Assembly (NCBI GenBank): GCA_016937015.1 | Contig: JAFGWT010000161.1 | Span: 11,130 to 75,129, forward strand | From: Deltaproteobacteria bacterium | GTDB lineage: Bacteria > Myxococcota_A > Polyangia > JAAYKL01 | Reading direction: 5' to 3' | DNA: 64,000 nucleotides | Shown: positions 1 to 64,000 of the stretch, in pieces | How positions within the stretch are numbered: position 1 is the stretch's first letter | Layout: the number at the start of each line of letters is the position of its first letter | Notes under the pieces: model-generated | Seen by the model: only the letters and a program-made list of their open reading frames with translations | Databases searched by the model: none | Told to the model about the DNA's origin: nothing | Translations under genes and position numbers: made by a program

Positions 1-483
1 AAATATCGGGACTGGTGCTGGGAGCAACTGGGCAGACAGAACCTGGAAGACCTTGCGGATCAACTTTGCTGCAACTGGGATCAGGTGCGCGAAATGGCAC
101 ACGATCCCAACATCATTATTGGTGCCCATTCGGTAACACACTCGCCGCTGGCCTTGGTTTCTGCACCGCAACTTGGAATTGAAGTCCGCGACAGTCGTAA
201 AATCATTGAGTCGAAAATTGATATGCCAGTGGATCACTTTGCATATCCGTATGGCTCTGTTTCCATGCGAGTCATTGAGGAAGTTAAAAAGGCCGGCTAT
301 TCCACCGCGGTAACAACAACATGCTGCAATTTGTTTGAACAAAATGCACGGCATATTCATGCTCTTCCACGGATTTCCTGGGGAGCGAACGACGAAACGA
401 CTTTTAATACCGCAGTAAGCGGCGCTGACTCATTTATACTGTTTCGGGGACAAAGGTTTACGACTCGGGGCATTCCCGATTGA
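1..483 (+). CDS. Polysaccharide deacetylase (CE4/NodB-type), 3' fragment; gene starts upstream of the window
   Basis: Frame +1 has no stop from base 1 to TGA 481-483; the track entry 85..483 is only the first GTG. GAHSVTHSPL and DHFAYPYG resemble the His-containing CE4 motifs. The gene lies at the edge of an EPS locus. Confidence 0.6.
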   Translation, partial: KYRDWCWEQLGRQNLEDLADQLCCNWDQVREMAHDPNIIIGAHSVTHSPLALVSAPQLGIEVRDSRKIIESKIDMPVDHFAYPYGSVSMRVIEEVKKAGYSTAVTTTCCNLFEQNARHIHALPRISWGANDETTFNTAVSGADSFILFRGQRFTTRGIPD

Positions 484-581
484 CCAGTCTTACCTGACCG
501 CTTTGAACCGCCATTCCCGGCACTGGCGTTGAATTATCGGTTATTCACTGCTATTGGAAGCGGTAAAGGACAGCGTCAGGT

Positions 582-1640
582 TTATTTTCCTTCACTCACT
601 GCAGAATCGATTTCGGGGTGATGCCTCTTTGGCTTTATTCCCAGAAAGACGAATTGTGTGAGTGACATTTTCGACAGCACTTTTTCCGCGCAAATAGCGA
701 ACACAACGCCGCAGAGTATTTTCATTACGAATTGTGGCCAATAACTATATGAATACAGGGGAGATATCAGCCGTGTCAGCCTCTCACCTGCTGACACTCC
801 AAAGGCGTGGAAAAGGTAAATTGAGTAGGAATACTTACCAAGAAAACTCAGTGGCGTAACGTTTCGGCGCCATCGAAAAAAAATGTAAACCAGCGCCAGT
901 CCGACCACTGAGGCAAGCGGACCATTGGTGTCCAGACGTATTTCGAATATTCCGCCTTTGGCCAGGTGTTGCATGAAAATGCCCACCACTGCAGTACCTG
1001 TCATCATAAGTATGACAACGCGATTTTGAAGCTGTGCGGAAAAACGTCGGAGCGAACAGCCCCAGAGAAAATACGGCAGGATGTATAGAAATCCGTCCAA
1101 TGCTTCAATATTCAATTCCGGGACGAAAATGCGTACAAGTGAAGTTAAAACTATGAGCATAAGCATGACGTTTAAGGAGTTGAGTGCACGAAACCTTTCG
1201 AGTGCCGCGATAGTAAGAAAAACCAGTGCCAGCGATTGGAGAAACCAGAATTGCGCATAGCCAAAGATATATATTTTCCACCACCCGGATATGCTGTGCC
1301 CCGCAAGCAGAGCTGAAACAAAATACTGCACGGTTGATACAGAGATGAGTGGCAGCAGAATGCGTTGTGTTTTGATGACCAGAAAATTTTTCCAGTTGTC
1401 TGGTTGAACAGGGCGAAAAGCGTAAACGTAGCCGGATATGGCGGTAAAGAGGGGCATCATCAAATAGGCAAAGCTAAAAGTGAAATAGTGGTAAGAGTCT
1501 CCCGCATCGCTGTTGACGGAATGCAACATTACGACGAGAAGGATAGCGATTCCGCGCAGGGTCTCGAGCGATAGATCTCTATCCTTTGGTATTAATTTTT
1601 TTCTAGAACTTTGTGATTCTGATACTGCAGTGAAAATCAT
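582..1640 (-). CDS. Membrane O-acyltransferase, acyltransferase-3 family (OatA/WecH-like)
   Basis: 352 aa, hydrophobic throughout (about 10 TM segments). N-terminal RDLSLETLRGIAILLVVMLH matches the conserved start of Acyl_transf_3 proteins. EPS context. Confidence 0.8.
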   Translation of the reverse strand: MIFTAVSESQSSRKKLIPKDRDLSLETLRGIAILLVVMLHSVNSDAGDSYHYFTFSFAYLMMPLFTAISGYVYAFRPVQPDNWKNFLVIKTQRILLPLISVSTVQYFVSALLAGHSISGWWKIYIFGYAQFWFLQSLALVFLTIAALERFRALNSLNVMLMLIVLTSLVRIFVPELNIEALDGFLYILPYFLWGCSLRRFSAQLQNRVVILMMTGTAVVGIFMQHLAKGGIFEIRLDTNGPLASVVGLALVYIFFRWRRNVTPLSFLGKYSYSIYLFHAFGVSAGERLTRLISPLYSYSYWPQFVMKILCGVVFAICAEKVLSKMSLTQFVFLGIKPKRHHPEIDSAVSEGK

Positions 1641-1840
1641 GTGATGCCCTGATGATTACGAATATATGATATGCAATCAATAAAATGAGTTGCGTGTTTA
1701 TTACTCATACCACAACCTGAAATGATGCTGAAGTCACCAGTTCGAAATTGGCTGTATCTGATTGGGTACCGGTATAGGGATTTCTTTGCCAATGATTATA
1801 TCCATAATTGTTGTTTTTGTTTGTCATTTAATGTTGGTCA

Positions 1841-2947
1841 ATGTTAATGTGCACACCCAAAATGACCAAATGGAGTTTGCCAATGACTGACAAAAGAAAC
1901 TCACGGGTCGCTATTTTGTTGGATACTGAACCCAGCGAAGAGTTGCGAAAAAAAATAGACGCTGGCACTGCGCCGCGTCGTGACTATTTTATGCTTCAGG
2001 AGCATTACGGCGCAACGCTGCTTTTTCCCGAAAGCAAAACAGTATTGGGAGAGTTTCTGTACAAGTTCGCCAAAATTGACTTGGATAGCGCCCTTGTTGG
2101 GTACCGGAATCGCAAGGACTATGATTTGGTAATTACTGTGTCCGAGCAGATTGGTCTTCCGCTTGGCGCACTATTGAATTTTAGCCGTTCAAAGATGAAA
2201 CATGTGTTGCTCGCGCACCAGCCCGCAATTTGGAAAAAAATAATTTTCATGTATCTGACAGGGGCTTATCGCGGAATTGACAGCTTTGTATGTTATGGTA
2301 AAAAGCAGGCGACTCTTCTCAAAAAAAGACTGGTATTTGTTAAGGAAGCGCAGGTTTCCGTTATTTTACATCCCGCTGATCATCTGTTTTGGAAACCGAA
2401 AGGGAAAAGAAAGGAACGGGAAATCCTAACTGCAGGTTTGGAATACAGAGATTATTCTACTTTTCTCGATGCGATTGATGGGCTTGATGTGGATGTCTTT
2501 ATTGCCGCTTCAAGTCCGTGGTCAAGACGCAAGGATGAAACCCGGCAGCGGGAGATTCCGGCAAACACCAAAGTTGGCAGGCTTGAGCAGCACGAACTGA
2601 AGAAAAAGCTGGAAGAAGCAACCATTGTTGTTGTGCCGCTGAAACCGGTGGACTTTCAAGCTGGATCTCTTGTGATGTATGAAGCGATGGCGTGTGGAAA
2701 TGCAGTCGTCGCCACGCGCACAGCTTCTCATGCCGAAGGGGAAATTATTCAGGACGGAGAAAATGGACTACTGGTGCCTCCCTGCAATGCGAAAGCGCTT
2801 CGCGATGCCATATTGCGACTCATCGAGGATGACAATTTTAGAGCACGACTTGGGCGAGCGGCGCGGAATACCGTGGAGCAAGGGTTGAATCTCGATAAAT
2901 ATATGGCACAGTTGACATCACTCGTGGATAGTTTTCTCGACAGGTAG
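1841..2947 (+). CDS. Glycosyltransferase, GT4 family (GT-B fold)
   Basis: C-terminal signature SLVMYEAMACGNAVVATRTASHAEGEIIQDGENGLLVPP (Glycos_transf_1 type). The true start may be the internal ATG at about 1883 (MTDKRNSRVAILLD). Confidence 0.85.
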   Translation: MLMCTPKMTKWSLPMTDKRNSRVAILLDTEPSEELRKKIDAGTAPRRDYFMLQEHYGATLLFPESKTVLGEFLYKFAKIDLDSALVGYRNRKDYDLVITVSEQIGLPLGALLNFSRSKMKHVLLAHQPAIWKKIIFMYLTGAYRGIDSFVCYGKKQATLLKKRLVFVKEAQVSVILHPADHLFWKPKGKRKEREILTAGLEYRDYSTFLDAIDGLDVDVFIAASSPWSRRKDETRQREIPANTKVGRLEQHELKKKLEEATIVVVPLKPVDFQAGSLVMYEAMACGNAVVATRTASHAEGEIIQDGENGLLVPPCNAKALRDAILRLIEDDNFRARLGRAARNTVEQGLNLDKYMAQLTSLVDSFLDR

Positions 2948-2982
2948 TTTCGCAGATTAATTTTCGTTTACATGGAACCCAA

Positions 2983-4635
2983 ATGACCCAAATCATATTA
3001 CAACCACTACCAGACATTCAGGAAAAAAGGCCACTGGTTAGTTTGGTTTTGTCCACCTATAATCGCCCAGATGGATTGGGTGAGCTTCTTGCTGCAATTG
3101 GATCCCAAACCATGAATAGAGAGGACTTCGAAGTCATCATTGTCGATGATGGTTCGAAAGTGCCTGTGAAACCGATTATTGATTCTCAACCTCATCCATT
3201 TAACCTTACGGTTATTGAGCAGGAAAATGGTGGACAGGCGATTGCCCGTCATCGCGGAATTCAGCTTGCCAAAGGTGAGCTTATTATCATCATCGATGAC
3301 GATATGTGGGTTCCGGATGATTTTATTGAAGCGCATTTGCGTTGCCATCAGCAGCGCGCACGTGTTGTACTCGGGGATATTCGTCCCACCAGAGATATTG
3401 CAAAACGTCCTATTTTTGAGCGTGCTCAGGCATACCAATTTGCTCGTTTTGGTGAACGTATGAAACGGGGTGAGCCCGCAAAAGGTAATTTTTGGACGGG
3501 GAACGTATCGTTTCGAAAAAGCGACTACGAACTGGTTGGTGGATTCGACCCCAGCCTGCGGCGCTCAGAAGATAAGGAACTCGGCATTCGCTTTGAAAAA
3601 TTGATGGGACATCTTGGCAATGAAGCGCGGGTTTGGTCAGAAAGCGCGTACGTCATCCACAACTCGGACCACGATCAGAAACATTTTTGGCTAAATCGTT
3701 CATTTAATTACGGCATTTATGATTCCAGAATTGGAAAGAAACACCACGATTTTTCGGATGCGAATCCATGGTCGTTTATTTTTAAAGTGAACCCGATGTC
3801 GAGAGTGCCACTTATGATGACAGTGGCAGCGCCTTCTGTGGCCAAAAACTGGAGCGCATGGACATTATCCATTGCTGAGCAAATTGATAAACTTGGGGCC
3901 GAAAAAGCGGCAATCGCCATTACTACGCTGGCCTACGGATTGAATTACTTTCGAGGAGTTCGTGAAGAGGCTGGAAGCCTGAAACAATCGATACAGGATA
4001 TGGAAGAATATTTGCGCAAAATCGATACTCCGGAGTCGGGTGCTCAGTTGAGAAACTGGGCGGCGGCCGCAGTTAAATTCAAAGTAAGAGTCGCTGCCGA
4101 TGTTGCCAAAATCAGGAATCGACATCGGATTCAACATGATGGTCAGGATGCGTCTTCGGCAAAAGTGATTGCTCACGACGTTGGACTGCAGATTCTTTTA
4201 GGTGTGCGGTTGATGCAGTTTTTCAGAGATACCGGTCAAAGCATGCAGTCAAATATAGTTTCCCGTATGATACGGCATCTGTACGCAGCCGATATTCACC
4301 CTGATGCAAAAATTGAACCGGGAATATCAATTGTCCACGGTAACGGCGTTGTCATTGGTGGTGATGTAACCATCGGAAAAGGGTGCATTATTTTTCAAAA
4401 CGCAACATTGGGAGATGGAAGAGACCCGATTACCGGAAAAACTGGTTCTCCAACGCTTGGGGAGAATGTGCATATTGGTCCTGGCAGTAGTTTGTTTGGT
4501 CCAATCACTGTGGGGGCGAACAGCAAATTAATGGCGGGGACGGTTCTTGTTGAATCACTGCCTCCCAATAGTCGCGCAAAACCAGCGGATACAAAAATTT
4601 CCGCACGGGACGATAAAAAACATCCCGCCCGGTGA
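2983..4635 (+). CDS. Bifunctional fusion: GT2 glycosyltransferase (N-terminal) + CysE-like hexapeptide-repeat O-acetyltransferase (C-terminal)
   Basis: N-terminal VSLVLSTYNRPDGLGELL, EVIIVDDGS and IIIIDDDMWV (DxD) are GT2 hallmarks. The C-terminal part (about 4180-4635) reads IHPDAKIEPGISIVHGNGVVIGGDVTIGKGCIIFQNATLG...PTLGENVHIGPGSSLFGPITVGANSKLMAGTVLVESLPP, a left-handed beta-helix like serine acetyltransferase. Confidence 0.8.
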   Translation: MTQIILQPLPDIQEKRPLVSLVLSTYNRPDGLGELLAAIGSQTMNREDFEVIIVDDGSKVPVKPIIDSQPHPFNLTVIEQENGGQAIARHRGIQLAKGELIIIIDDDMWVPDDFIEAHLRCHQQRARVVLGDIRPTRDIAKRPIFERAQAYQFARFGERMKRGEPAKGNFWTGNVSFRKSDYELVGGFDPSLRRSEDKELGIRFEKLMGHLGNEARVWSESAYVIHNSDHDQKHFWLNRSFNYGIYDSRIGKKHHDFSDANPWSFIFKVNPMSRVPLMMTVAAPSVAKNWSAWTLSIAEQIDKLGAEKAAIAITTLAYGLNYFRGVREEAGSLKQSIQDMEEYLRKIDTPESGAQLRNWAAAAVKFKVRVAADVAKIRNRHRIQHDGQDASSAKVIAHDVGLQILLGVRLMQFFRDTGQSMQSNIVSRMIRHLYAADIHPDAKIEPGISIVHGNGVVIGGDVTIGKGCIIFQNATLGDGRDPITGKTGSPTLGENVHIGPGSSLFGPITVGANSKLMAGTVLVESLPPNSRAKPADTKISARDDKKHPAR

Positions 4636-4799
4636 TGTTGGGACGCGCCAGTTTTTACTCCATGCGCAATATGTGTAACGAATAATATACGTGAAACGAA
4701 TTTTTTTTATGACTATCTGGGTTAAACTTTTGCGATGCGTAGCAATGCCGTACATGCGATAGATTTTTTTTCCAAATTCGTATACGTGAAGGCTTTGAG

Positions 4800-5915
4800 A
4801 TGAGAACCGGTATCTTTGCAGAGTGTGCTCGAGAGCCGGAATTACCTATGAAGACGGCTAGTGTAATTATCGACAATTACAATTACGGTCACTTTCTTCG
4901 TAAAGCAATCGACAGCGTATTGGAGCAGAAGAGGATTCCTGAAGAGATAATTGTAGTGGATGATGGATCCACAGATAATTCAGCGGAGATTATTCGATCC
5001 TACGGTGACAGGGTGATTCCTGTTTTCAAGGAGAATGGCGGCCATGGATCGGCGTTTAACGCGGGATTTCGACGAGCGTCAGGGGATGCCATTTTCTTTT
5101 TAGATGCCGACGATGCCATGAAGCCGCTGGCCATTGACACTGTTTTACGTAAATGGAAACCCGGGGTCGTGATGGTTCACTATTATATGCAGGTCATTGA
5201 TGCACAGGGAAAGCCGAGTGGTGTTTATCCATCAAAAGTTGAAGGGTTGGCTGATGGGCATGTTGTGAGTCAATTGCTTGAGACCGGGGCTTTCCCAACC
5301 ACATTAACCAGTGGATTGGCTTTTTCCAGAGATGCACTGGACAAAGTGTTTCCCATTGACGAAACTGTTTTCAGGCAGGCGGCCGATGGATATCTCGTCC
5401 GTGCTGTCGGAATTCAGGGACCGGTCCAGACTATTGATCAGTGCCTCGCCATTTGGACCAGGCATGGTGCAAATGATTCGCGAATTGCACCCGATTACGA
5501 CGGCATGTTGAAAAGTATTCGAAGACAGATGATGTACATGAAAAACGAACTGGGTGAGGTTCCACGACTGGCAAAGCAGTTTGGATACGAAGCGCCTGCC
5601 AGGGTCGAAGATAGGAATTTGAAATATTTGTATTATCGCCTTATTTCATTAACAATGGATCCTGTGGGGCATCCAATTTCCGACGATTCGTCTTTCAGTT
5701 TGTGGAAAATGTTCTGTCAGGCGCGCCTCAAAGAATCGAGGCCGTTTACACAAAAAATTACTGGAACCGTTTTAGCGTCATTGGTTTTTGCCGCGCCCGC
5801 ATCTCTTTCAATACCGATTGTCCGTTTTCGCATGGTATCTGATTCTCGACCTGATTGGGTAAAAACGATTGACAGATTCCGGAGATATTTGAAAATTTAT
5901 CACTCGAATATTTGA
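4800..5915 (+). CDS. Glycosyltransferase, GT2 family
   Basis: ASVIIDNYNYGHFLRKAIDSVLEQ, EIIVVDDGSTDNS, FLDADD. The likely true start is ATG 4848 (MKTASVII). Confidence 0.8.
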   Translation: MRTGIFAECAREPELPMKTASVIIDNYNYGHFLRKAIDSVLEQKRIPEEIIVVDDGSTDNSAEIIRSYGDRVIPVFKENGGHGSAFNAGFRRASGDAIFFLDADDAMKPLAIDTVLRKWKPGVVMVHYYMQVIDAQGKPSGVYPSKVEGLADGHVVSQLLETGAFPTTLTSGLAFSRDALDKVFPIDETVFRQAADGYLVRAVGIQGPVQTIDQCLAIWTRHGANDSRIAPDYDGMLKSIRRQMMYMKNELGEVPRLAKQFGYEAPARVEDRNLKYLYYRLISLTMDPVGHPISDDSSFSLWKMFCQARLKESRPFTQKITGTVLASLVFAAPASLSIPIVRFRMVSDSRPDWVKTIDRFRRYLKIYHSNI

Positions 5916-5955
5916 GTGCGCAGTTATCGAACCGGCATAGCATAAAGATGCTGGT

Positions 5956-7431
5956 TCATATCGCTTTTAATTTTCTAGACAAATTGGCGACCATAGCTCC
6001 GGTCGACGTAAGAAGCAGGATGCCTTTTAGGCTAATAGCCCCCATATCCCCAAACGCCATCACCAGATAGATGATCACAGAACAGATTGCCATCAATGAT
6101 ACGATGCGTTGCTGGGGCGTTTGGGCGAACCTGTAGACCCGAACGGCAAGAAAAATAGTTACCATCAAAGGAGAGAAAAGAAAAAACAGGCCCACTCCCC
6201 CCATAATGTACGATAGCCACAGCAGATGATTGTGAGCCAGATATCGGTACCACTCGTAACCCAGCTTAAAAGACGGAATTATTTCTTTGTATGGGAATCC
6301 AAATCCTGTTCCGATAACAGGATTGCCGCTGATGGTGTGAATGAGATTGATGTTTTCAACTTTGCGAGATAGTGTGGACGGGTCAGTGGAATCGCTTACG
6401 GATGTAAATGCATGAACAGGCGCAAATATTTTCGAACCCGAATTCATGCCAACCCCAATATACAAGAACACTGCTGGCAGCAGGTACATTGAAATTTTGT
6501 TTATTTTCTTTCGAACTTGCGGGGCTAGAAAGAAGTAAAGCGTGATGACACAAGCGCCCATGGCTACGTAGCATACACGTCTGTCATTTATGGCGCTCCC
6601 CCACAAAATTATACCACCAAAGCCCAGTAGGCTGAGCAGTGACCGAATATTGTTTTTTTCTATCGCTGTTATAACGAGCAGCATGATGGCGCCAGCAAAG
6701 CCAAAGGAATCGTCGTGCGTCATTACGTATTCATAATCTAAGCCAGATGGCTTCAGCATTGAAAAGTAGTACCACGCTCCCTCGGCAATTCTGAGTATGC
6801 TGATTCCAACAAGCATTTTTGCGTAGACAGGATACATTTGTTCATCTTTGAACGCTCGCATGCATGCGATATAGGACAATGCGCAAAACGCCAGTGTGCT
6901 CATCTGCAATGGCATAATCGAAGTATCACCGCCTCTTAAAATCCCGCGAACTGTGCTGAATGAAACTGCCAACAGTGCGCCGAATGCAGCGATTTTTAGA
7001 GAACGCGCTGCTTTAAGGTCTAAATGTCCGTCTAAATTATTATTCAGCAGTGTACGCAGGAAAATGATGAATAAAAAAGTAAACAGGGCTATCTGGATGG
7101 CACTGATTTTCAAAGGTGAGATACCTGTCAAGTTGCTTATGTTTCCAAACAGAAAGTCTCCAACAAGTGTAAAAGGCCCCCTCCACTTACCTTCGTGAGG
7201 CGTTTCACCACTTGAGGTTAGTAGCAAGGCAGCCCCGTAAAGCGTCATGACGGAATATTTCAGTGGGGCGTTGAATAGCGCTATAACTGCAAGATAGACA
7301 AACGTCGGGACCATTGCGGCAGCAACGTTTCCACCTGATACTATGAGAAAACCGACACTTATCAGAATCACAATAACCGCGATAAGGATGGTGGAAAAAG
7401 ATATGGGAATTTTGTTTTTACGAACAACCAT
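5956..7431 (-). CDS. O-antigen ligase/polymerase-like membrane protein (Wzy-type)
   Basis: 491 aa with 10 or more TM segments. A loop reading NPVIGTGFGFPYKE...YLAHNHLLWLSYIMGGVGLFF resembles the Wzy_C/O-antigen ligase signature. A Wzx flippase is present in the same locus. Confidence 0.65.
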   Translation of the reverse strand: MVVRKNKIPISFSTILIAVIVILISVGFLIVSGGNVAAAMVPTFVYLAVIALFNAPLKYSVMTLYGAALLLTSSGETPHEGKWRGPFTLVGDFLFGNISNLTGISPLKISAIQIALFTFLFIIFLRTLLNNNLDGHLDLKAARSLKIAAFGALLAVSFSTVRGILRGGDTSIMPLQMSTLAFCALSYIACMRAFKDEQMYPVYAKMLVGISILRIAEGAWYYFSMLKPSGLDYEYVMTHDDSFGFAGAIMLLVITAIEKNNIRSLLSLLGFGGIILWGSAINDRRVCYVAMGACVITLYFFLAPQVRKKINKISMYLLPAVFLYIGVGMNSGSKIFAPVHAFTSVSDSTDPSTLSRKVENINLIHTISGNPVIGTGFGFPYKEIIPSFKLGYEWYRYLAHNHLLWLSYIMGGVGLFFLFSPLMVTIFLAVRVYRFAQTPQQRIVSLMAICSVIIYLVMAFGDMGAISLKGILLLTSTGAMVANLSRKLKAI

Positions 7432-7831
7432 TGATGTTTCAAATATTGCGTATAATTTTTTATTAATTCATTCTTTATTTAACAGAAGGAGCAAGTCAGG
7501 AATTTTGAGTAAACCATCTTTTTTTCGCTTAACAGGTACCTGTTTTTCGATGCAAGTGGCGAATTGGTTTATCGCCTGTTTTCAGTTTCTACTTGGCATA
7601 ATCTATTTTTTCTCTGTGTTCTGCAAGGCCAAAGATAAGTGCTTCAATGCGGGGGCATCACTGGTGAAGCAACATTGTCAATTTTCATATTCTGTTTTAT
7701 TTTACTGTTCAGTCATCGGATATGGCCCTGAACACCTTTTTTACTGCTGAATGGGATTTGAATGTCGTGAGTTTTTGTGATAACTGAAAGCGCGACCTGG
7801 AGTAATTCGAAAGCAACGGAAAGCTAGAAAA

Positions 7832-8005
7832 ATGGACAACATTCTTATTCTATCCATTTTATTTGCAGTATTAGTAATACCTGGATTCTGTGCGACAAAA
7901 TTTCCACCTAAAAAGGGTATGCAGATTGCAATCATTATGTTTGCCGTATTTGTCTTCATTTATATTCAAATTCTAATATATGTAGTCCCGGATTATATTC
8001 TATAA
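7832..8005 (+). CDS. Candidate 57-aa two-TM small membrane protein (below the 60-aa track cutoff)
   Basis: ATG 7832 to TAA 8003-8005 translates as MDNILILSILFAVLVIPGFCATKFPPKKGMQIAIIMFAVFVFIYIQILIYVVPDYIL: two hydrophobic helices joined by a basic loop. It has the same orientation as the downstream GT gene and is antisense to the listed ORF 7741..7959. Confidence 0.3.
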   Translation: MDNILILSILFAVLVIPGFCATKFPPKKGMQIAIIMFAVFVFIYIQILIYVVPDYIL

Positions 8006-8192
8006 ATCGAGATGGTGGAGCATGCGGCAGGTTGTTTTTGAATTTTGTTTTTTTCCAGTTCAGTAAGTCAGGTGGAAATGATGGTGTTCAAAACAGTAGG
8101 ATGCGAAACAAATTGATGATAAGCAATAAACCGCAGAAGAAAGCAATCTTCGAAAGGTCATTGGAACCCTGCAGGTTTTAAGAGAGAGATAT

Positions 8193-9071
8193 ATGCGAAA
8201 TTATAAACATATTGTTTTTACAAGATTCAATGTTCGAATTACTAAAGATATGAATATACCGTCCCGAGGTTTGAATGATGATTGGCTCACCAGACGCATC
8301 GAGTTTTTCGAACAGTTTTGCTTGCCGTCATTGCATGGTCAGTCTAATCAGAATTTTCTTTGGTTCGTGTTGCTGGACACCCAAAGCCCTGACTGGTTGA
8401 AACAAAAAATGCGCGAATATTCTGAGTGGGAGAATTTTAAGCCTATCTACTTGAATGGTTCGCATTCTGAAGCAGATGGCTGCACTGAAGAATTGAAAAT
8501 TGAGATTCGCAAGGAAATTCCGGATTCGTGTAAATATCTTATTACCTCACGGGTAGACAACGACGATGCGCTTGCCACAGGATATATACAACTGGTTCAA
8601 AATCAGTTCAAGGAACAGCAGAGTGCAATTGCTTTCACATCTCCTTTCGGATATCAGTATATTGGCCGGCGCTTGTACGTGGACTTCAGCAGAGATAATC
8701 ATTTCGTCAGCATGATTGAGCCCTATCACCCTGGCTCATTTAAAACTGTAATTGCCAGGGCCCACAATTATCTTTATACTGTCTGTGAGTTGCAATATAT
8801 TTGGACTATCCCGATGTGGGTGGAACACGTTCATGATCACAATTTGGCCAACCAGGATAACTTTGGTTTTCCTGTCTCCTCTGCTGATTTTTGCAGGCGG
8901 TTTGTCACGGATAAGATCGCGTTGGATGATGAACCGGGGCGGGGACTTCCTGGGCAGCAGATAAAATACATTGTATATGGTGTGCCTCGATATGTGGTTA
9001 GAAAAGGCATAAACAGACTGAGATATCATGGCCCGATGTCTGTGCGAAATTTTATTGAATCTTTCTATTGA
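8193..9071 (+). CDS. Putative glycosyltransferase resembling the Rhamno_transf (putative rhamnosyl transferase) family
   Basis: HIVFTRFNVR start, FEQFCLPSLHGQSNQNFLWFVLLD, and ITSRVDNDDALA (DxDD), as I recall for this family. EPS context. The family assignment is from memory only. Confidence 0.5.
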   Translation: MRNYKHIVFTRFNVRITKDMNIPSRGLNDDWLTRRIEFFEQFCLPSLHGQSNQNFLWFVLLDTQSPDWLKQKMREYSEWENFKPIYLNGSHSEADGCTEELKIEIRKEIPDSCKYLITSRVDNDDALATGYIQLVQNQFKEQQSAIAFTSPFGYQYIGRRLYVDFSRDNHFVSMIEPYHPGSFKTVIARAHNYLYTVCELQYIWTIPMWVEHVHDHNLANQDNFGFPVSSADFCRRFVTDKIALDDEPGRGLPGQQIKYIVYGVPRYVVRKGINRLRYHGPMSVRNFIESFY

Positions 9072-9306
9072 TGATGTACAGGGTAGGGTTTACAGGTACG
9101 GAAAGCAATTCATTTTTTATCGGATTTCTACGCGTGGTTGGCCATTTTGCATTAAAAAAGGCTGCCATTTGCTATATTATACAGTGTTGTAAATATGTAG
9201 AGTGGGTACTTCAGGATTAGGATTGGCCTGAGATTGTTTTCAGCAATGGGGGCATCGATTGGGGTGGATGGTCAGGACACTGAGCGAACTCAAAAAAAAG
9301 GTGGCG

Positions 9307-10191
9307 TTACTCCACAACGATTTCAATTTTACCTGCGACTCGAAAAATGAGGAATTCATCGTGATTTCCGCCGGAGAATGGGCCTGGGAGGCTTCCATCT
9401 TTCACATTGCCACTGTCGTGCCAAATCCACATCGCGTCATCCGGAATGTTGGGGTAGTCCGCAGTCCACGGGTTGCTTGTCCAGACCCCGTCCGTTGTGG
9501 GGTCTGTGTTGGGGTCATTGTCATAGGACGATTCACTGAATGGGGTCGCCCAAAGTCCGTTTGTGTGGGCATACGTAATTGCTTCGTCCACCTGCTCCTG
9601 GGTCGGCATCACGTTAGCCGGCCAGGGATCAGGCCAGTAGGGATTTGTTTCCTCATATGCGCCTGCCCCAAAGACCTGCCATACGTCGTCGCCAGTGGTA
9701 ACCAATTTGTTTCTTGATATATTTTTAAAAACACCAATAAATCCCTGCGCAACAAAGTGATCCGAAGCCGTGACCACATAAAGGTGGTCCGTCGGCCGCT
9801 TGTCCTCGGCAGTGAAGAAAAATTCGTCTTTCCAATCGTCGCCATATCCAACAAGTTCGCCTTCGGTTTTCAGCGGCGTTCCAAAATAGACTTCAAAGTA
9901 GTTGTCCGCTGTTAATATCATCTCCCAATCTTCTCCCACGGGGGTAGCGGGCACTGTATCCCGCGTAACGGAGGAATCGGTGTCCGGTTCTGAAGATTGT
10001 GGATCCGTCTGGGGATCATCGCTGTCTGATGGCTGTGCCGATTCTGTGTCATCTGCTGTTGCAGAGTCAGTGCCTCGGTTATTGTCAGTAGAGTATGTCA
10101 TTTCGGTCGATTCTGGGTTTTCAGAGCAACCGAAATACAAAAACAGGCAGCAAATAACGCTGGCTGCGATAAAAAATATCTTTCTTTTCAT
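9307..10191 (-). CDS. Secreted lipoprotein of unknown function (acidic linker + Trp-rich C-terminal domain)
   Basis: MKRKIFFIAASVICCLFLYFGC is a signal peptide plus lipobox Cys (start at ATG 10191 inside track ORF 9307..10236). It is followed by a D/S/T/E/P-rich linker and a roughly 230-aa aromatic-rich domain. Confidence 0.6.
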   Translation of the reverse strand: MKRKIFFIAASVICCLFLYFGCSENPESTEMTYSTDNNRGTDSATADDTESAQPSDSDDPQTDPQSSEPDTDSSVTRDTVPATPVGEDWEMILTADNYFEVYFGTPLKTEGELVGYGDDWKDEFFFTAEDKRPTDHLYVVTASDHFVAQGFIGVFKNISRNKLVTTGDDVWQVFGAGAYEETNPYWPDPWPANVMPTQEQVDEAITYAHTNGLWATPFSESSYDNDPNTDPTTDGVWTSNPWTADYPNIPDDAMWIWHDSGNVKDGSLPGPFSGGNHDEFLIFRVAGKIEIVVE

Positions 10192-11049
10192 TATCATCCC
10201 TCCTGGGAGTGGCACGTGCGAGCGTGCAGTCTGCAATTTCCTTCGTTATGCAAAAATAGTATCATTTCGTTTCGCATAGCATAACAGCAAAAATTGTGTT
10301 AGCGGTGTTTGTTGTTGTTGTAAAACTGTATTCCTTATTATCTGGCGCTTTACCTCTCCATATAGAGACTATGCATAAAGTGCAAACAATAAACTCGAAC
10401 CTCTCGCAATACTAATCGGCGATAATGCCGAATTGTTTATGTTTTGTTGTTTTTATATTGTTGAATTACTGCACACTCTCCACCTCGAATGAGTATATCC
10501 GTTTTCGTGCAGCGGTTTTATCGGACTGACTGGAATCGCTTTTGTTACTGCCACCGATTGGACAATGCGTTTGGCCAATTCCAGCGTTGTTCACCATGAA
10601 AGTTTCCCTGATGCATCCAAAGGCCAACCAATTGCATGGTCCGATGTAATACGAGCGGCTGCTGGTTGCGAGTTGTCGACCTGCTCGACATATGGTTGTT
10701 GTAAACACCGACGATCCATTCTTTCGAATCATACCGGGCGCATCAACTATCTTCATGCCCGCAAATTACAGTGCACCACTTGGGATGACTCAGTTTGGGA
10801 GGATAGCAACCCGGAGCAGGAATGTCAGTTCTGATAATAATGAACCCAAGTTCAAAATGCGATTTGATGCGTGGGCTGCTTATGATATATCGGGGTTGCC
10901 CGAGCAGGGTAGGAATGCACGGGGCACCTTTCAATGAAAGACGTTATTTCCACACTGAGACACCAGGATTTGGAGATGTCGTTTTGTGATTCCAGGATGC
11001 CTTCTTGGGCCGTGGTTCCGGTCGCTGACATCCGGGGAAAGGAAAGGAT

Positions 11050-12132
11050 ATGTTGAAAATTAGTGTTGGTATTTTAGCGTACAACGAAGCTGATAGTATT
11101 GCGAGAGTCCTGGACGATGTCTTTTCGCAGAGCATTTTCCACGACTCCAGAGATAATTATGACATTGAGGTTATTGTTGTTCCCAATGGATGTTCCGACA
11201 ACACGGCAGCACTGGCCCGGGAGCAGTTGACGCGATTGACCGAAAAAGAATTGGCCCCACGTGTATCCTGGCAGGTGGCAGAACTGACGAAAGGTGACAA
11301 AGCAGGTGCCTGGAATCACTTCATCCACAGCGTGTCCAGACCGGATACAGATTACTATATTCTCGTGGACGCCGATATAGAACTGGTCCATGAAAAAACC
11401 TTCGACAGTTTGGTTCAAGGGCTTGTCAACAATCCCAAAGCGAAAATTTCACATGGTAATTATATGAAGCATTCCATGGTCAAGAAAAAAAAGAGCATGT
11501 TTGATCGCGTGTCACTCTTCATGGCAGGGGGGCTTAAAAATCCAGGTGCGTCGCAGGCATCGCGTCCTGATGAGGAAATATATTACGTTTCCGGGCAGCT
11601 TTATGGTGCCAACGCTTCGGCGTTAAAAAGAATTTGGTTGCCATCCGGATTGCCCGCCGAAGATGGTTTCCTGGCAACATGTATTACCACTGACATGTTT
11701 AAGTCTAAAATGATGGGAGACCAGATTATTCGTGTTGCTGACGCCCTGCACCAGTTTAAGGCGGAGAGCACTGTTAAAGGCTGGCTGCATCATGAAGAGC
11801 GGATGTCGATTGGCGCTACAATTAATGGTGTACTAAAAGAATATTTTGAAGCCAGACGTGACAGCATCCCCGATGTGGGGCAATGGATTCGGGACCAGGA
11901 AGAGAATAATCCGATGTGGTTGAGTAGAATAATGGAAGAGGCCGTTAAAAATGGTTCTGGTTTTGTTACATTTAGTTGGGGCATTCGTCGAATTCGATCA
12001 CTCAAAGATGTCCGCCCATTGAAAGCTGCGTTTTTCTTTCCTGTTTATACCGCTTTTCTGCCCGTGGATTTATTTATTCGCCACAGGAGTAATAAGACGA
12101 TTTCTTCGAGTACCGGTATTGGATTCTGGTAG
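11050..12132 (+). CDS. Glycosyltransferase, GT2 family
   Basis: ISVGILAYNEADSIARVLDDV, IEVIVVPNGCSDNT, YILVDADI (DxD). Confidence 0.8.
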   Translation: MLKISVGILAYNEADSIARVLDDVFSQSIFHDSRDNYDIEVIVVPNGCSDNTAALAREQLTRLTEKELAPRVSWQVAELTKGDKAGAWNHFIHSVSRPDTDYYILVDADIELVHEKTFDSLVQGLVNNPKAKISHGNYMKHSMVKKKKSMFDRVSLFMAGGLKNPGASQASRPDEEIYYVSGQLYGANASALKRIWLPSGLPAEDGFLATCITTDMFKSKMMGDQIIRVADALHQFKAESTVKGWLHHEERMSIGATINGVLKEYFEARRDSIPDVGQWIRDQEENNPMWLSRIMEEAVKNGSGFVTFSWGIRRIRSLKDVRPLKAAFFFPVYTAFLPVDLFIRHRSNKTISSSTGIGFW

Positions 12133-12435
12133 AGATTTTCTTCTTCGGCAATGCGGGAAACCGAAATTTTACTTTTATGCTCACAATGCGAAATTAATTT
12201 GACTGAATATGAGGGATAATTCCGTGTGTCAGTCACTCTTCATTTAGGCGGTGCGAATTGGCGGTGCAAATCAACGGTTCGAACGTTTGATTCAAAACAC
12301 CTATTATTTTTTTTTAAATTCAATTATTTGAAGAACTGCTTTCTAGTTGTTGAAATGTAAGTCTGTGTTTTAACTATAACAACTGTAAAACCTTGAAAAA
12401 ACGATTCTGTCCCAGTCACCGGGCAAAAGAAACTG

Positions 12436-14007
12436 ATGTCGAAAAAGAAAAAAACTGTATCTGAAAAGAGGCAGGTTGCTAAGAACTTACTGCTCAACCT
12501 GGTATCATTCCTTACTCGATTAATAATCGGCTTGTGGCTGGCCCCATATCTTGTAACGCATATTGGCGTCGCAGCGTATGGTTTCGTGGCAGTTGCATCG
12601 ATAATTGCAGAGTATATGAGTATCATCACGGGATCCATGGACGGCGCAATGTCGCGATTTATGTCTGTTGATATACAGCGAGGCGATTTTGCTCAGGCCA
12701 ATAAAATCCTGAATACATCTCTGACTGCCTTTTTAATGCTGATTGCTGTTCAGATTCCATTTGGTTACCTTATTATTGTCAACCTTGATAGTATATTTAC
12801 AATTCCAAATGGGCTGCTGAATGATGTTACCTGGCTGGTATTCTTCACTCTTGCCGGATATGCGGTCACTATAATCGTTGAAGTGTTCGCGGTTCCTTTG
12901 TTTTCCCTCAATCGCCTTGATTTGATTCAGCAAATGCATATCGTGCGATCGATTACCCGTATCGGGGTTATTGTCATCTTCTTCACTGCCGATAAGCCAA
13001 GTCTGTTTTATGTTGGGGTTGGGGAAATTGTGGCGAGCGGTGTTGTGGGAATTGGAAAAATATATCTTGGAAAAAAACTGGCGCCATGGATGGCGGTTAA
13101 TATTCGGGATATTGACAAATCCAAACTGCGCGAGCTGGTCACCATGTCCGGCTGGATTATTTTGAATTACCTGGGGTTTCTTATGTTGCAGCGCACAGAT
13201 ATTCCTGTGCTCAACCGGTTTGTGGGCGCTGACGAAGCCGGTCAATATGCAGCAGTGGCTCAATGGTTGATACTACTTTCGTCCATGGTTATGATAGTCT
13301 CTTCCCTCACTGCGCCATTGGTGTTGGCGGCCTATGCCAAAAACGATTATCTCAAAATTGAGAATATTATTTTGCGGACTATAAAAATAACCGGTGTCAT
13401 CACGTCTCTTTTGGCCGGACTGTTAATGGCGCAGGCGGAAAACCTTTTAAAGATATGGATTGGCGAGGGCATAGAAAAGATTTATCCGCTGCTCATTTTG
13501 ATGCTTGTTTACGCCCCCATTAATTTGTCTGTATCGTGCCTCGGTTCATTATGGGCGCCCCTCAATCGGGTAAAGGTGCCGGGGCTTGTGACGTTTTTGT
13601 CAGGAATGGCGGGTCTTGCGCTCTCTGTCGCGTTGGCAGTGCTAACCAATCTTGGTATCTACAGCGTGGCCATCGCGCTCATGGTTGTGAAAATTTTTAC
13701 AAACGTTATATTTCTGCCCTTTTATGCATCCCGCGTGTTGAAAATTCATCCAGGCACATTTTATAAACCAATGTTTAATATTGTACTGGCAACAGGAATT
13801 GTCTTTCTGGTATCCAGTCTGCCCGGATTAATTGGATTCAATATTGACAATTGGGCAAAACTGCTCGGTATCTGGACGATTTTCGGAGTAATCTGTCTGC
13901 CGATTTTGTGGAGGCTTATTTTTTCTGCTGACGATCGAGCATTCGCAATTGGACTCTTGCCTCAAAAAATTCTTTCTCGTTTTCCCTTGCTAAAAAAATT
14001 GATTTAA
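12436..14007 (+). CDS. wzx: Polysaccharide flippase, MOP/Wzx family
   Basis: 523 aa with about 12-14 TM segments. The basic N-terminus followed by KNLLLNLVSFLTRLIIGLWLAPYLVTHIGVAAYGF is typical of Wzx/polysaccharide biosynthesis proteins. Confidence 0.8.
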   Translation: MSKKKKTVSEKRQVAKNLLLNLVSFLTRLIIGLWLAPYLVTHIGVAAYGFVAVASIIAEYMSIITGSMDGAMSRFMSVDIQRGDFAQANKILNTSLTAFLMLIAVQIPFGYLIIVNLDSIFTIPNGLLNDVTWLVFFTLAGYAVTIIVEVFAVPLFSLNRLDLIQQMHIVRSITRIGVIVIFFTADKPSLFYVGVGEIVASGVVGIGKIYLGKKLAPWMAVNIRDIDKSKLRELVTMSGWIILNYLGFLMLQRTDIPVLNRFVGADEAGQYAAVAQWLILLSSMVMIVSSLTAPLVLAAYAKNDYLKIENIILRTIKITGVITSLLAGLLMAQAENLLKIWIGEGIEKIYPLLILMLVYAPINLSVSCLGSLWAPLNRVKVPGLVTFLSGMAGLALSVALAVLTNLGIYSVAIALMVVKIFTNVIFLPFYASRVLKIHPGTFYKPMFNIVLATGIVFLVSSLPGLIGFNIDNWAKLLGIWTIFGVICLPILWRLIFSADDRAFAIGLLPQKILSRFPLLKKLI

Positions 14008-14399
14008 ATGATGCGAAAATGTGTATTCCAGTGTTGTGTAATCATCACCGAAAAATTCAGAAAGTGCAGTTGAGCCGGGGCGGGGGGGGCGGCAATCTTT
14101 GTGTTGAAGAGATCAGAGTTTCGGTCCAGAGCATTCCTGATTGCTAAAGCTGTCGAATTTTTGTATCTATCGATTGCGCGAAGGCGGACTTTTCATGGTT
14201 TCATAGTTCAGTATTCGGCGTATGGGGGCCATGGCGGATGTCAATTGGGTAATCAGGCCCTGGATTGTTCCGGTATTGCGTTAATGGATGCCTTGGGTTT
14301 CATTGGTTGAATTGGGTAAGCTTGGAGATTAATTCGGCATCGGAAGGTGGCGACGGTGAGAAAAACAGGCCACTTTAGAAATTAGTCTTTGAAATAGGG

Positions 14400-15062
14400 G
14401 TGATGGACACAACATTAATTGAATGTGACAGGAGATTGTTTGGTATGTGCAAAGTTTTCAACAAAGGACTTTCTTATTTCTTCGTTGCAGTGCTGTTTTC
14501 CGGTTTCGCGTCATGTGCGGCTAAGCGTCCTCATGTCTGGGTGGAAGAACTGCCTCGGGAAGAATCTGAGCCTCTGCAGTATCGGATCTCCCCAGGGAAT
14601 GAATTGATGATTTCGGTATGGGGACAAGAGCAGATTTCGGGGCGACAGCTGGTACGTGAAGACGGGAATATTTCAGTGGTGCTTGTGGGCGACATTAATG
14701 TTGCAGGTTTGACCACTGAGGAGGCTGCTGACGCCATCGCAAAACGACTGGAAGGCGATATCGTTCAAAATGTGCGCGTTGATGTCAGTGTGGTAGCAAC
14801 CGTACCACAGTTTGTCACTGTCGTCGGTGAAGTCACTACTCAGGGGAAGATTGAGTTGTTGACTCATGACAATTTAATTGATGTGTTAGCGAAAAGCGGT
14901 GGCTTCACAGAATTTGCGCATACAGATCAGATTTATCTGATTCGTCAGACGAAAAAAGTGGCGCTACAAGTGATACGGTTCGATTTTGATCGCATGACAT
15001 CATGTCCCAATGCGGGAATAAATTTTAAACTTCACGATGGTGATATTATTATTGTCGATTGA
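14400..15062 (+). CDS. wza: Short outer-membrane polysaccharide export protein (Wza/OPX; Poly_export + one SLBB-like domain, no C-terminal OM helix domain)
   Basis: YRISPGNELMISVWGQEQISGRQLVREDGNISVVLVGDINVAGLTTEEAADAIAKRL is the Poly_export/PES-type motif. The likely lipoprotein start is ATG 14445 (MCKVF...LFSGFASC). The protein is only about 205-220 aa. Confidence 0.8.
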   Translation: MMDTTLIECDRRLFGMCKVFNKGLSYFFVAVLFSGFASCAAKRPHVWVEELPREESEPLQYRISPGNELMISVWGQEQISGRQLVREDGNISVVLVGDINVAGLTTEEAADAIAKRLEGDIVQNVRVDVSVVATVPQFVTVVGEVTTQGKIELLTHDNLIDVLAKSGGFTEFAHTDQIYLIRQTKKVALQVIRFDFDRMTSCPNAGINFKLHDGDIIIVD

Positions 15063-16423
15063 GCAAACTGCCAGTCAGAATTTTAGATATAAAATTGAAG
15101 CGGTATTCATCCATTTTTTTATCCATCTTTGCTGGTTCGCTGGTAATACTCCCGTGCTTGTTTGCATGGGGAGGACACGATGTGGACTTTTTCGGCAATT
15201 TAGGGACTTCAGTCAGGGTTGGCAGATTGGCTGCTGTGAATTCAGATGGAGGCCAAACTGGAATTGAGATCGAATTCTCACCATCATTTGAACTTGTTCG
15301 AACCGGGTCGCGTGCAAGCGCATCATTGCTCTATGGGTTGCGTGTGGGGAGCAATTGGGGAAGCGTTGGGACCGAATCTTTTCTATTGTTCCATCAACTG
15401 ACTGTAGCACAGCGATTGACGATTTCGCGGCGTCTATTATGGAACGCAAGCGGCAGTGCAAATTACGGCAAGATGGATTTTGGCCGTTCGCTCTTTTTGT
15501 TTGACTCAAATATTGGAGATAAGGAGACATCGTCCCTTGCGACTGGGCGACCAGAAAGTCAAGTGGTCCAGTACCTGTCATATTCGGCAAACAGCGGTGT
15601 TACCGTTGTTTTAAATCCCAAACAGCGTTTGGTGCTAGGCGGTGCATATTCTGCCACCAGACAGCTTTCCGGAAATCCACCCGAATCGGCAATTCCTGAT
15701 ACTTCGGCAGAACCGACGTCGAAAACTGTTTCGGCCAATGTGACACTCTCCACCCGAATGTCTTCTTCGGGCACAATGTCCGCCAGTATAACCGGAGCAT
15801 TGTCGATGTTTCCCAATGACCTGACATCATGGCCGGTGACTGCATTGCTGGGATGGGATCGTCAGGCACGGGAAAATCTCAGTTTTTCAGTTCAGGCTGG
15901 AAGTGTGTTTTTATTCCAGACTTACACTGATACTGCGAGGAGCGATGATCCCGAAAAAAGCAAATATTATTTATCCGTGCTTCCAGCCGGGGGAATGTCT
16001 CTTTCTGTACGACCAGTTTGGAATACGATTACCCGGTGGCAGTTTTCTACATTTTTGTCGCTTTCGACGTATGTGGATACGGTTCGTGCTGCTGTGTTGC
16101 CCAGGATGAATACAGGCTTCGTGGCGGTGAGCATTATGACTCCCAAGGTACAGTTTCGATTAAGTGTATCAGCAGCGACTATCCTCTTCGACGAAGTTCG
16201 GGGAGAACCTCTTGATGATAATGAGTTTCCTGCCGCCGCCGCTTTGTCAGCACAGTTTTCGTTTGAATTGAAAAGATCGATGTTCCTTCGTGTGGGCGGA
16301 CAGGCCAATACGGCATTGTCCTATTTGTTTAACGGTCCGATAGAAACTGGTTCTCAGGAGTTGGTTGGAACAGTTTCTTTCGTCATGCAATTCGACCCCA
16401 ATCATACCGGCGCCAGCGAGTGA
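15059..16423 (+). CDS. Putative outer-membrane beta-barrel partner of the short OPX (Wzp-like)
   Basis: The start overlaps the wza stop (TTGA at 15059-15062). It has an N-terminal hydrophobic signal-like segment (IFLSIFAGSLVILPCLFAWG). The rest is S/T/G/A-rich with alternating-polarity stretches typical of beta-strands, and there are no TM helices. Function is inferred from context only. Confidence 0.4.
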   Translation: MSKLPVRILDIKLKRYSSIFLSIFAGSLVILPCLFAWGGHDVDFFGNLGTSVRVGRLAAVNSDGGQTGIEIEFSPSFELVRTGSRASASLLYGLRVGSNWGSVGTESFLLFHQLTVAQRLTISRRLLWNASGSANYGKMDFGRSLFLFDSNIGDKETSSLATGRPESQVVQYLSYSANSGVTVVLNPKQRLVLGGAYSATRQLSGNPPESAIPDTSAEPTSKTVSANVTLSTRMSSSGTMSASITGALSMFPNDLTSWPVTALLGWDRQARENLSFSVQAGSVFLFQTYTDTARSDDPEKSKYYLSVLPAGGMSLSVRPVWNTITRWQFSTFLSLSTYVDTVRAAVLPRMNTGFVAVSIMTPKVQFRLSVSAATILFDEVRGEPLDDNEFPAAAALSAQFSFELKRSMFLRVGGQANTALSYLFNGPIETGSQELVGTVSFVMQFDPNHTGASE

Positions 16424-16656
16424 CCGATGGAACTGCCGATAACTCAACTTTTTTGGGTATGAGCTCGTTTGAACTTACAATATTACAAGGTAGAAATGGT
16501 GTGGGGGTAAATACCGGCTTGACTGATAACAGAATAGTTCGAAATGGCTTTTTTGTTCATTTCAATGTTTTATCCAACTGGATTATTTTGTATTTAATGC
16601 GTATTAGTTTTATTTTAGTTAAATTAAGCGACCAATATATGGAGATTTATTAACAG

Positions 16657-18183
16657 ATGAACACCGGCAAAATTAGCAATACTGGTGAGGACAGCAAGTC
16701 TGATTCCGGGCTTGGAATAAATGATCTGTTTAACCTGTTAGGTTTCGTTTATCATGCGGTGCTTCGGCACAAAATTATATTTGTTGTTTGTATTGTCTTT
16801 GTTTCTGCTACCGTATACGGCATCGTTAAGGTTATGCCACGATCATACCAGGTTTCTTCAAGGATTTTAATTCATTCGTCCAGTACAATTTCGAAACTTG
16901 CCAGAACTGGGAGTAACATTAATCCCAGTGACAACATGTTTGGTGTTCTTGAACTGATGAAATCCCAGGAAAATCTCGAGAGAATCGTGGATGACGCGGA
17001 GCTCGTTGAAAAGTGGAAGAAAACGAGGTACGGCCTCCAGAAGAAAAAAGACGATCTCTTTGCCAAACTGTTTGGTCCACCATCGGATGAGGGTCTTCGA
17101 GGAGCCCTGATAGACAGACTGGACGGCAGACTGATTGTGGACTTTAATGGCGCTGTGCTGGATATCTCTGTGGAATGGGATGACCCTTGGGTGGCCCTCG
17201 AACTGCACAAGGTGGTTCTTGGCCGCTTTTTTGAACAGCGTCGCAGTCGCGAGCTAGGTGAAATACAGGAGACCATTCAGCTCCTGGATCAGAAGCACAG
17301 ACAGGCGCTCGCCAAATTGCGGGTAATTGTCGATAAAAATAGAAAGCTTGTTTCAGAAAAAGTTGAACTTCAATTACAGGCGCAGGATACACCACGTATC
17401 ATAAGACCGCAGTCAGGGTTCCGACCGTCCAAAATAAGTACACCTGCCAGCATGAGCCCAGAGCAAAAAGCGGAACTTGAACGGTCGTCTACGGAGCTGC
17501 AATCGGTTCAGGCTGAGATTGCTCGATTGCAGGCTGACCATAAGCAGCGTCTTGCCGCCGAAAGAGACAAGCTGGCAGAGTACCAGACACAGTACGGTCC
17601 ACAGCATCCGGAAATAGTAAAAAAATCCAGGTATATTGAGTTGCTGTCTGCGCAGGAAGCCGTCCCTGGTTCATTGCTGAGACGAGCGAATTCACTGGAG
17701 AAATTGATTAAAAATCTCCAGCAGCCACCTGTTGTCGATGAAGCATCTGTGATTCGGAAACAACGAGTTGCGAGTTTTAGAGGTCCGATTGTCGATGAAA
17801 AAAAAACAGAGGTGTCCCCCTCTCAGAAAGAATTAGCCGATGTACTTTTTGAATCCGAGCTCATGACTGCGGAGTACAGAGAAGCAGAAGATGATGCGAA
17901 TAGACTCAGAACCCAATTGGCAAATACACGGCTGGAGCTGGAAGCCACAGAAGCTGCGTTTGCATATCGCTATCGGCTTGTTAAGCCTCCGGTGTTTCCC
18001 AAACGTCCCAGCAAGCCGCAGGGGCTGAAATTAATGATGGCTGGCGTGTTATTGAGTATCTTTTTGGGGATTGCGCTTACCGTTTTTGTGGACATTCGTT
18101 CCGGCTTGATCCTGGAAAGCTGGCAGATTGATAAGATTGTCAATTTACCGTTGCTTGGCGAAGTAGATGATTCACAGAGTTGA
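16657..18183 (+). CDS. Polysaccharide co-polymerase (PCP/Wzz-GumC-like chain-length determinant) without tyrosine-kinase domain
   Basis: N-terminal TM (IIFVVCIVFVSATVYGIV) followed by PRSYQVSSRILI, a long E/K/Q/R/L-rich coiled-coil region, and a C-terminal TM (LKLMMAGVLLSIFLGIALTVFV). No Walker A or Tyr-rich tail. Confidence 0.7.
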   Translation: MNTGKISNTGEDSKSDSGLGINDLFNLLGFVYHAVLRHKIIFVVCIVFVSATVYGIVKVMPRSYQVSSRILIHSSSTISKLARTGSNINPSDNMFGVLELMKSQENLERIVDDAELVEKWKKTRYGLQKKKDDLFAKLFGPPSDEGLRGALIDRLDGRLIVDFNGAVLDISVEWDDPWVALELHKVVLGRFFEQRRSRELGEIQETIQLLDQKHRQALAKLRVIVDKNRKLVSEKVELQLQAQDTPRIIRPQSGFRPSKISTPASMSPEQKAELERSSTELQSVQAEIARLQADHKQRLAAERDKLAEYQTQYGPQHPEIVKKSRYIELLSAQEAVPGSLLRRANSLEKLIKNLQQPPVVDEASVIRKQRVASFRGPIVDEKKTEVSPSQKELADVLFESELMTAEYREAEDDANRLRTQLANTRLELEATEAAFAYRYRLVKPPVFPKRPSKPQGLKLMMAGVLLSIFLGIALTVFVDIRSGLILESWQIDKIVNLPLLGEVDDSQS

Positions 18184-18305
18184 AAGATACAAAATTGGTG
18201 GCGAACGGCGATCCCTGTCGGTTTGATAAGAAAGGTATTTTGACTATGCCATCCCCTGGCGCCAGCGTCAGCTAAAATGAGTCTAACTTTTAAAAATGCT
18301 TCCCC

Positions 18306-19472
18306 TTACGCAATCCACCAGTAGGCGGCATGCAAGAGACAAAGCACTGCTTGTGATGTAAAACTGCAGAAAACAATGACGATTAGCAGCACATTCTTGA
18401 CGGCAATATTTATTTTATCTAAATCGAGTATCCATTTTGAGCAGCAAAGAGCCGCAATGCTGAATGGCAAGAGAAAAAATCTTCCAAAAGAACCCAAATC
18501 ACCCATTGTTGCCGGAAAATAGAAAAGTGAAAAATAAAATACAAACAGTCTGCGATCTGTTTTCCATACCAGTGGCAACAAAATGACAGCCAGATAGAAA
18601 AAAGTCTTATCAAATATGCTGAAAGAACGACTGAAAACAGTCCCCGTTCCTGAAAAGAACACGTCAAAAATATGTGACGGGGAGACACAATTTGCCAATG
18701 AATTATTAAAGTATTCTCCAAAATATTTGTCCTGAACACGGATAAATTCAAACGGATTATCAAACTGCCAGTATTGATATGCCATAAACAACAGAGTCCC
18801 AATCAAAAACGATAATCCGATTAGAAAATTGTAGCTAAGGGTTTCAAATTTTTTCGTCTTAATTGCTGCTGGAATTTCCATCAGAAAAATAATGCCTGTC
18901 GCAAGTGCCACGAAAAAACCCTGGCCCCTTGTGAAAACCATTAAGATGGCGGGAACGGCTGCCCAATAGGACTTTTTATTAAGAAAAAGCCACAAAAAAG
19001 TGAACAGGAGTAAAAGGAAAAAGGATTCTGTGTATATGCAACTTAAAAAATATGCGGCTGGTGTGCACAAAAACAAAACCAGAGCGAGCGCTCCGATGCG
19101 CGAGGAGAAAAGTGCTTCGGCCATTTTAAAATAAATACAAGCGAAAAGCATACTGTAAATGGTTGTCAGCACGATGCCGCACACAACTTCATCCAGTATC
19201 CCCCATGAACACCACCTGATGCTGTATGGAAAGGCAGGATAAAACGCGCGTGCCATCTCGTTAGCATATCCATCTCTGGCAATCTGAATATACCAGCTGG
19301 CATCCCAATTGAGATACGATTTCAACGGTGATGGATCGCTAATAAAATCGGTCCGAAAGGGCCATACCCAATCATTAATGACTACCCCCAAAAGAACCAG
19401 TGTGATGATTTTCCAGATTAAAAAGAAAATAACAAGATTCTTGCGACTATCAGCGGTTTTAAAGATGTTCAT
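18306..19472 (-). CDS. Polytopic membrane protein, GT-C-like (PIG-V/mannosyltransferase-like)
   Basis: 388 aa with 9 or more TM segments. The first loop contains WDASWYIQIARDGY, which resembles the conserved loop of PIG-V-like GT-C glycosyltransferases. Confidence 0.45.
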   Translation of the reverse strand: MNIFKTADSRKNLVIFFLIWKIITLVLLGVVINDWVWPFRTDFISDPSPLKSYLNWDASWYIQIARDGYANEMARAFYPAFPYSIRWCSWGILDEVVCGIVLTTIYSMLFACIYFKMAEALFSSRIGALALVLFLCTPAAYFLSCIYTESFFLLLLFTFLWLFLNKKSYWAAVPAILMVFTRGQGFFVALATGIIFLMEIPAAIKTKKFETLSYNFLIGLSFLIGTLLFMAYQYWQFDNPFEFIRVQDKYFGEYFNNSLANCVSPSHIFDVFFSGTGTVFSRSFSIFDKTFFYLAVILLPLVWKTDRRLFVFYFSLFYFPATMGDLGSFGRFFLLPFSIAALCCSKWILDLDKINIAVKNVLLIVIVFCSFTSQAVLCLLHAAYWWIA

Positions 19473-19854
19473 CTGAGTTCACATGCAAATAACGGAACGC
19501 GTGATCAATGCGCAGTTCACCGTTCCAATATTACGCTCAGGAACATTCGATACAGCGCAACCTGGTTAAATATAGATGGAAATTTTAAAATCGCTACTAT
19601 TTATTGGGACTGTTCTAATTTTCTACCTAATGATATAATTTGAGTTGTTCTCGACATTTCCACCTAACATTTTGAAGCCCTCATTTTTGAACGCCCCGGA
19701 CATTACCGGTGAAATAGGTTTACTTTGGGCCCGATTTTGTGGCAGCATTCCGTTGCAGTGTAAAAGTTTCATGGATAGGGTTACGAAAGTAATCGGACCG
19801 GACCAACAATGAACTCATCAGCATTGGGAAGCTACCCTGCTTCACTGCTGATAT

Positions 19855-21657
19855 GTGCTGCAGAAAGGCAGGAAGAGAATGATTCGTTTTTCTCATGCAC
19901 ACATTGTCCTTGTGATTCTATTGCTCTTTGGTTGCAAGACAGGCAGTGTGAATGAAGATACTTTAGGGAATGGCAGCTTGAGGGTTTCGGCGAAAAACAA
20001 CTCTGCGAGCAAAACACAACCAGAGGTCGGCACAACAAATGATCTCAGCGACGAGAATAGTGCGGCTCAAACTCCTGATTACGCGGGTTCGCCGCGCAAA
20101 CAGGATGAGACCATTAAAGCCGATATTATTTTTAACATACGCACCAATGCTCGGAAACATCAGATTTCGCCGTACATTTATGGGATTAATCATCCTCAAT
20201 GGGGTCCCCGTCCCCGAGGCATAACGCTGGTGCGAAATGGCGGAAATCGGCACACTGCATACAACTGGGAAAACAATGCATCTCATGCCGGGGTGGACTA
20301 CTATAACCAGAACGACGATTATCTTGGAAATCCCAATGTACCGGGTGAAAATCGAGTCGAGTTTATAAAAAAAGCTTTTTCTCACGGCGCATCTGCAATG
20401 GTGACGATTCCAATTCTTGGATACGTGGCTTCTGATGGTAAAACCAAAGGCGATGTGAATCAGACACCCAATTACATGAGCACACGGTTTTATGTGTCAA
20501 AGGCGCGTAAAGGGGCGCCGTTTTCGATGACACCGGATTTGAGTGACAAGGTCGTTTATCAGGACGAGTTTGTGAATTTTTTGGAAAAATTGTTTCCCGA
20601 TGCCAGAACTGGCGCAAATAACGAAATTTTCTATTCCCTCGACAACGAACCGGGATTGTGGGCCACGACGCATCCGCGACTTCGCGGTGCTGAGAGCGGC
20701 AATCAAGGAAAACCGGTTACATATGCAGAGCTGATTAAAAAGACAATCGAGTACGCGGCTGCAATTAAAGACAACTCGCCCAACGCGAAAATTTTTGGTC
20801 CCGTGTTGTATGGATTTGCTGCGTTTGAGAATCTTCAGTCCGCACCGGATGCGAATGGTAGAGATTTTATTGAGTTTTATTTGCAGCAGATGCAACAGGC
20901 CGAAAAGAAAGAGGGGCGGCGTCTGGTGGATGTACTCGATGTGCACTGGTATCCTGAGGTAAATGTGCCGAAGGTTGGCAAGAATATTACTTCGACTACT
21001 GCTTTTCCTGAACTTGTTGCCGAGCGAATTCAGGCACCGCGTTCTCTGTGGGATGAGGATTATATGGAAAAAAGTTGGATTTCACAGCGTTATCTGAATG
21101 AGCCAATTGCCTTGTTACCTCGCCTGCAAAAGAAAATTGACAAATATTATCCGGGTACAAAGATTGCCATTACTGAGTATTATTATGGAGGCGGTAACGA
21201 TATTTCTGGGGCCATTGCCCAAGCTGATGTGCTGGGTATTTTCGGTCGTGAGAATGTGTTTGCAGCAACTTTGTGGAAATTGGCCGAGAATAACGATTTC
21301 ATCTGGGGCGCGTTTGAAATGTTTACATCATATGATCAAAAACAGGGAAGATTTGGTGATTTATCAGTTGAGGCAACGTGTTCAGATGTTGTCAATTATT
21401 CCATTTACGCGGCGTTGGACAGTGGGAATCCGGGACGAATGACGATAGTATTGATCAACAAAGCTGAAAAATCTGTCACAGCCAGCCTGGACGTTGTTCA
21501 TGATCGCCTGTTCCAAAAAGCGGATGTGTATCAGATAACAGCAAAAGACTCAAACCCAAGGAAAGCTGATTCTATTTCCATTAAAAAGGAGAATGCCTTT
21601 GAGTATACATTGCCCCCGCGCAGTATAAGCCTTTTTGAGCTTACAGTCCAAGGCTAG
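19855..21657 (+). CDS. Glycoside hydrolase family 44 (endo-beta-1,4-glucanase/xyloglucanase-like) lipoprotein
   Basis: Long collinear similarity to GH44 catalytic domains recalled from memory: ISPYIYG, GGNRHTAYNWENNASHAG, SLDNEPGLWATTHPR (acid/base Glu codon 20647-20649), FGPVLYGFAAFENLQSAPD, VLDVHWYPE, RIQAPRSLWD, YYPGTKIAITEYYYGGG (nucleophile Glu codon 21175-21177), IAQADVLGIFG. The likely start is ATG 19879 (MIRFSHAHIVLVILLLFGC, lipobox) with AGGAAG upstream. Confidence 0.85.
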   Translation: MLQKGRKRMIRFSHAHIVLVILLLFGCKTGSVNEDTLGNGSLRVSAKNNSASKTQPEVGTTNDLSDENSAAQTPDYAGSPRKQDETIKADIIFNIRTNARKHQISPYIYGINHPQWGPRPRGITLVRNGGNRHTAYNWENNASHAGVDYYNQNDDYLGNPNVPGENRVEFIKKAFSHGASAMVTIPILGYVASDGKTKGDVNQTPNYMSTRFYVSKARKGAPFSMTPDLSDKVVYQDEFVNFLEKLFPDARTGANNEIFYSLDNEPGLWATTHPRLRGAESGNQGKPVTYAELIKKTIEYAAAIKDNSPNAKIFGPVLYGFAAFENLQSAPDANGRDFIEFYLQQMQQAEKKEGRRLVDVLDVHWYPEVNVPKVGKNITSTTAFPELVAERIQAPRSLWDEDYMEKSWISQRYLNEPIALLPRLQKKIDKYYPGTKIAITEYYYGGGNDISGAIAQADVLGIFGRENVFAATLWKLAENNDFIWGAFEMFTSYDQKQGRFGDLSVEATCSDVVNYSIYAALDSGNPGRMTIVLINKAEKSVTASLDVVHDRLFQKADVYQITAKDSNPRKADSISIKKENAFEYTLPPRSISLFELTVQG

Positions 21658-22163
21658 AAAAGCTTTCGTATCCTGGCTGCGATCACGGCCAAAAATGCAA
21701 CACTCAGTGCGCTAAATTCAATTACCCAGTTTAATTGTACGCCATTTCTGTCACGATACAAAAAAGCATCAATTGCGTGAAGCGACGTTGAACGCACCAG
21801 CGAAAATGCAAATAACAAAACGAAAACAGCGAGGATAAACTGCTGAATTCGAGACCAGTTAAACCGCTTCGCCAATACGAAAAGTACGACCATGGAAACA
21901 ATACAAAGGATTGCAATGACAGCGAGTGTCTTTAATTGTAATTCAGCGCGCGAAACATACCAGTGGTTATAGAACGCGTCTTTCTTTAGAAAACGGGTGA
22001 TTTCACTTGTTAATTTAAATTGCTTGTTTAAAGCAAGCACGATAGCGAAAAAACTGAGTATGCTCCACGGATATTTGTTGCTGGATTTTCGTGTTATTAG
22101 AATTAACAGGAAAAAAATTACCCAGTAAATGGCGATACTTCCCCACCAGATAAAGTCATTCAT
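21654..22163 (-). CDS. Small polytopic membrane protein, paralog B (unknown family)
   Basis: The likely start is ATG 22163 (MNDFIWWGSIAIYWVIFF). It has 4-5 TM segments and shares the LALNKQFKL and VQLNWVIEF motifs with the upstream paralog. Confidence 0.5.
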   Translation of the reverse strand: MNDFIWWGSIAIYWVIFFLLILITRKSSNKYPWSILSFFAIVLALNKQFKLTSEITRFLKKDAFYNHWYVSRAELQLKTLAVIAILCIVSMVVLFVLAKRFNWSRIQQFILAVFVLLFAFSLVRSTSLHAIDAFLYRDRNGVQLNWVIEFSALSVAFLAVIAARIRKLF

Positions 22164-22761
22164 TTTTTCTTTGCTTTCTCCTGCCGGTGGCAATATTGAC
22201 GATGGCAGCGGTTGCAAGAGTAAGCGCACCCAAAATTTCTATGAGCCAGTTGAGTTTTAGTCCGCCTGTAAACACTGACAGTTTAGGCATTCCAACGCCA
22301 TAAAATGTACCAGCTCTGACGAGCACAAAACGCACTATCATTAACGCGCCAAGCATCAGAATCACGTATTTGCGCCACGTTTTTCGAATACGCCACAGGA
22401 TCCATATCAGACCACCCAAGCTGATTATTCCCATCCCCAACAGAAAATATTTTTGAGATCGTTTTCCCAGCTCATATATATCCCAGTGTTTCGCCAGCAG
22501 TTTCATCACCTGAGTAAACAGTGTCTGCAAATCCAGCTGTTTATTTACTGCCAGAAATAGAAGTATAGTACTGATAAACCACCAGATGAATCGATGCGTT
22601 TTCAAATCCTTGTTTCCGAAAATATGCCTTGCACGAACGGCACACAGCGCGCATGCCACTGATGCCAACATGTACGTAAAAACGGTTGCCCAGGCAAGGG
22701 GATATGGGTCTCCAACTTTGGGACGCCAATGTATTTGGGAAAGTATTTCAAAAATATCCAT
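22156..22761 (-). CDS. Small polytopic membrane protein, paralog A (unknown family)
   Basis: 201 aa with 5 TM segments. Motifs LAVNKQLDL and LKLNWLIEI align with paralog B. An 8-nt overlap with paralog B suggests co-translation. Confidence 0.5.
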   Translation of the reverse strand: MDIFEILSQIHWRPKVGDPYPLAWATVFTYMLASVACALCAVRARHIFGNKDLKTHRFIWWFISTILLFLAVNKQLDLQTLFTQVMKLLAKHWDIYELGKRSQKYFLLGMGIISLGGLIWILWRIRKTWRKYVILMLGALMIVRFVLVRAGTFYGVGMPKLSVFTGGLKLNWLIEILGALTLATAAIVNIATGRRKQRKNE

Positions 22762-22922
22762 ACATAAATTCTGTTAAGTCGAATGCCCCGATTGGTCAAT
22801 CGATTTGTGTGGCGCTTTTTTGATTGACCAGTTTAAGAAAATTATGGAAAGGCTTTTCGGTCACACTGACATCACAACGAAGGCAAGCGATAACTGCAGA
22901 TTATGTGGTTTATTTTTTTAGG

Positions 22923-24899
22923 TTATACATGGTCAGCAATAGTGACGGTGCGCAGTTCCGGAGAAAGTGGGGAGACTTTGATTGTTGGCGGTGCATCCAG
23001 CAGGTATTGCGTTGAGAGTAAGAAGCAAATGAGCATGTTGTCGCGATACCCCAGTTTCTCTGGCACGTTGCGCTCGTATTTTGAGATGAACCGATTGACC
23101 ATCGTACTGTCGAAAACGCCATAATCTTTTAATTTTTTTTCTGAAAGCAAATCCGACGCGCGTTCGGAAAGGGTTCCGCCTGCGAAAAATGATTTTAAAT
23201 CCGGCGCCATATACGGCAGTTTCGGCCGGTCAATAATCGACGCGGGTATGTCTTTTCTGAATGTTTCCCGCAGAATGTGCTTCTGCGACAACACATGCAT
23301 TTTGTAGGCAGCGGGATAATGGAAAGACTGTTCAATGAGACGGTGATCCAGGAACGGATAGCGGCCTTCGACACTGTGTGCCATTGACATTCTGTCTCCT
23401 TGTGAAGAGAGCAGATAACCCGACAAAAGTGTGCGCATCTCCATGTATTGGTTTCGCTGAAGCAGTGACCAGTCGTAATAATCTTTCGGAAGTGTTTCTT
23501 TTACATCTGCTAAAAGTTTTTCTTTATCCAGAACGACCTTTCGGTCACGGTTGAAGTAATTTTTTAAAATGGAATTGTTGCTGACACGGATGTTCAATGA
23601 TGCCATTTCGTTATCATAGCTATCGAGAAACCCTTCGTAGTACATGCGCATGAGACCGAACTGACGTGGGTCATTGAAGTGTTTCAAATGAGGGTACAGC
23701 CTTTTGATCAGTTGCGGTCTCAGCTTTGACTCGGGATGCTTGGCCCAGAATTGCAGCAACTTCAATTCCTTGTATGAGTCGTATCCCCAGAGCACTTCAT
23801 CAGATGCTTCTCCTGTCAGCACCACTTTGAAACCGGCTTTTCTGACTGCGTCTGAAAGTAGATAAAGCGGCACGGGTGCAGTTCGAAATAAGGGCCTGTC
23901 TGTATGGTGGATTACATTGTAAAAGTTTTCCTCTACCATTTTATATGAGATTTTTAACTCGTAATGTTCAGAACTAAGCTGACGAATCATGTCCTGCTGG
24001 TACGAGGATTCGTCAAAATCGTCATCTTCAAACGCCACAGAAAACGTTTGAAGACGCTCACGATTGATTTGCGACACAAGATGTGTAATGACCGACGAAT
24101 CGATGCCGCCGCTCAAATATGCGCCAACCGGAACGTCGCTGCGTAATCGCAAACGAGTCGCGTCTTTGAGCGTTTCACGGAGTTCGGCACATGCCGCATT
24201 GAAGTTCGCTGGCAGATCGGGAGTGCTTTCGCCAAGGGAGTAGTACCGTTCCTGCACACTCAATCCATCGGTTGAGTAAATTTCGTAGGTGCCACCTGGG
24301 ACGCTGCGAATGTTTTTATATACCGTTTTGTCGGCCAGCGTATTCCAGAACAGGGCATGCTCAAAAAGATTGTCCATGTCCAGTTCCCGGCGGTAACCGG
24401 GAATGGGGTCGAATGCTTTAATCTCTGAAGCGAAATAGATGGCCCCCTGGTGATTCAAAACATAGAGCGGTCGAATAGCGTAACGGTCGCGTGCAATAAT
24501 CAGTCGTTTCTCCTGTCTGTCCCAGAGCAGGAAGGCAAACTGTCCATTGAATTTTTTTACCGCGTCCATCCCCCATTGCTCATACGCTTTGATAATGACT
24601 TCGGTATCGCAGGTGGTGTGAAAAGTGGCGCCCAGTGATTCGAGCTCAGCACGCAATTCGATGTGGTTATAGACCTCGCCATTAAAAGAAATAACATATT
24701 TGTCGGTCATCATGGGTTGATGACCGCCGGAAAGGTCGACGATTGAAAGTCGGACATGACCCAAGTGGATGCCGTCGGAACTGTAAGTCCCCCAGCCATC
24801 CGGTCCCCGGTGCTCGATGGTGGCGAGCATTCTTTCGATTAGCCTTGTATCTGTACTGGCACTGAATGCCTTATTTAAAATTCCTGCGATACCACACAT
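22923..24899 (-). CDS. asnB: Asparagine synthetase B family glutamine-dependent amidotransferase
   Basis: 658 aa. It begins MCGIAGI (Ntn nucleophile Cys2), has GH(Q)PM-type glutaminase motifs and the PP-loop YLSGGIDSSVITHLV. It lies 17 nt downstream of the ACP gene on the same strand. Confidence 0.9.
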   Translation of the reverse strand: MCGIAGILNKAFSASTDTRLIERMLATIEHRGPDGWGTYSSDGIHLGHVRLSIVDLSGGHQPMMTDKYVISFNGEVYNHIELRAELESLGATFHTTCDTEVIIKAYEQWGMDAVKKFNGQFAFLLWDRQEKRLIIARDRYAIRPLYVLNHQGAIYFASEIKAFDPIPGYRRELDMDNLFEHALFWNTLADKTVYKNIRSVPGGTYEIYSTDGLSVQERYYSLGESTPDLPANFNAACAELRETLKDATRLRLRSDVPVGAYLSGGIDSSVITHLVSQINRERLQTFSVAFEDDDFDESSYQQDMIRQLSSEHYELKISYKMVEENFYNVIHHTDRPLFRTAPVPLYLLSDAVRKAGFKVVLTGEASDEVLWGYDSYKELKLLQFWAKHPESKLRPQLIKRLYPHLKHFNDPRQFGLMRMYYEGFLDSYDNEMASLNIRVSNNSILKNYFNRDRKVVLDKEKLLADVKETLPKDYYDWSLLQRNQYMEMRTLLSGYLLSSQGDRMSMAHSVEGRYPFLDHRLIEQSFHYPAAYKMHVLSQKHILRETFRKDIPASIIDRPKLPYMAPDLKSFFAGGTLSERASDLLSEKKLKDYGVFDSTMVNRFISKYERNVPEKLGYRDNMLICFLLSTQYLLDAPPTIKVSPLSPELRTVTIADHV

Positions 24900-24916
24900 A
24901 AATCTCTCCGCTGAAC

Positions 24917-25174
24917 TTATTTGATTTCACCGCTCATTTTTAACTCGATGAATCGTTCCATTTTGTGAATGGATCCAAAGTATTCACGAATCATGTCGTT
25001 TTCCGTCACCTTGATGCCAAACTTTTTTTCCATGAACGCGGCGATTTCCACCAGTCCAAAAGAATCAATGACGCCTTGGTCAATCAGTGAATCACTGTGG
25101 TCGAAATCGTCTCGCTGAACAAAGAAACTGTTGCAAACAAAGTCCAGCAACGCTTCCTGGATGTCAGATGCCAT
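24917..25174 (-). CDS. Stand-alone acyl/peptidyl carrier protein
   Basis: 85 aa from ATG 25174 (MASDIQEALLDF...). It has the phosphopantetheine site GVIDSFGLVEI, with the Ser codon at 25061-25063. The extra 21 N-terminal residues in track ORF 24917..25237 are probably not translated. Confidence 0.8.
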   Translation of the reverse strand: MASDIQEALLDFVCNSFFVQRDDFDHSDSLIDQGVIDSFGLVEIAAFMEKKFGIKVTENDMIREYFGSIHKMERFIELKMSGEIK

Positions 25175-25573
25175 AAATCTAACCCCTTTCATTCTGTATA
25201 CGGTTTGGCAAAAGCAAACCTGCAATCCTACTAACAATTACTATAGTATGCACGCCTGTTCTGCCTGCCAATGCTTTTGTTGGCGCAATCTTATGCATAA
25301 TTCTGCAACTGTGTACACAGGAAACTGTCTCAAAATTGTTTGGCACATATATGTAACGTGCTGTTTTTATGGCATTTCGCTGATGTCACCGGTATCGTGG
25401 ATTGACACTGGGGCAGAGGATGATAAAGTTCGACCTCAAAGAGAACTCATACAAATCTAACAGATTTGCCAGCAGCGCGCAGTTGAGAAATCAAAAGTGA
25501 TGCGATCGCGGCAGATATATTAAAGTGGTGCGTCTGGGAGTATTCCGAGTGCGTATCATGGACGGGTTTACTG

Positions 25574-26911
25574 GTGATAACAGTGCACACAAAAATTAAT
25601 TTAACAAATATCGTAATGGACGCTGACGCATCAAGGGGAACTTATGCCGTTGACCTGCCTCAAACCAAAGCAAGGCTTGAAATACAGGATATTGCCAATC
25701 GCCAAAACGTGGTGGGGCAATTTGCACTGGTGTCCGAGACGGCGCCTGGCACCTTTGAGGCCGTGCGGGACCCTCTGGGGATAGGAAAGATGTTTTATAC
25801 GGTACTGGAAAGCGGTGAGCTGCAATTTTCGCCCCAATGGCCCAAACTGTTGCAGTATAAAACACCCGTTTTTTCACTTCCCAGAGGCCAGCATGTTCGA
25901 TTGTCTGCAGACGGCACAAGGACGCTTATCAATGATTTTACACCTCGGACCGATCTGGCGGAGAAGCTCGTCAATCCCGACATAAAAACAGCCGCACATT
26001 TCACAGACAGTCCCCAGGGTAAACTGTTTCAATCCCTGCTTCAAGAGAGAGTTGATGCGGCGTTCTCAGTCCTGGCGGCACTCGAAGACAGTGGTTTCAG
26101 TGTATACATTGCACTTTCAGGCGGACTGGATAGCGCTATTATTGCCAATGCGGCAGTAAAACATCTCAGGCACCCGGTTGCCTGCACACTGGATCTTGGC
26201 AAATCTGAAGATGCTGAAAAATCTGCTCTCATAACCAGTGCGATTGGAATACCACAGGAGATATTCGCCACGAGTGAGACCGAAATTCTGGACGCTGTTG
26301 CTGTGTCACCATCACTTTGTCAGGATTATCGTGATTTTAATGTTCACTGTACCGCGCTCAATGTGCTGCTTGCCAAAAACATTCAGCGCCTGGCGAAATC
26401 CCACGGTGTTCCTGAAGGTAAAGCCATCGTGCTTACCGGGGATACCATGAATGAGCTGACATGTGACTACCACGCCGAGGAAGTGGATGGCACCATTTAC
26501 TATCGATTGCCAAGAGTGAATTCGAAAATGCTGCAGCAAATGCTTGTTGGGGGGCTTGATACATCGGATCGGGAATTGTTGCCGTTTTTGAATTATGGCC
26601 TGTCATGCATCCAACCCTATGCGGTTGCTTATGACCTCTATACAGCGCTGCCTGAAAATGTGTTGGAAATTGAAGACATTAAAAGAGCATTGAACGGTCA
26701 TCTGGTACCCGGCAAAGTAATGGAGATGCTGCCCAAAAGCAAACTGCGTGCTCAGGTTGGCAGCAAGGAAAGTATGGGCGTTCTGGGACTCTGTCATCAG
26801 CGAGGTATCAGTGAAAGGAATTTTTTGGATAACCTTATTGGCAAGCCGGATTCCGAAAAGAAGCTGGTCCCAATAACTATGGGCAGATGGGAAACAGAAA
26901 AATTCAAATGA
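25574..26911 (+). CDS. AsnB-homologous ATP-dependent amide-forming enzyme lacking the N-terminal Cys nucleophile (beta-lactam-synthetase/CarA-like architecture)
   Basis: RDPLGIGKMFY resembles the AsnB N-domain motif, and IALSGGLDSAII is the PP-loop. Neither candidate start (GTG 25574, ATG 25616) is followed by Cys, so no Ntn glutaminase is expected. Confidence 0.65.
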   Translation: MITVHTKINLTNIVMDADASRGTYAVDLPQTKARLEIQDIANRQNVVGQFALVSETAPGTFEAVRDPLGIGKMFYTVLESGELQFSPQWPKLLQYKTPVFSLPRGQHVRLSADGTRTLINDFTPRTDLAEKLVNPDIKTAAHFTDSPQGKLFQSLLQERVDAAFSVLAALEDSGFSVYIALSGGLDSAIIANAAVKHLRHPVACTLDLGKSEDAEKSALITSAIGIPQEIFATSETEILDAVAVSPSLCQDYRDFNVHCTALNVLLAKNIQRLAKSHGVPEGKAIVLTGDTMNELTCDYHAEEVDGTIYYRLPRVNSKMLQQMLVGGLDTSDRELLPFLNYGLSCIQPYAVAYDLYTALPENVLEIEDIKRALNGHLVPGKVMEMLPKSKLRAQVGSKESMGVLGLCHQRGISERNFLDNLIGKPDSEKKLVPITMGRWETEKFK

Positions 26912-26920
26912 GTTATTGGT

Positions 26921-29900
26921 CTATTTTTTTCGTCGACGCTGTTGAACCATCCGTCGCTTTTCTGCACGCTTGTGAACCTCACTAAAATCCAATGACGAAT
27001 CCCGCCCAATCTCATCGAGATACCGGCTTTGCTCCCGGATACAGGTATATCGAAAAAGAAATACGGGCGACAATGTCTGGCAAAACGTTTCGTTGAGCCT
27101 ATTTGCCAGATGAGCAGCCAGAATCGATGTGCCGCCTACGTCAAAAAAGTTCCGTTCAACCCCAATTTCGTCAAGCTTCAGTATTTCTTTCCAAATGTCG
27201 AGGACTTCCATCTCTGTATCTGTGGTTGCTTTTTGACCGGATGAAGAATTTTGAATACGTGCCTGGATAGACGGCAATCGGCGTCTATCGACCTTACCGT
27301 TTGAGGACAATGGGATCTCGTTTACGGTAACAAGCACGTCCGGTATCATATAGGATGGCAGTCTGTGGGCTAACTGATGGCGAACGTGCGATTCATCCAG
27401 TGGCACTGAATCAGAGAGTACAATGTAGGCCACCAACTGGGTGTCGGCTGTATCGCTGTTGATTACAGTGACAACCTGTTGGATGTTTTCAATTTCTTCT
27501 CTGATGGCCACATTGATTTCTTCCAATTCAATTCGAAGACCGTGGATTTTAACCTGTCCATCCATTCGACTGATATATTCAATGTTTCCGTCCGGCCTAA
27601 AACGTGCCCAGTCACCGGTCTTGTAGAGTCTGCCTTTACCTGTGATGTCAAAAGGATCTGCTATGAAGCGTTCAGCCGTTAAATCTGAACGGTTGACATA
27701 CCCCCTTGCCACCTGAACGCCACCGATATGCAGCTCCCCAGGAACACCGATGGGAACAGGATTCAGGTAGGCGTCTAAAATATATATCTGGGTATTGGCA
27801 ATGGCTCGGCCAATGGGAACTGAAGCTTTTGAGTCCTCTATGTGACATTCCCAGCTGGTGACGTCCACAGCCGCTTCTGTTGGGCCATAGAGATTGTACA
27901 GGCCGACGTTGGAGAGAGAAGAAAGACATTTGTCCTGCAATGGCCGCCCCAGTGCCTCCCCACTGCAGATAATCCGTTTAAGACTCTCCCTGGCGGTCGC
28001 CAGTGACGGGCTGCCCAGAAAAACTTCGAGCATGGAAGGCACAAAATGAATCGTTGAGACTTTAAACTGGCCAATCAATTCACCAAGGGCAGCCGGGTCT
28101 TTATGGGCTTCTGGGGGTGCGACTGCAAGACGCGCACCGGATACAAACGGCCAGAAAAATTCCCATACAGAAACGTCAAAGGTGAAGGGAGTCTTTTGCA
28201 GCACCACATCATCGGAATTCAGCTGAAACGCTTCCTGCATCCAATTAATTCGATTGCAAATGCCGGCGTGACCGTTCAACACGCCTTTGGGACGTCCTGT
28301 CGATCCGGAGGTGAATATAATATACGCATCATCCGCTTCTGTAATACCAACATCAGGATTTTCAACGGACATCGCATTCAGCTTTTCCTGAATTTTGTCG
28401 AGAAAAACCGTGCATGTGCTGTTGTCGCTTTCAATTTCAACGCCTGATACCTGCAACACAAATGGCACCTCTGCATCTGCAAGCATTTGTTTCTTTCGAT
28501 CAGATGGAAAATCCGGTTCCATAGGCACATAGATGCCGCCAGCTTTAACAATAGCGTGCAACGAGATGACCATTTCCAGTGAGCGTTTCAGGTGCACCCC
28601 GATGCGGGTTCCTTTTTTAACGCCCATATCCATGAGGCAGTGCGCAAGCTGGTTACATTTTGCATTGAATTCACGGTATGTCAGCGCCCTTTTCTCTGGC
28701 ATTTCAAGTGCGATATTATCTGGCGTTTTGATTGCCTGGCGTTCAAGAAACTGGTGGAGACCATCAATTGGAGGATACGCTTTGCGGGTATCATTCCATT
28801 GCTTCACTATCAAATTGTATTCATTACTTTTAAACAGGGAGACTTCATGGATTTTCAGATTCGGATTCTCTGTAACCGCTGCAATCGCCTGTTTAAAATG
28901 CGAGACCAGTCGTTTTGCCGTTTCATTCTCCAACAGATCCGAAGTGTACTCGAAATGACCGCGAAGTCCGTCATCAGACAGCCACAGGTTCATTGAAAAA
29001 TCCAGCTGTGCCCCGCCGGCGTGAATCTCAATAATTTGAGAGTTAACGCCATCGAGAGCCAGAGACATCGGGTGTTCGAAGGTAAACAGGGTTTGAAATA
29101 ATGGATTGCGACTCGAGTCGCGCGGCGGCGCGATAGCATCAACAATCTGCGTGAATGGCAGGGATTGATGACGATGACAAATGAGCATTGCCTTTCGGAC
29201 CGATTGCAACAGCGCCGAGAATGTCATGTCTTCTGTTGCTTTTACTGTTAAGGGGACGATATTCATAAAGCATCCCATTGTGTCCCTGTGTTCGGGGCGA
29301 ACCCGGTTGGTGAGTGGAATGCCAACAGTAATGACGTCGTCACGGGTATACTTTCGAAGCAGTAATAAATAACAGGCCAGCAACACCAGATATGGTTGGG
29401 TTACTTCCTTCTGACAAAATGAACGAAGATTTTTCAGTTCTTCGGTGGATCCCGATATCGTTACTGTTGCTCCTTTGAAAGAGGGGCTGGATGGACGCGT
29501 AAAATCACAGGGAAAATCCAGGCCCTCCGACATGTTTTGATATTCCGCCACCCAAAATGCTTTTTCCTTTATCCCAGGCTCATCGTTGAGCCAGTTCGAA
29601 TACCAGTCGACGTAATCCTGGTATGTGCTCTCAGCGGACAACCCGTCCGCTTTTCCAGTTTTTAAGAGGGAATTGTAGGTTTGGGAGATTGCCTGCCCAA
29701 GCATGTCCTTGGTTTTCAGGTCAATAACACTGTGGTGGGCCGACAGCGTTAGATATGCATTGCCATTTTGAACCGGGGCCAGCAATGCTCTCAACAGCGG
29801 TCCAGTCGCCAGATTGAACGGTTTGGATGCGAATGCTTTAACGGCATTCAGTGCGGCTTCATCGGTGTTGTATGTATCGGTTGGTGTTTCAAGGGACGTT

Positions 29901-30127
29901 GGGGGATTGCTGTCTTCGACTACTTCGAGAGTGCCATCCTTAAAGACGAATCGCGATGAGAAGATTGGATGTGATTCGATGACCAGTTGGAATGCTTTTT
30001 TTAAGACCTGGGTCTGCAAGCCCGCATCCAGTTTGAATGTTGATACAATATTATAGGCAACACTATTGGGCGCCATTTGCGCCTGCAACCAATATTGCCG
30101 CTGCAAATCCGAGGCTTTGTAATTCAT
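26921..30127 (-). CDS. Single-module NRPS, C-A-T (A domain read as Ser-type)
   Basis: C domain: aa 1-440, HHSVIDL at 29717-29737. A-domain core motifs: LTYREFN, YIIFTSGSTGRPKGV, FDVSVWEFF, NLYGPTEA, GELHIGG, YKTGD, GQVKIHGLRIELEEI, LPSYMIP, NGKVDRR. T domain: FFDVGGTSIL, Ser codon at 27125-27127. No TE, R or E domain. Confidence 0.95.
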   Translation of the reverse strand: MNYKASDLQRQYWLQAQMAPNSVAYNIVSTFKLDAGLQTQVLKKAFQLVIESHPIFSSRFVFKDGTLEVVEDSNPPTSLETPTDTYNTDEAALNAVKAFASKPFNLATGPLLRALLAPVQNGNAYLTLSAHHSVIDLKTKDMLGQAISQTYNSLLKTGKADGLSAESTYQDYVDWYSNWLNDEPGIKEKAFWVAEYQNMSEGLDFPCDFTRPSSPSFKGATVTISGSTEELKNLRSFCQKEVTQPYLVLLACYLLLLRKYTRDDVITVGIPLTNRVRPEHRDTMGCFMNIVPLTVKATEDMTFSALLQSVRKAMLICHRHQSLPFTQIVDAIAPPRDSSRNPLFQTLFTFEHPMSLALDGVNSQIIEIHAGGAQLDFSMNLWLSDDGLRGHFEYTSDLLENETAKRLVSHFKQAIAAVTENPNLKIHEVSLFKSNEYNLIVKQWNDTRKAYPPIDGLHQFLERQAIKTPDNIALEMPEKRALTYREFNAKCNQLAHCLMDMGVKKGTRIGVHLKRSLEMVISLHAIVKAGGIYVPMEPDFPSDRKKQMLADAEVPFVLQVSGVEIESDNSTCTVFLDKIQEKLNAMSVENPDVGITEADDAYIIFTSGSTGRPKGVLNGHAGICNRINWMQEAFQLNSDDVVLQKTPFTFDVSVWEFFWPFVSGARLAVAPPEAHKDPAALGELIGQFKVSTIHFVPSMLEVFLGSPSLATARESLKRIICSGEALGRPLQDKCLSSLSNVGLYNLYGPTEAAVDVTSWECHIEDSKASVPIGRAIANTQIYILDAYLNPVPIGVPGELHIGGVQVARGYVNRSDLTAERFIADPFDITGKGRLYKTGDWARFRPDGNIEYISRMDGQVKIHGLRIELEEINVAIREEIENIQQVVTVINSDTADTQLVAYIVLSDSVPLDESHVRHQLAHRLPSYMIPDVLVTVNEIPLSSNGKVDRRRLPSIQARIQNSSSGQKATTDTEMEVLDIWKEILKLDEIGVERNFFDVGGTSILAAHLANRLNETFCQTLSPVFLFRYTCIREQSRYLDEIGRDSSLDFSEVHKRAEKRRMVQQRRRKK

Positions 30128-30334
30128 GGTTGTTCTCTTTGTTTCCCGGTTGTTGCAATAACGAAATTATTTGTTGTAAATGCAGGCAGCATTCAATATG
30201 AGAATAATTAAATCAAGAGTTTTAACGGAAAAATCTGCAAATTTGATAGCCACTGCCTATATCAGTTACTATATATCCAGCAGACGAATGATATAAGCCC
30301 GGCAGGTGGGCTTTGGGGCGACCAGGCAATAGGT

Positions 30335-33300
30335 ATGAAAACAGAAAAAGAAAGCGATTTTACAGTTCACGCATCGAAGATTCAGGAGCAGTTTTGGTTT
30401 ATTAGCGAAATAACACCTGAAAATTCTGCATACAATATTATTTCATGGTTTGACGGGCGTGGTTCATTTCATCCAGAAGCGGCTCAACACGCACTTACCA
30501 GAGTGGTTGAACGGCATCATGCGTTGCGATGCGCACTGCAAACAGAAAATGGCCAAATCAGGCAAGTCATTTCAAAAGCCGCGAACGTTTGTATTGGCAC
30601 CCATGACCTTTGTGCATTGTATAAAGCCAATCCTGACGAGGCACGGGATATGATGGTTCAAGTGGCGAGAAAGCCCTTTGACCTGACCGTTTTCCCTTTG
30701 CTGAGGGCCGATCTGTTCACTCTGGAAAAAAACCGGTTTGTTTTTTTGCTGGTGTTCCATCACGCGATTGTTGATTTGCATACCAAGAGTGTTTTTTCAA
30801 AAGAGTTCAGCGCGTTTTATAATTCATTTGTAGCGAATCAACCGGAACCTGCATTTCCGCCGGCTGTTCAATACACAGAATATGTGAACTGGCAGCAATC
30901 CTGGCTGCAAACCGATGAACCGACGAAAATGGCAGAAACCTGGAAACGGGAATTGGAATTGCAATCTGGCGTGCTGAATCTGCCCGCTGATTATCCCCGT
31001 AAAAGTGTTGCCGGACTAAAAGGCAATACCGTCGATTTCACTTTCAGCAACGAGTTGTTTATAAAGGTTCAAAAGTACTGTGAGCAAAATCGACTTGATA
31101 AATTTTTACTTCTGCTCACCGCATATCTGGTGCTACTGTACAAACATACCAATCAATCGGACATTACAGTTGGCGTGCCACTGTCCAACCGACGACATCG
31201 CGATTTCAAGGATGTGATTGGCTGTTTTGTCAATGTGATGCCACTTGCGTTTAGTGTTCAGCCTGAAATGACAGTGGCTGATTTGCTCAAGCAGGTGCGC
31301 CACAGAATGCTCCTTGCACATCGAAACCAGGAACTTCCAATTCAACATTTGTTGAAGATTTTAAAGCCGGTGAGCAACGCGGGAACCAATCCCATATATC
31401 AAACCGCCTTTACGGTGGAACCGCCCATGAATATGGAGCTGTTGGATGTGGAAATGATACCGGTAAAGCTTCATCACGGCGGTGCGCAACTGGATTTGTT
31501 TATGTCTTTCTGGGACGTGACATCATCCATTTCCGGCTACCTTGAATATGATACAGGTCTATTTCGCACAGAGACCGTCGAAGGAATGGTTCGACGATTT
31601 CAAACATTGGTGGCTCGCTTTATGGACGCCGTCGATACGCGAGTTGCAGATGTCGAGATTCTGGACGCCGATGAACGGCACTGGCTGATCAGCAAAGTAA
31701 ATCAGACTCAATGTGACTTGCCCGACCTTCGGTTGCATGAACTCGTATCGATGCAGGTTCAAAAATCACCCGATAAGATTGCCTTCAAGTGTGGGCAATC
31801 GCAACTGTCATATGGCGATTTGCACGTGAAGTCGAACAGACTGGCCCATTACCTAAGGAAGAATGGCGTCACCAAAGGTTCTCTGGTTGGCGTTTATCTG
31901 TACCGTTCCACGGAAATGATGGTTGCTATTCTGGCTATTTTGAAGGCTGGCGCGGCATATGTCCCGCTTGACCCAAAATTCCCGAATGACCGGTTGAACT
32001 ATATTGTCGATGTCACCAATATACCGGTTTTGATTACACAAACTTCGCTCGCCGGCAATCTGCAGATAAAGGACGCCACGGCGTTTTGTATTGACGGGGA
32101 TGCGGCCCAACTCGACAGCGAATCAATTGAAAATCTGTCAGTTGAATTGGATGCGGCGGATCGCGCGTACGTTCTGTTTACCTCTGGTTCAACGGGGAAA
32201 CCCAAGGGAATTCCCATTCATCACGAAGCGGTGGTAAACTTTTTACTCTCCATGGCAAAACAGCCGGGAATATCTTCAGAAGATGTGCTGCTGGCGGTGA
32301 CAACACTGTCTTTTGACATTAGCATATTAGAATTGTTTTTACCGGTGATACAGGGAGCGACTGTGGTTATCGCATCTTCTGATGACGCGGTCAATGGTGA
32401 GGCTCTGCTTCGGTTAATCGAGGATGAGCAAATTACCGTTTTGCAAGGGACGCCTTCCAGCTGGCAAATACTGTTGGGGGCGGGACTTGGGAAACATTCA
32501 AAGTTGAAGATTCTGTGTGGTGGCGAAGCGATGCCCCAAAAACTCTCTGCGCAATTGTGCGATGTCAGTTCGGATGTCTGGAATATGTATGGTCCCACGG
32601 AAACGACGGTATGGTCCACTTGCTGCAAGGTTGAAAAAGATGCGCCCATTCGCATTGGCGCACCCATCGACAATACGCAGCTCTATATCGTGGATGAGCA
32701 GCTTCGGCTGGTGCCCCCGGGCGTTGCCGGCGAGCTGGTGATAGGGGGGGCAGGGGTTAGCCATGGTTACTTAAATCGCCCCGATTTGAACAAAACACAG
32801 TTTGGTGATGATCCGTTTCAGGAACATTTTGCCAACCGCATATACAGAACCGGCGATCTGGCACGATATCATTTTGATGGCTCTCTCGAACATCTCGGAC
32901 GAACGGATTCTCAAATCAAACTTCGAGGATTCCGCATTGAATTAAGCGAGATAGAAAGTGTGTTGTCCGGTTTTCCTCAGGTCAGGCAATGTGCGGTGGT
33001 ACTGGCCAGGAAGTCGTCGAATGACAGTCGTCTGGTTGCGTATGTGACGCATTCGTCAGCGGCTGCGCTATCCGAGTCGGAAATGATGGATTTTTTACGA
33101 AAAGCGCTGCCTGACTACATGGTCCCAACTTTTTTTGAACAATTGGATGCGATGCCGATGACTGCCAATGGCAAAATTGACCGCAAACGGCTTCCGGCGC
33201 CAACCTGGTCTGGAAGTTTGTCAGCCGCCCCTGAAAATCCGCCTGCGAATGAGACAGAGGGGATTCTGTTGTCAATTTGGGCATCGGTGATAGGAATCAG

Positions 33301-33559
33301 TAATATTGGCATGCATGATAATTTTTTCGATGTTGGTGGCAATTCCCTCATGGTTCTGGAGCTTACCAGTCAGGTGGAATCCCGTTTGGGGAAAAAAATA
33401 ACGGTAACGGACTTCTTTCAGTATCCAACAATATCCGCGCTTTCCAAATACCTGATCGGCGATACGGATGATTCAAACAGTCTTTCTTCGGTTGCTCGAA
33501 GCCGTGCGGAAAAAAGAAATAAAGCCAGATTGAAACGCACCGGAGGCAGGCTTACATAG
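30335..33559 (+). CDS. Single-module NRPS, C-A-T (A domain read as Gly-type)
   Basis: C domain with FHHAIVDL. A-domain core motifs: LSYGDLH, YVLFTSGSTGKPKGI, FDISILELF, NMYGPTET, GELVIGG, YRTGD, SQIKLRGFRIELSEI, LPDYMVP, NGKIDRK. T domain: FFDVGGNSLM, Ser codon at 33344-33346. No TE, R or E domain. Confidence 0.95.
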   Translation: MKTEKESDFTVHASKIQEQFWFISEITPENSAYNIISWFDGRGSFHPEAAQHALTRVVERHHALRCALQTENGQIRQVISKAANVCIGTHDLCALYKANPDEARDMMVQVARKPFDLTVFPLLRADLFTLEKNRFVFLLVFHHAIVDLHTKSVFSKEFSAFYNSFVANQPEPAFPPAVQYTEYVNWQQSWLQTDEPTKMAETWKRELELQSGVLNLPADYPRKSVAGLKGNTVDFTFSNELFIKVQKYCEQNRLDKFLLLLTAYLVLLYKHTNQSDITVGVPLSNRRHRDFKDVIGCFVNVMPLAFSVQPEMTVADLLKQVRHRMLLAHRNQELPIQHLLKILKPVSNAGTNPIYQTAFTVEPPMNMELLDVEMIPVKLHHGGAQLDLFMSFWDVTSSISGYLEYDTGLFRTETVEGMVRRFQTLVARFMDAVDTRVADVEILDADERHWLISKVNQTQCDLPDLRLHELVSMQVQKSPDKIAFKCGQSQLSYGDLHVKSNRLAHYLRKNGVTKGSLVGVYLYRSTEMMVAILAILKAGAAYVPLDPKFPNDRLNYIVDVTNIPVLITQTSLAGNLQIKDATAFCIDGDAAQLDSESIENLSVELDAADRAYVLFTSGSTGKPKGIPIHHEAVVNFLLSMAKQPGISSEDVLLAVTTLSFDISILELFLPVIQGATVVIASSDDAVNGEALLRLIEDEQITVLQGTPSSWQILLGAGLGKHSKLKILCGGEAMPQKLSAQLCDVSSDVWNMYGPTETTVWSTCCKVEKDAPIRIGAPIDNTQLYIVDEQLRLVPPGVAGELVIGGAGVSHGYLNRPDLNKTQFGDDPFQEHFANRIYRTGDLARYHFDGSLEHLGRTDSQIKLRGFRIELSEIESVLSGFPQVRQCAVVLARKSSNDSRLVAYVTHSSAAALSESEMMDFLRKALPDYMVPTFFEQLDAMPMTANGKIDRKRLPAPTWSGSLSAAPENPPANETEGILLSIWASVIGISNIGMHDNFFDVGGNSLMVLELTSQVESRLGKKITVTDFFQYPTISALSKYLIGDTDDSNSLSSVARSRAEKRNKARLKRTGGRLT

Positions 33560-33586
33560 GCCGTCTGCCGTCTGCCGTCTGCCGCC
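33560..33586. repeat. Heptanucleotide microsatellite (GCCGTCT)x3 + GCCGCC, immediately after the NRPS stop codon
   Basis: Read directly: TAG(33557-33559) GCCGTCT GCCGTCT GCCGTCT GCCGCC. Confidence 0.9.
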
Positions 33587-33735
33587 AGCAATTGTGGTAT
33601 TGTGAGGCATCTATCTGTTTCCCCATATGCTCAAGGCATAGACAGAAAAGGCAGCGACGCTTCTATAAAAGAAAAAGCGGTGTGCGTACTTCCCCCGACT
33701 GCGTTCTGACCGTGGTAATGGCGTAAGGACGCAGA

Positions 33736-35077
33736 TTGTGTGGTGTTTTCTTTTATCATAGACACGGATACAGATACGAATGCCGATACCAACACGGGAG
33801 ACATTCCGATGCCAACACCGGGGACGATACCGATACCAACACCAGTGTGGGGAACAGTGCAGAAACAGAGGGAGACACCGGGCCCGACACTGAAAGCGAT
33901 ACGGAAGTCGATACAGGAACCGAATCCGGCATGGACACTGGCACTGATACGGGCTCCGATACGGGCTCCGATTCTGACGCCGATAAGGGCAGTGATACGG
34001 GCGCAGACATCGGTACAGACACCGGCTCCGATGCCGGCGGCGACACTGGCACTGATATGGGTACAGACACGGGCATCGATTCCGGCGATGATACGGGCTC
34101 TGACACCGGTACGGACGCGGGTACAGAAACCGGTACCGATATTGTATGCGGAGTTCCCACAGACTTTGTCTGGACAGCTGATGCGAATCTAATATTCCCG
34201 GCAGCGGGCTGCAACGAAATGAAGGAACCCACACTTTTTTTACAACGGCAGCTGGCACATGCATGCCACTACATGGAACGTGGACGTTTGGGATATTACT
34301 CATTTGAGTTTTACGGACTGGACAGCCGCAGACAGTGCGCCTCGGGATATGATGAACACTAATCCCAATATCGATACGTATCATGCGTCCCCCCCCCCCC
34401 AGTTGTTTTTTTTGAGCCGCAGAATCTGTGGTATCTGGTTTTCCAGAATTCGCCACCGGCATATGTGACCTCCACCGATCCGGGGGATGTATCCACCTGG
34501 TCTGCGATCCCGCAATTTATGCCTAATCCAACCTTCCTTTCGGATAACGGAGATGCTGACATGGACTACTGGGTAATTTGTGATGACACCAATTGCTATC
34601 TGTTTTTCACCGCGTTTAATGGCAGTCTGTACAGGGCCCAAACGCCGATTGGTGATTTTCCGAGCGGATTTTCGGAAGCCAATACGGTGGAGGTGATGAC
34701 GGATTCTCAGTACGCGCTGTTCACCGGCACCGCCGTCTACAATATGCAGGGGACGAATACCTATCTTCTGCTGGTGGCAGGATTCGACGGCGATGGGGAA
34801 TATTACCGGGCCTGGACCTCCGATGCCCTCAATGGCACTTGGACCGATTTGGCAAGCCAGCAACGACAATTGGTTTGCATCAGTGGCCAATGTAACCGGC
34901 CCGGCATGGATTTCCACCGGCATCTCTCAGGGCGAAATCCCGCGCACCAATCCTGACCAGACCATGACCATCAGTACCTGTAACATGCAGTTTGTGTTCA
35001 CATCCCGCGAAGAGACCCTGTTGGACACGGATGTTGTCGTCCACTATAATACAGGCCTTCTCATCGACGCGTGTTGA
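33736..35077 (+). pseudogene. GH62-like alpha-L-arabinofuranosidase gene remnant: 5'-truncated, D/T/G-rich linker, at least 4 frame changes
   Basis: Pieces in frames +2/+1/+2/+1/+2 join into a GH62-like sequence: VPTDFVWT...KEPTLF|FYNGSWHMHATT...LSFTDWTAADSAP...HASPPPQLFF|FEPQNLWYLVFQ...YWVICDDTNCYLFF...YYRAWTSDALNGTWTDLA|SNDNWFAS...ISQGEIPRTNPDQTMTISTCNMQF. Two shifts sit at T-runs (34235-34241 and 34406-34413, the latter next to a C12 run at 34389-34400). No signal peptide or start codon precedes the linker. Confidence 0.75.
33758..34140 (+). repeat. Low-complexity coding repeat (Asp/Thr/Gly/Ser-rich linker, GAYACNGGY-type units)
   Basis: It translates as DTGTESGMDTGTDTGSDTGSDSDADKGSDTGADIGTDTGSDAGGDTGTDMGTDTGIDSGDDTGSDTGTDAGTETGTD. 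It also generates long spurious ORFs in the other frames and on the other strand (33611..34462, 33740..34192, 33756..34232). Confidence 0.85.
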
Positions 35078-35099
35078 CAAAAGAATTCGACACAGTTTC

Positions 35100-35899
35100 A
35101 TGACCATATCCGGATTGCCATACTTTAAGCGCAATATTAGTATTGATTACTCAGGGGCTCAAACCGCCACTTCCAGCCAGAAGGGGTTACGGGTGTACAT
35201 GGCCAACGCCACCTCGCCGCCGGTTGAGGTCCTTCCTCCTCTGAAATCAAAAAAGAAATACTGGACGCGGCTGGGGATTGTAAAATGGCTGGTGGCCACG
35301 CTTTTCGAAGATGTTCCAACGATTGCGGGGATAGACCACTCGTTTTCGTTTCCGTTGCGGTATTTCGAAAAGCACGGGATTGCGTCTGACTGGAACTGTT
35401 TTCTGGATGACTTTCAATCCCACTGGACCACTGATGGCGATCACGTCACTGTTGAGGATGTGCGCAACGGGCGGCTGGGCAATGGGGCTGCCCGCACCGG
35501 GAATTCCCGCTGGCGCCGCATCGCCGAAGAGCGGTAACGGGCCGAATCGGTTTTCATTTTGATGTACCCGGGGCCGTGGCCAAATCAACCCATGCCGGTT
35601 TGCCCTGGTTGCGGTTTATCTGTAAACAGGTAGGCGAGAAGGTTCATTTCTGGCCTTTTGATGGATGGAAGATACCAACCGGATCATCCGCACTTGTTGA
35701 GATTTATCCATCACTCTGCAGCAAAAACTACCTGCCCCGGAACCGCACTGCAGATCAGCATGACGCTTTTTCGGCTGCTGCCTGGCTTCGCGATACGGAT
35801 ACGTCCGGACATTTTAACACATATCTGCATCCTTTACTCGACACTCAAACCCGCACAGTCGCCAAAGATATTGAAGGATGGATACTGGGAGTGGAGTGA
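35100..35899 (+). pseudogene. Conserved-hypothetical gene split by a probable 1-nt frameshift (track ORFs 34992..35537 and 35576..35899)
   Basis: The likely start is ATG 35100 (MTISGLPYFKRNISIDYSGAQT). The first frame ends ...RWRRIAEER-TAA at 35535-35537. Frame +2 is already open from before 35470 and reads RRRAVTGRIGFHFDVPGAVAKSTHAGLPWLRF..., so the two ORFs overlap as expected for one interrupted gene. Function unknown. Confidence 0.5.
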
Positions 35900-36237
35900 A
35901 ATTTTTTACTGTTTGCCCTTAAAAAATTTTCGTTGGCTGACATGTATGTCAGTGTATATGTATCGTTAAGCAATTGTTGTGCGTTGTTTTGCGTTGAATC
36001 ATCCTGCTTCTTTTTTCAGCTAGTGCGCATCAGCGCGTTGGTGCTTTTCCGATACGACCATAATTATAAATAAGAGTGACGGAGATCGATAAAACGCTCT
36101 TGAGTTTCTCTCCGCCCTATAATAATTTATTTCAACTTACATACTAGCGCACCATTACGTTCGAGGGGCGACGAATGTTGCTTTAAATTCCAGTTAGATA
36201 TTTGTCACAACACCGTGTTTTACTATCGTAATTCATC

Positions 36238-36243
36238 GAAGGA
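36238..36243 (+). promoter_or_regulatory. Shine-Dalgarno-like GAAGGA, 10 nt upstream of the giant-ORF ATG
   Basis: Read directly: GAAGGAattgtcagtcATG. Confidence 0.4.
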
Positions 36244-36253
36244 ATTGTCAGTC

Positions 36254-36397
36254 ATGCGACTATTTTGCAATCCGTGTTTAGGTTTATTTTCAAATATACA
36301 TTCTCTGCTGCTGCAGGCGAATGCGACGAAGCGACTTTGGGCGGCCTTTACTACACTGCTGCTTTCAGCCGTTACTCTGCCATCGGGACTACACGCC
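36254..36397 (+). other. Predicted N-terminal signal peptide of the giant protein
   Basis: MRLFCNPCLGLFSNIHSLLLQANATKRLWAAFTTLLLSAVTLPSGLHA | ESAKV: a basic KR, a 15-residue hydrophobic core and an A-x-A-like site (L-H-A). Confidence 0.6.
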
Positions 36398-39300
36398 GAA
36401 TCCGCTAAAGTCATCGTCGATATACGCAGCAATGGCACCCTGTCAGAGCAGGACGTAAATGCGTCGTATATAGTATCCGTTTCCGACTGCTCCGAAATAC
36501 TGGGGTACCGCGTTGCAACAACTGAAGACACACCGTTATTCAGCATGGACAATGCCATTTTCAGTGTCGATTCCTCATCATGCGAGTTTCAGATTCTGCT
36601 GACTGAAAGCGATTTACTTGTGCCGGCAGTTGAATTGTTTTTTTTCGACAATACGACGATGATGTTCTCCGAGTATTTTGCAATCGAACAGATGCCACCT
36701 GCCCTCGAAATGGCGGAACAGGGTGCGGTGAGTATCCAGACCATTGATGGGCAAAATCAAATCGTGTTGCAGTTTACTGCAGAAGATGAAACAGACATTT
36801 CGTATGTGTCCTGGTCCCTTGTGGGGCTTCGGGCATCAGATTTACGTTCGGCGGGCGGCGTGTTGGAGACGGCGAAGAGGAGGGCATTTGTAAACACCCG
36901 AGGCGCCAGGCGGATTTATCCCGAATTCGATATGCAGACGCTGTATACCGCCCGGATGCCGATACCGGATGGTACCTTCGATATTAGTGACTTTTACGCG
37001 AATGGCATTATTTTTGTGGAAATTGACGCTGTGGATGCATCCGGCAATGTGGCGTCGATATCCCGAATGATTATTCCCGGTGGCAATCTGCACGAAGAGG
37101 CATATGGGCTGCAGGTATTTCCGGAACGCATTGTCTTTTCGAATATTGCAGAGAGTGTCACGTTAATTCCCCGAGTTGATTTCCAGTTTCGCGGCGAAAC
37201 CGAACTTACTGGTGGTGGTCATGGTGTCCGATATGTTTCGTCGCATCCGGATTTGGTCCGTGTCACCAGTTCCGGCGTTGTATATCCACTGGTGGAAACA
37301 ACCACTGAGTCCAACATAACCATTACAGTCAGCTATCCCGATGTGCTGCTGCCGGTTGTGATACCGGTGGAAGTGGATGCCAGCAGACGCATTGTGTCTC
37401 TTCGGGCCACATCCCTGAATGACCAGGACCAGTTGGTTCTTCCAAGATTAAACAGCAAATTCTATTTTCCCGACATGCTGGCAGTGTTTGACGATGGTAC
37501 AGAAGCCGCGTTAACATCCCAGCTCGTTTTGGAATGGAAGCTGGCGGATGACGCTGTTGGTATTCTGGAAATTGATTCTGATGAAATTCTGTCGCGCGCG
37601 GCGATTTCTTCGGATGCGCCGTTAAAACTGCATGCAACCGTCCAGCTGCCAGGTTTCGATAATATCACAGCCGCGATTGACGTGGTAGCTATAGATGCAC
37701 CCCCTGCAGCAGAAATCGAATTATCAGCGGAGCGCGTCAATGTGGGAGATATGCTGGTCATTTCTGCCGAAGCGGATGACGATGTTGGGATTAAGGAAGT
37801 TCAATTCCTGGTGAACGGGATTCTTGCAGGAAAACGTCAGTCTGAACCATATAATCTATCGATTTCACCATCGGAGGATTTTCGCGATTCACAAATGACG
37901 ATTGCCGTGGTTCCTGTTGATACTGCGGGGCAGTCTGGAATACCAGCTGAGAAAAAAATCGTGGTGGATTCCGTTGCGGATGCCGCCGACTTAAAATACG
38001 CGATAATCAGTCCCAAACTACAGGAGCGGTTTGTCGAACTGAGTCCGGTCACTTTCGAAGTTGGTCTTTACGGTAATTCGTTTGCACCTGATTCTTCCCG
38101 TGCGTTATATGCGGAGTTTTTTGCGGATGGGAGTCTCATTGGCCGTGCGCATCAGTCGGCAACGAAAAGTCTCGTTCCACCGGGGGGAGAAAAATCGGCT
38201 TATGTCGAAACATGGGCTGTTGATTCCCTTGTACCTGAGATTGCCACCAGCGAGACCAGTTTGTCTTTTTACGCAGTGCTCCATCTGCGTGATGGCCGCA
38301 CGGTTCAATCCGACAGCGGTCTGATTCGTATTGTTGAAAATCATGCCCCCCTTGCGCAACTGGTAGCACCCCTTTCCGGAACGACGGTTGCCGCCGGACA
38401 AACATTGCAGGTGGTAGCCGAGGTTGTCGATGATACCCTTTATAAGGGAACGGAAATCGTGCTTTTTCAAAATGACACGGTTTTTTCCAGTCAGACATAT
38501 CAGAAGAGCACAGAAGGTGGGGACAGTGCCGGGTTGAATCGGGAGACTTTTACCTATAGCGTTCCACTCACCCAAGACATGCTGGCCACAACTCAGCGAT
38601 TCCGAATGGAAGTGCGTGATATGCATGGAAAAGCAGGACACTCTGAAACAATTTCGGTTTTTGTAAAACCGGACACGCCGCCTTCTGTTGCCATTTCGTA
38701 TCCGGTTGATGGCGCCAACTTTGTGGCCGGAATGCCCATTGAGCTGCGCGCCTCCGCTGTGGATGACGTGGGTGTGAAGCACGTGGATTTTTACGTTGAT
38801 TCAAGACTGGTGGGTTCCGATTACAGCGCACCTTTTGCCTGGACTTACGAAACCGACAGTACCATAGAAGATGCCAGACCGATAATGGTGTACGCTGTTG
38901 CGGAGGATACCCGGGGAAATCGGTCGCAAAGTGATTCTGTGATGGCCCTGTTGGCTAAAGATACGCAGCCACCGGTTATCAATATTGCTGCGCCGTCGGT
39001 CACGGGAACGTCCGGTGGTGAAGATGTTGCCACGGTTCTGGAGAATACAACACTGGCCTTTAAGGTGAGTGGTTTCGACAATGTTGGCGTCACCAAAACC
39101 GAACTGAAGGGCGTTGGAATCAGTGCTGGCGTGTTTGTATTTACCGGCGACCTGTCCGATTCAATTTCTGGCGAACTTTTTTATCCTGAAACAGTGCCGG
39201 GCGCGTTGAATGCATTTTCCGCCATTAAAATGATTTCTGTTCCAGCTTATCATGAAGGTAATCAGTACCCGGTGCAAGTTGTGGCTACCGATGAAGCCGG

Positions 39301-42300
39301 GAACAGTTCAACTGTGCGCATTAATGTGCAGGTCAAAGCCGATGAAGCGCCTGTTATTTCGGAAATTCGCGGCGCCCGAAAGATCTGGTTCCCCCGGGAT
39401 ATTATGGGGGTATATATTGCAGCCAAAGATGATCTGATGATCTCGCGAATTGATCTGTCTGTTTTTATCGATGGAGAATCGTTTGCCCGTCTGAGCGAGG
39501 AACGATTACTTGAATCCCAGTCCGCAATGACGCAGGAGCGATTCGACATTGATCTGCCTCAATTTGGTTTAACCAATGCAAATCACGACGTGCGTGTGGA
39601 AATAGATGTATACGATAACATTGGTCAACATGTTGGGGGAGAAGAAACGTTCAATGTCGTGGGGGATGACACAAGTCCAGTGTTTGCGATAAGTGAACCT
39701 GGACTGGGTCAGCCCATGTATCAGGGAGAGAGCCAGGTCGTAAAATGGCGGATCTCTGATGGATCCAGTTTGAAACGACTTGAAATCTATCAGGACGCGC
39801 AACTGGTTTTCAACAGGGATTATACGTCAGGAATATCCAGACGAGCGGACAGTGGACAGTTTGTAATAGCTATCCCGGCGTCTGTGGCAGAGACCAACAT
39901 CCACGCATCTTTTGAAGATGTATTTGGCAATTCGGACACGTATGACCATGCGTATCGAATCGTCGCGGATGCGGCGCCCGCCGTCCGCATCACTTCGCCG
40001 CCACCGGGGACGCGTTTCGCAGAAGGTGAGGCACTGTCTCTGGCATTTTATGTGAGCGACGACCGAGAGGTTGATTCGGTGAATGTATTCATGGAGTCCG
40101 AAAGTGAAACAATTAATATCTATAGCTTCACTGCGTTGGAAATAGCAAATGCGACAGCAGCCGGTGCCTCCTTAAACAGTAAAACCAGAGTACCTCACAG
40201 GACCGATGATGGGACGCCGCAAATGAAAGTGGGTGTCGTCGCGACCGATAATGGAGGCGGCAGCACGACGGCCTATTTGCAGGTGGAGATCACCGATGAT
40301 CTTGAACCGCCGCGTCTTGAAATGCGTATTCCCAATGCTGACGTCACCGCGTTTCCTGGAGACTATATCTCCTTCAAAGGAGAGTGCCACGACAATATTT
40401 ATGTGGAGTCGTTGACTCCTCTACTCATGGATACCGCAGGCGAACCGGTTGCATTGCCGGAGGCGGAGCTCAAGCGACGTGAGTCTGTAGAGACCGTATC
40501 TATCCCCAATCCCAACTCTTTCGGTTCGATGATTGTATCGACCACCTTTGTGCTGGACGGGGAGGGGCGAGTACAGCTTCCTGCCGACCTGATACCCGAT
40601 CGAACATATCGCTTTTATCTTGAAGCCAGTGACGCGGGGTACAACGTTGTTCAAAGCAGCGCGATTGATGTTCTGGTTGTTGCGCCGCCGGCGGATGAAT
40701 CCGGTCCTGTTGTTAATGTGAAAAAGCCCGATAGCTCAGAGTACGAACAGACTGATGTTGTTGCAACTGTGTATCTTAAGGATGATTCCCCTATTGAACG
40801 CTATGAAGTCTTATTGAACGGTGAAGTTCTTGCTGCACAATCGGGTGGCAGCGACACCTCGCTGACACTTACAGCTGATCTTCGCATTCCACCTTTTGAT
40901 TCATCTGATGACGCCACGAATGTCCTTAACTTCTCTGTTGTCGCTGCAGATATTCATGGGAATGAGACAGTATTTGCAAAGCAGGTCGTTGTAATTGAAG
41001 ACGTTCCGCCGACGTTTGCTGTGGTTGATCCGGTGCCCTCCGCTGAGGTGGTAAAAGGCGCTATTGCGTATCAGACAATACTGGCGACCAATGACTATGC
41101 ATCGCTGGAAGAACCGATGGTTTTTTATCCGGTGTATTCGTCAATCAGTAAACTGGCGGCAGGTGACCTTGAGGATGGTGGACGACACCCGGTGGGGCGG
41201 ATTTATTCCGCGGGAGACAAGCGTGTACCGTATATAACAATGGACTATCCCGAAGGGATGGCGCTGCCTGGGAGTGTACGTCTATATGGTGATGAATATC
41301 TATCCGTAAATGCAACCGGCGAAATGAAAGTATGGCCGCCCTCGTGGCGGGAGACAGTATTGCATACTGCTCCCACAAATCGGTTTATGCGGGTTGATTT
41401 TGGCGCTGATTACACTGTCACGTATCTGGTTGAGGAACTCAGTGAAAATGCCTGTGACGGCGCGGCGTTGGAATACACAGTTACCGATGAAAAAGGGATT
41501 GATCTGTCTGATATTGGGCAAACACACGCGTTGTCAATTGAACCAATAGTGACTGACACTCATGGCAATGAGGTTGAAACGTTCATTGATCATATTCGGA
41601 TTGACGCTGTAAATGTTTCGAATGTTGGCAGCTACCGTTCTGCGAATGGTTCCGAACATCGTGTGAAATATCAACCTGTTGTATCAGTGTACATCCACGA
41701 TGTGGATATCAGCGCCGATACGGATAAGCTCGCTGTGATTGCCGCTTCGAAGCCCGTTGTGAGAGACGCAATCGGCGCTGGCATGTACAGCACCATTTTT
41801 CCGCTGGCGAATGAGTATGATCTGAAAGCATTCAATATTATCGCTTTCGGCTTTGATCGAATGACGGCGGACGATCTGATTTTACCGCTTGAGGTGCTCT
41901 CAAGCCGGCGGGCTGCAGCAGATGAAGTGTCGCCGTCTGTTTCGATTTCTGCGCCATTGAACGGGACATCGGTGGTGTCCAACAAACAGTTCACCGTGCG
42001 CTTTGATATTTCTGACAACACAGATGGCGTTCGGTCTGTGCGATTGTATGAAAACAATGGCACGCTGATCAGGGAAATCGGCGGACGGTTTAAAAAAACC
42101 GCATACGCCATCCCATACGAGGTTCCCGCGGACGTGGTTGAAGGGGAACTGGCGTTAAAAGTTGTGGCAGAAGACTACAGCGGAAAGGCGGGATATAGCG
42201 AAATTCATTTGCCGGTTCGCCCCAACGCCAGACCGGAACTCACATATAATTCATTTGCCAGCTATAAAGTAAACGGGCAGTACAAAAAGGTAATAAGTGA

Positions 42301-45300
42301 TGCTGCCATGTTGAACTATGGCGAGTTCTGGGTACGGACGGGTGAGGATTTCAACGTCAATTTTTCCATTAACGACGATGCTGGACTCGCTTCCTGGTCT
42401 ATGTGGATGCTCGATACGCTTGAAAACCGTGTCTCGATGGTTCATGGCGAATCCTTTGATTTGCCACCCTGCCCTGGCCTTTATGTGACTCAAAAAACGA
42501 TCGATGCAACGATGGCGCTGACAAGGAACCAATCGGTGCAGTATGAACTCGTCGCAACAGATATTTCCGGACACGAGACCAGTCGAAAATTTGTCGTACA
42601 CCCATTGGATAATATCGCACCTGAAATTCGTTTTATTGAACCAAAGAGTGATCAGCATGTGGTGTCAGGTATTTTCAGAATGAAAGTGGGCGTTGTTGTC
42701 GCTGACGATCGCATTCTGTCTGCCAATGACATTAAGATTTATGCCAACGGTGCAGAGCTGTCCATTGGTCAGTACGACGAAGTGGCTATGTTCACCGAAC
42801 ACAACAACAATGAACCGGTACTGGATGTCACCGTTGATCAGGCGTTTCTCGATATTTTTGACAGCATGGAGCGCAAATATTCCACCCTGGTGGCGGACGA
42901 CTTTGGAACTTTCGATGCGCCCAACTCTAAACGGTATGCCATATCTGTTGAAATCCCACCTACCTTGACTGCCCGGACGGCCCAGCTGGATTTGATGGCG
43001 ACGATTCAGGATTCAGATGGTGTTTTCAGCAGTCACCAGCGCACATTGAACATTGAACCCGATGAAATCAATCCTTCGGTAAATGTGAAGAGCATGGATG
43101 ATGGTTTCCATGCGGTTGAAGGGGCTTCCTTTGACGTTGAATTCAGTGGAATGGATAATGTGAAAGTTGATCGCATGGCAATGTCCGTGGCGTACAAGGT
43201 TGTAACCCCTGATGGGATGCAGCGTCTTTCTTCTTATGGTGATCCGGTATGGTCAGTACAGGGGATTTCGAATATTGATTATGAACCCGTCAGCACACTA
43301 AATATAGATACCCCCTGGTATACGCGAAACATTCCGGTAAAACGAATTTACGAAATACTCGAACTGATTGGCAATGTGCCTGTTGATGACGATCTGCTGT
43401 TTTACGTAATGGTCAAATTTGATGCGACTGACAGCAGCGGAAATACGTATCAAAGAGTGGTTGCGTATCCGATAAAAATCGATGAACGCCCGTTAGTCGA
43501 TATTGTGGCTCCAATGCCTGGTGCAACAGTGGTTGAAGGCAATCGACTGCCTGTGAATGTTCATGCATTTGATGATGTCAAAGTGGAGAACGTACGCTTT
43601 CGTGCAACGATTGGCGCGTCAGAGACTGAAATATTCAACGAACTCTTGTATCAGTCTCCATACCAGGTGGCCATCTACAATGTACCGGCGTTTGATCCGG
43701 CTTCCTACGACAATAATTTGCTGACAATCCATGTTGAAGCCGTTGACTCATATGGTGTGGCGTATGGAGATTTTGATGCACATCGCGCTGAAGAAACGAT
43801 AACCGTTGAGATTATAGAAGACCAGCCCCCAACAGTCGCCATTGGGACGCCGATGACTGGAGATGAGATTTCTGAAGGTGAGTACCTCCTCATCCAGGTG
43901 AATGCGATAGATGATATTGGTGTGGACCAGGTGACGGTAAATGTGTCTGGGCTCATCAACGGTGATCGGACACTGGTTGATGCCACTTATCCCTATGAGT
44001 ATCTCATTAAAGTGCCATATGGGCAGGCGGGCCGGGATTTCAATGTTGATGCGACCGTGAAAGAAATCAGGTATCAGTCTGATGCGCGGACGAGTCAAAG
44101 TGCCAACACCGTGACGGTCCATGTGTTGAAAGATGCGGAATCCCCGGCGATTGTTGTGCAGGAACCCTCTGAAACTGGGGCAACTGTCTACGAAAAGGGA
44201 TTTTTACAGTATGCAGCGCTCGTTACAGACAATGTTGAGGTGAGCTCGGTTCGTATAAATCTGTATGCTGATGATAACCTGGACGGTGTTTTTGATGCGG
44301 ATGAGGTTGTCAACACCACACTTAAAACAACGCCGCCCTTCAAAGGAACGTTTATTACCAAACCATTTGAAAGTTATCTGGCTGGCGGTATGACACCGCC
44401 GGATCAGATGAACCTCAGAGTTGAATGGATAGCATTGGATGGCGCGGGAAATGAAAGCGCAGCGTTCAGAAATGTTGCGTTGATTCGTAACGCGCCACCT
44501 GAAGTTGTTCAGCTGCAAATACTGGATGAACGCGGCTACAATATGGGTAACGGGCTAACCGAAATCACTGAAGGAAGAGGTATTGTTGTCAGTGTAATCG
44601 CGCAGGATCGCGAAGCAGGTGTGGATTCTGCTCGGCTGTATACAGCCTATGGTACGGAATTTTCAGATGAATCGTATCAGAAGTTTGGTCAGGACGATGC
44701 GGTCCCGTTTCAGTTTCATGTAAATATTCCCACGGGACGCGTTGGTGAAAAATTCTCATTTAGGGCGGATGCAATCGACCTTGACGGATATACATCTGAT
44801 CTCTCATTCACGCGGGAAATTGAGATTGTCGCGGACCTGCCTCCGAATGCGAAAATTGTCAAACCCGCCAATAATCACTCGGTACTGATTGAAGGCGAGG
44901 ATATTGAAGTTTATGTTGAGGCGACAGACGACCTGGGCATTGATGGCATCGATCGCGTCGTTTTCTATGTCAATGATATGCCGGTTTATACGGCCTATTC
45001 GCCATACTCGAACTTCGCCGGATCGTTTGCTCAGGATCATATTTATCGTGCGATTATCAGCCCACCGGCAGGAACAGATGGGTTTGCGGTTTATGCAGAG
45101 GCATTTGATATTCTGGGACATTTTACCAGGACCCAAACGGTGATTATTGGTTCGGTGGCAGACACGGTGAAGCCTAAGCTTTTAATTCAATCACCAGTCG
45201 ACGGTGAAATTCTTACCCAGAATGAACCCCTGACAATTGCAGCGTCCATTGAAGACATTGGTGACGCCGAAGAACGGCACGTATTTGTGAAATTCGTTCG

Positions 45301-48300
45301 GGAGTATCAATACAGTGATGCGATCGGTCCTGTCGATATTGACACTGACGTGACACAAATGCCGCAAAACGGTCAATGGATTGAGATTTCAAGCACAGAT
45401 GAAATAGAGATCTTTAATGTCGCCGAAAAGAGCGACCCCGAAAATTATTTCTATTGGTATGAACATCAGTTCCTTGATGTGGCGGGCACTAAAATTCTCG
45501 ACCGTGATTTTCTGCGCAATGAGCGAGTACGGATGGACGTTACTGTGGTTACGCCAAATCATGTTGTGAAAAAAACAACAGTTCACGAAATTGGTCTGCC
45601 GGTAAGCAAACGCACATTCATGAGCTATTCAGAAGGCAGCAGGTCTGGAAAAGGCCTCTATTACACCACCATCGATCAATTCAAATCCATGGAACGCAGG
45701 GGGGCAGTAATTGCCGCATGGTCTGACAGTAATCCGTTGCTGTGGGAGCCTGACTTAAACAATCAGAATGCGCCGGCGCCAGGATGTACCGGTCTGTTTA
45801 TTTCTGACAGTACCCTTGAAAATGTGGTGGATGACAATGGTGACACTTACGTATATTCAGATTTAGTTACCGGCGCGTCGTACGTATTTGCGGGCAATAT
45901 TTCCGAGATTCATGCTGATGCCAATTTTATCGCTGCTGCAAAATCCGGATCACCGGAGGGTGATTGGGCACGCAGCGCCAATTGCAATGGCATTATCGAT
46001 AAGATTGAACAGAATGACCTGTCCGGCGATGTGGACCTCGAACATCGTGCAGGTGAGTTGCTATTATTTTCGGTAAAAAATGATGAAGGCACTCTGGGCG
46101 TCCCATACCAGCTGGTTGGTCGAATTGATATGCCTTATCCAACCGTTCATGGTATTGCCCGTAAAGATAATCTTGCATTGGTGGCCAACGGAGCGGGTGG
46201 TGTCCAGGTGATTGATATTTCCAGTATTTATTCTCCGTATCACGTTGGGTATATTAAACCCAACGGGTATGCAAGAGATGTAAAAGTGGCCGGTTCATTT
46301 GCGTTTATTGCCGCATCCCATGAAGGACTGGTTGTTGCGGATCTGGCTGACCCAACCATGCCGATGGTCTCCAGCCTGGATACAACTGGTGTGGCAAACC
46401 GCATCTTCATTGATGGTAAAACCGCGTACGTAACCGATATGTCCGGCGATGGCTTTGTTTCCCGTATCAATATTGTCGATATTTCGGACCCATTCGCTCC
46501 GAATTTTGAAAACAGCATTTCACTGACGCCGGCGCGAAATGATCTGGTTGAAAATGGCGTTTACGATGTTTATGTGTCTGGCGGTAAGGCGTATGCAACG
46601 GTTCATTACAAGGATCAGTCAGATCAGCCGGCCCAATCTGTTTTGGAAGTGGTTGATCTTTCGAAATTGGATGACCGTACTCTTGATGCCACTGTTCCTG
46701 CTGTTATTCACCGAGACGCCGATTGGGATGATTACGGTGCCCGAACGGTGACGATTGCCGAAGGTGGCGTGTCTGTCGCCGCAGCCAAACAGGGGATTGT
46801 GCGAATTGATTTACCCACCCTCACAGTACTATCGAATCAACCAGCTGCATTTGAGCAGGATGTGCCCACTGGCGGCATGGCAATTGCGGTGGAACTGTCT
46901 GCCGTTGTGTCGGCGTCGACGGACCTGGGTGAGTTCTTTACAGTGCATGAACTGGATGCAGCAATGGGGCCCAATGTTACAGCGGCACTGTTTGATATTG
47001 GTTTCATGAAAGTTGATGGCGATTCAAACCGGCGCATTGTGCAGCTGGCACTGAAAGACGGCCAGCAGCTTACCTCAAATCAAAAATACGTCGTTAGCGT
47101 ACATTCCGGCCTGGCACCGGAAGTTGGACTTCCACTTCAGGATACAGTTCAGTTTGAGTTCTATACCAGTGCAGCGGGTGATGCGTCCGGGCCCAGTATT
47201 GCGGGTATTATTCCTCAGCAGGGACCTGTTTCAGGTGGAACCATCGTGATGGTCTATGGTACCGATTTTGGAGATTCACCTGAGTTGTATATCGGTGGGC
47301 AGCATCTTGTGGTGGATGAAGTGGTGGCGGCACCTGACCCCGACTCACCTAACTACGGCGTGACGCTCGAGTCCTCTGACAGGATATATGCACGAACCGT
47401 TCCCAACTATGCGGGACCGGCGGCGGTTGAAGTGGTTCATGAAAACGGCTTATGGGATGAAGTGATCGGCGGATTCACATACGTTGATGATTTGTTGATT
47501 TCGTTTATCACTCCAGCTGTCGTTCGAGTTGAACAGCAGGGTGAAGACACTCCTGTGCAGGTCGTGGGATATGGCTTCCACGACGATATACAGATTCGCG
47601 CATGGCAAAGCGGACATCCCGAAACAGCGGTTACCAGCGAGGTGGATGGGGATCGCATTCGGCTCTACAGTTCAGAAAAGCTTACGTGGCGCATTCCTGA
47701 TTTTGACGGCGCGTATCGTGGCTTCGTGGATGTTGAAGTCTCGGATGAAACAGGACGCAAGTATCTTCTTCCCAATGCACTGTTTTATGGTCGATTGAAT
47801 GTGAGTACAGCAGTTGATTTGGCAACCGAGTATGTAACCAAAGTAGATGAAGATGCTCCGGAACAGCCTGTCACTGATACAACAAAACTGCCGTATGGAG
47901 AATTGGTGGATATTGCATCGGATTCCGGTCTAGGTCTGGTCTACGCTTTGGGACATGGGGCTGGAAAAGTCGATCGTTCTCTGCTGCCTTCGGAATCCGC
48001 GTTGCGGCAAACAGCGCCACCCAGTTGGATAGCGCTGTTATATTATGAACGCGACAATCTGGAAGCTGCGGCGCCACTGACGGGGTTGGGATATTACAAT
48101 CTGCGTCCGGATTTAAAATCCAGAGCGCTTACACTGCATGAACAGAATCTGTACGTGAGTGCGAAAGGCTATGAATTTAAATACTTCGATACACCGTATG
48201 AGAGCAGAACATGGTTGCTCACTTATGACCGGGAGGACAGACGCCCCGGTGAATTCTCTGCCGAATCTAAAGACAGGGAACCGCTCAATTACCTGCCGTT

Positions 48301-50632
48301 GTCACTGGATTCAGCGCCCGTTTCCATGGTGGGAGTGGGCAATCTGCTGTTTGCCGGTTCGCCAGAGGGGATTGCAGTGATCAGTCTGGTTGACCCGGAT
48401 AAGCCATCGGTGATCCGCTACATACGAGAGGCGTATATAAAAGGTGTTCCTGTTTCCCTGAAAGTGGCTCAGCTGCAGTTGATCAATAATTATTTGCATG
48501 TTCGTACCAGCACGGGATATCGATTTGTTCTAGATATATCAAGACCGTCGTTGCCTCAGGTCGGCTATCATCGAACTGCTGTGCAACACAGTGCGGTGCT
48601 GGGGGCGAGTGAACGGATTTCATCTTCATTTAATGCCGGACAATTCAGTGTATTTGATGCATCGAACCCCGCCAGTATCACACTGCAGTCGCAATACGAT
48701 TCCATGTCGTTTACATTGGATGCCCCGGCAACAAGTGCGTTTGCATTGAGTACCCTTGCGGGCACCAGTGCGGTGATTGACCCCAAAAAGCAGGGGCTGA
48801 CCGTCGAGCAGCAAGTAGCCTATGCGCTGGCAGGGAGCGACAACGTTGACCCTGAGTACTATCTGTCCTACCTGTCGTTATTCGACTCATCCGGTGTGGA
48901 TCACGTCGAGTTGATGGACGCTGTTGCCCTGCCTCGCAATGTCCGAAAAGCGATCCTTTCCGACGATGGGGTTATTGTGGGTATGTCATTCAAGCAGGTA
49001 CAACTTGTGGATACAATGATGCGTGACCTGATATCGTCATCTCCTGGCAATGGGGAAAAGCGAGTTCCGCTTGATAGCATCGTTAAACTCAAATTCAGTG
49101 CCGCTTTTAATGCAGATGAACTTACTGATGTGCTGCCTTACCTGTCGCTGAGGCGGGATGATGGGACTACGGACGGTGAGCTCATCGCAATTGATCTGTC
49201 AATTAGTGCCGACAGTTTAGACACGCTATTGCTGACACCGGACGCGTCACTGACGCCTGGCGAGAACTATTTTGTCGCGTTAAGGGGAACACCTGGAAGT
49301 CGGCGAACATTGGGTCTGTTTGACTATCGCATTGAGTTTCAGACTGGTGTGGACAGTCTGCCAGCGCCGAAAATTATCAGTGTTTCTCCAGCTTCGGTTT
49401 CGACAAACGGACAGCAGGTGGAAGTTGTTGTCGAACATGCCATCGTCAGCGAAGAACCGGTATCGCCTCGTTTTGAAGTGAGCGGTCAGGTTGCGCCCAT
49501 CATTTCTTTATCGCCACTTTCCAGCGAAACGACATCTTTTGTTATTGACGCGCCTCCCAGTGTTGCAGGACCCGCAAGTCTGAAAGTGGTCAATCAGAAT
49601 GACGGCACAGATATGCTTATCGGCGCTCTTCAGTATATCGAATCACTGGTGGTTGAATCCGTTTCACCCAATCGTGGCCCGCAGTCCGGTGGAAATCTGG
49701 TTACCATTAGAGGCAAAGGATTCCGACCCGGGCTGGCTAAGGTGCGCGTACAGGTGGGTACGGTCTGGCTGGATGATGATCAAATAACGGTTGTTGATCC
49801 GGAAACAATTGAAATCGAAATGCCCCAGGGACCTTTAGGTATCGTGGATGTCAAGGTGGCACTCGATACCGGGGAAAGTCTGACACTGGTCGATGCATAC
49901 GAGTTTCTGCAACAGGCGTCGGTATATTTCGATACAAAACTGACGGGTCATGTTTACGACATGGTTATAGATCCAACAGGTAAATGGCTCGTCGCGGCTG
50001 CAGGTGGCGGCGTGAGTATTTTTGATATTGCAGCCGACGCCGAAAATCATTTGGTCCATCAATTCGCATTGCCTGGCGGATACACTGCGCTTGGAGTGGA
50101 CACTTATTTCGAAAGAGGCGTAGACCGCATATTGGTGACTGGTACCCGCGCGAGCGAGGAGAACGATTCCAAACTGTTTGTAGTGAATTTTGATCCACTG
50201 GATATGACAGACTCAACTGTATTGAGTCAGGTACAACTGGATGCAAGCCTGGCGCGCGGAATTGATGCCACAAACAGCCGGGCGATGATCGCCGCAGGAA
50301 ACAAAGGGCTTGGGATTGTGGATATTTTCCACGCAACCAAAGCCTATTTTAACGAATATTTCGTTCTGCCCGACAACCACGAGGCGTTGGATGTAGAAGT
50401 CATCCCGACCACTGCGGAAGAGCCGGAAAGATATGCTGTTGCGTCGGGAAATTTCAGTGTGGCGACGAATTCTTTGGCAAATGAAGATATTGTGACCACA
50501 GGTGCGTTTTACCTTGTCGAGCATAGTACGCAAAACAGTTTTGCCGTGCTGGACAGCTTACCTGTTCCTGCAAGCCGAGTTGTTGTTTCGGGCGACTATG
50601 CATATCTTGCCGCCGGCACCGGGGGACTGGTG
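36254..50632 (+). CDS. Giant secreted/cell-surface repeat protein, part A (4,792 codons; complete ORF missing from the supplied track)
   Basis: In a manual codon-by-codon read of frame +2, ATG 36254 runs to TGA 50630-50632 with no internal stop; the previous in-frame stop is TAA 36071. Signal peptide: KRLWAAFTTLLLSAVTLPSGLHA/ES. Big_2-like segment: VRYVSSHPDLVRVTSSGVVYPL. About 20 Ig-like modules, e.g. ISYPVDGANFVAGMPIELRASAVDDVGVKHVDFYVDS around 38700. LVIVD repeats: GGVQVIDIS around 46200 and RINIVDISDP around 46465. IPT/TIG: GPVSGGTIVMVYGTDFG around 47225 and SPNRGPQSGGNLVTIRGKGF around 49665. Confidence 0.9.
37697..45330 (+). repeat. Array of about 20 degenerate Ig-like modules (roughly 105-115 aa each) within the giant ORF
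   Basis: A recurrent pattern: P-x-[VI]-x-[IV]-x-x-P start, then a DD/DN-x-[GK]-[VI]-x-x-[VI]-x-[FLV] core. Examples: AEADDDVGIKEVQFLVNG (~37765), ASAVDDVGVKHVDFYVDS (~38750), FDNVGVTKTELKG (~39075), HAFDDVKVENVRFRA (~43565), NAIDDIGVDQVTVNV (~43900), EATDDLGIDGIDRVVFYVND (~44915). A non-canonical insert lies at about 41.0-41.9 kb. Confidence 0.7.
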
Positions 50633-53600
50633 ATTGTTGATATCTCTGACCCCTCCAATATGGAAATTGTTGCGAGGGTGAATGAACTCGGAACAGTATA
50701 CGATGTCGCTATAAATGGCGGAATTGCCTATATCGCACTCGGATCAGGGGGGGTTGTTGCTTTGGATATCAGTGACCCGGCGAATCCCGTTGTTTCTCAC
50801 AGCCTTGGTACCACCGGTCAGCGCGCGGAGGCGGTTCTGTCGCTGGATTACGCAGTGGTGGATGCGGGCGTTGGTGATAAAGGCGGTCTGTATTTCTCGG
50901 TTACACCCGATGTCATGTTAAATGTGTATCGTGTTGATCCGCAAAACGGCATACTTGATCAGGATGCAACTGGCGCATTGTCGATGCGGGTTCGGTTTAA
51001 CAAAGCAATAGATCTATACGAACCGAACAATGATAAATTCGAATTGCTCACAGCGGATGGGATGCAACTGCCAACTTCCCTGGTAATTGAGGGCAATGAT
51101 GCGATTGTTAGACTTCTGTCCAGAGATGGGATCGAAGTTGGCGACGAACTGGTACTTTTGGTTAAAAAGGGCGTAGCGAGCGTCAAGCCGGTTTCTGATA
51201 CTGAAGTGATGGTCCTGTATGAACTAAGTCAGCCACGTCAATTTGAGCTGATTTTCAGAGGGGAAAAACTGGACGAAGTTGCTGTGGATTCAGTTGTACC
51301 GCGGCGAGTACCTGTAAATTACGCCGATGACATTACCATTTCGGCGTTCGGTGTCCCTGCTGATATCAATCGGGTTCGCGCGTTTGTGGGCGGTCAGGAA
51401 ATTACAATTACTGAGATCCAGTCAAACGCGAAAGATGAGCGAACCGCTATCATCTTTGCCCATGTACCGAGACTTTCCCATGCAGGGCAGTACGATGTGT
51501 CTGTTTTGGTGGAAAAGGATGGCCTCTGGCAGTCCGGCGTTTTACGCGGCGGTCTTGCAGTGGATGCACCTATCGAATTTGGCTACCTGACGCCAGGCTG
51601 GGGGCCCATAAACGGGGGCACCGTTGTCACCATCTGGGGTCGTGGTTTTGAGCCAGGCAATACAGTCATGGACGGGATAGAAGTGATGATTGGCGATGTC
51701 CCCGTGCAGAGCGTCAAAGTGCAGTCCACCTGGCGTATGGATATTGTCACTCCGGGGGGACATATCGGCCGAAATCAGGTTATTGGAGAAGACCGATATG
51801 GGAATATCACCGGGTTATATGATGATGACGGTTTTGGTTATGGACTCAAGGAATTGTCCAACGCCAGTACAGTGTTTTCGCCTACAGAGATTATTGTCGA
51901 TAATCTTACCGGCACCGCATTGACCAACGGTGGATTTTTCCATGATGTTTGGGGCAATAGAGATTATTACAGGTTTGATGTTTTTGGCACACCGGGCAAA
52001 TCCGATGATTTTTATGATCCGATTCGCGCAGCAACATTCGATATTCAGGATGCATATCATCCAATTCTTGTTGGCAGTGCAACTACCTTGCCCAGCGGAA
52101 ATGGATGGCAGGACCAACTGCTGCAGATGTTGACCATTACAGTTCTTCAGCGAAAAGTGGCGGCGGAAGAGCCACTAACCGCAGAAGAATCTTTACTTTA
52201 TGGTCAGTTGTCAGGGCATCAGTTCCCATCCGGTGTCGATTCGATTGGAATATTTGCAAAAGAAGAGTTCCAGGAAGGTATACCGCGTAAACGGTTGTAT
52301 GTGGCCAACGGCTTTGGTGGTGTGGCCGCGCTGAATATGGATGATCAGAATGGTCTGCAACTGGTGTCGGTGGCTGATCACGCGAAATTGATTACGGATG
52401 TGCAAAAGCAGGGACAGGTTGTTTACGCATCAGCGTCTGATGACGACGGCTCCTGCGAACTTCCGCAAGGAGAATGTGAATCCTGTGCTTTCAGGGAAAT
52501 GTCTGGCGCCGCGCCGGTTCAACGGTTTAATTTTTCTGTGGAAAGCGACCCCGTTCATACGGGTGAAGTATTTGACAGCCAGGGCGCCGCAGTTGCTGGC
52601 GCCAACGTTGTACTCGTTGAGGATGGCGTATTGTACACCGGCGGACAACGGCGGCTGAAGTTATTCAAAATTGATGGCGAAGAATGCAACACCATCACCG
52701 AATCCACCTGGGGACTGCCGTTGTCATTTGCTGACGACGAAGTGGACAATAATGTTTTGTCCGCCATCGATCTTGGCGACAACACGCGCGGTCAGCAGTA
52801 TCAACTCACAGGTAATGTCAGGGATGTACTCATATACGGCGACTATATAGTTGCAGCAGTGGGTAAATATGGTGTGGATATCGTTCATCGTCAGTATCCG
52901 GAACAGCGAACGCGTTTTGCGTTGAATTCGACTCTTCAGTCCAACCCCGGGAGCGCGACCCACTTGAAGATGTTTGGTAACCTGCTGTTTGTGTCTGCGG
53001 ATACTGGCGGCGTTATAGTGCTGGATTTATCGACGCCCCTCAACCCTTATGTTGTTTCGGCAGGTAATGATGAATCAGTGCAATCTGTGGATGCTTATAA
53101 GGGGCGTCTGGTTGGCATATCGCCGAACCGAGGCATGACCACCTTCGAATTGCCCGGCGCCATTGTTATGAAAACATCTGTCCCCGAGGGTCGACGAATA
53201 TCATCTGATGATATGTATGAAGTGACGTTCAACGAATTTGTTACGGTTGAGTCTGTGACTGCGCCCAATGCGGTATCGGTGGTTGAATCCTATACCGGAT
53301 TGCCGGTTGCCGTGGACGTGGTCGCGCTGGATGGGGATTTTGAAGCGGCACAGACGTTCGGTTTGGACTTCAACCGAATAGCGGGCGAATCATACGAGAT
53401 TCGGGTTTCTGATGTTCAAAATATACGCAGCCAAATTCAATGGGCGCCGTTTGTCGGCCATGTGAAAGCTGCTGAAGAAGGGGCATTGCAACCGACCATT
53501 CATTCTGTGGAAAACGGTGTGTTTTCCATTGATGATGAAAGCGATGCGATTATTGTGCATGGCGGGAATTTCCGGGACAGCGATGCGCTGACTGTTCAAA

Positions 53601-56600
53601 TCGGTAATGACACGCTGCCGTACGTGTTCCTAGACAGCAGTACGCTTGAAATTGATTCTAAGGATGTTTTGGCATTGGTGAACGGTGCCGGTGAATACAA
53701 CCTGAAGGTCAATGATGGCGACCTCTTTGCCTTCTCTGCAGGCGCAATTTTAATTGGTGCACGTACTTCGGAGAGCCATTTTGAATTGTCCATGGACTCC
53801 GGTCTGGTGGAAGGGGGGCCGATTGTTACTATTCGGGCCGACAGGCAGGCGATCCTGCCCGGAACCAGGGTGCGAATGCGATCCGTCGCAAATCGTTGTG
53901 AGAATTGGCAGCCGGGGGATGAGCAGCAAAGCTGTGTTATCGAGAGTGTTGAAGTGGCGCCCGGCCAGATGATTCCAGATCTCAAAGATGACGTTGTTGA
54001 CCTGCGCACATTCCAATTTATGGTTCCCGGGGTGATAACGCCGGAACGATACAATGTATATCTGGTGATAAATGGCGAGGAAGTTTTGGTCGATGATTTC
54101 TCTTATACCATAGGCGAAGGCCGTCGAATCGATCTGCCGAACTATCCTCCAACGGTCATGGGCGGAGCAGTCTTCAGCGATGACAGGTTGTTTGTGGGAG
54201 TAAAAGATGGTCAAACCGGCAACACCACGAACCGCCAGCTGATTCAGTATGGTTTCGAAATATACGATGTATCTATTTGGGAGCGACCTGTTCGCCTGGC
54301 TCAAATGGCAACGACATCGCCCGTATATGGCGTTGAAGTTGCGGGTCAACTGGCCTATCTTGCCAACGGCAGCGATGGTCTCAATGTTATTGACATACAG
54401 AATTCGCAGAAACCACAAAGTCTATGGCACATGCCGGTGCCAGGAAGTGTTGCCACTGATGTTTCGTTTCTGGCGCCCAATATTCTGGCGATGTCGGTGA
54501 TAGACGGTGACGGTGGGGGATACATTCGTTTCTTTGATGTGAATGATCCTGAGCTGGACCCACCTGTGGGCAACGGGTATGGCACTATTTCGTTTTCTGG
54601 AGGCGACCTCTTTGGGGAGCCAGTGGATATTGAATGGCACGAAAACACGTTGTTTGTATTGCTTAACGATGAAGGCGAATTGCGTCTTGTTCGATTGAGT
54701 GGATTTAACACAGCCAATGGGGTGAGCTGGAAATCTGAACTGATCGAAAGGGGACATATCGCTTCCGGCGCTGATGCTACGGACTGCTCCATGAATGTGC
54801 AGTTTGGTCAGGTCACCGTGACCAACGGTGCGGATTATCTGGTGCTCCAACAGAATGCATCCGATAATTATGACACTGTGTATTGGGACGGTGTGGGTAC
54901 GGGCGCGCATGAATTGATTTCTGATGGGGGCTCACTCTTTATCTCATATGATGAGGGATTGATTCATATGCCGACGCCGGATTTGGTTGTGTCTGGTGTA
55001 AGCGTTCCCGAAGACGCCGAGTTGATGATGGACGAGTCTCTGATAATTCAGTTCAACCATCTGATAGACACTTCAGAAGCAACGATCAAGTCGGGGCTGT
55101 TGCTTCGAGATACTTTGGGAAATGACATATCTTCCCTGTTCGACATCACAGCCATCAATACACTCGCCGGCGCGTTTATTGAGATTACGCCTAAGGAAGG
55201 TGCCACCTACACTGGAGAGATCTTCGTCGATGTCACATCGGGGATCTATGATATTCTCGGCAATCCACTGAAGTACACGATCCAAAGACGTGTCACACTG
55301 GCCAATGGTACTCGGCCCCGCATCATGCGTGTTTACAGGCAGGTAGTCGATGGCGCTCAGAATAATTTCTTCCATGGTGAAAACGGTGAGGTTACGGTTG
55401 TTGACGGACTGGGGCTGGGCAACGATACAAGTGCACTTCGGATTTGGCTTGGCGACGACCACAATGATGATTTTGAGATTCCTGCAGAAAACATCATTAG
55501 TTTGAGAGATGATGAACTTGTTTTTACATTGCCGGATATAAATATCAGTCAATCCATTGCAGCACTGTCGCTGACTGTTTCAAATAACGGCATTGCCAGT
55601 CAGCTGATCGGTGCAGTGATTGTGCAGCCCAGGGTGGTCGTCAGTGATGTTTATCCTTCGTCGGGACCACCTCAGGGTGGGGGTAATGTGGATATTTACG
55701 GGGCAGGGTTTAATCACAGCATCAATGTATACTTCGATGGCGCCCTGTCAGGTGATTTGAAGGTCAGAAGCAGTAATCACATACAGGTTCGCGTACCTGC
55801 CGGTCAGTTTGGCTATGCGGATGTGGCGGTGAGCAGTAAACTGTTTGCCGATGAGCAAAGTGTGCTTGAGGAAGCATACTTCTATACCAACCAGGAACTG
55901 GGGGCCGTCGACCTGTCTCCCGAAGGATATCGGGCGAGTCCGGTTTCGAAGATGGTAGCAAAGGATCAGATTCTGTACGCCGTCACCGGGGGACAATATA
56001 ATGCCATATATACAGACGGACACAGCCATATGTTTACCGGCACCACAGGACAGTTGGTATTGTCTGATATTTCTGATCCGGTGCACCCGGTGCTTGTCTA
56101 CGATGAAATCGCGGATGTGGAATGGCCGTATCATCTAAATGATACATTTCCGCCAATGGGCTTCACTGATGTGGCTCTGGAAGATCAGAATCTTTTTATT
56201 ACAGGAGGTAACCGATTCCTTCATTTGGATGTCACCCTTGCTGCGGATCCATTGCTTGTTCACGGAGAAGACCTTTATGACAGTACAGGGGCAGCAGATG
56301 TCGCGTGGTCACTAAAGGTTCGTGACAACATCATTTATGTAGCCTGTCAAAGTGGTATCCGAGTATTTCGGCGAACGGACGATAATCGGATCGCGCAGAT
56401 CGATTTTATTTCCGCTTCTGAGTTGGGTGGTTCTCCCAGACAGATGTTCCTTGATGGCGCACTGCTTTGGGTGGCGATTCCAGGGTCGAAAGAAATTGTG
56501 GCAGTGGATTTGGCAGAAGGAGTTTTCGAGGTTGTCGACGAGGTATGGATCACAGATATGAACGGCATAGATACCGTGCCGAGTCATATGCTCGTTCGGG

Positions 56601-59450
56601 ACGATTTGATGCTGGTATCCACTGGCCTGAGTGGCAAAGTGCTGGCCTTTGATGTCGGAACGCCGTTTGATGGGGAGGTCGTGTCGCAGATTACACTGAC
56701 CCAGCTAAACGGGTACAGTGAAATTTTTGCCGGAGAACTCACGATTCAGGCGCAGACGTTGTACGTTGCATCCGGGCAAGGGGATTTGCAGCTGTATGAT
56801 ATTGGGGACTGGCTAAACAATGAGTTTGCGAAAAAGCCGGCATTGAAAAATTACTTTGCGCCACGTGGCGCCGTGTCATCCATTGCACTGGGAAGGGGAA
56901 CAATTTACGCTGGCACCGCGCATCTGCTGCGAAAGGGTGATAACGCAATCGTTGAAAACCCAATCGACAGTAATCTCGAAGCTGGTGTCATGGCCCTCTC
57001 AGGAGGGATTAACACGTTTGATTATAATCAGCTGGCAGTTGTGGGGCAGGTACCAAATCCGAGAGCGTCACATCCGGCGCTGAGTCCGGTGGAAATACAG
57101 TTTAATCGCATTCTGGATTCGGCTCTGCTTTCAGATTTCGCAGATGAGTGGCTTATGGTGACGTATCTGGGCACTCCAGTTCCCGGTTATATTTCCAGTC
57201 AGGTAAATGCAACTGGATCCAGACTGATTTTCAGACCCACCCAGCCGTTCATCAACAATGCACAGTATCTTGTTACCGTATCGCAGGATGTGGCGGATAT
57301 TCATGGGGAGACGCTGACAACAGATTATGTGTTCAGATTTGTTGCCAGCGCGAATGCGAGGCCTGCCATCGAATCGTTGAGTCCAGCGGAAGGCAGCTGG
57401 CACGGGGGGAACGAACTGATTATTCGCGGTTCCAATTTCGGTACAGACACGACGGTCAAAATTGGCGGGATAGCGGTACCTGATTCTGACATTCAGTTCC
57501 CTGATACCGATGAACTGCGTGTCATTGTCCCGGCTCTAACGCAATCGCCCGAATCGAATATTGAAGTTGGTGTGACAGTAGCAAATGGCGATTTGGAAGA
57601 TGTACGTACCAATGCCTATACATACGTGGCAGATATTACTATCGATGAGATTGGCAGCTACAATGATGAGAATCAGCAGTTCAATGGCAACGATCATTTG
57701 TATTTCTATAATCAGCGGGAACAGGTTGCCATTCGCGGCGCCGGTTACTGCAGCGAGACCGTTGTTAAGATAAATGGCAAGCCGGTTCAACAGGCCCGAT
57801 TGGTCGACGAGCGAACGATTACGTTCATTATTCCCGACCAAACCATTGGCAGTCTTTCAGTTGAAGTGGCCAATGGCAACAATGGTCCCTGGGTTACCAA
57901 TACCGATTTGGTTGTGCAGTTCGCGCCAGATCAACGACTGGCAAACACACCGGGGGTGACCTTTGGTCGCTATGGCGATTTGCTGGCAACTGCAGTTGGT
58001 CGTATCGTTTCTGTTTCAACAACACAGGACTCCGAAATGCCGCTGGTTTTATCGTCCATAAACGTGCCAACGGACAATAGTGGCGACACAGTGGCAGCTT
58101 TGGCGCTCAACCATGATTATCTCGCCGTTTTGTTGAGTCAATCCAGAACGCTGCTGATATATTCCCTTGAAAACATCTATTCGCCGACCCTTGAAAACAT
58201 CATTCCCAATCACGGCAACGTTCAACATCGTCGATTACAGATCATTGACAATCAGTTTGTTTCATTTGATGGCACAGATGTCCATATTGGAAATCTCATG
58301 GGCGCCGATTGGGATACCGTTATCGTTGATACCGCAGAAATTGGGGCAGTTGTTGATATTGCGACAGATGATAAATATCTGTATGTACTCGGCGAATACA
58401 TGGTGGATATTAGAGATATTCAGAACTGGAACCTTTCTGCGTTGAACGCACCGGTTTCTCTGGAGCTGATTCAGCCGCTGAGCATCAGGGTTTCTCCCCA
58501 GCGAATGCTGGTGCGCGCCAACACAGGTATTGAGTTATTTGCCACCGGTACATTGGAGTCAAGTGGCGAGATCATTTCACTTGGAAGTAAAGCGTATTCT
58601 GAAGTAACAGATGCAGCCTTTTCCGGTGACATCCTCGCTCTCGCGTTGCGGGTTGATGGCGCACCGGGATTGGTACTCTATGACGTGGATATGCCCATTG
58701 TCTCCGAACAACTGGCGCTCCATCAGTTGGCGTCTGTTAACCGGGAATTGTATTTTGGATGGAATCATACCATAAACGTTGCCGGTATGCGGTTTGAAGG
58801 TGACCTGCTTGAATTCACAGGCGGGAATCTCGGATATTTTAACGTTCGCATTCCTTTTGCAAATGTTACAGAAAGTTTGCCACCCCGGTATATCGCGCAC
58901 CCGACTGCATCGATTGGATTGCGGATTTCCGGAGATCCCGAGGCGTGGGAAAATGTCCAACTGGGCGTGACCGATCAAAGTGGTGACACCTTTTCCGGCA
59001 GCACGGATTTAGCAGGGAAATTCCTGGCGTTTGATGTTACCGGTGATGAATATATTGTTGATACACGATATGACCTTTCACTTTATAATAACCCTGCAAA
59101 AACGGTGGACGGCGCTGATTTAAATATTGATCTACCCTGGACGCTGATGATGAAAACATTTGCCGATAGCCCGGTACGTATTCATCATGTTTCACCCTCG
59201 CGTATCCGTACGGAAAAATTGACGACCATTGGCGTCTCGGGCGCTAATCTTGACACGGTTACGAGTGTGTCGCTTAACGCCATTGAAATTACGAGCTGGC
59301 AAAGTAGCGATGATGGCACGTTGCTTTCGTTCGATATACTTTTATCGGAGCCTGGCATTTATTCGCTCAGACTGGAAAGCGATGATGATGTCACTCAATT
59401 GCCGGCAGCGCTCGCAGTGGACTCATATTTGTCGCTTAGCGATATTTATA
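45900..59450 (+). repeat. Seven protein-level super-repeats (about 1.85-2.2 kb each): LVIVD-type propeller blades, then a Big_5/SbsA-like Ig domain, then two IPT/TIG domains
   Basis: IPT/TIG anchors recur at ~47225 (GPVSGGTIVMVYGTDFG), ~49665 (GPQSGGNLVTIRGKGF), ~51600 (GPINGGTVVTIWGRGF), ~53800 (GLVEGGPIVTIRA), ~55660 (GPPQGGGNVDIYGAGF), ~57385 (EGSWHGGNELIIRGSNFG) and ~59190 (SPSRIRTEKLTTIGVSGANL). LVIVD-like strands occur between them: GIAVISLVDPDKP ~48370, GGVVALDISDPANP ~50750, GGVIVLDLSTPLNP ~53005, DGLNVIDIQNSQKP ~54375, QLVLSDISDPVHP ~56050. Nucleotide identity between units is low. Confidence 0.65.
50578..50701 (+). other. Frame discontinuity inside the giant gene: 41 codons of an LVIVD repeat encoded in frame +1, flanked by frame +2
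   Basis: Frame +2 reads ...FAVLDSLPVPASR then VLFRATMHILPPAPGDW-TGA(50630) LLISLTPPIWKLLRG-TGA(50678) ATG(50681) NSEQYT DVAINGGIAYIALGSGGVVALDISDP... Frame +1 over 50578-50700 reads SVVSGDYAYLAAGTGGLVIVDISDPSNMEIVARVNELGTVY, which joins both flanks as a canonical repeat. This implies one missing base near 50579-50584 and one extra base at about 50701. Confidence 0.85.
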
Positions 59451-62400
59451 CGGACAATACGGCAGGAGCGTCTCTGCTGTCCAATCGTGGTGGTGATCTG
59501 GTTCATGCGGATGGCACTGGATTGGGGGATTCCGAATTTTCGTTGCATCTGGTGGCTGCCACTGGTGGATTTGTACCCAATGACACCAACAGAGTACCGT
59601 CGTTTGTATTTCTAAATGACGGTGAAGGTGGTTTGGAATTTGAGTCCGCGGCATGCGTTCCAAATACCGACTATTATGTGGCGATGGTCAAACCTGTTAC
59701 TGATGAGTTGATATACAGCAACGGTGTGCTGACATGTGTGGACGACACAGGTCCTCGTTTGCTGGGCGCAGTGGGCCTGACATATGCAACGCCCCTCGCT
59801 TTGACTTTTGACGAAGATATTCAGGCCGAGGGTGCGATGGTGACAGCAACTGCGTTGGATTACAGCGGGACGGGTGAGACAGATGTTTCCGCGATTTTCG
59901 AACTGCAGGTTGTGAACCATGTATTGACATTGCAATTAAAACCGGGAGAGACCCTGAGTCACAATACCCGCTATGATGTTGCGATTACTGGCATTGGAGA
60001 CGTATCGTCAACTGCAAACATGTACATGGGAAGCGGTGAACCAGGAGCATATCTATATAATTACAGAACCGCTGATACCCTGGCGCCGGTTAACCTGGAA
60101 ATAATGGACGTCGCGACTGGGCGAACATCAAGTGAAATTGATGCACTGGTGCGTGAAAAATCGTATCGTTTTGCCCCCAAAGGGACAGACAATATTTCTG
60201 CCGGTATAAGTTATACTGTTCGCATCTCCTACGATGGTGGTCTGTCATTTGCGAATACTCCGTTGTCTGGTGGCACATTTGTTGTTAAGGCTGAGTCCGC
60301 CGATACGGCCATTGTTGTACAGCTGACGGCCTCCGATAGTTCAGGTAATCACGCAATTCGCAGCTTCGATTTTTCCATTGCTGAGCCGGAACTCTATATT
60401 TCAAATTTGACAACCGAGCCTGGCGAAGTGGAAGAGGCGTCCCGTGCGGACATTATTTTCCATTACTATGGGGCGGATGTGGATTTGGTGGCCGGTGGTC
60501 ACATGGTGATAGATGGGGTCCCATATGTTGTTTCGATGACCGAAGTGGCAAATGGTCTCTTTGAAGCACGACTGAACTATCGCAATCCACGTTTGATGGA
60601 TATTGCACCTGCGCAGGAAATTAACGTAACGCTGGTAATTGAATATGGTGACGGTAAAAACATCACGGCCAACGATAGCTATGATTTGGTGGCAGATGCA
60701 ACCCCACCAACAATTCGTATTGTTGCACCGGCCGATGATGCGGCGATTCCTCTGGATAGAGAAGTAGATGTGGCGATTCAGTCATTTGACCAATATGGCG
60801 TCGATGATGTCAGTGTCGCCATGAACGGAGGCCCATTCGCATCCCTTGCGGATCCCACGGTGTTCTCCTTTACGCCGACAACGCTTGATGATGTAGTGAT
60901 TCAGGCTCGGGCAACGGATTCCAGTGGTAACGAAGCGCTGTCGTCTCAGGTGGTGTTCCATCCGTACGACGCGGCAACGGGGGCACCCCGGGTGAGAATT
61001 CTTTCGCCTGAGAACGGCGACGTTTTGCGCGAACGGCAAACAATTGAATTGTCCGTTGAACTTGATAATGTAACGGATGCAACGCTGCATATTGACCTTG
61101 GCGCCGATGAGGCCAATCCGGCCAATCCAATCCCTGTTGCGATAACCCGCACTGTAGCCGAACCGACTCGGTTCCAGCTGACGGTCCAGATGCCGTCAAT
61201 AGATGGGACAATTGTGGCCTTGCTTCGGTTGGTGGACGACGCAACGGGAGTGAGTTCGAAAGTTTCTGTGCAGTTGTTGAACGACGATGTTGTTGCGGAA
61301 GAGATGCCGCTTGTTGTGTTGCCATCCGATACTGTGCTGACGGGAACTGAATTGCTGGTTTCTGCCACCAGACCGTCAAATATGACAGATTATAGTTCGG
61401 CATCAGTGGTTGAAGTATCTGGCGCATCTGACGATACAGAAGCAGTTGCACTACAGCCGGACAGTGTGGAAAACCGCATTTCAGTGGCGACAAATGATTC
61501 GCCCGTTACCGTCACTGCGACTTTGCAGGATGTGTCCGGAAATCAAAATACCACTGTACGCGAAGTGACCAAACTGACGTACCTTGATGATCTGATTAAT
61601 GACAGCATTTCGGTAAGTGAGATCTCAGTGGATGAGAATATTGCGGATATGGTGTTTGTGCCGGGAATCGGTGCGGACAGCGGCGCATTGGTGTACGCCG
61701 TCAATTCGAATAGCGGTGGATACCGAATTCAGTCTGGCTCAGATGTTGTCTATCAAAATGCGTTAGGCAGAGTGTCACGTCTGTTCTTTACAGGCGCTGC
61801 CATCGTATTTGAGGAGACAGATGGCGACGAGACGCTGCATCCTGAAATGGATGATCTTGGATTCTCAAGACGTCTTGTTTTCCTCCCGCTGGTTGATGGC
61901 AATTTCAGTGATGCCGTATTGCAACCTCTCTTGGGGGATATTGTCGGTGGTAGCGGAAATGTTATTTTCACTCGTCACGGTAATATTATTGACGGCGTTG
62001 CATTGGACGGGATGAGCAGTGTGCCATTGGTGGGACAATATGTGGCCGATACTGTCAAGTCGATTAGCGTGGATGGTGATCGCGTGTTTGTGCTGGCGGA
62101 AAATGAGGCCGGTGAGCATTCCATTTACGGTATCGGCATTGATAACACTACGTATCCTGCATTGAAACTGCTGTTTATGACAGGGGTGAGTACCGCAGAT
62201 GGCGTGCATGTGAATGGCGATTCCGTGATGACCTGGAACGGGTATGCACTGCATCTGTATCAGCTTGAGTCAGATGGGAATGGTGACGTTTCCGGAGCGC
62301 TGGTTGACCTGGGCGAAAATGTTATTCACGGAGACGCGCTGAATGTACTTTCAGACGGCGATCTGACTTGGTTCTATCTTGATAGCGATGTTCGAGAAAC

Positions 62401-64000
62401 CGCATGGTTTGCATACAGAGATGGCGAGATGGTGGGGAGCCTTTCGCCAGCGGTGACGAGAATCGTTTTTGGTGGCAGCGGTATGTTTAAGCTGATCCGG
62501 AATGACGATGCAACCTGGACCATTATTCGTCAGAATACCGTGGTGGAATCGGGTAGTGGCGAATTTGATGCCGTGGCTGATGTAACACCCAATGGCGTGA
62601 TGATAGAGACAACACGGGGAATTGGGACGCCGGGAGGGGATACCATCTGGTTTGAAGGCGCGGACGGTACACTTCTACCGGTCGCACCCATCTGGCGAAG
62701 CAGTGGCACAGCCTGGTTTATTGAGCGCAGTGTGATACCCGACAGTATCATTCGTGCCGTTTATATTGATCGGTCCGGGGTGACTGAGACGGTTGAGTTG
62801 ACGACAGATGACGCGCCGGATGCAACTGTTGCTGCATCTTTCCCGAATATCAATAGTGCAGTGACCCGCGGCGGGTTCGCTCCTGTTGTAATGACCTGGT
62901 CAAATGATTCAATTGCGGACGGGCTTGATGTGTACGTTGCGGGCAATGGACCAATAGGCATGTATCAGGGAACTGGCATGGTGTCATCGGGGTGGATGCC
63001 TGTTTCGAACTCCGAGACCATGACCTTTGAATACAGTTCATTGGCAACGACCATTCAGTTTGATGTTCCGCTTGTTGAAAATGCACCAGATGGTGGATAC
63101 GTGCAGATTTCCTCACCATCAAACAACGAGACGTTTGGCGAACGCAGTCCTTTGACTGTTTCGTATGCGGTGCCGGAACAAATGAACGGAGAGTTGTTGG
63201 AATATGCGGAAATTGTACTGGCAACGATAAATGGCGTGCGTGTGGATCGCAGACTGGTATCGCAGCGGATTGGCAGCGCAACAGTCGTTTTGCCGGAGCT
63301 GGATAGCTGGCAAAATCTGAATGTGACTGTGCGCGGATATTATGGTCTAACGTACCAGTATCTGACGTCCGACCCGGTGACCATTAAAGTTGTGCCGGTT
63401 TTGTCAGTGCCCGAACCCAAACTGTATACCACGTCGACCCGTTTGATGCGAGGTTCAATGTTTGAGGCATGGGTGGAAACGACCGCACCGGGCGCTGTAT
63501 TGGCCAACGTCAGTACCGTGAATCAAAATGGAGAACTTATCGCATCGGGAACAGACTCTGTGTCTTTTAATGTCCCAAACAATGCGACAAAGCTGGTCAC
63601 AACAGCCACAGTTTCTGATGGGTTGGGTAATGAACGATTTGTTTCTTCTGAGACCGCAGTTGTGTCGGCCATTCCCATGGCGGTTTCGACAGAGCGGTTG
63701 CCGTTTGAGGCTGCGTTGACCCGCGTTGATGGGACGATGTTTGCGTTGGACAACAGCGTGTATCTGCGGGACGCGGAAGCCAAAACAGAAAAACTGGCCA
63801 CGGTTGGCGGTCCCATTACCGCTATGGATGATTATGGCGATAAACTGATTGTGGCAGTGGCGCAACAGGGCCTGCTGGTGCTTGATCCGTCCAGAGAGTA
63901 TCAGGTGGTCGGAAATGCTGCGATAACTGGCACGGTCAGCACAATACTGGTGCAGAGTAACACAATGATTGCGGTGGTGGATGGTACGCTGGCGAAGTTC
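50681..64000 (+). CDS. Giant secreted/cell-surface repeat protein, part B (at least 4,440 codons, no stop within the window; probably the continuation of part A)
   Basis: In a manual codon-by-codon read of frame +2 from ATG 50681 to base 64000 (last codon TTC at 63998-64000) I found no stop. The domain content continues the same super-repeats, followed by further Ig-like modules (e.g. RIVAPADDAAIPLDREVDVAIQSFDQYGVDDVSVAMNGG ~60715, RILSPENGDVLRERQTIELSVEL ~60990). ATG 50681 may not be a genuine start. Confidence 0.85.

Follow-up and report, generated by a model that had tools for sequence, protein, structure and literature searches.

Between an exopolysaccharide (EPS) locus and a giant Ig-repeat gene, the analysed stretch of 64,000 nucleotides (here the window) carries an islet of five genes in alternating orientation, encoding an asparagine-synthetase-family amidotransferase, a free carrier protein, a second AsnB-related enzyme and two single-module NRPSs:

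22923–24899, minus strand: AsnB, glutamine-hydrolysing amidotransferase of the asparagine synthetase family, 658 aa (Pfam, TIGRFAM and structure matches)
24917–25174, minus strand: stand-alone carrier protein (ACP), 85 aa (Pfam PP-binding, 7.4e-05; orthologue alignment); called as an open reading frame (ORF) at 24917–25237
25175–25573, no strand: intergenic region from which the ACP/AsnB unit and the AsnB-related gene diverge (sequence read)
25574–26911, plus strand: AsnB-related PP-loop enzyme (AsnBrel), 445 aa (weak Pfam matches; AlphaFold model)
26921–30127, minus strand: NRPS, module 2 orthologue, C-A-T, 1068 aa (Pfam; specificity code), with C at ~28808–30121, A at ~27293–28747 and T at ~27017–27205 (Pfam)
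30128–30334, no strand: intergenic region of 207 nt from which the two NRPS genes diverge (coordinates from ORF calls)
30335–33559, plus strand: NRPS, module 1 orthologue, C-A-T, 1074 aa (Pfam; specificity code), with C at ~30365–31681, A at ~31754–33175 and T at ~33266–33454 (Pfam)

The coordinates, spacings, domain orders, orientations and flanks given in the first-pass annotation were borne out by ORF calls and Pfam: the ACP gene lies 17 nt upstream of AsnB, and the convergent 3′ ends of the AsnB-related gene and the Ser-like NRPS gene are 9 nt apart. Upstream, positions 582–22761 form a Wzx/Wzy-type EPS locus with an Acyl_transf_3 gene at 582–1640 (Pfam); downstream, an ORF open from 36104 and past the window end encodes >9299 aa with Big_7/TIG/LVIVD/Big_5 repeats. 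The base composition of the islet is not distinct from that of its flanks. Scanned for promoters and terminators, the islet matched no more often than shuffled sequence, with promoter-like matches at chance frequency in 25175–25573 and a single weak sigma-70-like match, not above chance, in 30128–30334 (at 30243–30272).

AsnB retains the N-terminus MCGIAG with its Cys2 and an intact SGGIDS PP-loop, matches GATase_7 (7.5e-45) and Asn_synthase (3.5e-85) in Pfam, and exceeds the TIGR01536 cutoff with 484 bits; among solved structures it is nearest to TsnB9 (7ylz, 7e-60) and E. coli AsnB. More specialised identities were rejected, namely the XrtA amidotransferase (TIGR03108, 408.5 bits against a cutoff of 816.9, with no exosortase in the window), the NAGGN amidotransferase (under the curated cutoff) and a lasso-peptide cyclase (NF033535, 242.7 against 525, with the 445-aa protein giving no match); no lasso B-protein or precursor was seen among the window ORFs. 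Alignment of the carrier protein with seven orthologues places its true start at the ATG at 25174, the mechanical ORF continuing to a TTG at 25237, and identifies an invariant IDSFG phosphopantetheine serine. AsnB orthologues in related loci share 51–60% identity, and the AsnB–ACP adjacency is kept in at least 13 loci, comprising both NRPS-containing cassettes and NRPS-free trios, which argues for an ACP-bound substrate of AsnB.

The 445-aa protein had been described at first pass as a Cys-less AsnB homologue, a description that stands: its N-terminal domain is truncated and Cys-less, no GATase domain is present, and the synthetase domain carries SGGLDS with weak Asn_synthase/NAD_synthase matches. 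The AlphaFold model (pLDDT 86, pTM 0.88) has an AsnB-like fold, with AsnB, carbapenam synthetase and beta-lactam synthetase as the best Foldseek matches (E ~1e-12, TM 0.5–0.6). AsnBrel shares the two-domain fold of the beta-lactam/carbapenam synthetases, which likewise lack an active glutaminase and the N-terminal Cys, but differs from them in its low identity (15–19%), shorter N-terminal domain and own motifs (QDxRDFNVHC, TSDRE, KLRAQ), and no beta-amino-acid substrate pathway is evident. An Fe-S or Zn site was ruled out, C259 being the lone Cys conserved family-wide; the family-wide invariants include SGGxDS, DxRDxNxH, TGDxxNE and KxRxQ.

The AsnBrel family is small: a search of 1.84 billion representatives gave 118 clusters at E<=1e-30. 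In locus L010 a stand-alone AsnBrel gene has an Sfp-type PPTase directly beside it, and distant AsnBrel–ACP pairs adjoin a near-TIGR03098 ligase (548 bits against a cutoff of 592); four loci with close homologues (L001, L004–L006) have no ACP or NRPS nearby. In two related cassettes (L060 and L061) a WbuX-like PP-loop enzyme takes the place of AsnBrel, a substitution indicating a functional need for an adenylating partner. AsnBrel appears to be an adenylating PP-loop protein with intact catalytic motifs and a link to carrier-protein chemistry. The family is consistently linked with carrier proteins and may be a source of new PP-loop chemistry.

Both NRPSs begin with a C domain and end with a T domain, as first annotated, the Pfam order being Condensation (7e-78, 8e-79), AMP-binding (8.5e-85, 2.6e-87) and PP-binding, and both have the make-up of canonical C-A-T elongation modules. 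The two A domains score 421 and 430 bits against the TIGR01733 cutoff of 317, and their codes end in K (the Lys517 equivalent). At the Stachelhaus positions the module 1 orthologue reads DILQLGMVWK (Gly; C motif HHAIVDL, T motif GGNS) and the module 2 orthologue DVWHISLVDK (Ser-like; C motif HHSVIDL, T motif GGTS), in agreement with the Ser/Gly products originally proposed; each protein ends in a basic C-terminal tail. In both C domains the HHxxxDG motif keeps both His residues and the Asp, with Gly replaced by Leu, a change common to all orthologues. An identical copy of the module 1 orthologue is found on a second public contig (L062, 5.3 kb), the only return of its look-up; exact-sequence look-ups of AsnBrel and of a GT4 gene gave no match.

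The AsnB–ACP pair, the PP-loop partner and the C-A-T modules recur jointly in nine other loci from Desulfobulbaceae (L002), Teredinibacter turnerae (L003) and several metagenomes; the set also includes L046, L047, L048, a 21-kb contig, L060 and L061. A genome-collection scan, its output dominated by the generic SGGLDS pattern, gave four close loci, and eleven, for the most part short, came from metagenomes scanned with a trimmed alignment; cassette gene content was confirmed by tblastn. AsnB with ACP, a PP-loop enzyme, a Gly C-A-T module and a DVWHISLVDK C-A-T module are co-inherited across distant bacteria, and the co-occurrence check suggested with the first annotation, answered by recurrence across phyla, indicates that the five genes are functionally linked. 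The window has all of these components, likewise in a polysaccharide locus. The trio of AsnB, ACP and AsnBrel also occurs in glycan loci devoid of any NRPS (L051–L053, L056, L058) and is the older core of the cassette.

Colinear relatives share the order AsnB-ACP-(PP-loop)-CAT(Gly)-CAT(Ser-like)-KS-AT-ACP-TE, most compactly in L060, a single operon (AsnB-ACP-PP-loop-CAT-CAT-PKS-TE) whose genes overlap stop to start. The Gly code is kept in every ACP-adjacent module (L002, L046, L048, L060 and L061), and the second modules of L060 (L060_b) and L061 (L061_c) have precisely the DVWHISLVDK of the window. A KS-AT-ACP-TE module is present in all nine relatives, indicating that theirs is a hybrid line of conventional kind, ACP → Gly → Ser → malonyl → TE; the Cys-His-His KS triad of the module is intact, the AT carries HAFH (malonyl) and the TE GxSxG, and the AT and KS of this terminal module are the only ones in the relatives. 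The earlier statement that this is not a canonical assembly line consequently holds for the window copy and fails for its relatives, where a TE and further modules complete a conventional pathway, an outcome named at first pass as refuting its reading. Compared with the relatives, the five islet genes form four transcription units, scrambled in order and mutually inverted, and in three relatives the PKS-TE gene separates the ACP/AsnB unit from the AsnB-related gene, in the position of the divergent region 25175–25573.

The relatives also support the association with EPS and exosortase loci that had been suggested on first reading. Cassettes are set in EPS loci with glycosyltransferases, Wzx/Wzy, Bac_transf, WecG and UDP-glucose dehydrogenase; neighbouring exosortases are of the EpsH/EpsI kind, that of L047 scoring as XrtD (532 bits, cutoff 400); PEP-CTERM proteins often lie alongside; Ig-like, cadherin-like or giant repeat surface proteins are further neighbours; and Acyl_transf_3 genes occur in or near cassettes. 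The searchable literature yielded no account of the cassette, and the T. turnerae 'region 8'/GCF_4 may be the cassette of L003.

On this evidence, it is moderately probable that the islet is a rearranged copy, its release module missing, of a conserved assembly line that works on carrier proteins and resides in surface-polysaccharide loci. By analogy with known ACP/AsnB pairs, the free ACP would be loaded with a small dicarboxyl unit, and AsnB, using glutamine and ATP, would amidate the distal carboxylate of the bound unit. The C domain of the Gly module would then move the capped acyl group from ACP onto Gly-S-T, and the Ser-like module would lengthen the chain to acyl-Gly-Ser-S-T; in the relatives, a minimal malonyl-specific KS-AT-ACP-TE would add a C2 unit and free the chain, a step that in the source genome would either be encoded elsewhere or give way to hydrolysis or transfer. 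Most likely the product modifies the adjoining exopolysaccharide or surface-protein system, or functions together with it, and is not a free antibiotic; in this sense we infer a little-studied cassette, inside the cell-surface polysaccharide loci of distant bacteria, that builds a capped glycine-serine unit on carrier proteins.

For the AsnB–ACP coupling, left unexplained at first pass, the best precedent is amidation of a malonyl- or succinyl-ACP starter, as in gladiolin biosynthesis, where GbnC, an AsnB homologue, amidates on the ACP GbnA, MgsD being proposed to act likewise on MgsC in iso-migrastatin and other glutarimides (bioRxiv 10.64898/2026.04.24.720606). In those systems, as in the window, a stand-alone ACP sits beside a glutamine-dependent AsnB homologue and the pair feeds a downstream assembly line, a likeness of gene arrangement; AT and KS domains are additionally present in the cassette relatives. 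In Gbn/Mgs a KS accepts the ACP-bound unit, a part that would fall to an NRPS C domain here, the dedicated loading AT (GbnB) has no counterpart in the window, which also lacks a KS, and the cassettes always include a second, glutaminase-less PP-loop enzyme and belong to polysaccharide loci, not antibiotic clusters. The starter would, by analogy, be malonyl or succinyl. Counter to this scheme, AsnB could act on a sugar uronate instead, as does WbpS (PMC7468200).

An acyl group of a different kind was envisaged in the original proposal of a lipoamino acid or lipodipeptide, in which the ACP gives a fatty acyl chain to the Gly-module C domain to form an N-acyl-Gly or N-acyl-Gly-Ser membrane lipid or surfactant. 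That the ACP immediately precedes a module beginning with C in the colinear relatives is in keeping with this, as is the match of the Gly-module C domain to AB3403 of Acinetobacter baumannii (4zxh, 3e-34), a stand-alone Gly C-A-T-TE protein that likewise starts with a C domain. AB3403 is a glycine-activating module supplied by a carrier protein with a gene of its own; it has its own TE, whereas in the window modules the T domain is followed just by a basic tail, and no AsnB or PP-loop partner is known in that system. The C domains themselves, however, look LCL-like and not starter-type, with subtype assigned by proxy from similarity to solved C domains: elongation-type matches (TycC6, Txo, LgrA, FscG) range from 1e-33 to 1e-54, with TycC6/Txo at 1e-46 to 1e-54, compared with 5e-13 and 4e-15 for the starter C1 of SrfA-A and 1e-6 for that of CDA. 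The module 2 orthologue is nearest to the TycC6, Txo1/2 and LgrA C domains, and the module 1 orthologue to Txo1/2, a DhbF-like protein and TycC6. Fatty-acyl lipoinitiation is weakened by this elongation-like character, and since fatty acyl-AMP ligases and acyl-ACP synthetases are missing from every cassette, the lines of the relatives go on to a ketide unit and a TE, and the conserved AsnB–ACP coupling would be left without a role, a lipoamino acid product is improbable.

Direct transfer of the carrier-bound amino acids onto the polysaccharide, also raised at first pass, is a possible alternative. In its fuller form, T-bound Gly, Ser or both would be moved onto a repeat-unit sugar of the EPS, and AsnB would turn a uronic acid into its uronamide, creating a possible attachment point for surface proteins comparable to the type IX linking sugar. 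The linking sugars of P. gingivalis and T. forsythia, 2-N-seryl-3-N-acetylglucuronamide and 2-N-glycyl-3-N-acetylmannuronic acid, provide a precedent for seryl and glycyl groups and for a uronamide made by the AsnB homologue WbpS, and similar amino-acid-modified sugars have been put forward speculatively as the exosortase acceptor (PMC7468200). The Wbp/Vim pathway (WbpS, VimA) resembles the cassette in combining Ser/Gly with AsnB-family amidation in a surface-glycan setting (PMC7468200), but there a FemAB-like transferase, and not an NRPS, adds the amino acid, amidation acts on a nucleotide-sugar uronate in place of an ACP thioester, and no ACP is involved. The exosortase, PEP-CTERM, repeat-protein and Acyl_transf_3 neighbours of the cassettes fit such a handle. 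Against it, an intact C domain opens each module after the ACP, predicting N-capped amino acids in place of free amines; the chain passes to KS-AT-ACP-TE in the relatives; the AsnB–ACP adjacency favours an ACP-bound substrate; and no exosortase homologue, PEP-CTERM/VPLPA tail or sorting-signal ORF lies within the 64-kb window, so that an aminoacyl handle seems doubtful. Dlt-type aminoacylation of a surface polymer was rejected separately, the DltA and DltC models being sub-cutoff, with no MBOAT or DltD found (Pfam, submitted ORFs >=150 aa).

The attachment target of PEP-CTERM substrates of exosortases is still described as an unidentified compound (PMC7468200), and the EPS accessory set of these systems (TIGR03098 ligase, ACP and TIGR03108, as described by Haft) places ACP, adenylating-enzyme and AsnB-family genes in EPS loci, as here. 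The likeness extends to cassettes adjoining XrtD or EpsH and to the AsnBrel–ACP pairs beside the ligase mentioned above. The window departs from this set in its AsnB, below the TIGR03108 cutoff (408 against 817), and in having neither exosortase nor PEP-CTERM protein. The described accessory set is not known to include full C-A-T modules or a PKS. It would be a long shot that a capped Gly-Ser or aminoacyl handle on the exopolysaccharide or its lipid carrier is the acceptor or a required cofactor for exosortase-type surface-protein attachment, the counterpart of the type IX linking sugar, with AsnBrel as a new carrier-protein-directed adenylating enzyme that loads or modifies the ACP-bound unit.

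Returning to the rearranged assembly line, the 64-kb window contains no TE, reductase, epimerase, MbtH-like gene, PPTase or PKS, the first-pass annotation having already noted the want of a TE, reductase, epimerase and MbtH-like gene. KS-AT-ACP-TE is absent even as fragments at E<1, and no remnant of an esterase, WbuX, FGE or exosortase was found at that threshold, trivial T-domain matches aside. With no KS-AT-ACP-TE, AT or esterase, release and ACP loading have no assigned enzyme in the window, and the islet, with no TE, reductase or PKS for chain release, is not a complete assembly line there.

The islet could accordingly be a non-functional remnant, five genes without a released product and en route to decay after inversions and loss of the PKS-TE. 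The scrambled gene order, alternating in the window where L060 has a single operon, and the decayed region abutting the module 1 orthologue (33.6–36.1 kb, with pieces of GH62 spread over several frames and further split ORFs) are compatible with a remnant, as is the want of a module that all nine relatives keep. Yet none of the five ORFs is interrupted, and two of them run for 3.2 kb each; the catalytic motifs checked in the five proteins all survive (Cys2, both PP-loops, HHxxxD, A-domain Lys, GGxS and DSxG); the specificity codes are the same as in distant relatives; and the PKS-TE could lie elsewhere in a genome of which 64 kb is in view, which makes decay an unlikely explanation.

NRPS/PKS machinery is normally read as 'secondary metabolite', and a compact cross-phylum cassette of this kind in polysaccharide/exosortase loci means that genome-mining tools may mislabel a cell-surface modification system. 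Gly, Ser and amide chemistry beside XrtD-type exosortases offers a concrete, testable candidate for the attachment target, and the window copy, without PKS-TE, a natural test of the first two modules working without a release module.

The AsnB, carrier-protein and NRPS genes of the islet belong to a cassette that is co-inherited across genomes with its active sites intact, in a polysaccharide and exosortase context. The copy in the window comprises five genes, the start of the carrier protein having been reset by orthologue alignment:

22923-24899 (-): AsnB; Pfam GATase and Asn_synthase
start ATG at 25174 (-): stand-alone carrier protein (ACP), 85 aa, its ORF ending 17 nt upstream of AsnB; Pfam PP-binding
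25574-26911 (+): AsnB-related protein (AsnBrel), 445 aa; weak Pfam Asn_synthase/NAD_synthase match, without a glutaminase domain
26921-30127 (-): NRPS1, 1068 aa; Pfam Condensation-AMP-binding-PP-binding (C-A-T)
30335-33559 (+): NRPS2, 1074 aa; Pfam Condensation-AMP-binding-PP-binding (C-A-T)

The ORF list reproduces the genes and all spacings of the first-pass annotation, including the 9-nt gap between the convergent ends of AsnBrel and NRPS1 and the 207 nt separating the divergent NRPS1 and NRPS2, and the Pfam order bears out its description of both NRPSs as starting with a C domain and ending with a T domain. By inspection, AsnB carries the N-terminus MCGIAG and the PP-loop SGGIDS; AsnBrel lacks the N-terminal Cys, as had been claimed, and keeps SGGLDS; the C domains carry HHSVIDL and HHAIVDL, and the T domains GGTS and GGNS. 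The ACP serine in IDSFG is invariant across the aligned orthologues. Stachelhaus positions, located via motif and alignment, read DVWHISLVDK (near the Ser code; NRPS1) and DILQLGMVWK (the Gly code; NRPS2), in agreement with the earlier Ser/Gly call.

Gene neighbourhoods read from AsnBrel homologues (44-68% identity), with cassette assignments confirmed by tblastn with the window proteins, establish the co-occurrence that the first-pass annotation had proposed to examine: the five-gene set is conserved in other genomes. A Desulfobulbaceae contig runs glycosyltransferases, AsnBrel, a polyketide/thioesterase module (KS-AT-ACP-TE), AsnB, ACP and two C-A-T genes; Teredinibacter turnerae has Wzx/Wzy/GT2, an Ig-like surface protein, AsnBrel, AsnB, ACP, an esterase, KS-AT-ACP-TE, two Acyl_transf_3 genes and a C-A-T gene; and the same search gave three further metagenomic loci with the same gene set, one directly after an XrtD-type exosortase/EpsI gene and another beside UDP-glucose dehydrogenase and a PEP-CTERM protein. 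Three more cassette loci were found with NRPS2 as query, the clearest (L060) comprising Poly_export, a PEP-CTERM protein, epimerase, Bac_transf, EpsH and EpsI; then AsnB, ACP, a PP-loop enzyme, two C-A-T genes and KS-AT-ACP-TE; then FGE-sulfatase, esterase and WecG. Successive genes of L060 overlap stop to start, and it is therefore a colinear operon. No description of the cassette was found in the searched literature; the T. turnerae PKS-NRPS ‘region 8’/GCF_4, to which no product is assigned, may be the T. turnerae locus above (L003). Each part of the cassette is of a familiar kind; what is unfamiliar is how the parts are combined, where in the genome they sit and which AsnB-related partner they have.

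The Gly code occupies the ACP-adjacent module of every cassette, and the second modules of L060 and of another NRPS2-derived locus, L061, read DVWHISLVDK, identical to NRPS1. The relatives' PKS has an intact Cys-His-His KS, an AT with HAFH (malonyl) or HPFH, a GxSxG TE and zero reductive domains. From gene order, specificity codes and intact PKS modules, the relatives' pathway reads as conventional, predicted to pass from an ACP-bound starter to Gly, to a Ser-like residue, to one malonyl extension and to TE release. The first-pass view that this is not a canonical assembly line thus holds for the window copy, where no release module is seen, and fails for the relatives, in which KS-AT-ACP-TE completes the line. 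L061 is an expanded variant of the cassette (13250-19872), with a methyltransferase-T didomain protein and a TubC_N-docking C-AT-C-A-T protein inserted after the Gly module and ahead of the PKS; its last A domain has the code DVWHISLVDK.

Among ten cassettes, the window copy is the sole case without a KS-AT-ACP-TE gene: five orthologous PKS queries gave only trivial T-domain similarity in the window, even at E<1, and no TE, reductase, epimerase or MbtH gene, whose absence had been claimed, and likewise no PPTase or PKS gene, occurs within the 64 kb. The genes lie in four alternately oriented units, whereas those of the relatives are largely co-directional, and directly past NRPS2 the reading frames are broken over 2.5 kb:

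33611-36100: decayed stretch between NRPS2 and the giant gene
33736-34362: low-complexity TGSD/TGTD-repeat ORF
about 34259-35077: GH62 fragments in several frames (Pfam GH62 5.5e-28 for 34465-34956, profile positions 105-236 only)
34992-35537 and 35576-35899: two adjacent ORFs with no family match, which may be one broken gene

The window copy may be a decaying remnant, as the broken frames, the missing module and the scrambled orientation would suggest, although all five ORFs are intact and all catalytic motifs and both specificity codes are preserved. It is an atypical and possibly incomplete cassette member, and its PKS-TE may be encoded elsewhere in the genome, outside the window. A similar basic tail (...RAxxxRxxxxxRRR) ends all cassette C-A-T proteins; it looks like a docking element, possibly a helix, and may imply a downstream partner. 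The tails comprise 20-30 Arg/Lys-rich residues after the T domain (for example, RAEKRRMVQQRRRKK), with a similar pattern in all orthologues:

about 26921-27010 (-): C-terminal basic tail of NRPS1
about 33470-33559 (+): C-terminal basic tail of NRPS2

A 5293-bp Logan contig from SRR13394436 (L062) is 100% identical to window 29095-34387, and the window organism is thus present in that run.

Of the curated models, AsnB satisfies the generic one for glutamine-hydrolysing asparagine synthase and fails those for the XrtA amidotransferase, NAGGN and lasso cyclase. Among solved structures it is nearest to the hydroxyamidotransferase TsnB9, an AsnB-fold enzyme acting on a non-aspartate carboxylate. 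Both window C domains are nearest to elongation-type domains (TycC6, Txo1/2, a DhbF-like protein and LgrA) and far from starter C domains. A fatty-acyl lipopeptide as product is weakened by this placement, leaves AsnB unexplained, and would call on an acyl-activating enzyme that is absent. A stand-alone ACP adjoining a glutamine-dependent AsnB homologue, the arrangement also present in the cassette, is a hallmark of starter-unit amidation: GbnA receives succinyl from GbnB and GbnC then amidates it, with the same proposed for MgsC/MgsD with malonyl (bioRxiv 10.64898/2026.04.24.720606). Because the ACP-AsnB adjacency matches the GbnA/GbnC and MgsC/MgsD precedent, an amidated-starter route is proposed, in which, by analogy, an ACP-bound malonamyl- or succinamyl-type unit would be condensed as a cap onto Gly and then onto the Ser-like residue, followed in the relatives by one-ketide extension and TE release. 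In the window, loading would fall to a housekeeping or distant AT, and release to a PKS-TE encoded at a distance, to hydrolysis or to transfer onto a glycan acceptor, an Acyl_transf_3 gene being present in the locus. Direct aminoacylation of a sugar has an attractive parallel in the linking sugars of type IX secretion, which are N-seryl or N-glycyl sugars with a uronamide that WbpS, an AsnB homologue, produces; a similar acceptor for exosortase has been speculated upon (PMC7468200). The ACP and the C domain at the start of each module, however, lead one to expect that the amino acids are capped and not free. We infer that the product of the amidated-starter route is destined for an EPS/exosortase/surface-protein system, since the cassettes are consistently embedded between such genes.

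Upstream of the islet lies a Wzx/Wzy-type EPS locus encoding Acyl_transf_3, GT4, several GT2, Wzy, Wzx, Poly_export, an EpsV-like co-polymerase and a GH44 hydrolase that may trim the polymer:

582-1640: Acyl_transf_3 gene
2983-4635 (+): GT2 fused to a serine-O-acetyltransferase-like hexapeptide domain
19855-21657 (+): GH44 glycoside hydrolase, signal-peptide/lipoprotein-like N-terminus by eye
21654-22229 and 22156-22761 (-): adjacent multi-pass membrane proteins of 191 and 201 aa, flanked by the GH44 gene and AsnB

The GT2 fusion matches two Myxococcus-type models below their cutoffs, EpsD with 324 bits (cutoff 370) and EpsC with 104 bits (cutoff 150); the same two-domain layout follows an AsnBrel-ACP pair in Polyangiaceae (L011 11442-12974). 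The membrane proteins have zero Pfam or NCBIfam matches, share ...NKQ...LNW[VL]IE... motifs and are apparently paralogous. Downstream, an ORF open from 36104 past the window end (>9299 aa) carries Big_7/TIG/LVIVD/Big_5 repeats; no exosortase and no PEP-CTERM- or VPLPA-type tail was found in the window. Big surface proteins adjoin AsnB/ACP/PP-loop genes in unrelated organisms (Ig-like, T. turnerae L003 7664-9760; cadherin/FG-GAP, L052 10388-12292; giant repeat, window 36104-64000), with small PEP-CTERM proteins instead in other loci.

The AsnBrel structure model is confident (pLDDT 86, pTM 0.88). Across both domains it resembles AsnB and the carbapenam and beta-lactam synthetases, which groups the modelled protein with AsnB-fold enzymes whose glutaminase domain is dead. 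The family is a small one, 1.84 billion representatives yielding 118 clusters at E<=1e-30, and has a conserved PP-loop and set of charged motifs and, in a family-wide comparison, no conserved cysteine cluster. AsnBrel may carry out a second amidation or a cyclisation, activate the carboxylate of a sugar or peptide, or load the ACP. The position of AsnBrel in L060 (8948-9985) and L061 (8555-9640) is taken by PP-loop enzymes that share 54% identity, carry a CxxC...CxxC motif at the N-terminus and resemble the WbuX N-acetyl-sugar amidotransferases (137-144 bits, below the cutoff of 203); AsnBrel looks to have been non-orthologously displaced there by another adenylating enzyme.

More distant AsnBrel relatives (31-38% identity) lie in loci with AsnB, ACP and AsnBrel and without NRPS or PKS: the three genes stand in that order in a row in L051-L053, L056 and L058, and in L054, L055 and L057 an ACP-AsnBrel pair is accompanied by AsnB on the opposite strand where the contig extends to it. 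The trio in L052 has as neighbours genes for a carbamoyltransferase, Acyl_transf_3, GT2, a methyltransferase and the cadherin/FG-GAP protein. In Polyangiaceae and Gemmatimonadota MAGs, a stand-alone adenylating enzyme (548 bits against the ‘exosortase A system-associated acyl-CoA ligase’ model, cutoff 592) precedes AsnBrel and ACP, with a PLP aminotransferase present. Given these NRPS-free loci, the PP-loop replacement in L060 and L061 and a PPTase-adjacent AsnBrel, the recurring unit, an older core set in glycan loci, consists of a carrier protein and a PP-loop enzyme of the adenylating kind, in most cases joined by a genuine glutamine-dependent AsnB, and the NRPS/PKS modules are an elaboration seen in one branch. 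Some close AsnBrel homologues stand alone; in a Spirochaetia MAG (L010), such a gene runs 4 nt into the end of a convergent gene, 11179-11820 (-), that encodes an Sfp-type 4'-phosphopantetheinyl transferase.

Follow-up and report, generated by a model that had tools for sequence, protein, structure and literature searches.

The closest described systems to the locus reported here are the giant adhesins LapA (Pseudomonas), MpIBP (Marinomonas primoryensis), SiiE and FrhA, which are MDa-scale, acidic, Ca-associated and largely composed of bacterial Ig-like domains. Adhesins of this RTX/T1SS type lack a Sec signal, possess a C-terminal RTX/T1SS signal, are encoded next to ABC/MFP/OMP genes and contain many near-identical repeats. 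Genes of this length are very rare in bacteria and usually fragmented or mis-called in assemblies; an intact copy is therefore useful as a reference. The stretch of 64,000 nt that we analysed (the window), from an 81,068-bp contig of a Deltaproteobacteria bacterium, encodes a giant protein that shares the size, acidity, Ca association and Ig-like character of these adhesins. Both are presumed to reach outward from the Gram-negative cell and to bind via distal modules. However, the giant protein has a Sec signal and no RTX, its domains are at most 36% identical, and the partners of its relatives are PPIases and gspCD. A further parallel is provided by giant genes of Omnitrophota, whose reported neighbourhoods combine a conserved Rotamase_2 PPIase with genes of the type II secretion system (T2SS; gspD/E/F) (West-Roberts et al., bioRxiv 10.1101/2023.11.21.568195). 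This published combination of T2SS and PPIase matches the loci of the relatives, although the Omnitrophota genes and the family of the window gene belong to different phyla.

The giant open reading frame spans 36254..64000 on the + strand and comprises 9,249 sense codons without an in-frame stop. It is still open at the window end; what lies in the window is the undamaged 5′ portion of a single giant gene, amounting to two-thirds to four-fifths of its length. When read codon by codon, frame +2 (position mod 3 = 2) is stop-free from 36104 to 64000, and an independent translation detected no additional in-frame stops in this interval. The probability of such a run at the base composition of the ORF is far beyond chance (log10 P of about -208), and the other five frames contain 185-644 stops over the same span. 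As an earlier sequence-only reading had proposed, translation starts at ATG 36254, with a Shine-Dalgarno-like GAAGGA 10 nt upstream (36238..36243, + strand); a weak sigma-70-like site (9/12 consensus match) lies upstream of the ORF at 36202-36229. That reading had placed the last upstream in-frame stop at TAA 36071, having overlooked the stops at 36077 and 36101, and the actual one is TGA 36101. It had also reported two stops within a 123-nt patch and, hence, a frame in two pieces. The supposed TGA 50630 is due to a one-base slip, as the in-frame codon is GTG. The TGAs in this area (50631, 50638, 50647, 50679 and 50683) are all out of frame +2 and result from the codons of an LVIVD motif, CTG GTG ATT GTT GAT ATC TCT GAC, within an LVIVD repeat pair (aa 4772-4852; 50567..50809, + strand; 76.5 bits). 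Accordingly, there is a single ORF. Its absence from the supplied ORF track had been attributed to a missing stop and to excessive length; only the former holds, because ORFs running off the window go unlisted.

Several lines of evidence show that this frame is a genuine protein-coding gene cut by the window end, as had been claimed. Its relative synonymous codon usage correlates with that of the neighbouring genes in frame (r = 0.90), but not in the two out-of-frame readings (0.32 and 0.07), and GC1/2/3 values of 0.59/0.41/0.49 are uniform along its length; Pfam matches and colinear homologues, described below, point in the same direction. It is conceivable that repeat collapse, a chimera or gene decay mimics one functional gene, since giant repetitive genes are often misassembled, frameshifts split several relatives (L002, L003, L004), and a decayed gene lies just upstream. 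Yet this explanation is exceedingly improbable in view of 27.7 kb without a stop and uniform codon statistics. Tandem DNA repeats are absent from 36254-64000 (TRF), and internal repetition of the protein is almost nil, with a maximum identity of 36% in only a few pairs (self-BLAST). Moreover, homologous alignments from independent assemblies cover every residue in colinear order, and each position from aa 51 to 9199 is spanned by at least one alignment; therefore, the ORF is neither a chimera nor a repeat collapse. When read base by base, the frameshifts of L002 and L003 (at window aa ~1350) turned out to be 1-nt changes in homopolymer runs, and 40 of the 44 genome loci of the family stay open.

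The encoded product, a protein of 9,249 aa or more (~1 MDa), is acidic, poor in Cys, all-beta and exported by Sec. Behind a cleavable signal peptide it carries an extended row of Ig-like sandwiches, none identical to another, and then propeller/Big_5/TIG units. The Sec-type signal peptide (aa 1-48; 36254..36397, + strand) consists of a basic KR stretch and the h-region LWAAFTTLLLSAVTL, with a predicted cleavage site between LHA and ES, and it lacks a lipobox Cys. In agreement with the initial annotation of a signal peptide, about 25 N-termini of the family are organised alike: an AxA-type site stands just ahead of a conserved D-I-R motif. In the window protein this motif (aa 56-58; 36419..36427, + strand) marks where the mature chain begins, and D56 and R58 reach a conservation of at least 90% in the alignment; in relatives it follows directly after the signal peptide. 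A conserved N-terminal block (GLRASDLR, AVDASGN, DFQFRG) is likewise shared with the family. In an AlphaFold2 (AF2) model, aa 26-38 form a helix and pLDDT is low for aa 1-49. The protein has no second hydrophobic segment: elsewhere in the 9,249 aa, no 19-aa window exceeds a Kyte-Doolittle value of 1.6.

The N-terminal beta-sandwich string (aa 473-3033; 37670..45352, + strand), delineated by Pfam, iterated HMM searches and AF2, contains ten recognisable Big_7-type Ig domains at aa 473, 690, 800, 1232, 1883, 2263, 2403, 2516, 2854 and 2963 (Big_7 score 208 bits, E = 2e-62). The model of aa 1-810 (pLDDT 82.5) is all-beta and resembles beads on a string, and its Foldseek matches are exclusively multi-Ig/MG chains. 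Next come central super-modules in the order LVIVD beta-propeller, Big_5 and IPT/TIG (aa 3297-7220; 46142..57913, + strand; Pfam and iterated HMM). Seven LVIVD copies lie at aa 3297, 3339, 4122, 4772, 4814, 5567 and 6023, Big_5 domains at 3511, 4245 and 6915, and TIG domains at 3644, 3747, 4462, 5104, 5737, 6458, 7034 and 7129. LVIVD (PF08309; gathering cut-off 20.2 bits) scores 44.6 and 68.3 bits when the protein is taken in two halves, and 76.5 bits within aa 4626-5550; CoaZ_rpt_PGGG reaches 60.6 bits (cut-off 30) in the central region. The distal conserved region (aa 7221-9249; 57914..64000, + strand), which is cut by the window end, is mostly without Pfam match apart from a Big_5 (59741-60049, + strand) and a Big_7 domain (60674-60898, + strand). 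Profile searches, as suggested previously, yielded domain matches above the cut-offs, and structure prediction, also suggested, gave Ig strings and propeller + IPT arrangements with Foldseek. Ig-like, LVIVD, TIG and Big_5 modules were correctly recognised from the sequence, each scoring above the Pfam cut-off; Big_2 does not occur among the Pfam matches, the Ig-type hits being to Big_7. As Pfam recognises only ~25% of the giant protein, leaving ~75% unmatched, the protein may harbour an unrecognised activity.

The central unit is reminiscent of the ectodomains of plexin/semaphorin receptors and integrin alpha, in which a beta-propeller precedes Ig/IPT 'leg' domains. For aa 3850-4560, a moderate AF2 model (pLDDT 65.7, 7 sequences) gave plexin ectodomains (propeller + IPT) and WD40-type propellers as best Foldseek matches. 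The top match is the plexin A4 ectodomain at ~10% identity and a TM-score of 0.16, a likeness of fold and architecture only; the giant protein is bacterial, ~10 times longer and without a transmembrane segment. Propellers of the integrin-alpha type (FG-GAP) form the head in some relatives. The grappling-hook protein GhpA of Aureispira (PDB 9flw) is likewise giant, bacterial, extracellular and built of Ig-like domains; it ranked 11th in Foldseek as a weak generic match (TM 0.13-0.17), and we know of no sign that it shares domain order or partner genes with the giant protein.

The window gene has relatives in Desulfobacterota, Myxococcota and Gammaproteobacteria, the last including cultured Pseudomonas and Psychromonas; the family is present in at least 44 species-representative genomes and 41 metagenome contigs. 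Genes of this size had been described as functionally almost uncharacterised. This is true as regards function, and no expression, localisation or binding study was found in the literature for any family member. Nevertheless, the gene does not stand alone but belongs to a family, for which the NCBI names do not go beyond 'Ig-like domain-containing protein' or 'IPT/TIG domain-containing protein'. There are 28 N-terminal homologues; identity is 33-52% over 1,200 aa to 25 proteins, and the last 1,200 aa of the window protein match 184 representative proteins, 63 of them at E <= 1e-30. Of the 44 genome loci, whose GC content ranges from 0.32 to 0.72, 40 have a frame that runs on uninterrupted for 3,500 aa or more, and in two metagenome contigs the gene pieces total 14,658 aa and 13,876 aa. 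Colinear alignments with the same domain order cover aa 18-8358 against L004 and, in one HSP, aa 5071-9249 against P0065; single colinear HSPs reach 4,137 aa. The window gene is orthologous to the members of this colinear family, which extends over Desulfobacterota, Gammaproteobacteria and Myxococcota.

As the sequence-only reading had noted, the C-terminal end is located beyond the window. Relatives continue for 2,050-4,530 aa past the point equivalent to the window end. In 11 of them TSP3 repeats are found at +1,495 to +1,580 aa, and the C-terminal heads vary by lineage, being FG-GAP, RCC1, LVIVD/PPC or BNR-sortilin beta-propellers. Neither a C-terminal anchor nor a hydrophobic tail was detected in the C-termini of 13 relatives; surface proteins of the PEP-CTERM/exosortase type would end in a PEP-CTERM motif, a TM helix and a basic tail and be accompanied by an exosortase locus. 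The distal parts of 12 relatives are devoid of toxin, enzyme, RTX, T9SS and autotransporter domains. By analogy, the window gene should run for ~2,050 to 4,500 aa past the window, with the conserved core predicted to lead to a Ca-binding TSP3 cluster ~1,500 aa downstream, followed by a variable propeller head and no membrane or cell-wall anchor.

All 15 relatives with a visible gene end harbour two PPIase genes 3′ of the giant gene (1-160 nt, same strand), and in the same 15 of 15 the pair is followed by a gene for a TSP3-repeat protein. Both PPIases combine Rotamase and SurA_N domains with lipoboxes and are thus parvulin/SurA-like lipoproteins. They resemble PrsA, the lipoprotein parvulin foldase of Gram-positives, and the periplasmic chaperone SurA in their parvulin and SurA-like N-domains and lipoprotein signal peptides, and their layout appears to be that of PrsA, a foldase tethered to the membrane that serves proteins exported by Sec. 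In contrast to PrsA and SurA, the predicted foldases form a dedicated tandem pair in a one-client operon. The window itself contains no such genes; from relatives that are only 25-50% identical, we would expect the PPIase pair and the TSP3-protein gene downstream of the window gene as well. In 11 Pseudomonas-lineage loci, gspC and gspD are located immediately upstream in divergent orientation. No gsp genes were found in the 36 kb upstream of the window gene or in the 10-kb upstream flank of non-Pseudomonas relatives; the link to the T2SS is one of gene adjacency in a single lineage.

On this basis we propose, with a probability of roughly 0.6, that the giant protein forms a binding fibre that is exported by Sec, folded by chaperones and probably secreted by the T2SS. 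The chain would cross the inner membrane via Sec and be folded in the periplasm, domain by domain, by the two dedicated PrsA/SurA-like foldases. Once folded, it would pass through the T2SS, whose gspC/gspD genes adjoin the giant gene in Pseudomonas. The protein could form a very long, Ca-stiffened fibre outside the cell, with a variable propeller tip that binds a ligand or surface, and may serve as an adhesin or matrix scaffold rather than as an enzyme or toxin. The features expected of a T2SS substrate are present: an N-terminal Sec signal, no membrane anchor and, in relatives, periplasmic foldases in the operon. The same signal peptide, without an outer-membrane anchor or known sorting signal, would also suit a structural scaffold that is exported by Sec but retained in the periplasm or spanning the envelope without ever crossing the outer membrane, and so would dedicated foldases that are periplasm-facing lipoproteins and T2SS genes that are adjacent in Pseudomonas only. 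We regard such retention as unlikely, as lectin-/integrin-like propellers combined with Ca-binding TSP3 repeats at the end of a folded chain of >1 MDa typify extracellular proteins, head types differ between lineages as expected for contact with outside ligands, and the gspCD adjacency has been kept across 11 Pseudomonas loci.

An ~11,000-aa conserved core with a C-terminal region that differs by lineage also calls to mind polymorphic toxins of the CdiA/Rhs/MARTX kind, whose trunk delivers a variable toxic domain. This is highly improbable, because what varies is made up of beta-propellers (FG-GAP, RCC1, LVIVD, BNR) and beta-rich sequence without assignment, the distal parts of 12 relatives show no domain of the nuclease, deaminase, peptidase or pore-forming kind, and no TPS, Rhs/YD or pre-toxin motif was matched. 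Directly downstream in relatives are conserved PPIase genes instead of small variable immunity genes. Still less can be said for a type I-secreted adhesin of the LapA/MpIBP/SiiE kind, held at the outer membrane by its N-terminus, with identical BIg repeats and a C-terminal RTX export signal. Size, acidic Cys-poor composition and the many bacterial Ig-like domains would fit, as would weak sub-threshold NCBIfam matches to T1SS_rpt_143 (27 bits vs a cut-off of 66) and LapB_rpt_80. However, this assignment is largely refuted by the conserved and cleavable Sec signal peptide, a feature absent from T1SS substrates, by the missing array of near-identical Ig repeats and by the absence of any HemolysinCabind/RTX match in the window or in the distal and C-terminal parts of 12 relatives. 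Neither are there ABC/MFP/TolC genes within 36 kb upstream, and the conserved partners in relatives are PPIases, plus T2SS genes in one lineage.

Returning to the secreted binding fibre, it is tempting to speculate, though we hold this somewhat less probable than its negation, that the gene forms part of a conserved but so far undescribed module by which diderm bacteria export and assemble megadalton proteins. This module would comprise a non-repetitive, position-specific protein of 11,000-14,000 aa, two dedicated lipoprotein parvulin foldases, a TSP3-repeat partner and, in some lineages, its own GspC/GspD; it would be common to Desulfobacterota, Gammaproteobacteria and Myxococcota and parallel the T2SS + PPIase neighbourhoods of Omnitrophota. 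If so, the strict colinearity of ~100 different domains would reflect an extracellular structure of fixed design, on which the propeller head can be exchanged, and not a mere spacer. Two questions arise, namely by what means a chain of >1 MDa is folded in a diderm cell and exported via Sec, for which the foldase pair and gspCD are relevant, and what the ligand of non-repetitive giant fibres is, for which the lineage-specific propeller heads are obvious candidates. Since the family is represented in the cultivable, genetically tractable Ectopseudomonas oleovorans, Pseudomonas indica, Psychromonas aquimarina and Desulfoluna butyratoxydans, both export/folding and binding are amenable to testing. 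With regard to annotation, ORF tracks that drop partial ORFs hide the largest genes, and single-base homopolymer errors split giant genes into several 'Ig-like domain-containing proteins'.

The neighbouring EPS locus and NRPS islet noted earlier are indeed present, the latter with two NRPS modules. The EPS genes beside the giant gene score far below the cut-offs of the XrtA system, e.g. 408 vs 817 bits. The decayed gene just upstream of the giant gene is a GH62 gene.

An independent translation of frame +2 places upstream stop codons at 36071 (TAA), 36077 (TGA) and 36101 (TGA), after which the frame is free of stops from 36104 to base 64000. The giant ORF starts at the ATG at 36254, which is preceded by GAAGGA (36238-36243), and consists of 9,249 sense codons, the last one finishing exactly at base 64000; the only alternative starts are GTG 36215 and TTG 36245. 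An earlier sequence-only reading had named the same start and upstream motif, a frame open to 64000 and 9,249 codon positions, and retranslation bears this out, all positions being sense codons. Its 'TGA 50630', one of two in-frame stops that it reported, is a misreading: the codon at 50630 is GTG, and the TGAs at 50631, 50638, 50647, 50679 and 50683 belong to the other two frames. The slip by one base arose because the codons of the LVIVD motif, CTG GTG ATT GTT GAT ATC TCT GAC, generate out-of-frame TGAs. A division into two ORFs by stops is therefore rejected, as there is no stop between 36104 and 64000. Likewise, TAA 36071 is not the nearest upstream in-frame stop, since both TGAs fall closer. 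That the mechanical ORF list holds nothing longer than 225 aa here was read correctly. Its presumption that one of two pieces was too long for the list does not hold; the giant ORF is missing only because ORFs leaving the source are dropped.

At this base composition a stop-free span of such length has a chance of about 10^-208, and the other five frames carry 185-644 stops over the same span. Relative synonymous codon usage (RSCU) of the giant ORF tracks that of ten neighbouring genes in frame (r = 0.90), with out-of-frame values of 0.32 and 0.07, and GC per codon position is even across all 4-kb slices. Antisense ORFs of 150-225 aa lie within the gene on the minus strand (38105-38782, 53596-55552 and 60870-61493), and one antisense frame has 185 stops, markedly fewer than the remaining frames. 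Both reflect the usual shadow-frame effect and do not point to genes.

Tandem Repeats Finder reported no repeats within 36254-64000, and self-BLAST of 250-aa chunks gave a handful of internal matches with at most 36% identity, so that repeat collapse is not an issue. All 9,249 residues are covered by alignments to proteins or contigs of independent assemblies, and each of positions 51-9199 is bridged by at least one alignment with 50 residues on either side; these bridging alignments argue against chimeric joins. We have rejected a misassembly on the grounds of the missing DNA repeats and the full bridging by independent assemblies, and we consider it nearly certain that this is a real, intact giant gene of a family of colinear Ig/propeller proteins.

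The protein begins with MRLFCNPCLGLFSNIHSLLLQANATKRLWAAFTTLLLSAVTLPSGLHA|ESAKVIVDIR, the bar marking the predicted cleavage site, and shows a basic segment, then a hydrophobic core, then a site of the AxA type. The signal peptides of about 25 relatives are built alike, and this layout stops just before a conserved D-I-R motif. The signal peptide of the giant protein has no lipobox, and no other 19-residue window in the whole 9,249 aa exceeds a Kyte-Doolittle value of 1.6. The composition is acidic and almost devoid of cysteine (D 8.2%, E 5.7%, K 2.2%, C 0.2%). Four Pfam families exceed the cut-off: Big_7 (208 bits) and, with separate scores for the two protein halves, TIG (69 and 138 bits), LVIVD (45 and 68 bits) and Big_5 (44 and 54 bits). 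Iterated HMMs made from the Pfam matches placed 11 copies of Big_7 (ten within aa 473-3033 and one at aa 8141), seven LVIVD repeats (aa 3297-6059), four Big_5 domains and eight TIG domains. Together with the layout of the N-terminus, these matches support the signal peptide and the Ig-like, LVIVD and TIG modules named in the sequence-only reading. Between aa ~3300 and ~7200 the order propeller, Big_5, TIG recurs. The recognised domains total ~2,370 aa, about one quarter of the protein, and Pfam matched nothing in the first 470 or the last 923 residues. From NCBIfam, the sole addition over cut-off was CoaZ_rpt_PGGG (the 'choice-of-anchor Z' repeat), and a PDB sequence search gave nothing useful beyond two weak Big_7-like matches. 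An AlphaFold2 model of aa 1-810 (26 sequences, pLDDT 82.5) shows an all-beta string of sandwiches after a helix at aa 26-38, for which Foldseek retrieved multi-Ig/MG chains only, e.g. complement C3, DSCAM and titin. For aa 3850-4560 the model is moderate (7 sequences, pLDDT 65.7); its best Foldseek match is the plexin A4 ectodomain, which combines a propeller with IPT domains, alongside WD40-type propellers.

With the first 1,200 aa we found 28 homologues of 33-52% identity across nearly the full length, from Deltaproteobacteria/Desulfobacterales MAGs, Polyangiaceae, Colwellia, Kangiellaceae and Porticoccus. For the last 1,200 aa, a word-based search, in which proteins above ~2,100 aa were seemingly never returned, gave one partial homologue; an exhaustive HMMER search gave 184 representative proteins, of which 63 reached E ≤ 1e-30. 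Many of these align to the window ORF in one HSP spanning thousands of residues, as do the representative proteins P0065 (aa 5071-9249) and P0093 (aa 4439-8389, 35% identity). As the N-terminal alignment A1 was too divergent for scan patterns, its trimmed block A3 was used to scan species-representative genomes. The scan yielded 44 loci, among them Desulfoluna butyratoxydans MSL71, Desulfosarcina, the Olavius symbiont Delta 1, Ectopseudomonas oleovorans SDU_PSEU1 (a complete genome, with the locus at CP152345.1 540-561 kb and onward), Pseudomonas indica NBRC 103045, Phytopseudomonas dryadis, Psychromonas aquimarina ATCC BAA-1526, Hahella, Cellvibrio, Thiodiazotropha, Sedimenticola and Myxococcota. 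In 40 of the 44, with GC contents of 0.32-0.72, no stop interrupts the frame before the retrieved DNA runs out (at least 3,500 aa).

Relatives also occur as same-strand gene runs that are jointly colinear with the window ORF, such as 1,354 + 2,136 + 11,168 aa at locus L003, 893 + 610 + 1,449 + 1,842 + 472 + 8,610 aa (13,876 aa in all) at L004, and 1,335 + 292 + 1,014 + 2,449 aa and more at L002 (Colwellia). The apparent gene borders in these runs are frame switches amid continuous homology. Reading at the level of single bases resolved two borders, in two distant relatives, as a change of 1 nt within a homopolymer: C6 in L003 (~14020-14030) and A5 in L002 (~13960-13970). Both correspond to window aa ~1350 (nt ~40300), fall in the same inter-domain linker (DDLEPP / DDQKK) and split off a 'first gene' of ~1,340 aa. 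The window reads GAA CCG CCG CGT at this point, without a homopolymer run, and most other homologues have no frame break there. Despite the shared position, the L002/L003 frameshift is probably a sequencing error or decay.

Since the frame is still open at base 64000, the C-terminal end lies outside the window, as the sequence-only reading had it. The source contig measures 81,068 bp, which leaves at most 17 kb outside the window, room for a family gene to end. Long relatives continue for 2,050 to 4,530 residues past the position matching aa 9249, and in some metagenome loci the frame stays open for 3,490 aa beyond a block located ~740 aa downstream of that point. Eleven relatives have a cluster of TSP3_bac (thrombospondin-type-3, Asp-rich) repeats 1,495-1,580 aa past it, with divergent sequences distal to this cluster. 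In eight metagenome relatives the final 1,200 aa contain 13 FG-GAP repeats, 15 RCC1 repeats, LVIVD with PPC or with Big_5, weak FG-GAP-type matches or, in three cases, nothing recognisable beyond the TSP3 repeats; the representative protein P0059 has BNR/sortilin-type repeats. Scans of genome and metagenome contigs with the last 500 aa of the giant ORF gave no match. As no representative protein is at least 60% identical to any of the family loci examined, C-termini are not assignable to specific contigs.

The genes downstream of the relatives follow one pattern. At all 15 metagenome loci with a visible true 3' end, same-strand genes begin 1-160 nt past the giant gene: two paralogous genes of 270-300 aa, then one of ~800 aa or more (e.g. 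L063 13893-18267, L065 16229-20471, L053 16251-20483 and 12 other loci). Both shorter products combine parvulin PPIase domains (Rotamase_3, Rotamase, Rotamase_2) with SurA-like N-domains and lipoprotein signal peptides (e.g. LGAC↓S, LTAC↓S, LSAC↓N), and are predicted to be PrsA/SurA-like, membrane-tethered periplasmic foldases. The third gene encodes a TSP3-repeat protein with CBM35/CBM6 or DUF7305. The PPIase-PPIase-TSP3 set is a conserved operon, of which we found no description. At 11 Pseudomonas-lineage loci, genes for the T2SS protein C and the secretin GspD lie immediately upstream in divergent orientation. This gspC-gspD pair stands alone, at L013 (6773-9347, with an aldehyde dehydrogenase as the next gene upstream) and at the 10 other loci; it could be a secretin module of a dedicated or orphan kind. 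The same combination of T2SS and PPIase neighbours has been reported for giant genes of Omnitrophota, with gspD/E/F and a conserved Rotamase_2 PPIase (preprint 10.1101/2023.11.21.568195).

The protein is established as a soluble, all-beta chain of many domains with a Sec signal, strictly colinear across phyla; known anchors and T1SS, T5SS or T9SS features were not seen. In the scenario we favour, the chain would leave the cytoplasm by Sec, fold in the periplasm with the aid of its own lipoprotein foldases and be released via a T2SS, to form a long Ca-binding fibre whose exchangeable propeller head would bind something outside the cell. We give this sequence of steps roughly even odds; our overall confidence, which weighs both the intact gene and this scenario, is 0.6. 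The main rival, a scaffold retained in the envelope, is unlikely. Among 13 C-termini of relatives, none finishes with a hydrophobic tail or with a motif resembling LPXTG or PEP-CTERM, and judged from these relatives a PEP-CTERM substrate is improbable. An RTX adhesin is very improbable: tested on the window gene and, for the C-terminal RTX repeats, also on relatives, three defining features of the characterised RTX/T1SS giant class did not hold, and the gene does not belong to that class. Searches of the distal parts of 12 relatives gave no match to domains of RTX, T9SS, autotransporter, toxin or enzyme type, and a polymorphic toxin, rejected because these relatives show no toxin domain, is just as improbable, as is an artefact.

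According to surveys, bacterial proteins above 5,000 aa fall into two main classes, surface proteins and NRPS/PKS (PMC11573180), and giant bacterial surface proteins are already a known kind. Literature searches returned general papers on giant genes and none on this Ig/propeller family, which is unnamed and already in databases under generic names. Its hallmarks are the Sec signal, a non-repetitive colinear architecture, variable propeller heads and the conserved foldase pair. Such a size is exceptional, and the pattern at system level deserves testing; current understanding is not contradicted. It is important to note that the window itself displays the gene body only, and that the system-level pattern comes from the relatives.

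Upstream of the giant gene, gene content confirms the exopolysaccharide (EPS) locus and NRPS islet of the sequence-only reading. The Wzx/Wzy-type locus (582-21657) encodes glycosyltransferases, Wzy, Wzx, Poly_export/SLBB and PCP-like proteins, a GH44 EpsB-like protein and an acyltransferase; in NCBIfam it most resembles the Methylobacillus-type Eps models and those of the XrtA system, with all scores well short of the cut-offs. The islet (22923-33559) has two divergently oriented single C-A-T modules (26921-30127, minus strand; 30335-33559, plus strand), both lacking a TE or any other domain for release, together with an AsnB-type amidotransferase (22923-24899, minus strand) and a truncated-looking Asn-synthase-like ORF (25574-26911, plus strand). 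For the protein at 30335-33559 the only database record is on a 5.3-kb Logan contig derived from run SRR13394436, and none was found for that at 26921-30127. No upstream neighbours are conserved across taxa; the EPS locus and NRPS modules are thus a local circumstance rather than a family feature, and we draw no functional link between them and the giant gene.

Directly 3' of the NRPS stop lies a perfect 7-nt tandem repeat, GCCGTCT x3.6 (33560-33584). It is followed by a decayed GH62 glycoside hydrolase gene (33736-35077, plus strand), in which ORF 34465-34956 matches Glyco_hydro_62 profile positions 105-236 (98.5 bits) and ORF 34793-35077, in a different frame, positions 232-272. This split points to a frameshift near 34.8-34.95 kb, and nothing corresponds to the first ~100 positions of the profile. 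A low-complexity Asp/Thr/Gly-rich ORF (DTGTDTGS...; 33736-34362, plus strand), in the same frame as the remnant and closed by a stop, may be a former linker or N-terminal region of the GH62 gene. The stretch is open in several frames on both strands and contains tandem arrays of 12-, 23- and 48-nt units (33783-34116); Logan contig L001 carries the same 208-aa ORF as a called gene.

Follow-up and report, generated by a model that had tools for sequence, protein, structure and literature searches.

A giant bacterial protein with seven serial propeller, Ig-like and IPT/TIG units in its central block

A giant open reading frame (ORF) in a 64,000-nt window of a Deltaproteobacteria bacterium contig encodes a central block of seven consecutive units in one frame (nt 46001-59743; the window is the whole stretch of DNA analysed, and all features given below lie on its plus strand). 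Each unit consists, in this order, of a beta-propeller, an Ig-like domain of ~105 aa, and two IPT/TIG domains, which fall into two distinct classes, a and b. The units are 594-757 aa long (roughly 650), with a mean of about 1.96 kb, in agreement with the period near 2 kb proposed in a first-pass annotation. The block is a series of seven non-identical head-and-leg modules, each with a propeller of about seven blades; unit 7 is verified in part only and is the weak copy among the seven. The proposal as a whole, namely seven-module anatomy, ancient duplication, and a function in adhesion or matrix, is held with moderate confidence.

The frame of the giant protein is open from 36104 and continues past the window end at 64000. 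The likely start is the ATG at 36254, which gives a product of at least 9,249 aa (36254..64000), and no other long open frame is present in the region. An independent assembly tiling the region agreed with zero differences and even depth. Three metatranscriptome contigs were placed on the gene, which suggests expression, although contaminating DNA among them is possible. A Sec-type signal peptide of 48 aa (36254..36397; ending ...LHA, followed by ES) was read directly from the sequence. Its layout is the same in three metagenome orthologues: a positive n-region, a hydrophobic core, and an AXA-like site, followed by a conserved V-x-IDVRSDG. On the whole protein, Pfam returned extracellular-type domains only (Big_7, DUF4625, LVIVD, Big_5, and TIG). 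The gene is adjoined in the window by an EPS locus with envelope-glycan synthesis genes. The neighbours in one orthologous locus (L084) are LPS-core GT9 genes, also for envelope glycans; gene-level conservation of the neighbourhood was not found between the window and L084. The signal peptide, the extracellular-type domains, and the envelope-glycan neighbours were counted in favour of export and an extracellular role. As judged from sequence, the protein is likely Sec-exported and probably extracellular.

Pfam was run on the whole protein and on the 28 individual domain pieces with curated cut-offs. Profiles built from the alignments of 79 orthologous loci were compared by hhalign, which joined the slots of each kind to one another. 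The order of LVIVD propeller, Big_5-like Ig domain, and two IPT/TIG domains was recovered in the Pfam search, in which several slots were below the cut-off or without match, and also by hhalign with its control, the AlphaFold model of unit 3, and Foldseek. The median hhalign probability was 95 between propellers, 91 between TIGa domains, 87 between TIGb domains, and 53 between Ig slots. Propeller profiles compared with Ig and TIG profiles, as a negative control, scored about 0 (maximum 2.4).

The LVIVD model exceeded its cut-off of 20.2 bits in the propellers of unit 1 (aa 3300-3585; 46001..46858; 42.5 bits) and unit 3 (aa 4604-4940; 49913..50923; 81 bits). The unit 1 propeller was linked by hhalign to those of units 2-5 at 96-98%. 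The propellers of units 2, 4, 5, and 6 gave sub-threshold LVIVD matches (13-18 bits): unit 2 (aa 3901-4308; 47804..49027; 17.8 bits; hhalign 93-98% to units 1 and 3-6), unit 4, the longest (aa 5248-5692; 51845..53179; 17.6 bits; 94-96% to units 1-3 and 5), unit 5 (aa 6005-6296; 54116..54991; 13.4 bits; 93-97% to units 1-4 and 6), and unit 6 (aa 6599-6977; 55898..57034; LVIVD 15.6 and PQQ_2 19.8 bits, both below cut-off; 95-96% to units 2, 3, 5, and 7). No LVIVD match was found in the unit 7 piece of the window. Canonical LVIVD blades, as detected by a blade HMM, numbered 3, 0, 2, 1, 1, 1, and 0 in units 1-7; the 'several' LVIVD strands per unit described in the first-pass annotation were thus an overstatement.

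Big_5 was above its cut-off of 23.6 bits in the Ig slots of unit 2 (aa 4309-4418; 49028..49357; 33.9 bits) and unit 6 (aa 6978-7084; 57035..57355; 38.6 bits over the full model length). Weak, sub-cut-off matches were obtained for unit 1 (aa 3586-3698; 46859..47197; 13.2 bits; hhalign 98% to the unit 6 slot and 96% to the unit 2 slot) and unit 5 (aa 6297-6402; 54992..55309; 13.9 bits; 98% to unit 6). Big_5 was not found in the window pieces of units 3, 4, and 7. The slots of unit 3 (aa 4941-5057; 50924..51274) and unit 4 (aa 5693-5794; 53180..53485) were linked by hhalign to unit 2 (94%) and unit 6 (96% over 98 columns), respectively, and contain Big_5 in 10 of 46 and 13 of 48 orthologues. Seven pairs of Ig slots reached at least 90, and all Ig slots were chain-linked. 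Three Big_5-like peptides quoted beforehand lie in place, at aa 4311 (nt 49034), aa 6298 (nt 54995), and aa 6983 (nt 57050).

Among the 14 TIG slots, seven were above the Pfam cut-off, four were sub-threshold, and three were without match; the seven IPT/TIG positions listed in the first-pass annotation all coincide with TIG slots in units 1-7. TIGa was recognised in unit 1 (aa 3699-3797; 47198..47494; 33.9 bits; hhalign 99% to TIGa of units 2 and 6), unit 4 (aa 5795-5886; 53486..53761; 23.7 bits), and unit 6 (aa 7085-7176; 57356..57631; 44.3 bits), and below the cut-off in unit 2 (aa 4419-4513; 49358..49642; 18.5 bits; 99% to unit 1 TIGa), unit 3 (aa 5058-5154; 51275..51565; 13.6 bits; 97% to unit 5 TIGa), and unit 5 (aa 6403-6508; 55310..55627; 13.5 bits; 98% to unit 6 TIGa). 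TIGb was recognised in units 2 (aa 4514-4603; 49643..49912; 43.6 bits), 3 (aa 5155-5247; 51566..51844; 35.9 bits), 5 (aa 6509-6598; 55628..55897; 42.2 bits), and 6 (aa 7177-7273; 57632..57922; 23.9 bits). Unit 1 TIGb (aa 3798-3900; 47495..47803) had no Pfam match and was linked at 96% to TIGb of units 2 and 5. Unit 4 TIGb (aa 5887-6004; 53762..54115), also without Pfam match, is the weakest TIG slot; its best link was just 76%, to unit 2 TIGb. For 13 of the 14 TIG profiles, the best partner was a slot of the same class from a different unit. PDB profile matches of the unit 3 and unit 6 TIG slots were on IPT/TIG domains only: those of plexin and MET for unit 3 TIGb, and those of plexin, CGTase, NFAT, and COE for unit 6 TIGa.

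The seven copies proposed earlier were confirmed, the last of them in part. In unit 7, the propeller-like segment (aa 7274-7590; 57923..58873) had no Pfam match in the window, and LVIVD was present in 1 of 52 orthologous units. The PDB search gave WD40 propellers at an E of about 0.4 only. A putative propeller fold is suggested solely by the profile similarity to the unit 6 propeller (96% over 213 columns). The middle domain (aa 7591-7691; 58874..59176) has the position and size of the Big_5 slot and matched the unit 6 slot at 84%, over 55 columns only. Pfam gave no match to it in the window copy or in the orthologues (0/46), nor did the PDB profile search; it is at most a putative Big_5 domain. 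TIGa (aa 7692-7776; 59177..59431; Pfam TIG 17.8 bits, sub-cut-off) was linked to unit 3 TIGa at 93%, with TIG in 18 of 52 orthologous units. In the AlphaFold model of unit 7, a pLDDT of 65-80 was reached in TIGa only, which formed a beta-sandwich; for the unit as a whole the model failed. The TIGb-like domain (aa 7777-7880; 59432..59743), without Pfam match, was linked to TIGb of unit 2 (94%) and unit 3 (93.5%). This second TIG-like domain had been cut off in the first-pass annotation, which ended the block at 59450; the true end is 59743.

AlphaFold modelled unit 3 (pLDDT 78.8) as a propeller followed by three beta-sandwiches. In the propeller (residues 14-310; pLDDT mostly 70-92), about seven sheets of four strands each were seen, with ~27 strands in all. 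The Ig slot (pLDDT about 80-92) and TIGa were confident beta-sandwiches. The pTM was 0.48, and the geometry between domains is not reliable. The top Foldseek matches were plexin A1 (7e-14), MET, plexin C1, and plexin A4; integrin alphaX was also listed. The flexibility of the modelled multi-domain chain kept TM-scores low (0.2-0.3); the likeness to plexin, MET, and integrin is therefore one of domain order and folds, not of homology. Each unit would follow the head-on-Ig-legs design of the integrin alpha, plexin and MET ectodomains, with seven such modules concatenated here in one chain.

Paralogous units share 16-22% identity, whereas the value between a segment and its orthologue is 27-56%. 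The 79 orthologous loci, about 72 of which contain ORFs of >8,000 aa, belong to Gammaproteobacteria, Desulfobacterota, and Myxococcota and range from 38 to 70% in GC content. Culturable carriers include Aquipseudomonas alcaligenes RU36E, Metapseudomonas otitidis DSM 17224, and Colwellia psychrerythraea GAB14E. In 53 of 55 long loci of the three phyla, the 28 segments all kept their linear order. Unit number and unit lengths are fixed among orthologues, and the unit-to-unit spacing is kept across the family (e.g., 573-620 aa and 659-690 aa). No DNA-level repeat was found in the block (two matches of 21-23 nt were chance-sized), nor was a tandem repeat. The earlier view of highly diverged units in an old, maintained architecture is borne out. 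Sequence comparison clearly indicates that the block goes back to an ancient duplication of the complete four-domain unit. Exactly seven units have been kept since then, and each retains a length and an orthologue of its own. The same seven units occur in the same order in dozens of other bacteria, and the protein therefore looks like one of a widespread family of surface or matrix proteins, as yet uncharacterised. No published description of this family was found within the limited literature searched, consistent with the earlier statement that no described function was known.

The periodicity could in principle reflect assembly collapse or expansion, recent tandem amplification, or chance recurrence of beta-strand motifs. 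Beyond the window slots that fall below Pfam cut-offs, nothing speaks for such an artefact, which is refuted by the identical independent assembly with its flat depth, the lack of DNA repeats, the 79 collinear orthologous loci, and the near-zero hhalign controls; we regard it as virtually certain to be wrong. Most likely, the product is a Sec-exported giant adhesion or matrix-organising protein, surface-attached or secreted. Glycans or proteins would be bound by the seven propellers, which would act as non-equivalent heads, and the three-domain Ig legs would space and orient these heads. LVIVD repeats were first described in cell-surface proteins (PMC2447325).

An unlikely alternative is that the units provide length and stiffness only, as the repeat region of RTX or Bap-type fibrillar adhesins does, and project a functional domain located N-terminally, or C-terminally past the window, with propellers that have no ligand of their own. 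A long chain of beta-sandwiches is known from fibrillar adhesins, the units yielded no catalytic or known binding motif, and conservation differs little between the Ig and TIG slots (mean medians 0.37-0.45) and the propellers (0.41). In known adhesins, however, extender repeats are usually almost identical to one another and vary in copy number, whereas the present units are strongly diverged; each is conserved in its own right across three phyla, and their number and lengths are fixed. A propeller would also be a costly and uncommon spacer, and that of unit 1 is the most conserved segment of all (median identity 56% among orthologues). Quite improbable in our view is a structural envelope or cell-cell junction protein, in which the units of one molecule, or of several, would build a defined higher-order structure, such as a ring, a sheath, an S-layer-like lattice, or a tether between cells, with propellers as self-assembly interfaces and not as receptors for foreign ligands. 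The constancy of unit number and unit lengths points to a defined geometry, and plexin ectodomains, the best structural analogues, reportedly form ring-like assemblies of one propeller and IPT domains (the 5l56 work). Social or symbiotic carriers (Myxococcota, Thiodiazotropha, and an Olavius symbiont) fit as well. Against this, self-association of the giant protein is hypothetical, the unreliable inter-domain geometry of the unit 3 model offers no help, and the family is also present in ordinary free-living Pseudomonas, Colwellia, and Psychromonas.

Downstream of the seven units, no propeller or TIG copy was found, nor was any elsewhere in the giant protein beyond aa 3300-7880. A lone Big_5-like domain (aa 7884-7970; 59753..60013; Pfam Big_5 25.7 bits) lies 3' of unit 7 and drew weak matches from the Ig-slot HMMs of units 2 and 6. 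One orthologue is about 13,600 aa long, and TSP3_bac was detected in the tail of one orthologue.

The seven units occupy nt 46001-59743 (aa 3300-7880) of the giant protein. The first-pass annotation had described them as seven copies of an LVIVD propeller, a Big_5-like Ig domain and two IPT/TIG domains. This region was divided into 28 pieces, with a propeller (P), a Big_5-like (B), a first TIG (TIGa) and a second TIG (TIGb) slot in each unit. Pfam was run on each piece with gathering scores of 20.2 bits for LVIVD (PF08309), 23.6 bits for Big_5 (PF13205), and 20.9 bits for IPT/TIG (PF01833). All three domain classes were found, but the window sequence by itself shows the pattern only incompletely. 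PF08309 passed the cut-off in unit 1 (42.5 bits) and unit 3 (81 bits), stayed below it in the propellers of units 2, 4, 5, and 6 (13.4-17.8 bits), and had no match in unit 7; run on the whole protein, it scored 47 and 68 bits in the two halves. In the B slot, which separates the propeller from TIGa, PF13205 passed with 33.9 bits in unit 2 and 38.6 bits in unit 6, was weak in units 1 and 5 (13-14 bits), and gave no window match in units 3, 4, and 7. The Big_5-like peptides that had been quoted near 49040, 54990, and 57050 are present there. PF01833 passed in seven of the 14 TIG slots (TIGa of units 1, 4, and 6; TIGb of units 2, 3, 5, and 6), was sub-threshold in four (TIGa of units 2, 3, 5, and 7), and was absent in three (TIGb of units 1, 4, and 7). 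A blade HMM counted 3, 0, 2, 1, 1, 1, and 0 canonical LVIVD blades in units 1-7, respectively; most propeller blades have therefore diverged. Among the orthologues of the B slots that are silent in the window, Big_5 was found in 10/46 copies for unit 3, 13/48 for unit 4, and 0/46 for unit 7. Orthologous unit 7 copies carried TIG in 18/52 cases and LVIVD in 1/52.

The repeat had also been expected to appear in a self-comparison. Self-BLAST of the giant protein did return matches of 25-36% identity, but over short stretches only. Together with self-seeded HMM iteration on the single protein, it picked up only those TIG and LVIVD copies that are best conserved, and Big_5 was not found a second time. 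Orthologue-based profiles were needed because the paralogous units are too diverged for self-comparison. Hence, each of the 28 segments was aligned with its own orthologues, and all pairs of alignments were compared using hhalign. The median probabilities were 95 for P-P, 91 for TIGa-TIGa, 87 for TIGb-TIGb, 51 for TIGa-TIGb, and 53 for B-B. The built-in control, P against B, TIGa, or TIGb, reached at most 2.4, and B against TIG was always below 90. The claimed periodicity of the slots is thus borne out, and its origin as an artefact is excluded. The propellers of the other units were tied to the unit 3 kind at 87-98%. Seven B-B pairs scored at least 90 (units 3 and 4 at 94-96%), and each B slot was linked through a chain to a slot passing Pfam Big_5. 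The TIG slots were linked at 87% or more, with the sole exception of unit 4 TIGb (76%, to unit 2 TIGb); the other weakest link was that of unit 7 B to unit 6 B (84%, over 55 columns only). The architecture is firm for six of the seven units claimed, but holds only partly for the seventh. For 13 of the 14 TIG profiles, the best partner was the same slot class in another unit, which indicates that the whole four-domain block was duplicated, as opposed to independent domain shuffling. Slot HMMs run outside aa 3300-7880 found no more propeller or TIG and a single Big_5-like domain (aa 7884-7970).

The structure of unit 3 was predicted using AlphaFold2 from a 12-row alignment composed of the window paralogues and five protein-database fragments. 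The model was all-beta with a mean pLDDT of 78.8, and it recovered the expected order of a propeller followed by three beta-sandwiches. Residues 14-310 form approximately 27 strands in about seven four-stranded sheets (~7 blades; pLDDT mostly 70-92), residues 297-334 are a low-confidence linker, and the sandwiches cover residues 338-451, 457-551, and 555-643. The best Foldseek matches in the PDB were the full ectodomains of plexin A1 (7e-14), MET, plexin C1, and plexin A4 (entries 5l56, 7mo7, 6vxk, and 5l5k, with 7e-14 for 5l56). The propellers matched were of the Sema and DDB1 kinds, the latter ranking after these ectodomains, and integrin alphaX (4nen) ranked 35th. The TM-scores were only 0.2-0.3, a low range that a flexible multi-domain chain would be expected to give; the match is one of folds and domain order and does not imply that the propellers are homologous. 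PDB profile searches with the unit 3 and unit 6 orthologue alignments matched IPT/TIG domains only (plexin, MET, CGTase, NFAT, and COE). No PDB profile match was obtained for the propeller, Big_5, or the unit 7 middle domain. The unit 7 model, built from the seven window paralogues only, had a pLDDT of 35, the first TIG excepted. The unit 7 profile matched the Ig/IPT region of SGBP-B in the PDB (4e-5) and WD40 propellers only at E ~0.4.

The same unit was found in other giant proteins. A scan of a genome collection, with the unit 3-unit 4 region and two fragmentary homologues as seeds, found 79 loci that match the query over its full 1,070 aa (29-59% identity). The carriers are Gammaproteobacteria (Pseudomonas, Metapseudomonas, Aquipseudomonas, Ectopseudomonas, Colwellia, Psychromonas, Pseudoalteromonas, Bermanella, Cellvibrio, Thiodiazotropha, Alkalilimnicola, and others), Desulfobacterota, and Myxococcota, and the GC content of the orthologues ranges from 38 to 70%. 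One ORF occupies the entire 24-kb locus in approximately 72 of the 79. Each of the 28 window segments has its best match in most loci, in strictly collinear order in 53 of the 55 long loci. The spacing between units is conserved (573-620 aa from unit 4 to unit 5; 659-690 aa from unit 5 to unit 6), and the seven-unit block has a median span of 4,363 aa in the orthologues versus 4,391 aa in the window. Individual segments are 27-56% identical to their orthologues, with the highest values in unit 1 and the lowest in unit 7, versus 16-22% between paralogous units. Collinearity, spacing, and an orthologous identity above the paralogous one argue that the sevenfold structure arose before the family spread and has stayed fixed ever since, in line with the earlier reading of an old and maintained architecture. 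In a neighbor-joining tree of unit 6, the window sequence stands beside a Polyangia MAG and other Myxococcota, and some gamma- and deltaproteobacterial sequences are interleaved.

Several orthologous ORFs are interrupted. In a 591-kb ENA contig (contig_24023; locus L081), the gene is called as four consecutive ORFs (4,392, 1,157, 1,339, and 6,729 aa; ~13,600 aa in sum), probably owing to frameshift errors of a long-read assembly; the tail of this orthologue carries Big_7, TSP3_bac, and CarboxypepD_reg. Interruptions in loci L018, L064, L070, L073, and L075 reflect either pseudogenisation or sequencing error. That of L018 is a simple frame shift inside the gene, and the site was rejected as an apparent gene start. 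Protein-database searches listed no match longer than ~1,170 aa and yielded only five orthologue fragments (P0001, P0002, and P0121-P0123); the search with unit 7 had no match. In public genomes, fragments of family members carry the name 'IPT/TIG domain-containing protein'. NCBI genomes do contain orthologues longer than 8,000 aa, yet none was among the protein-database matches listed, which suggests that giant proteins are absent from that collection or cannot be reached in it. In protein databases and tools that impose a length limit or split genes the family is invisible, and searches at the protein level would miss it. Generic LVIVD proteins were considered for deepening the alignment and rejected, as they align only to the two canonical unit 3 blades.

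The giant gene lies in a single open frame of 9,299 codons that opens at 36104 and runs past the window end. Behind its first ATG (36254) comes a typical signal peptide, MRLF...KRLWAAFTTLLLSAVTLPSGLHA|ES, whose putative cleavage site was placed from the layout of the sequence. Three metagenomic orthologues share this N-terminal layout of positively charged residues, then a hydrophobic core, and then an AXA-like site. The start codon, the signal peptide, and the shared layout predict a protein of at least 9,249 aa that would be exported through Sec. The motif V-x-IDVRSDG directly follows the signal peptide in the window protein and in the three orthologues, and its conservation suggests that the N-terminal module may be functionally important. 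In an independent assembly from the same metagenome, six contigs tile 44000-63999 with zero differences and a flat depth of ~7-8. The giant gene has no tandem repeats and no direct DNA repeats beyond two chance matches of 21-23 nt. The first-pass annotation had already held that the units are neither an assembly artefact nor a recent amplification, and these data agree. Three short contigs from the metatranscriptome of the same study map to the gene. Run on the whole protein, Pfam matched Big_7, DUF4625, LVIVD, Big_5, and TIG. Seven Big_7 stretches fall in the N-terminal third, and the N-terminal ~3,200 aa (36254-46000) hold these, DUF4625, and weak internal self-similarities. The region after unit 7 (59753-64000) contains a lone Big_5-like domain and Big_7 domains, and no Pfam match was found in the last 800 aa of the protein within the window.

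Upstream of the giant gene lies a Wzx/Wzy-type exopolysaccharide (EPS) locus (1841-24899), whose best NCBIfam matches are Myxococcus-type Eps models. The matches are EpsE, EpsD, and EpsC (1841-4635), a Wzy polymerase (5956-7431, minus strand), EpsY (14400-15062), EpsV (16657-18183), a GH44 EpsB (19855-21657), and an Asn-synthase/XrtA-type amidotransferase (22923-24899, minus strand), all below the equivalog cut-offs. Between this locus and the giant gene are two divergently transcribed, single-module NRPS genes of condensation-adenylation-carrier type, encoding 1,068 aa (26921-30127, minus strand) and 1,074 aa (30335-33559, plus strand). A metagenome scan for neighborhood conservation gave four loci. 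Upstream of the giant gene in one of them (L084) are three GT9 heptosyltransferase genes and a B12 radical SAM gene without similarity to the window neighbors. A conserved link to an EPS operon was rejected, as none of these genes has an equivalent among those in the 36 kb upstream in the window; envelope glycans are only a loose theme of both contexts.

LVIVD repeats were originally described in surface proteins (Adindla et al., 2004; PMC2447325). The giant protein shares the PF08309 propeller and the predicted cell-surface location with this family, typical members of which were the next-best database matches. Those members are 600-1,100 aa long, with many canonical blades, FlgD-Ig, and T9SS sorting domains, whereas here each propeller, with 0-3 canonical blades, sits inside a four-domain unit repeated seven times.

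The order of a seven-bladed propeller, a small linker domain, and IPT/TIG resembles that of plexin, semaphorin, and MET ectodomains (Sema propeller-PSI-IPT/TIG), and the TIG profiles match plexin and MET IPT domains by sequence. Unlike these receptors, the giant protein is bacterial, has an LVIVD-family propeller and a Big_5 Ig linker in place of the cystine-rich PSI, and carries seven propellers per chain instead of one; Sema (PF01403) and PSI (PF01437) had no match in any Pfam scan of the protein or its pieces. We read the likeness as an analogy of architecture, in which IPT/TIG would be the only detectably homologous part. The integrin alpha ectodomain (beta-propeller-thigh-calf-1-calf-2) likewise combines a seven-bladed head with exactly three Ig-like beta-sandwich legs. 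In contrast to integrin alpha, the giant protein has seven heads on a single chain, and lacks FG-GAP repeats, a sequence relationship, and a beta-subunit partner. The unit is a bacterial example of the propeller-plus-Ig-leg design of metazoan adhesion receptors.

The usual explanation for giant bacterial surface proteins is a binding tip carried on a stalk whose repeats are near-identical. In the Gram-negative giant fibrillar adhesins (LapA, SiiE, MpIBP, and Bap-type), the tandem extender repeats are near-identical and variable in number, and secretion is by a type I system with a C-terminal RTX signal. The giant protein resembles them in its very large size, export, predominance of Ig-like domains, and presumed role in adhesion or biofilm. 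It differs in that its repeat is a compound unit of 650 aa, anciently diverged and fixed at seven; near-identical tandem extender repeats are absent from it, as there are no DNA repeats and the units are 16-22% identical. No T1SS genes were found in the 36 kb upstream in the window, and the N-terminal Sec-type signal peptide argues, though not decisively, against membership of the type I-secreted RTX/Bap group.

An extracellular role in adhesion or in a matrix is the reading we favor, because of the signal peptide, the exclusively extracellular-type domains, the fact that LVIVD repeats were first described in surface proteins (PMC2447325), and the contrast with extender repeats. The propellers would then act as non-equivalent binding heads on three-domain Ig legs. 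The main rival is that the seven units serve as a passive spacer, as the stalk does in the usual explanation of such proteins. A compound four-domain repeat that is ancient, fixed at seven, and conserved copy by copy across three phyla points instead to seven distinct functional sites and not to filler. A self-assembling structural role is also possible. A more specific form of the adhesion reading is offered tentatively and may well be wrong. The family would be a phylogenetically wide and hitherto undescribed one of 9,000-14,000-aa proteins with a fixed heptad of non-interchangeable propeller and three-Ig-leg modules, in which each propeller has its own partner. One molecule would thus organise the extracellular matrix or cell-cell contacts with several specificities at once, and the family would have been kept for long and exchanged between Gammaproteobacteria, Desulfobacterota, and Myxococcota. 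If true, the core would in effect be a fusion, within a single chain, of seven ectodomains of integrin or plexin type. Searches of a limited literature collection on LVIVD, giant genes, and TIG-domain proteins found no paper on the family or the composite unit, and two surveys of giant proteins do not mention it; the earlier statement that no function had been described for the unit stands within that literature. Since Pseudomonas-group, Colwellia, and Psychromonas strains are culturable carriers, the role is directly testable.

Some minor observations concern the gene as a whole. The mature N-terminus (36398-36430 in the window; N-termini of loci L082-L085) is kept across distant orthologues, and the N-terminal part from ~aa 1155 onward is also collinear with them. 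The giant gene also overlaps four short ORFs (150-220 aa) on the minus strand at 53596-55552, which are most likely spurious antisense frames. GC skew is always positive (0.05-0.19) over 36000-64000, the whole giant gene, and is weaker in the upstream 36 kb.
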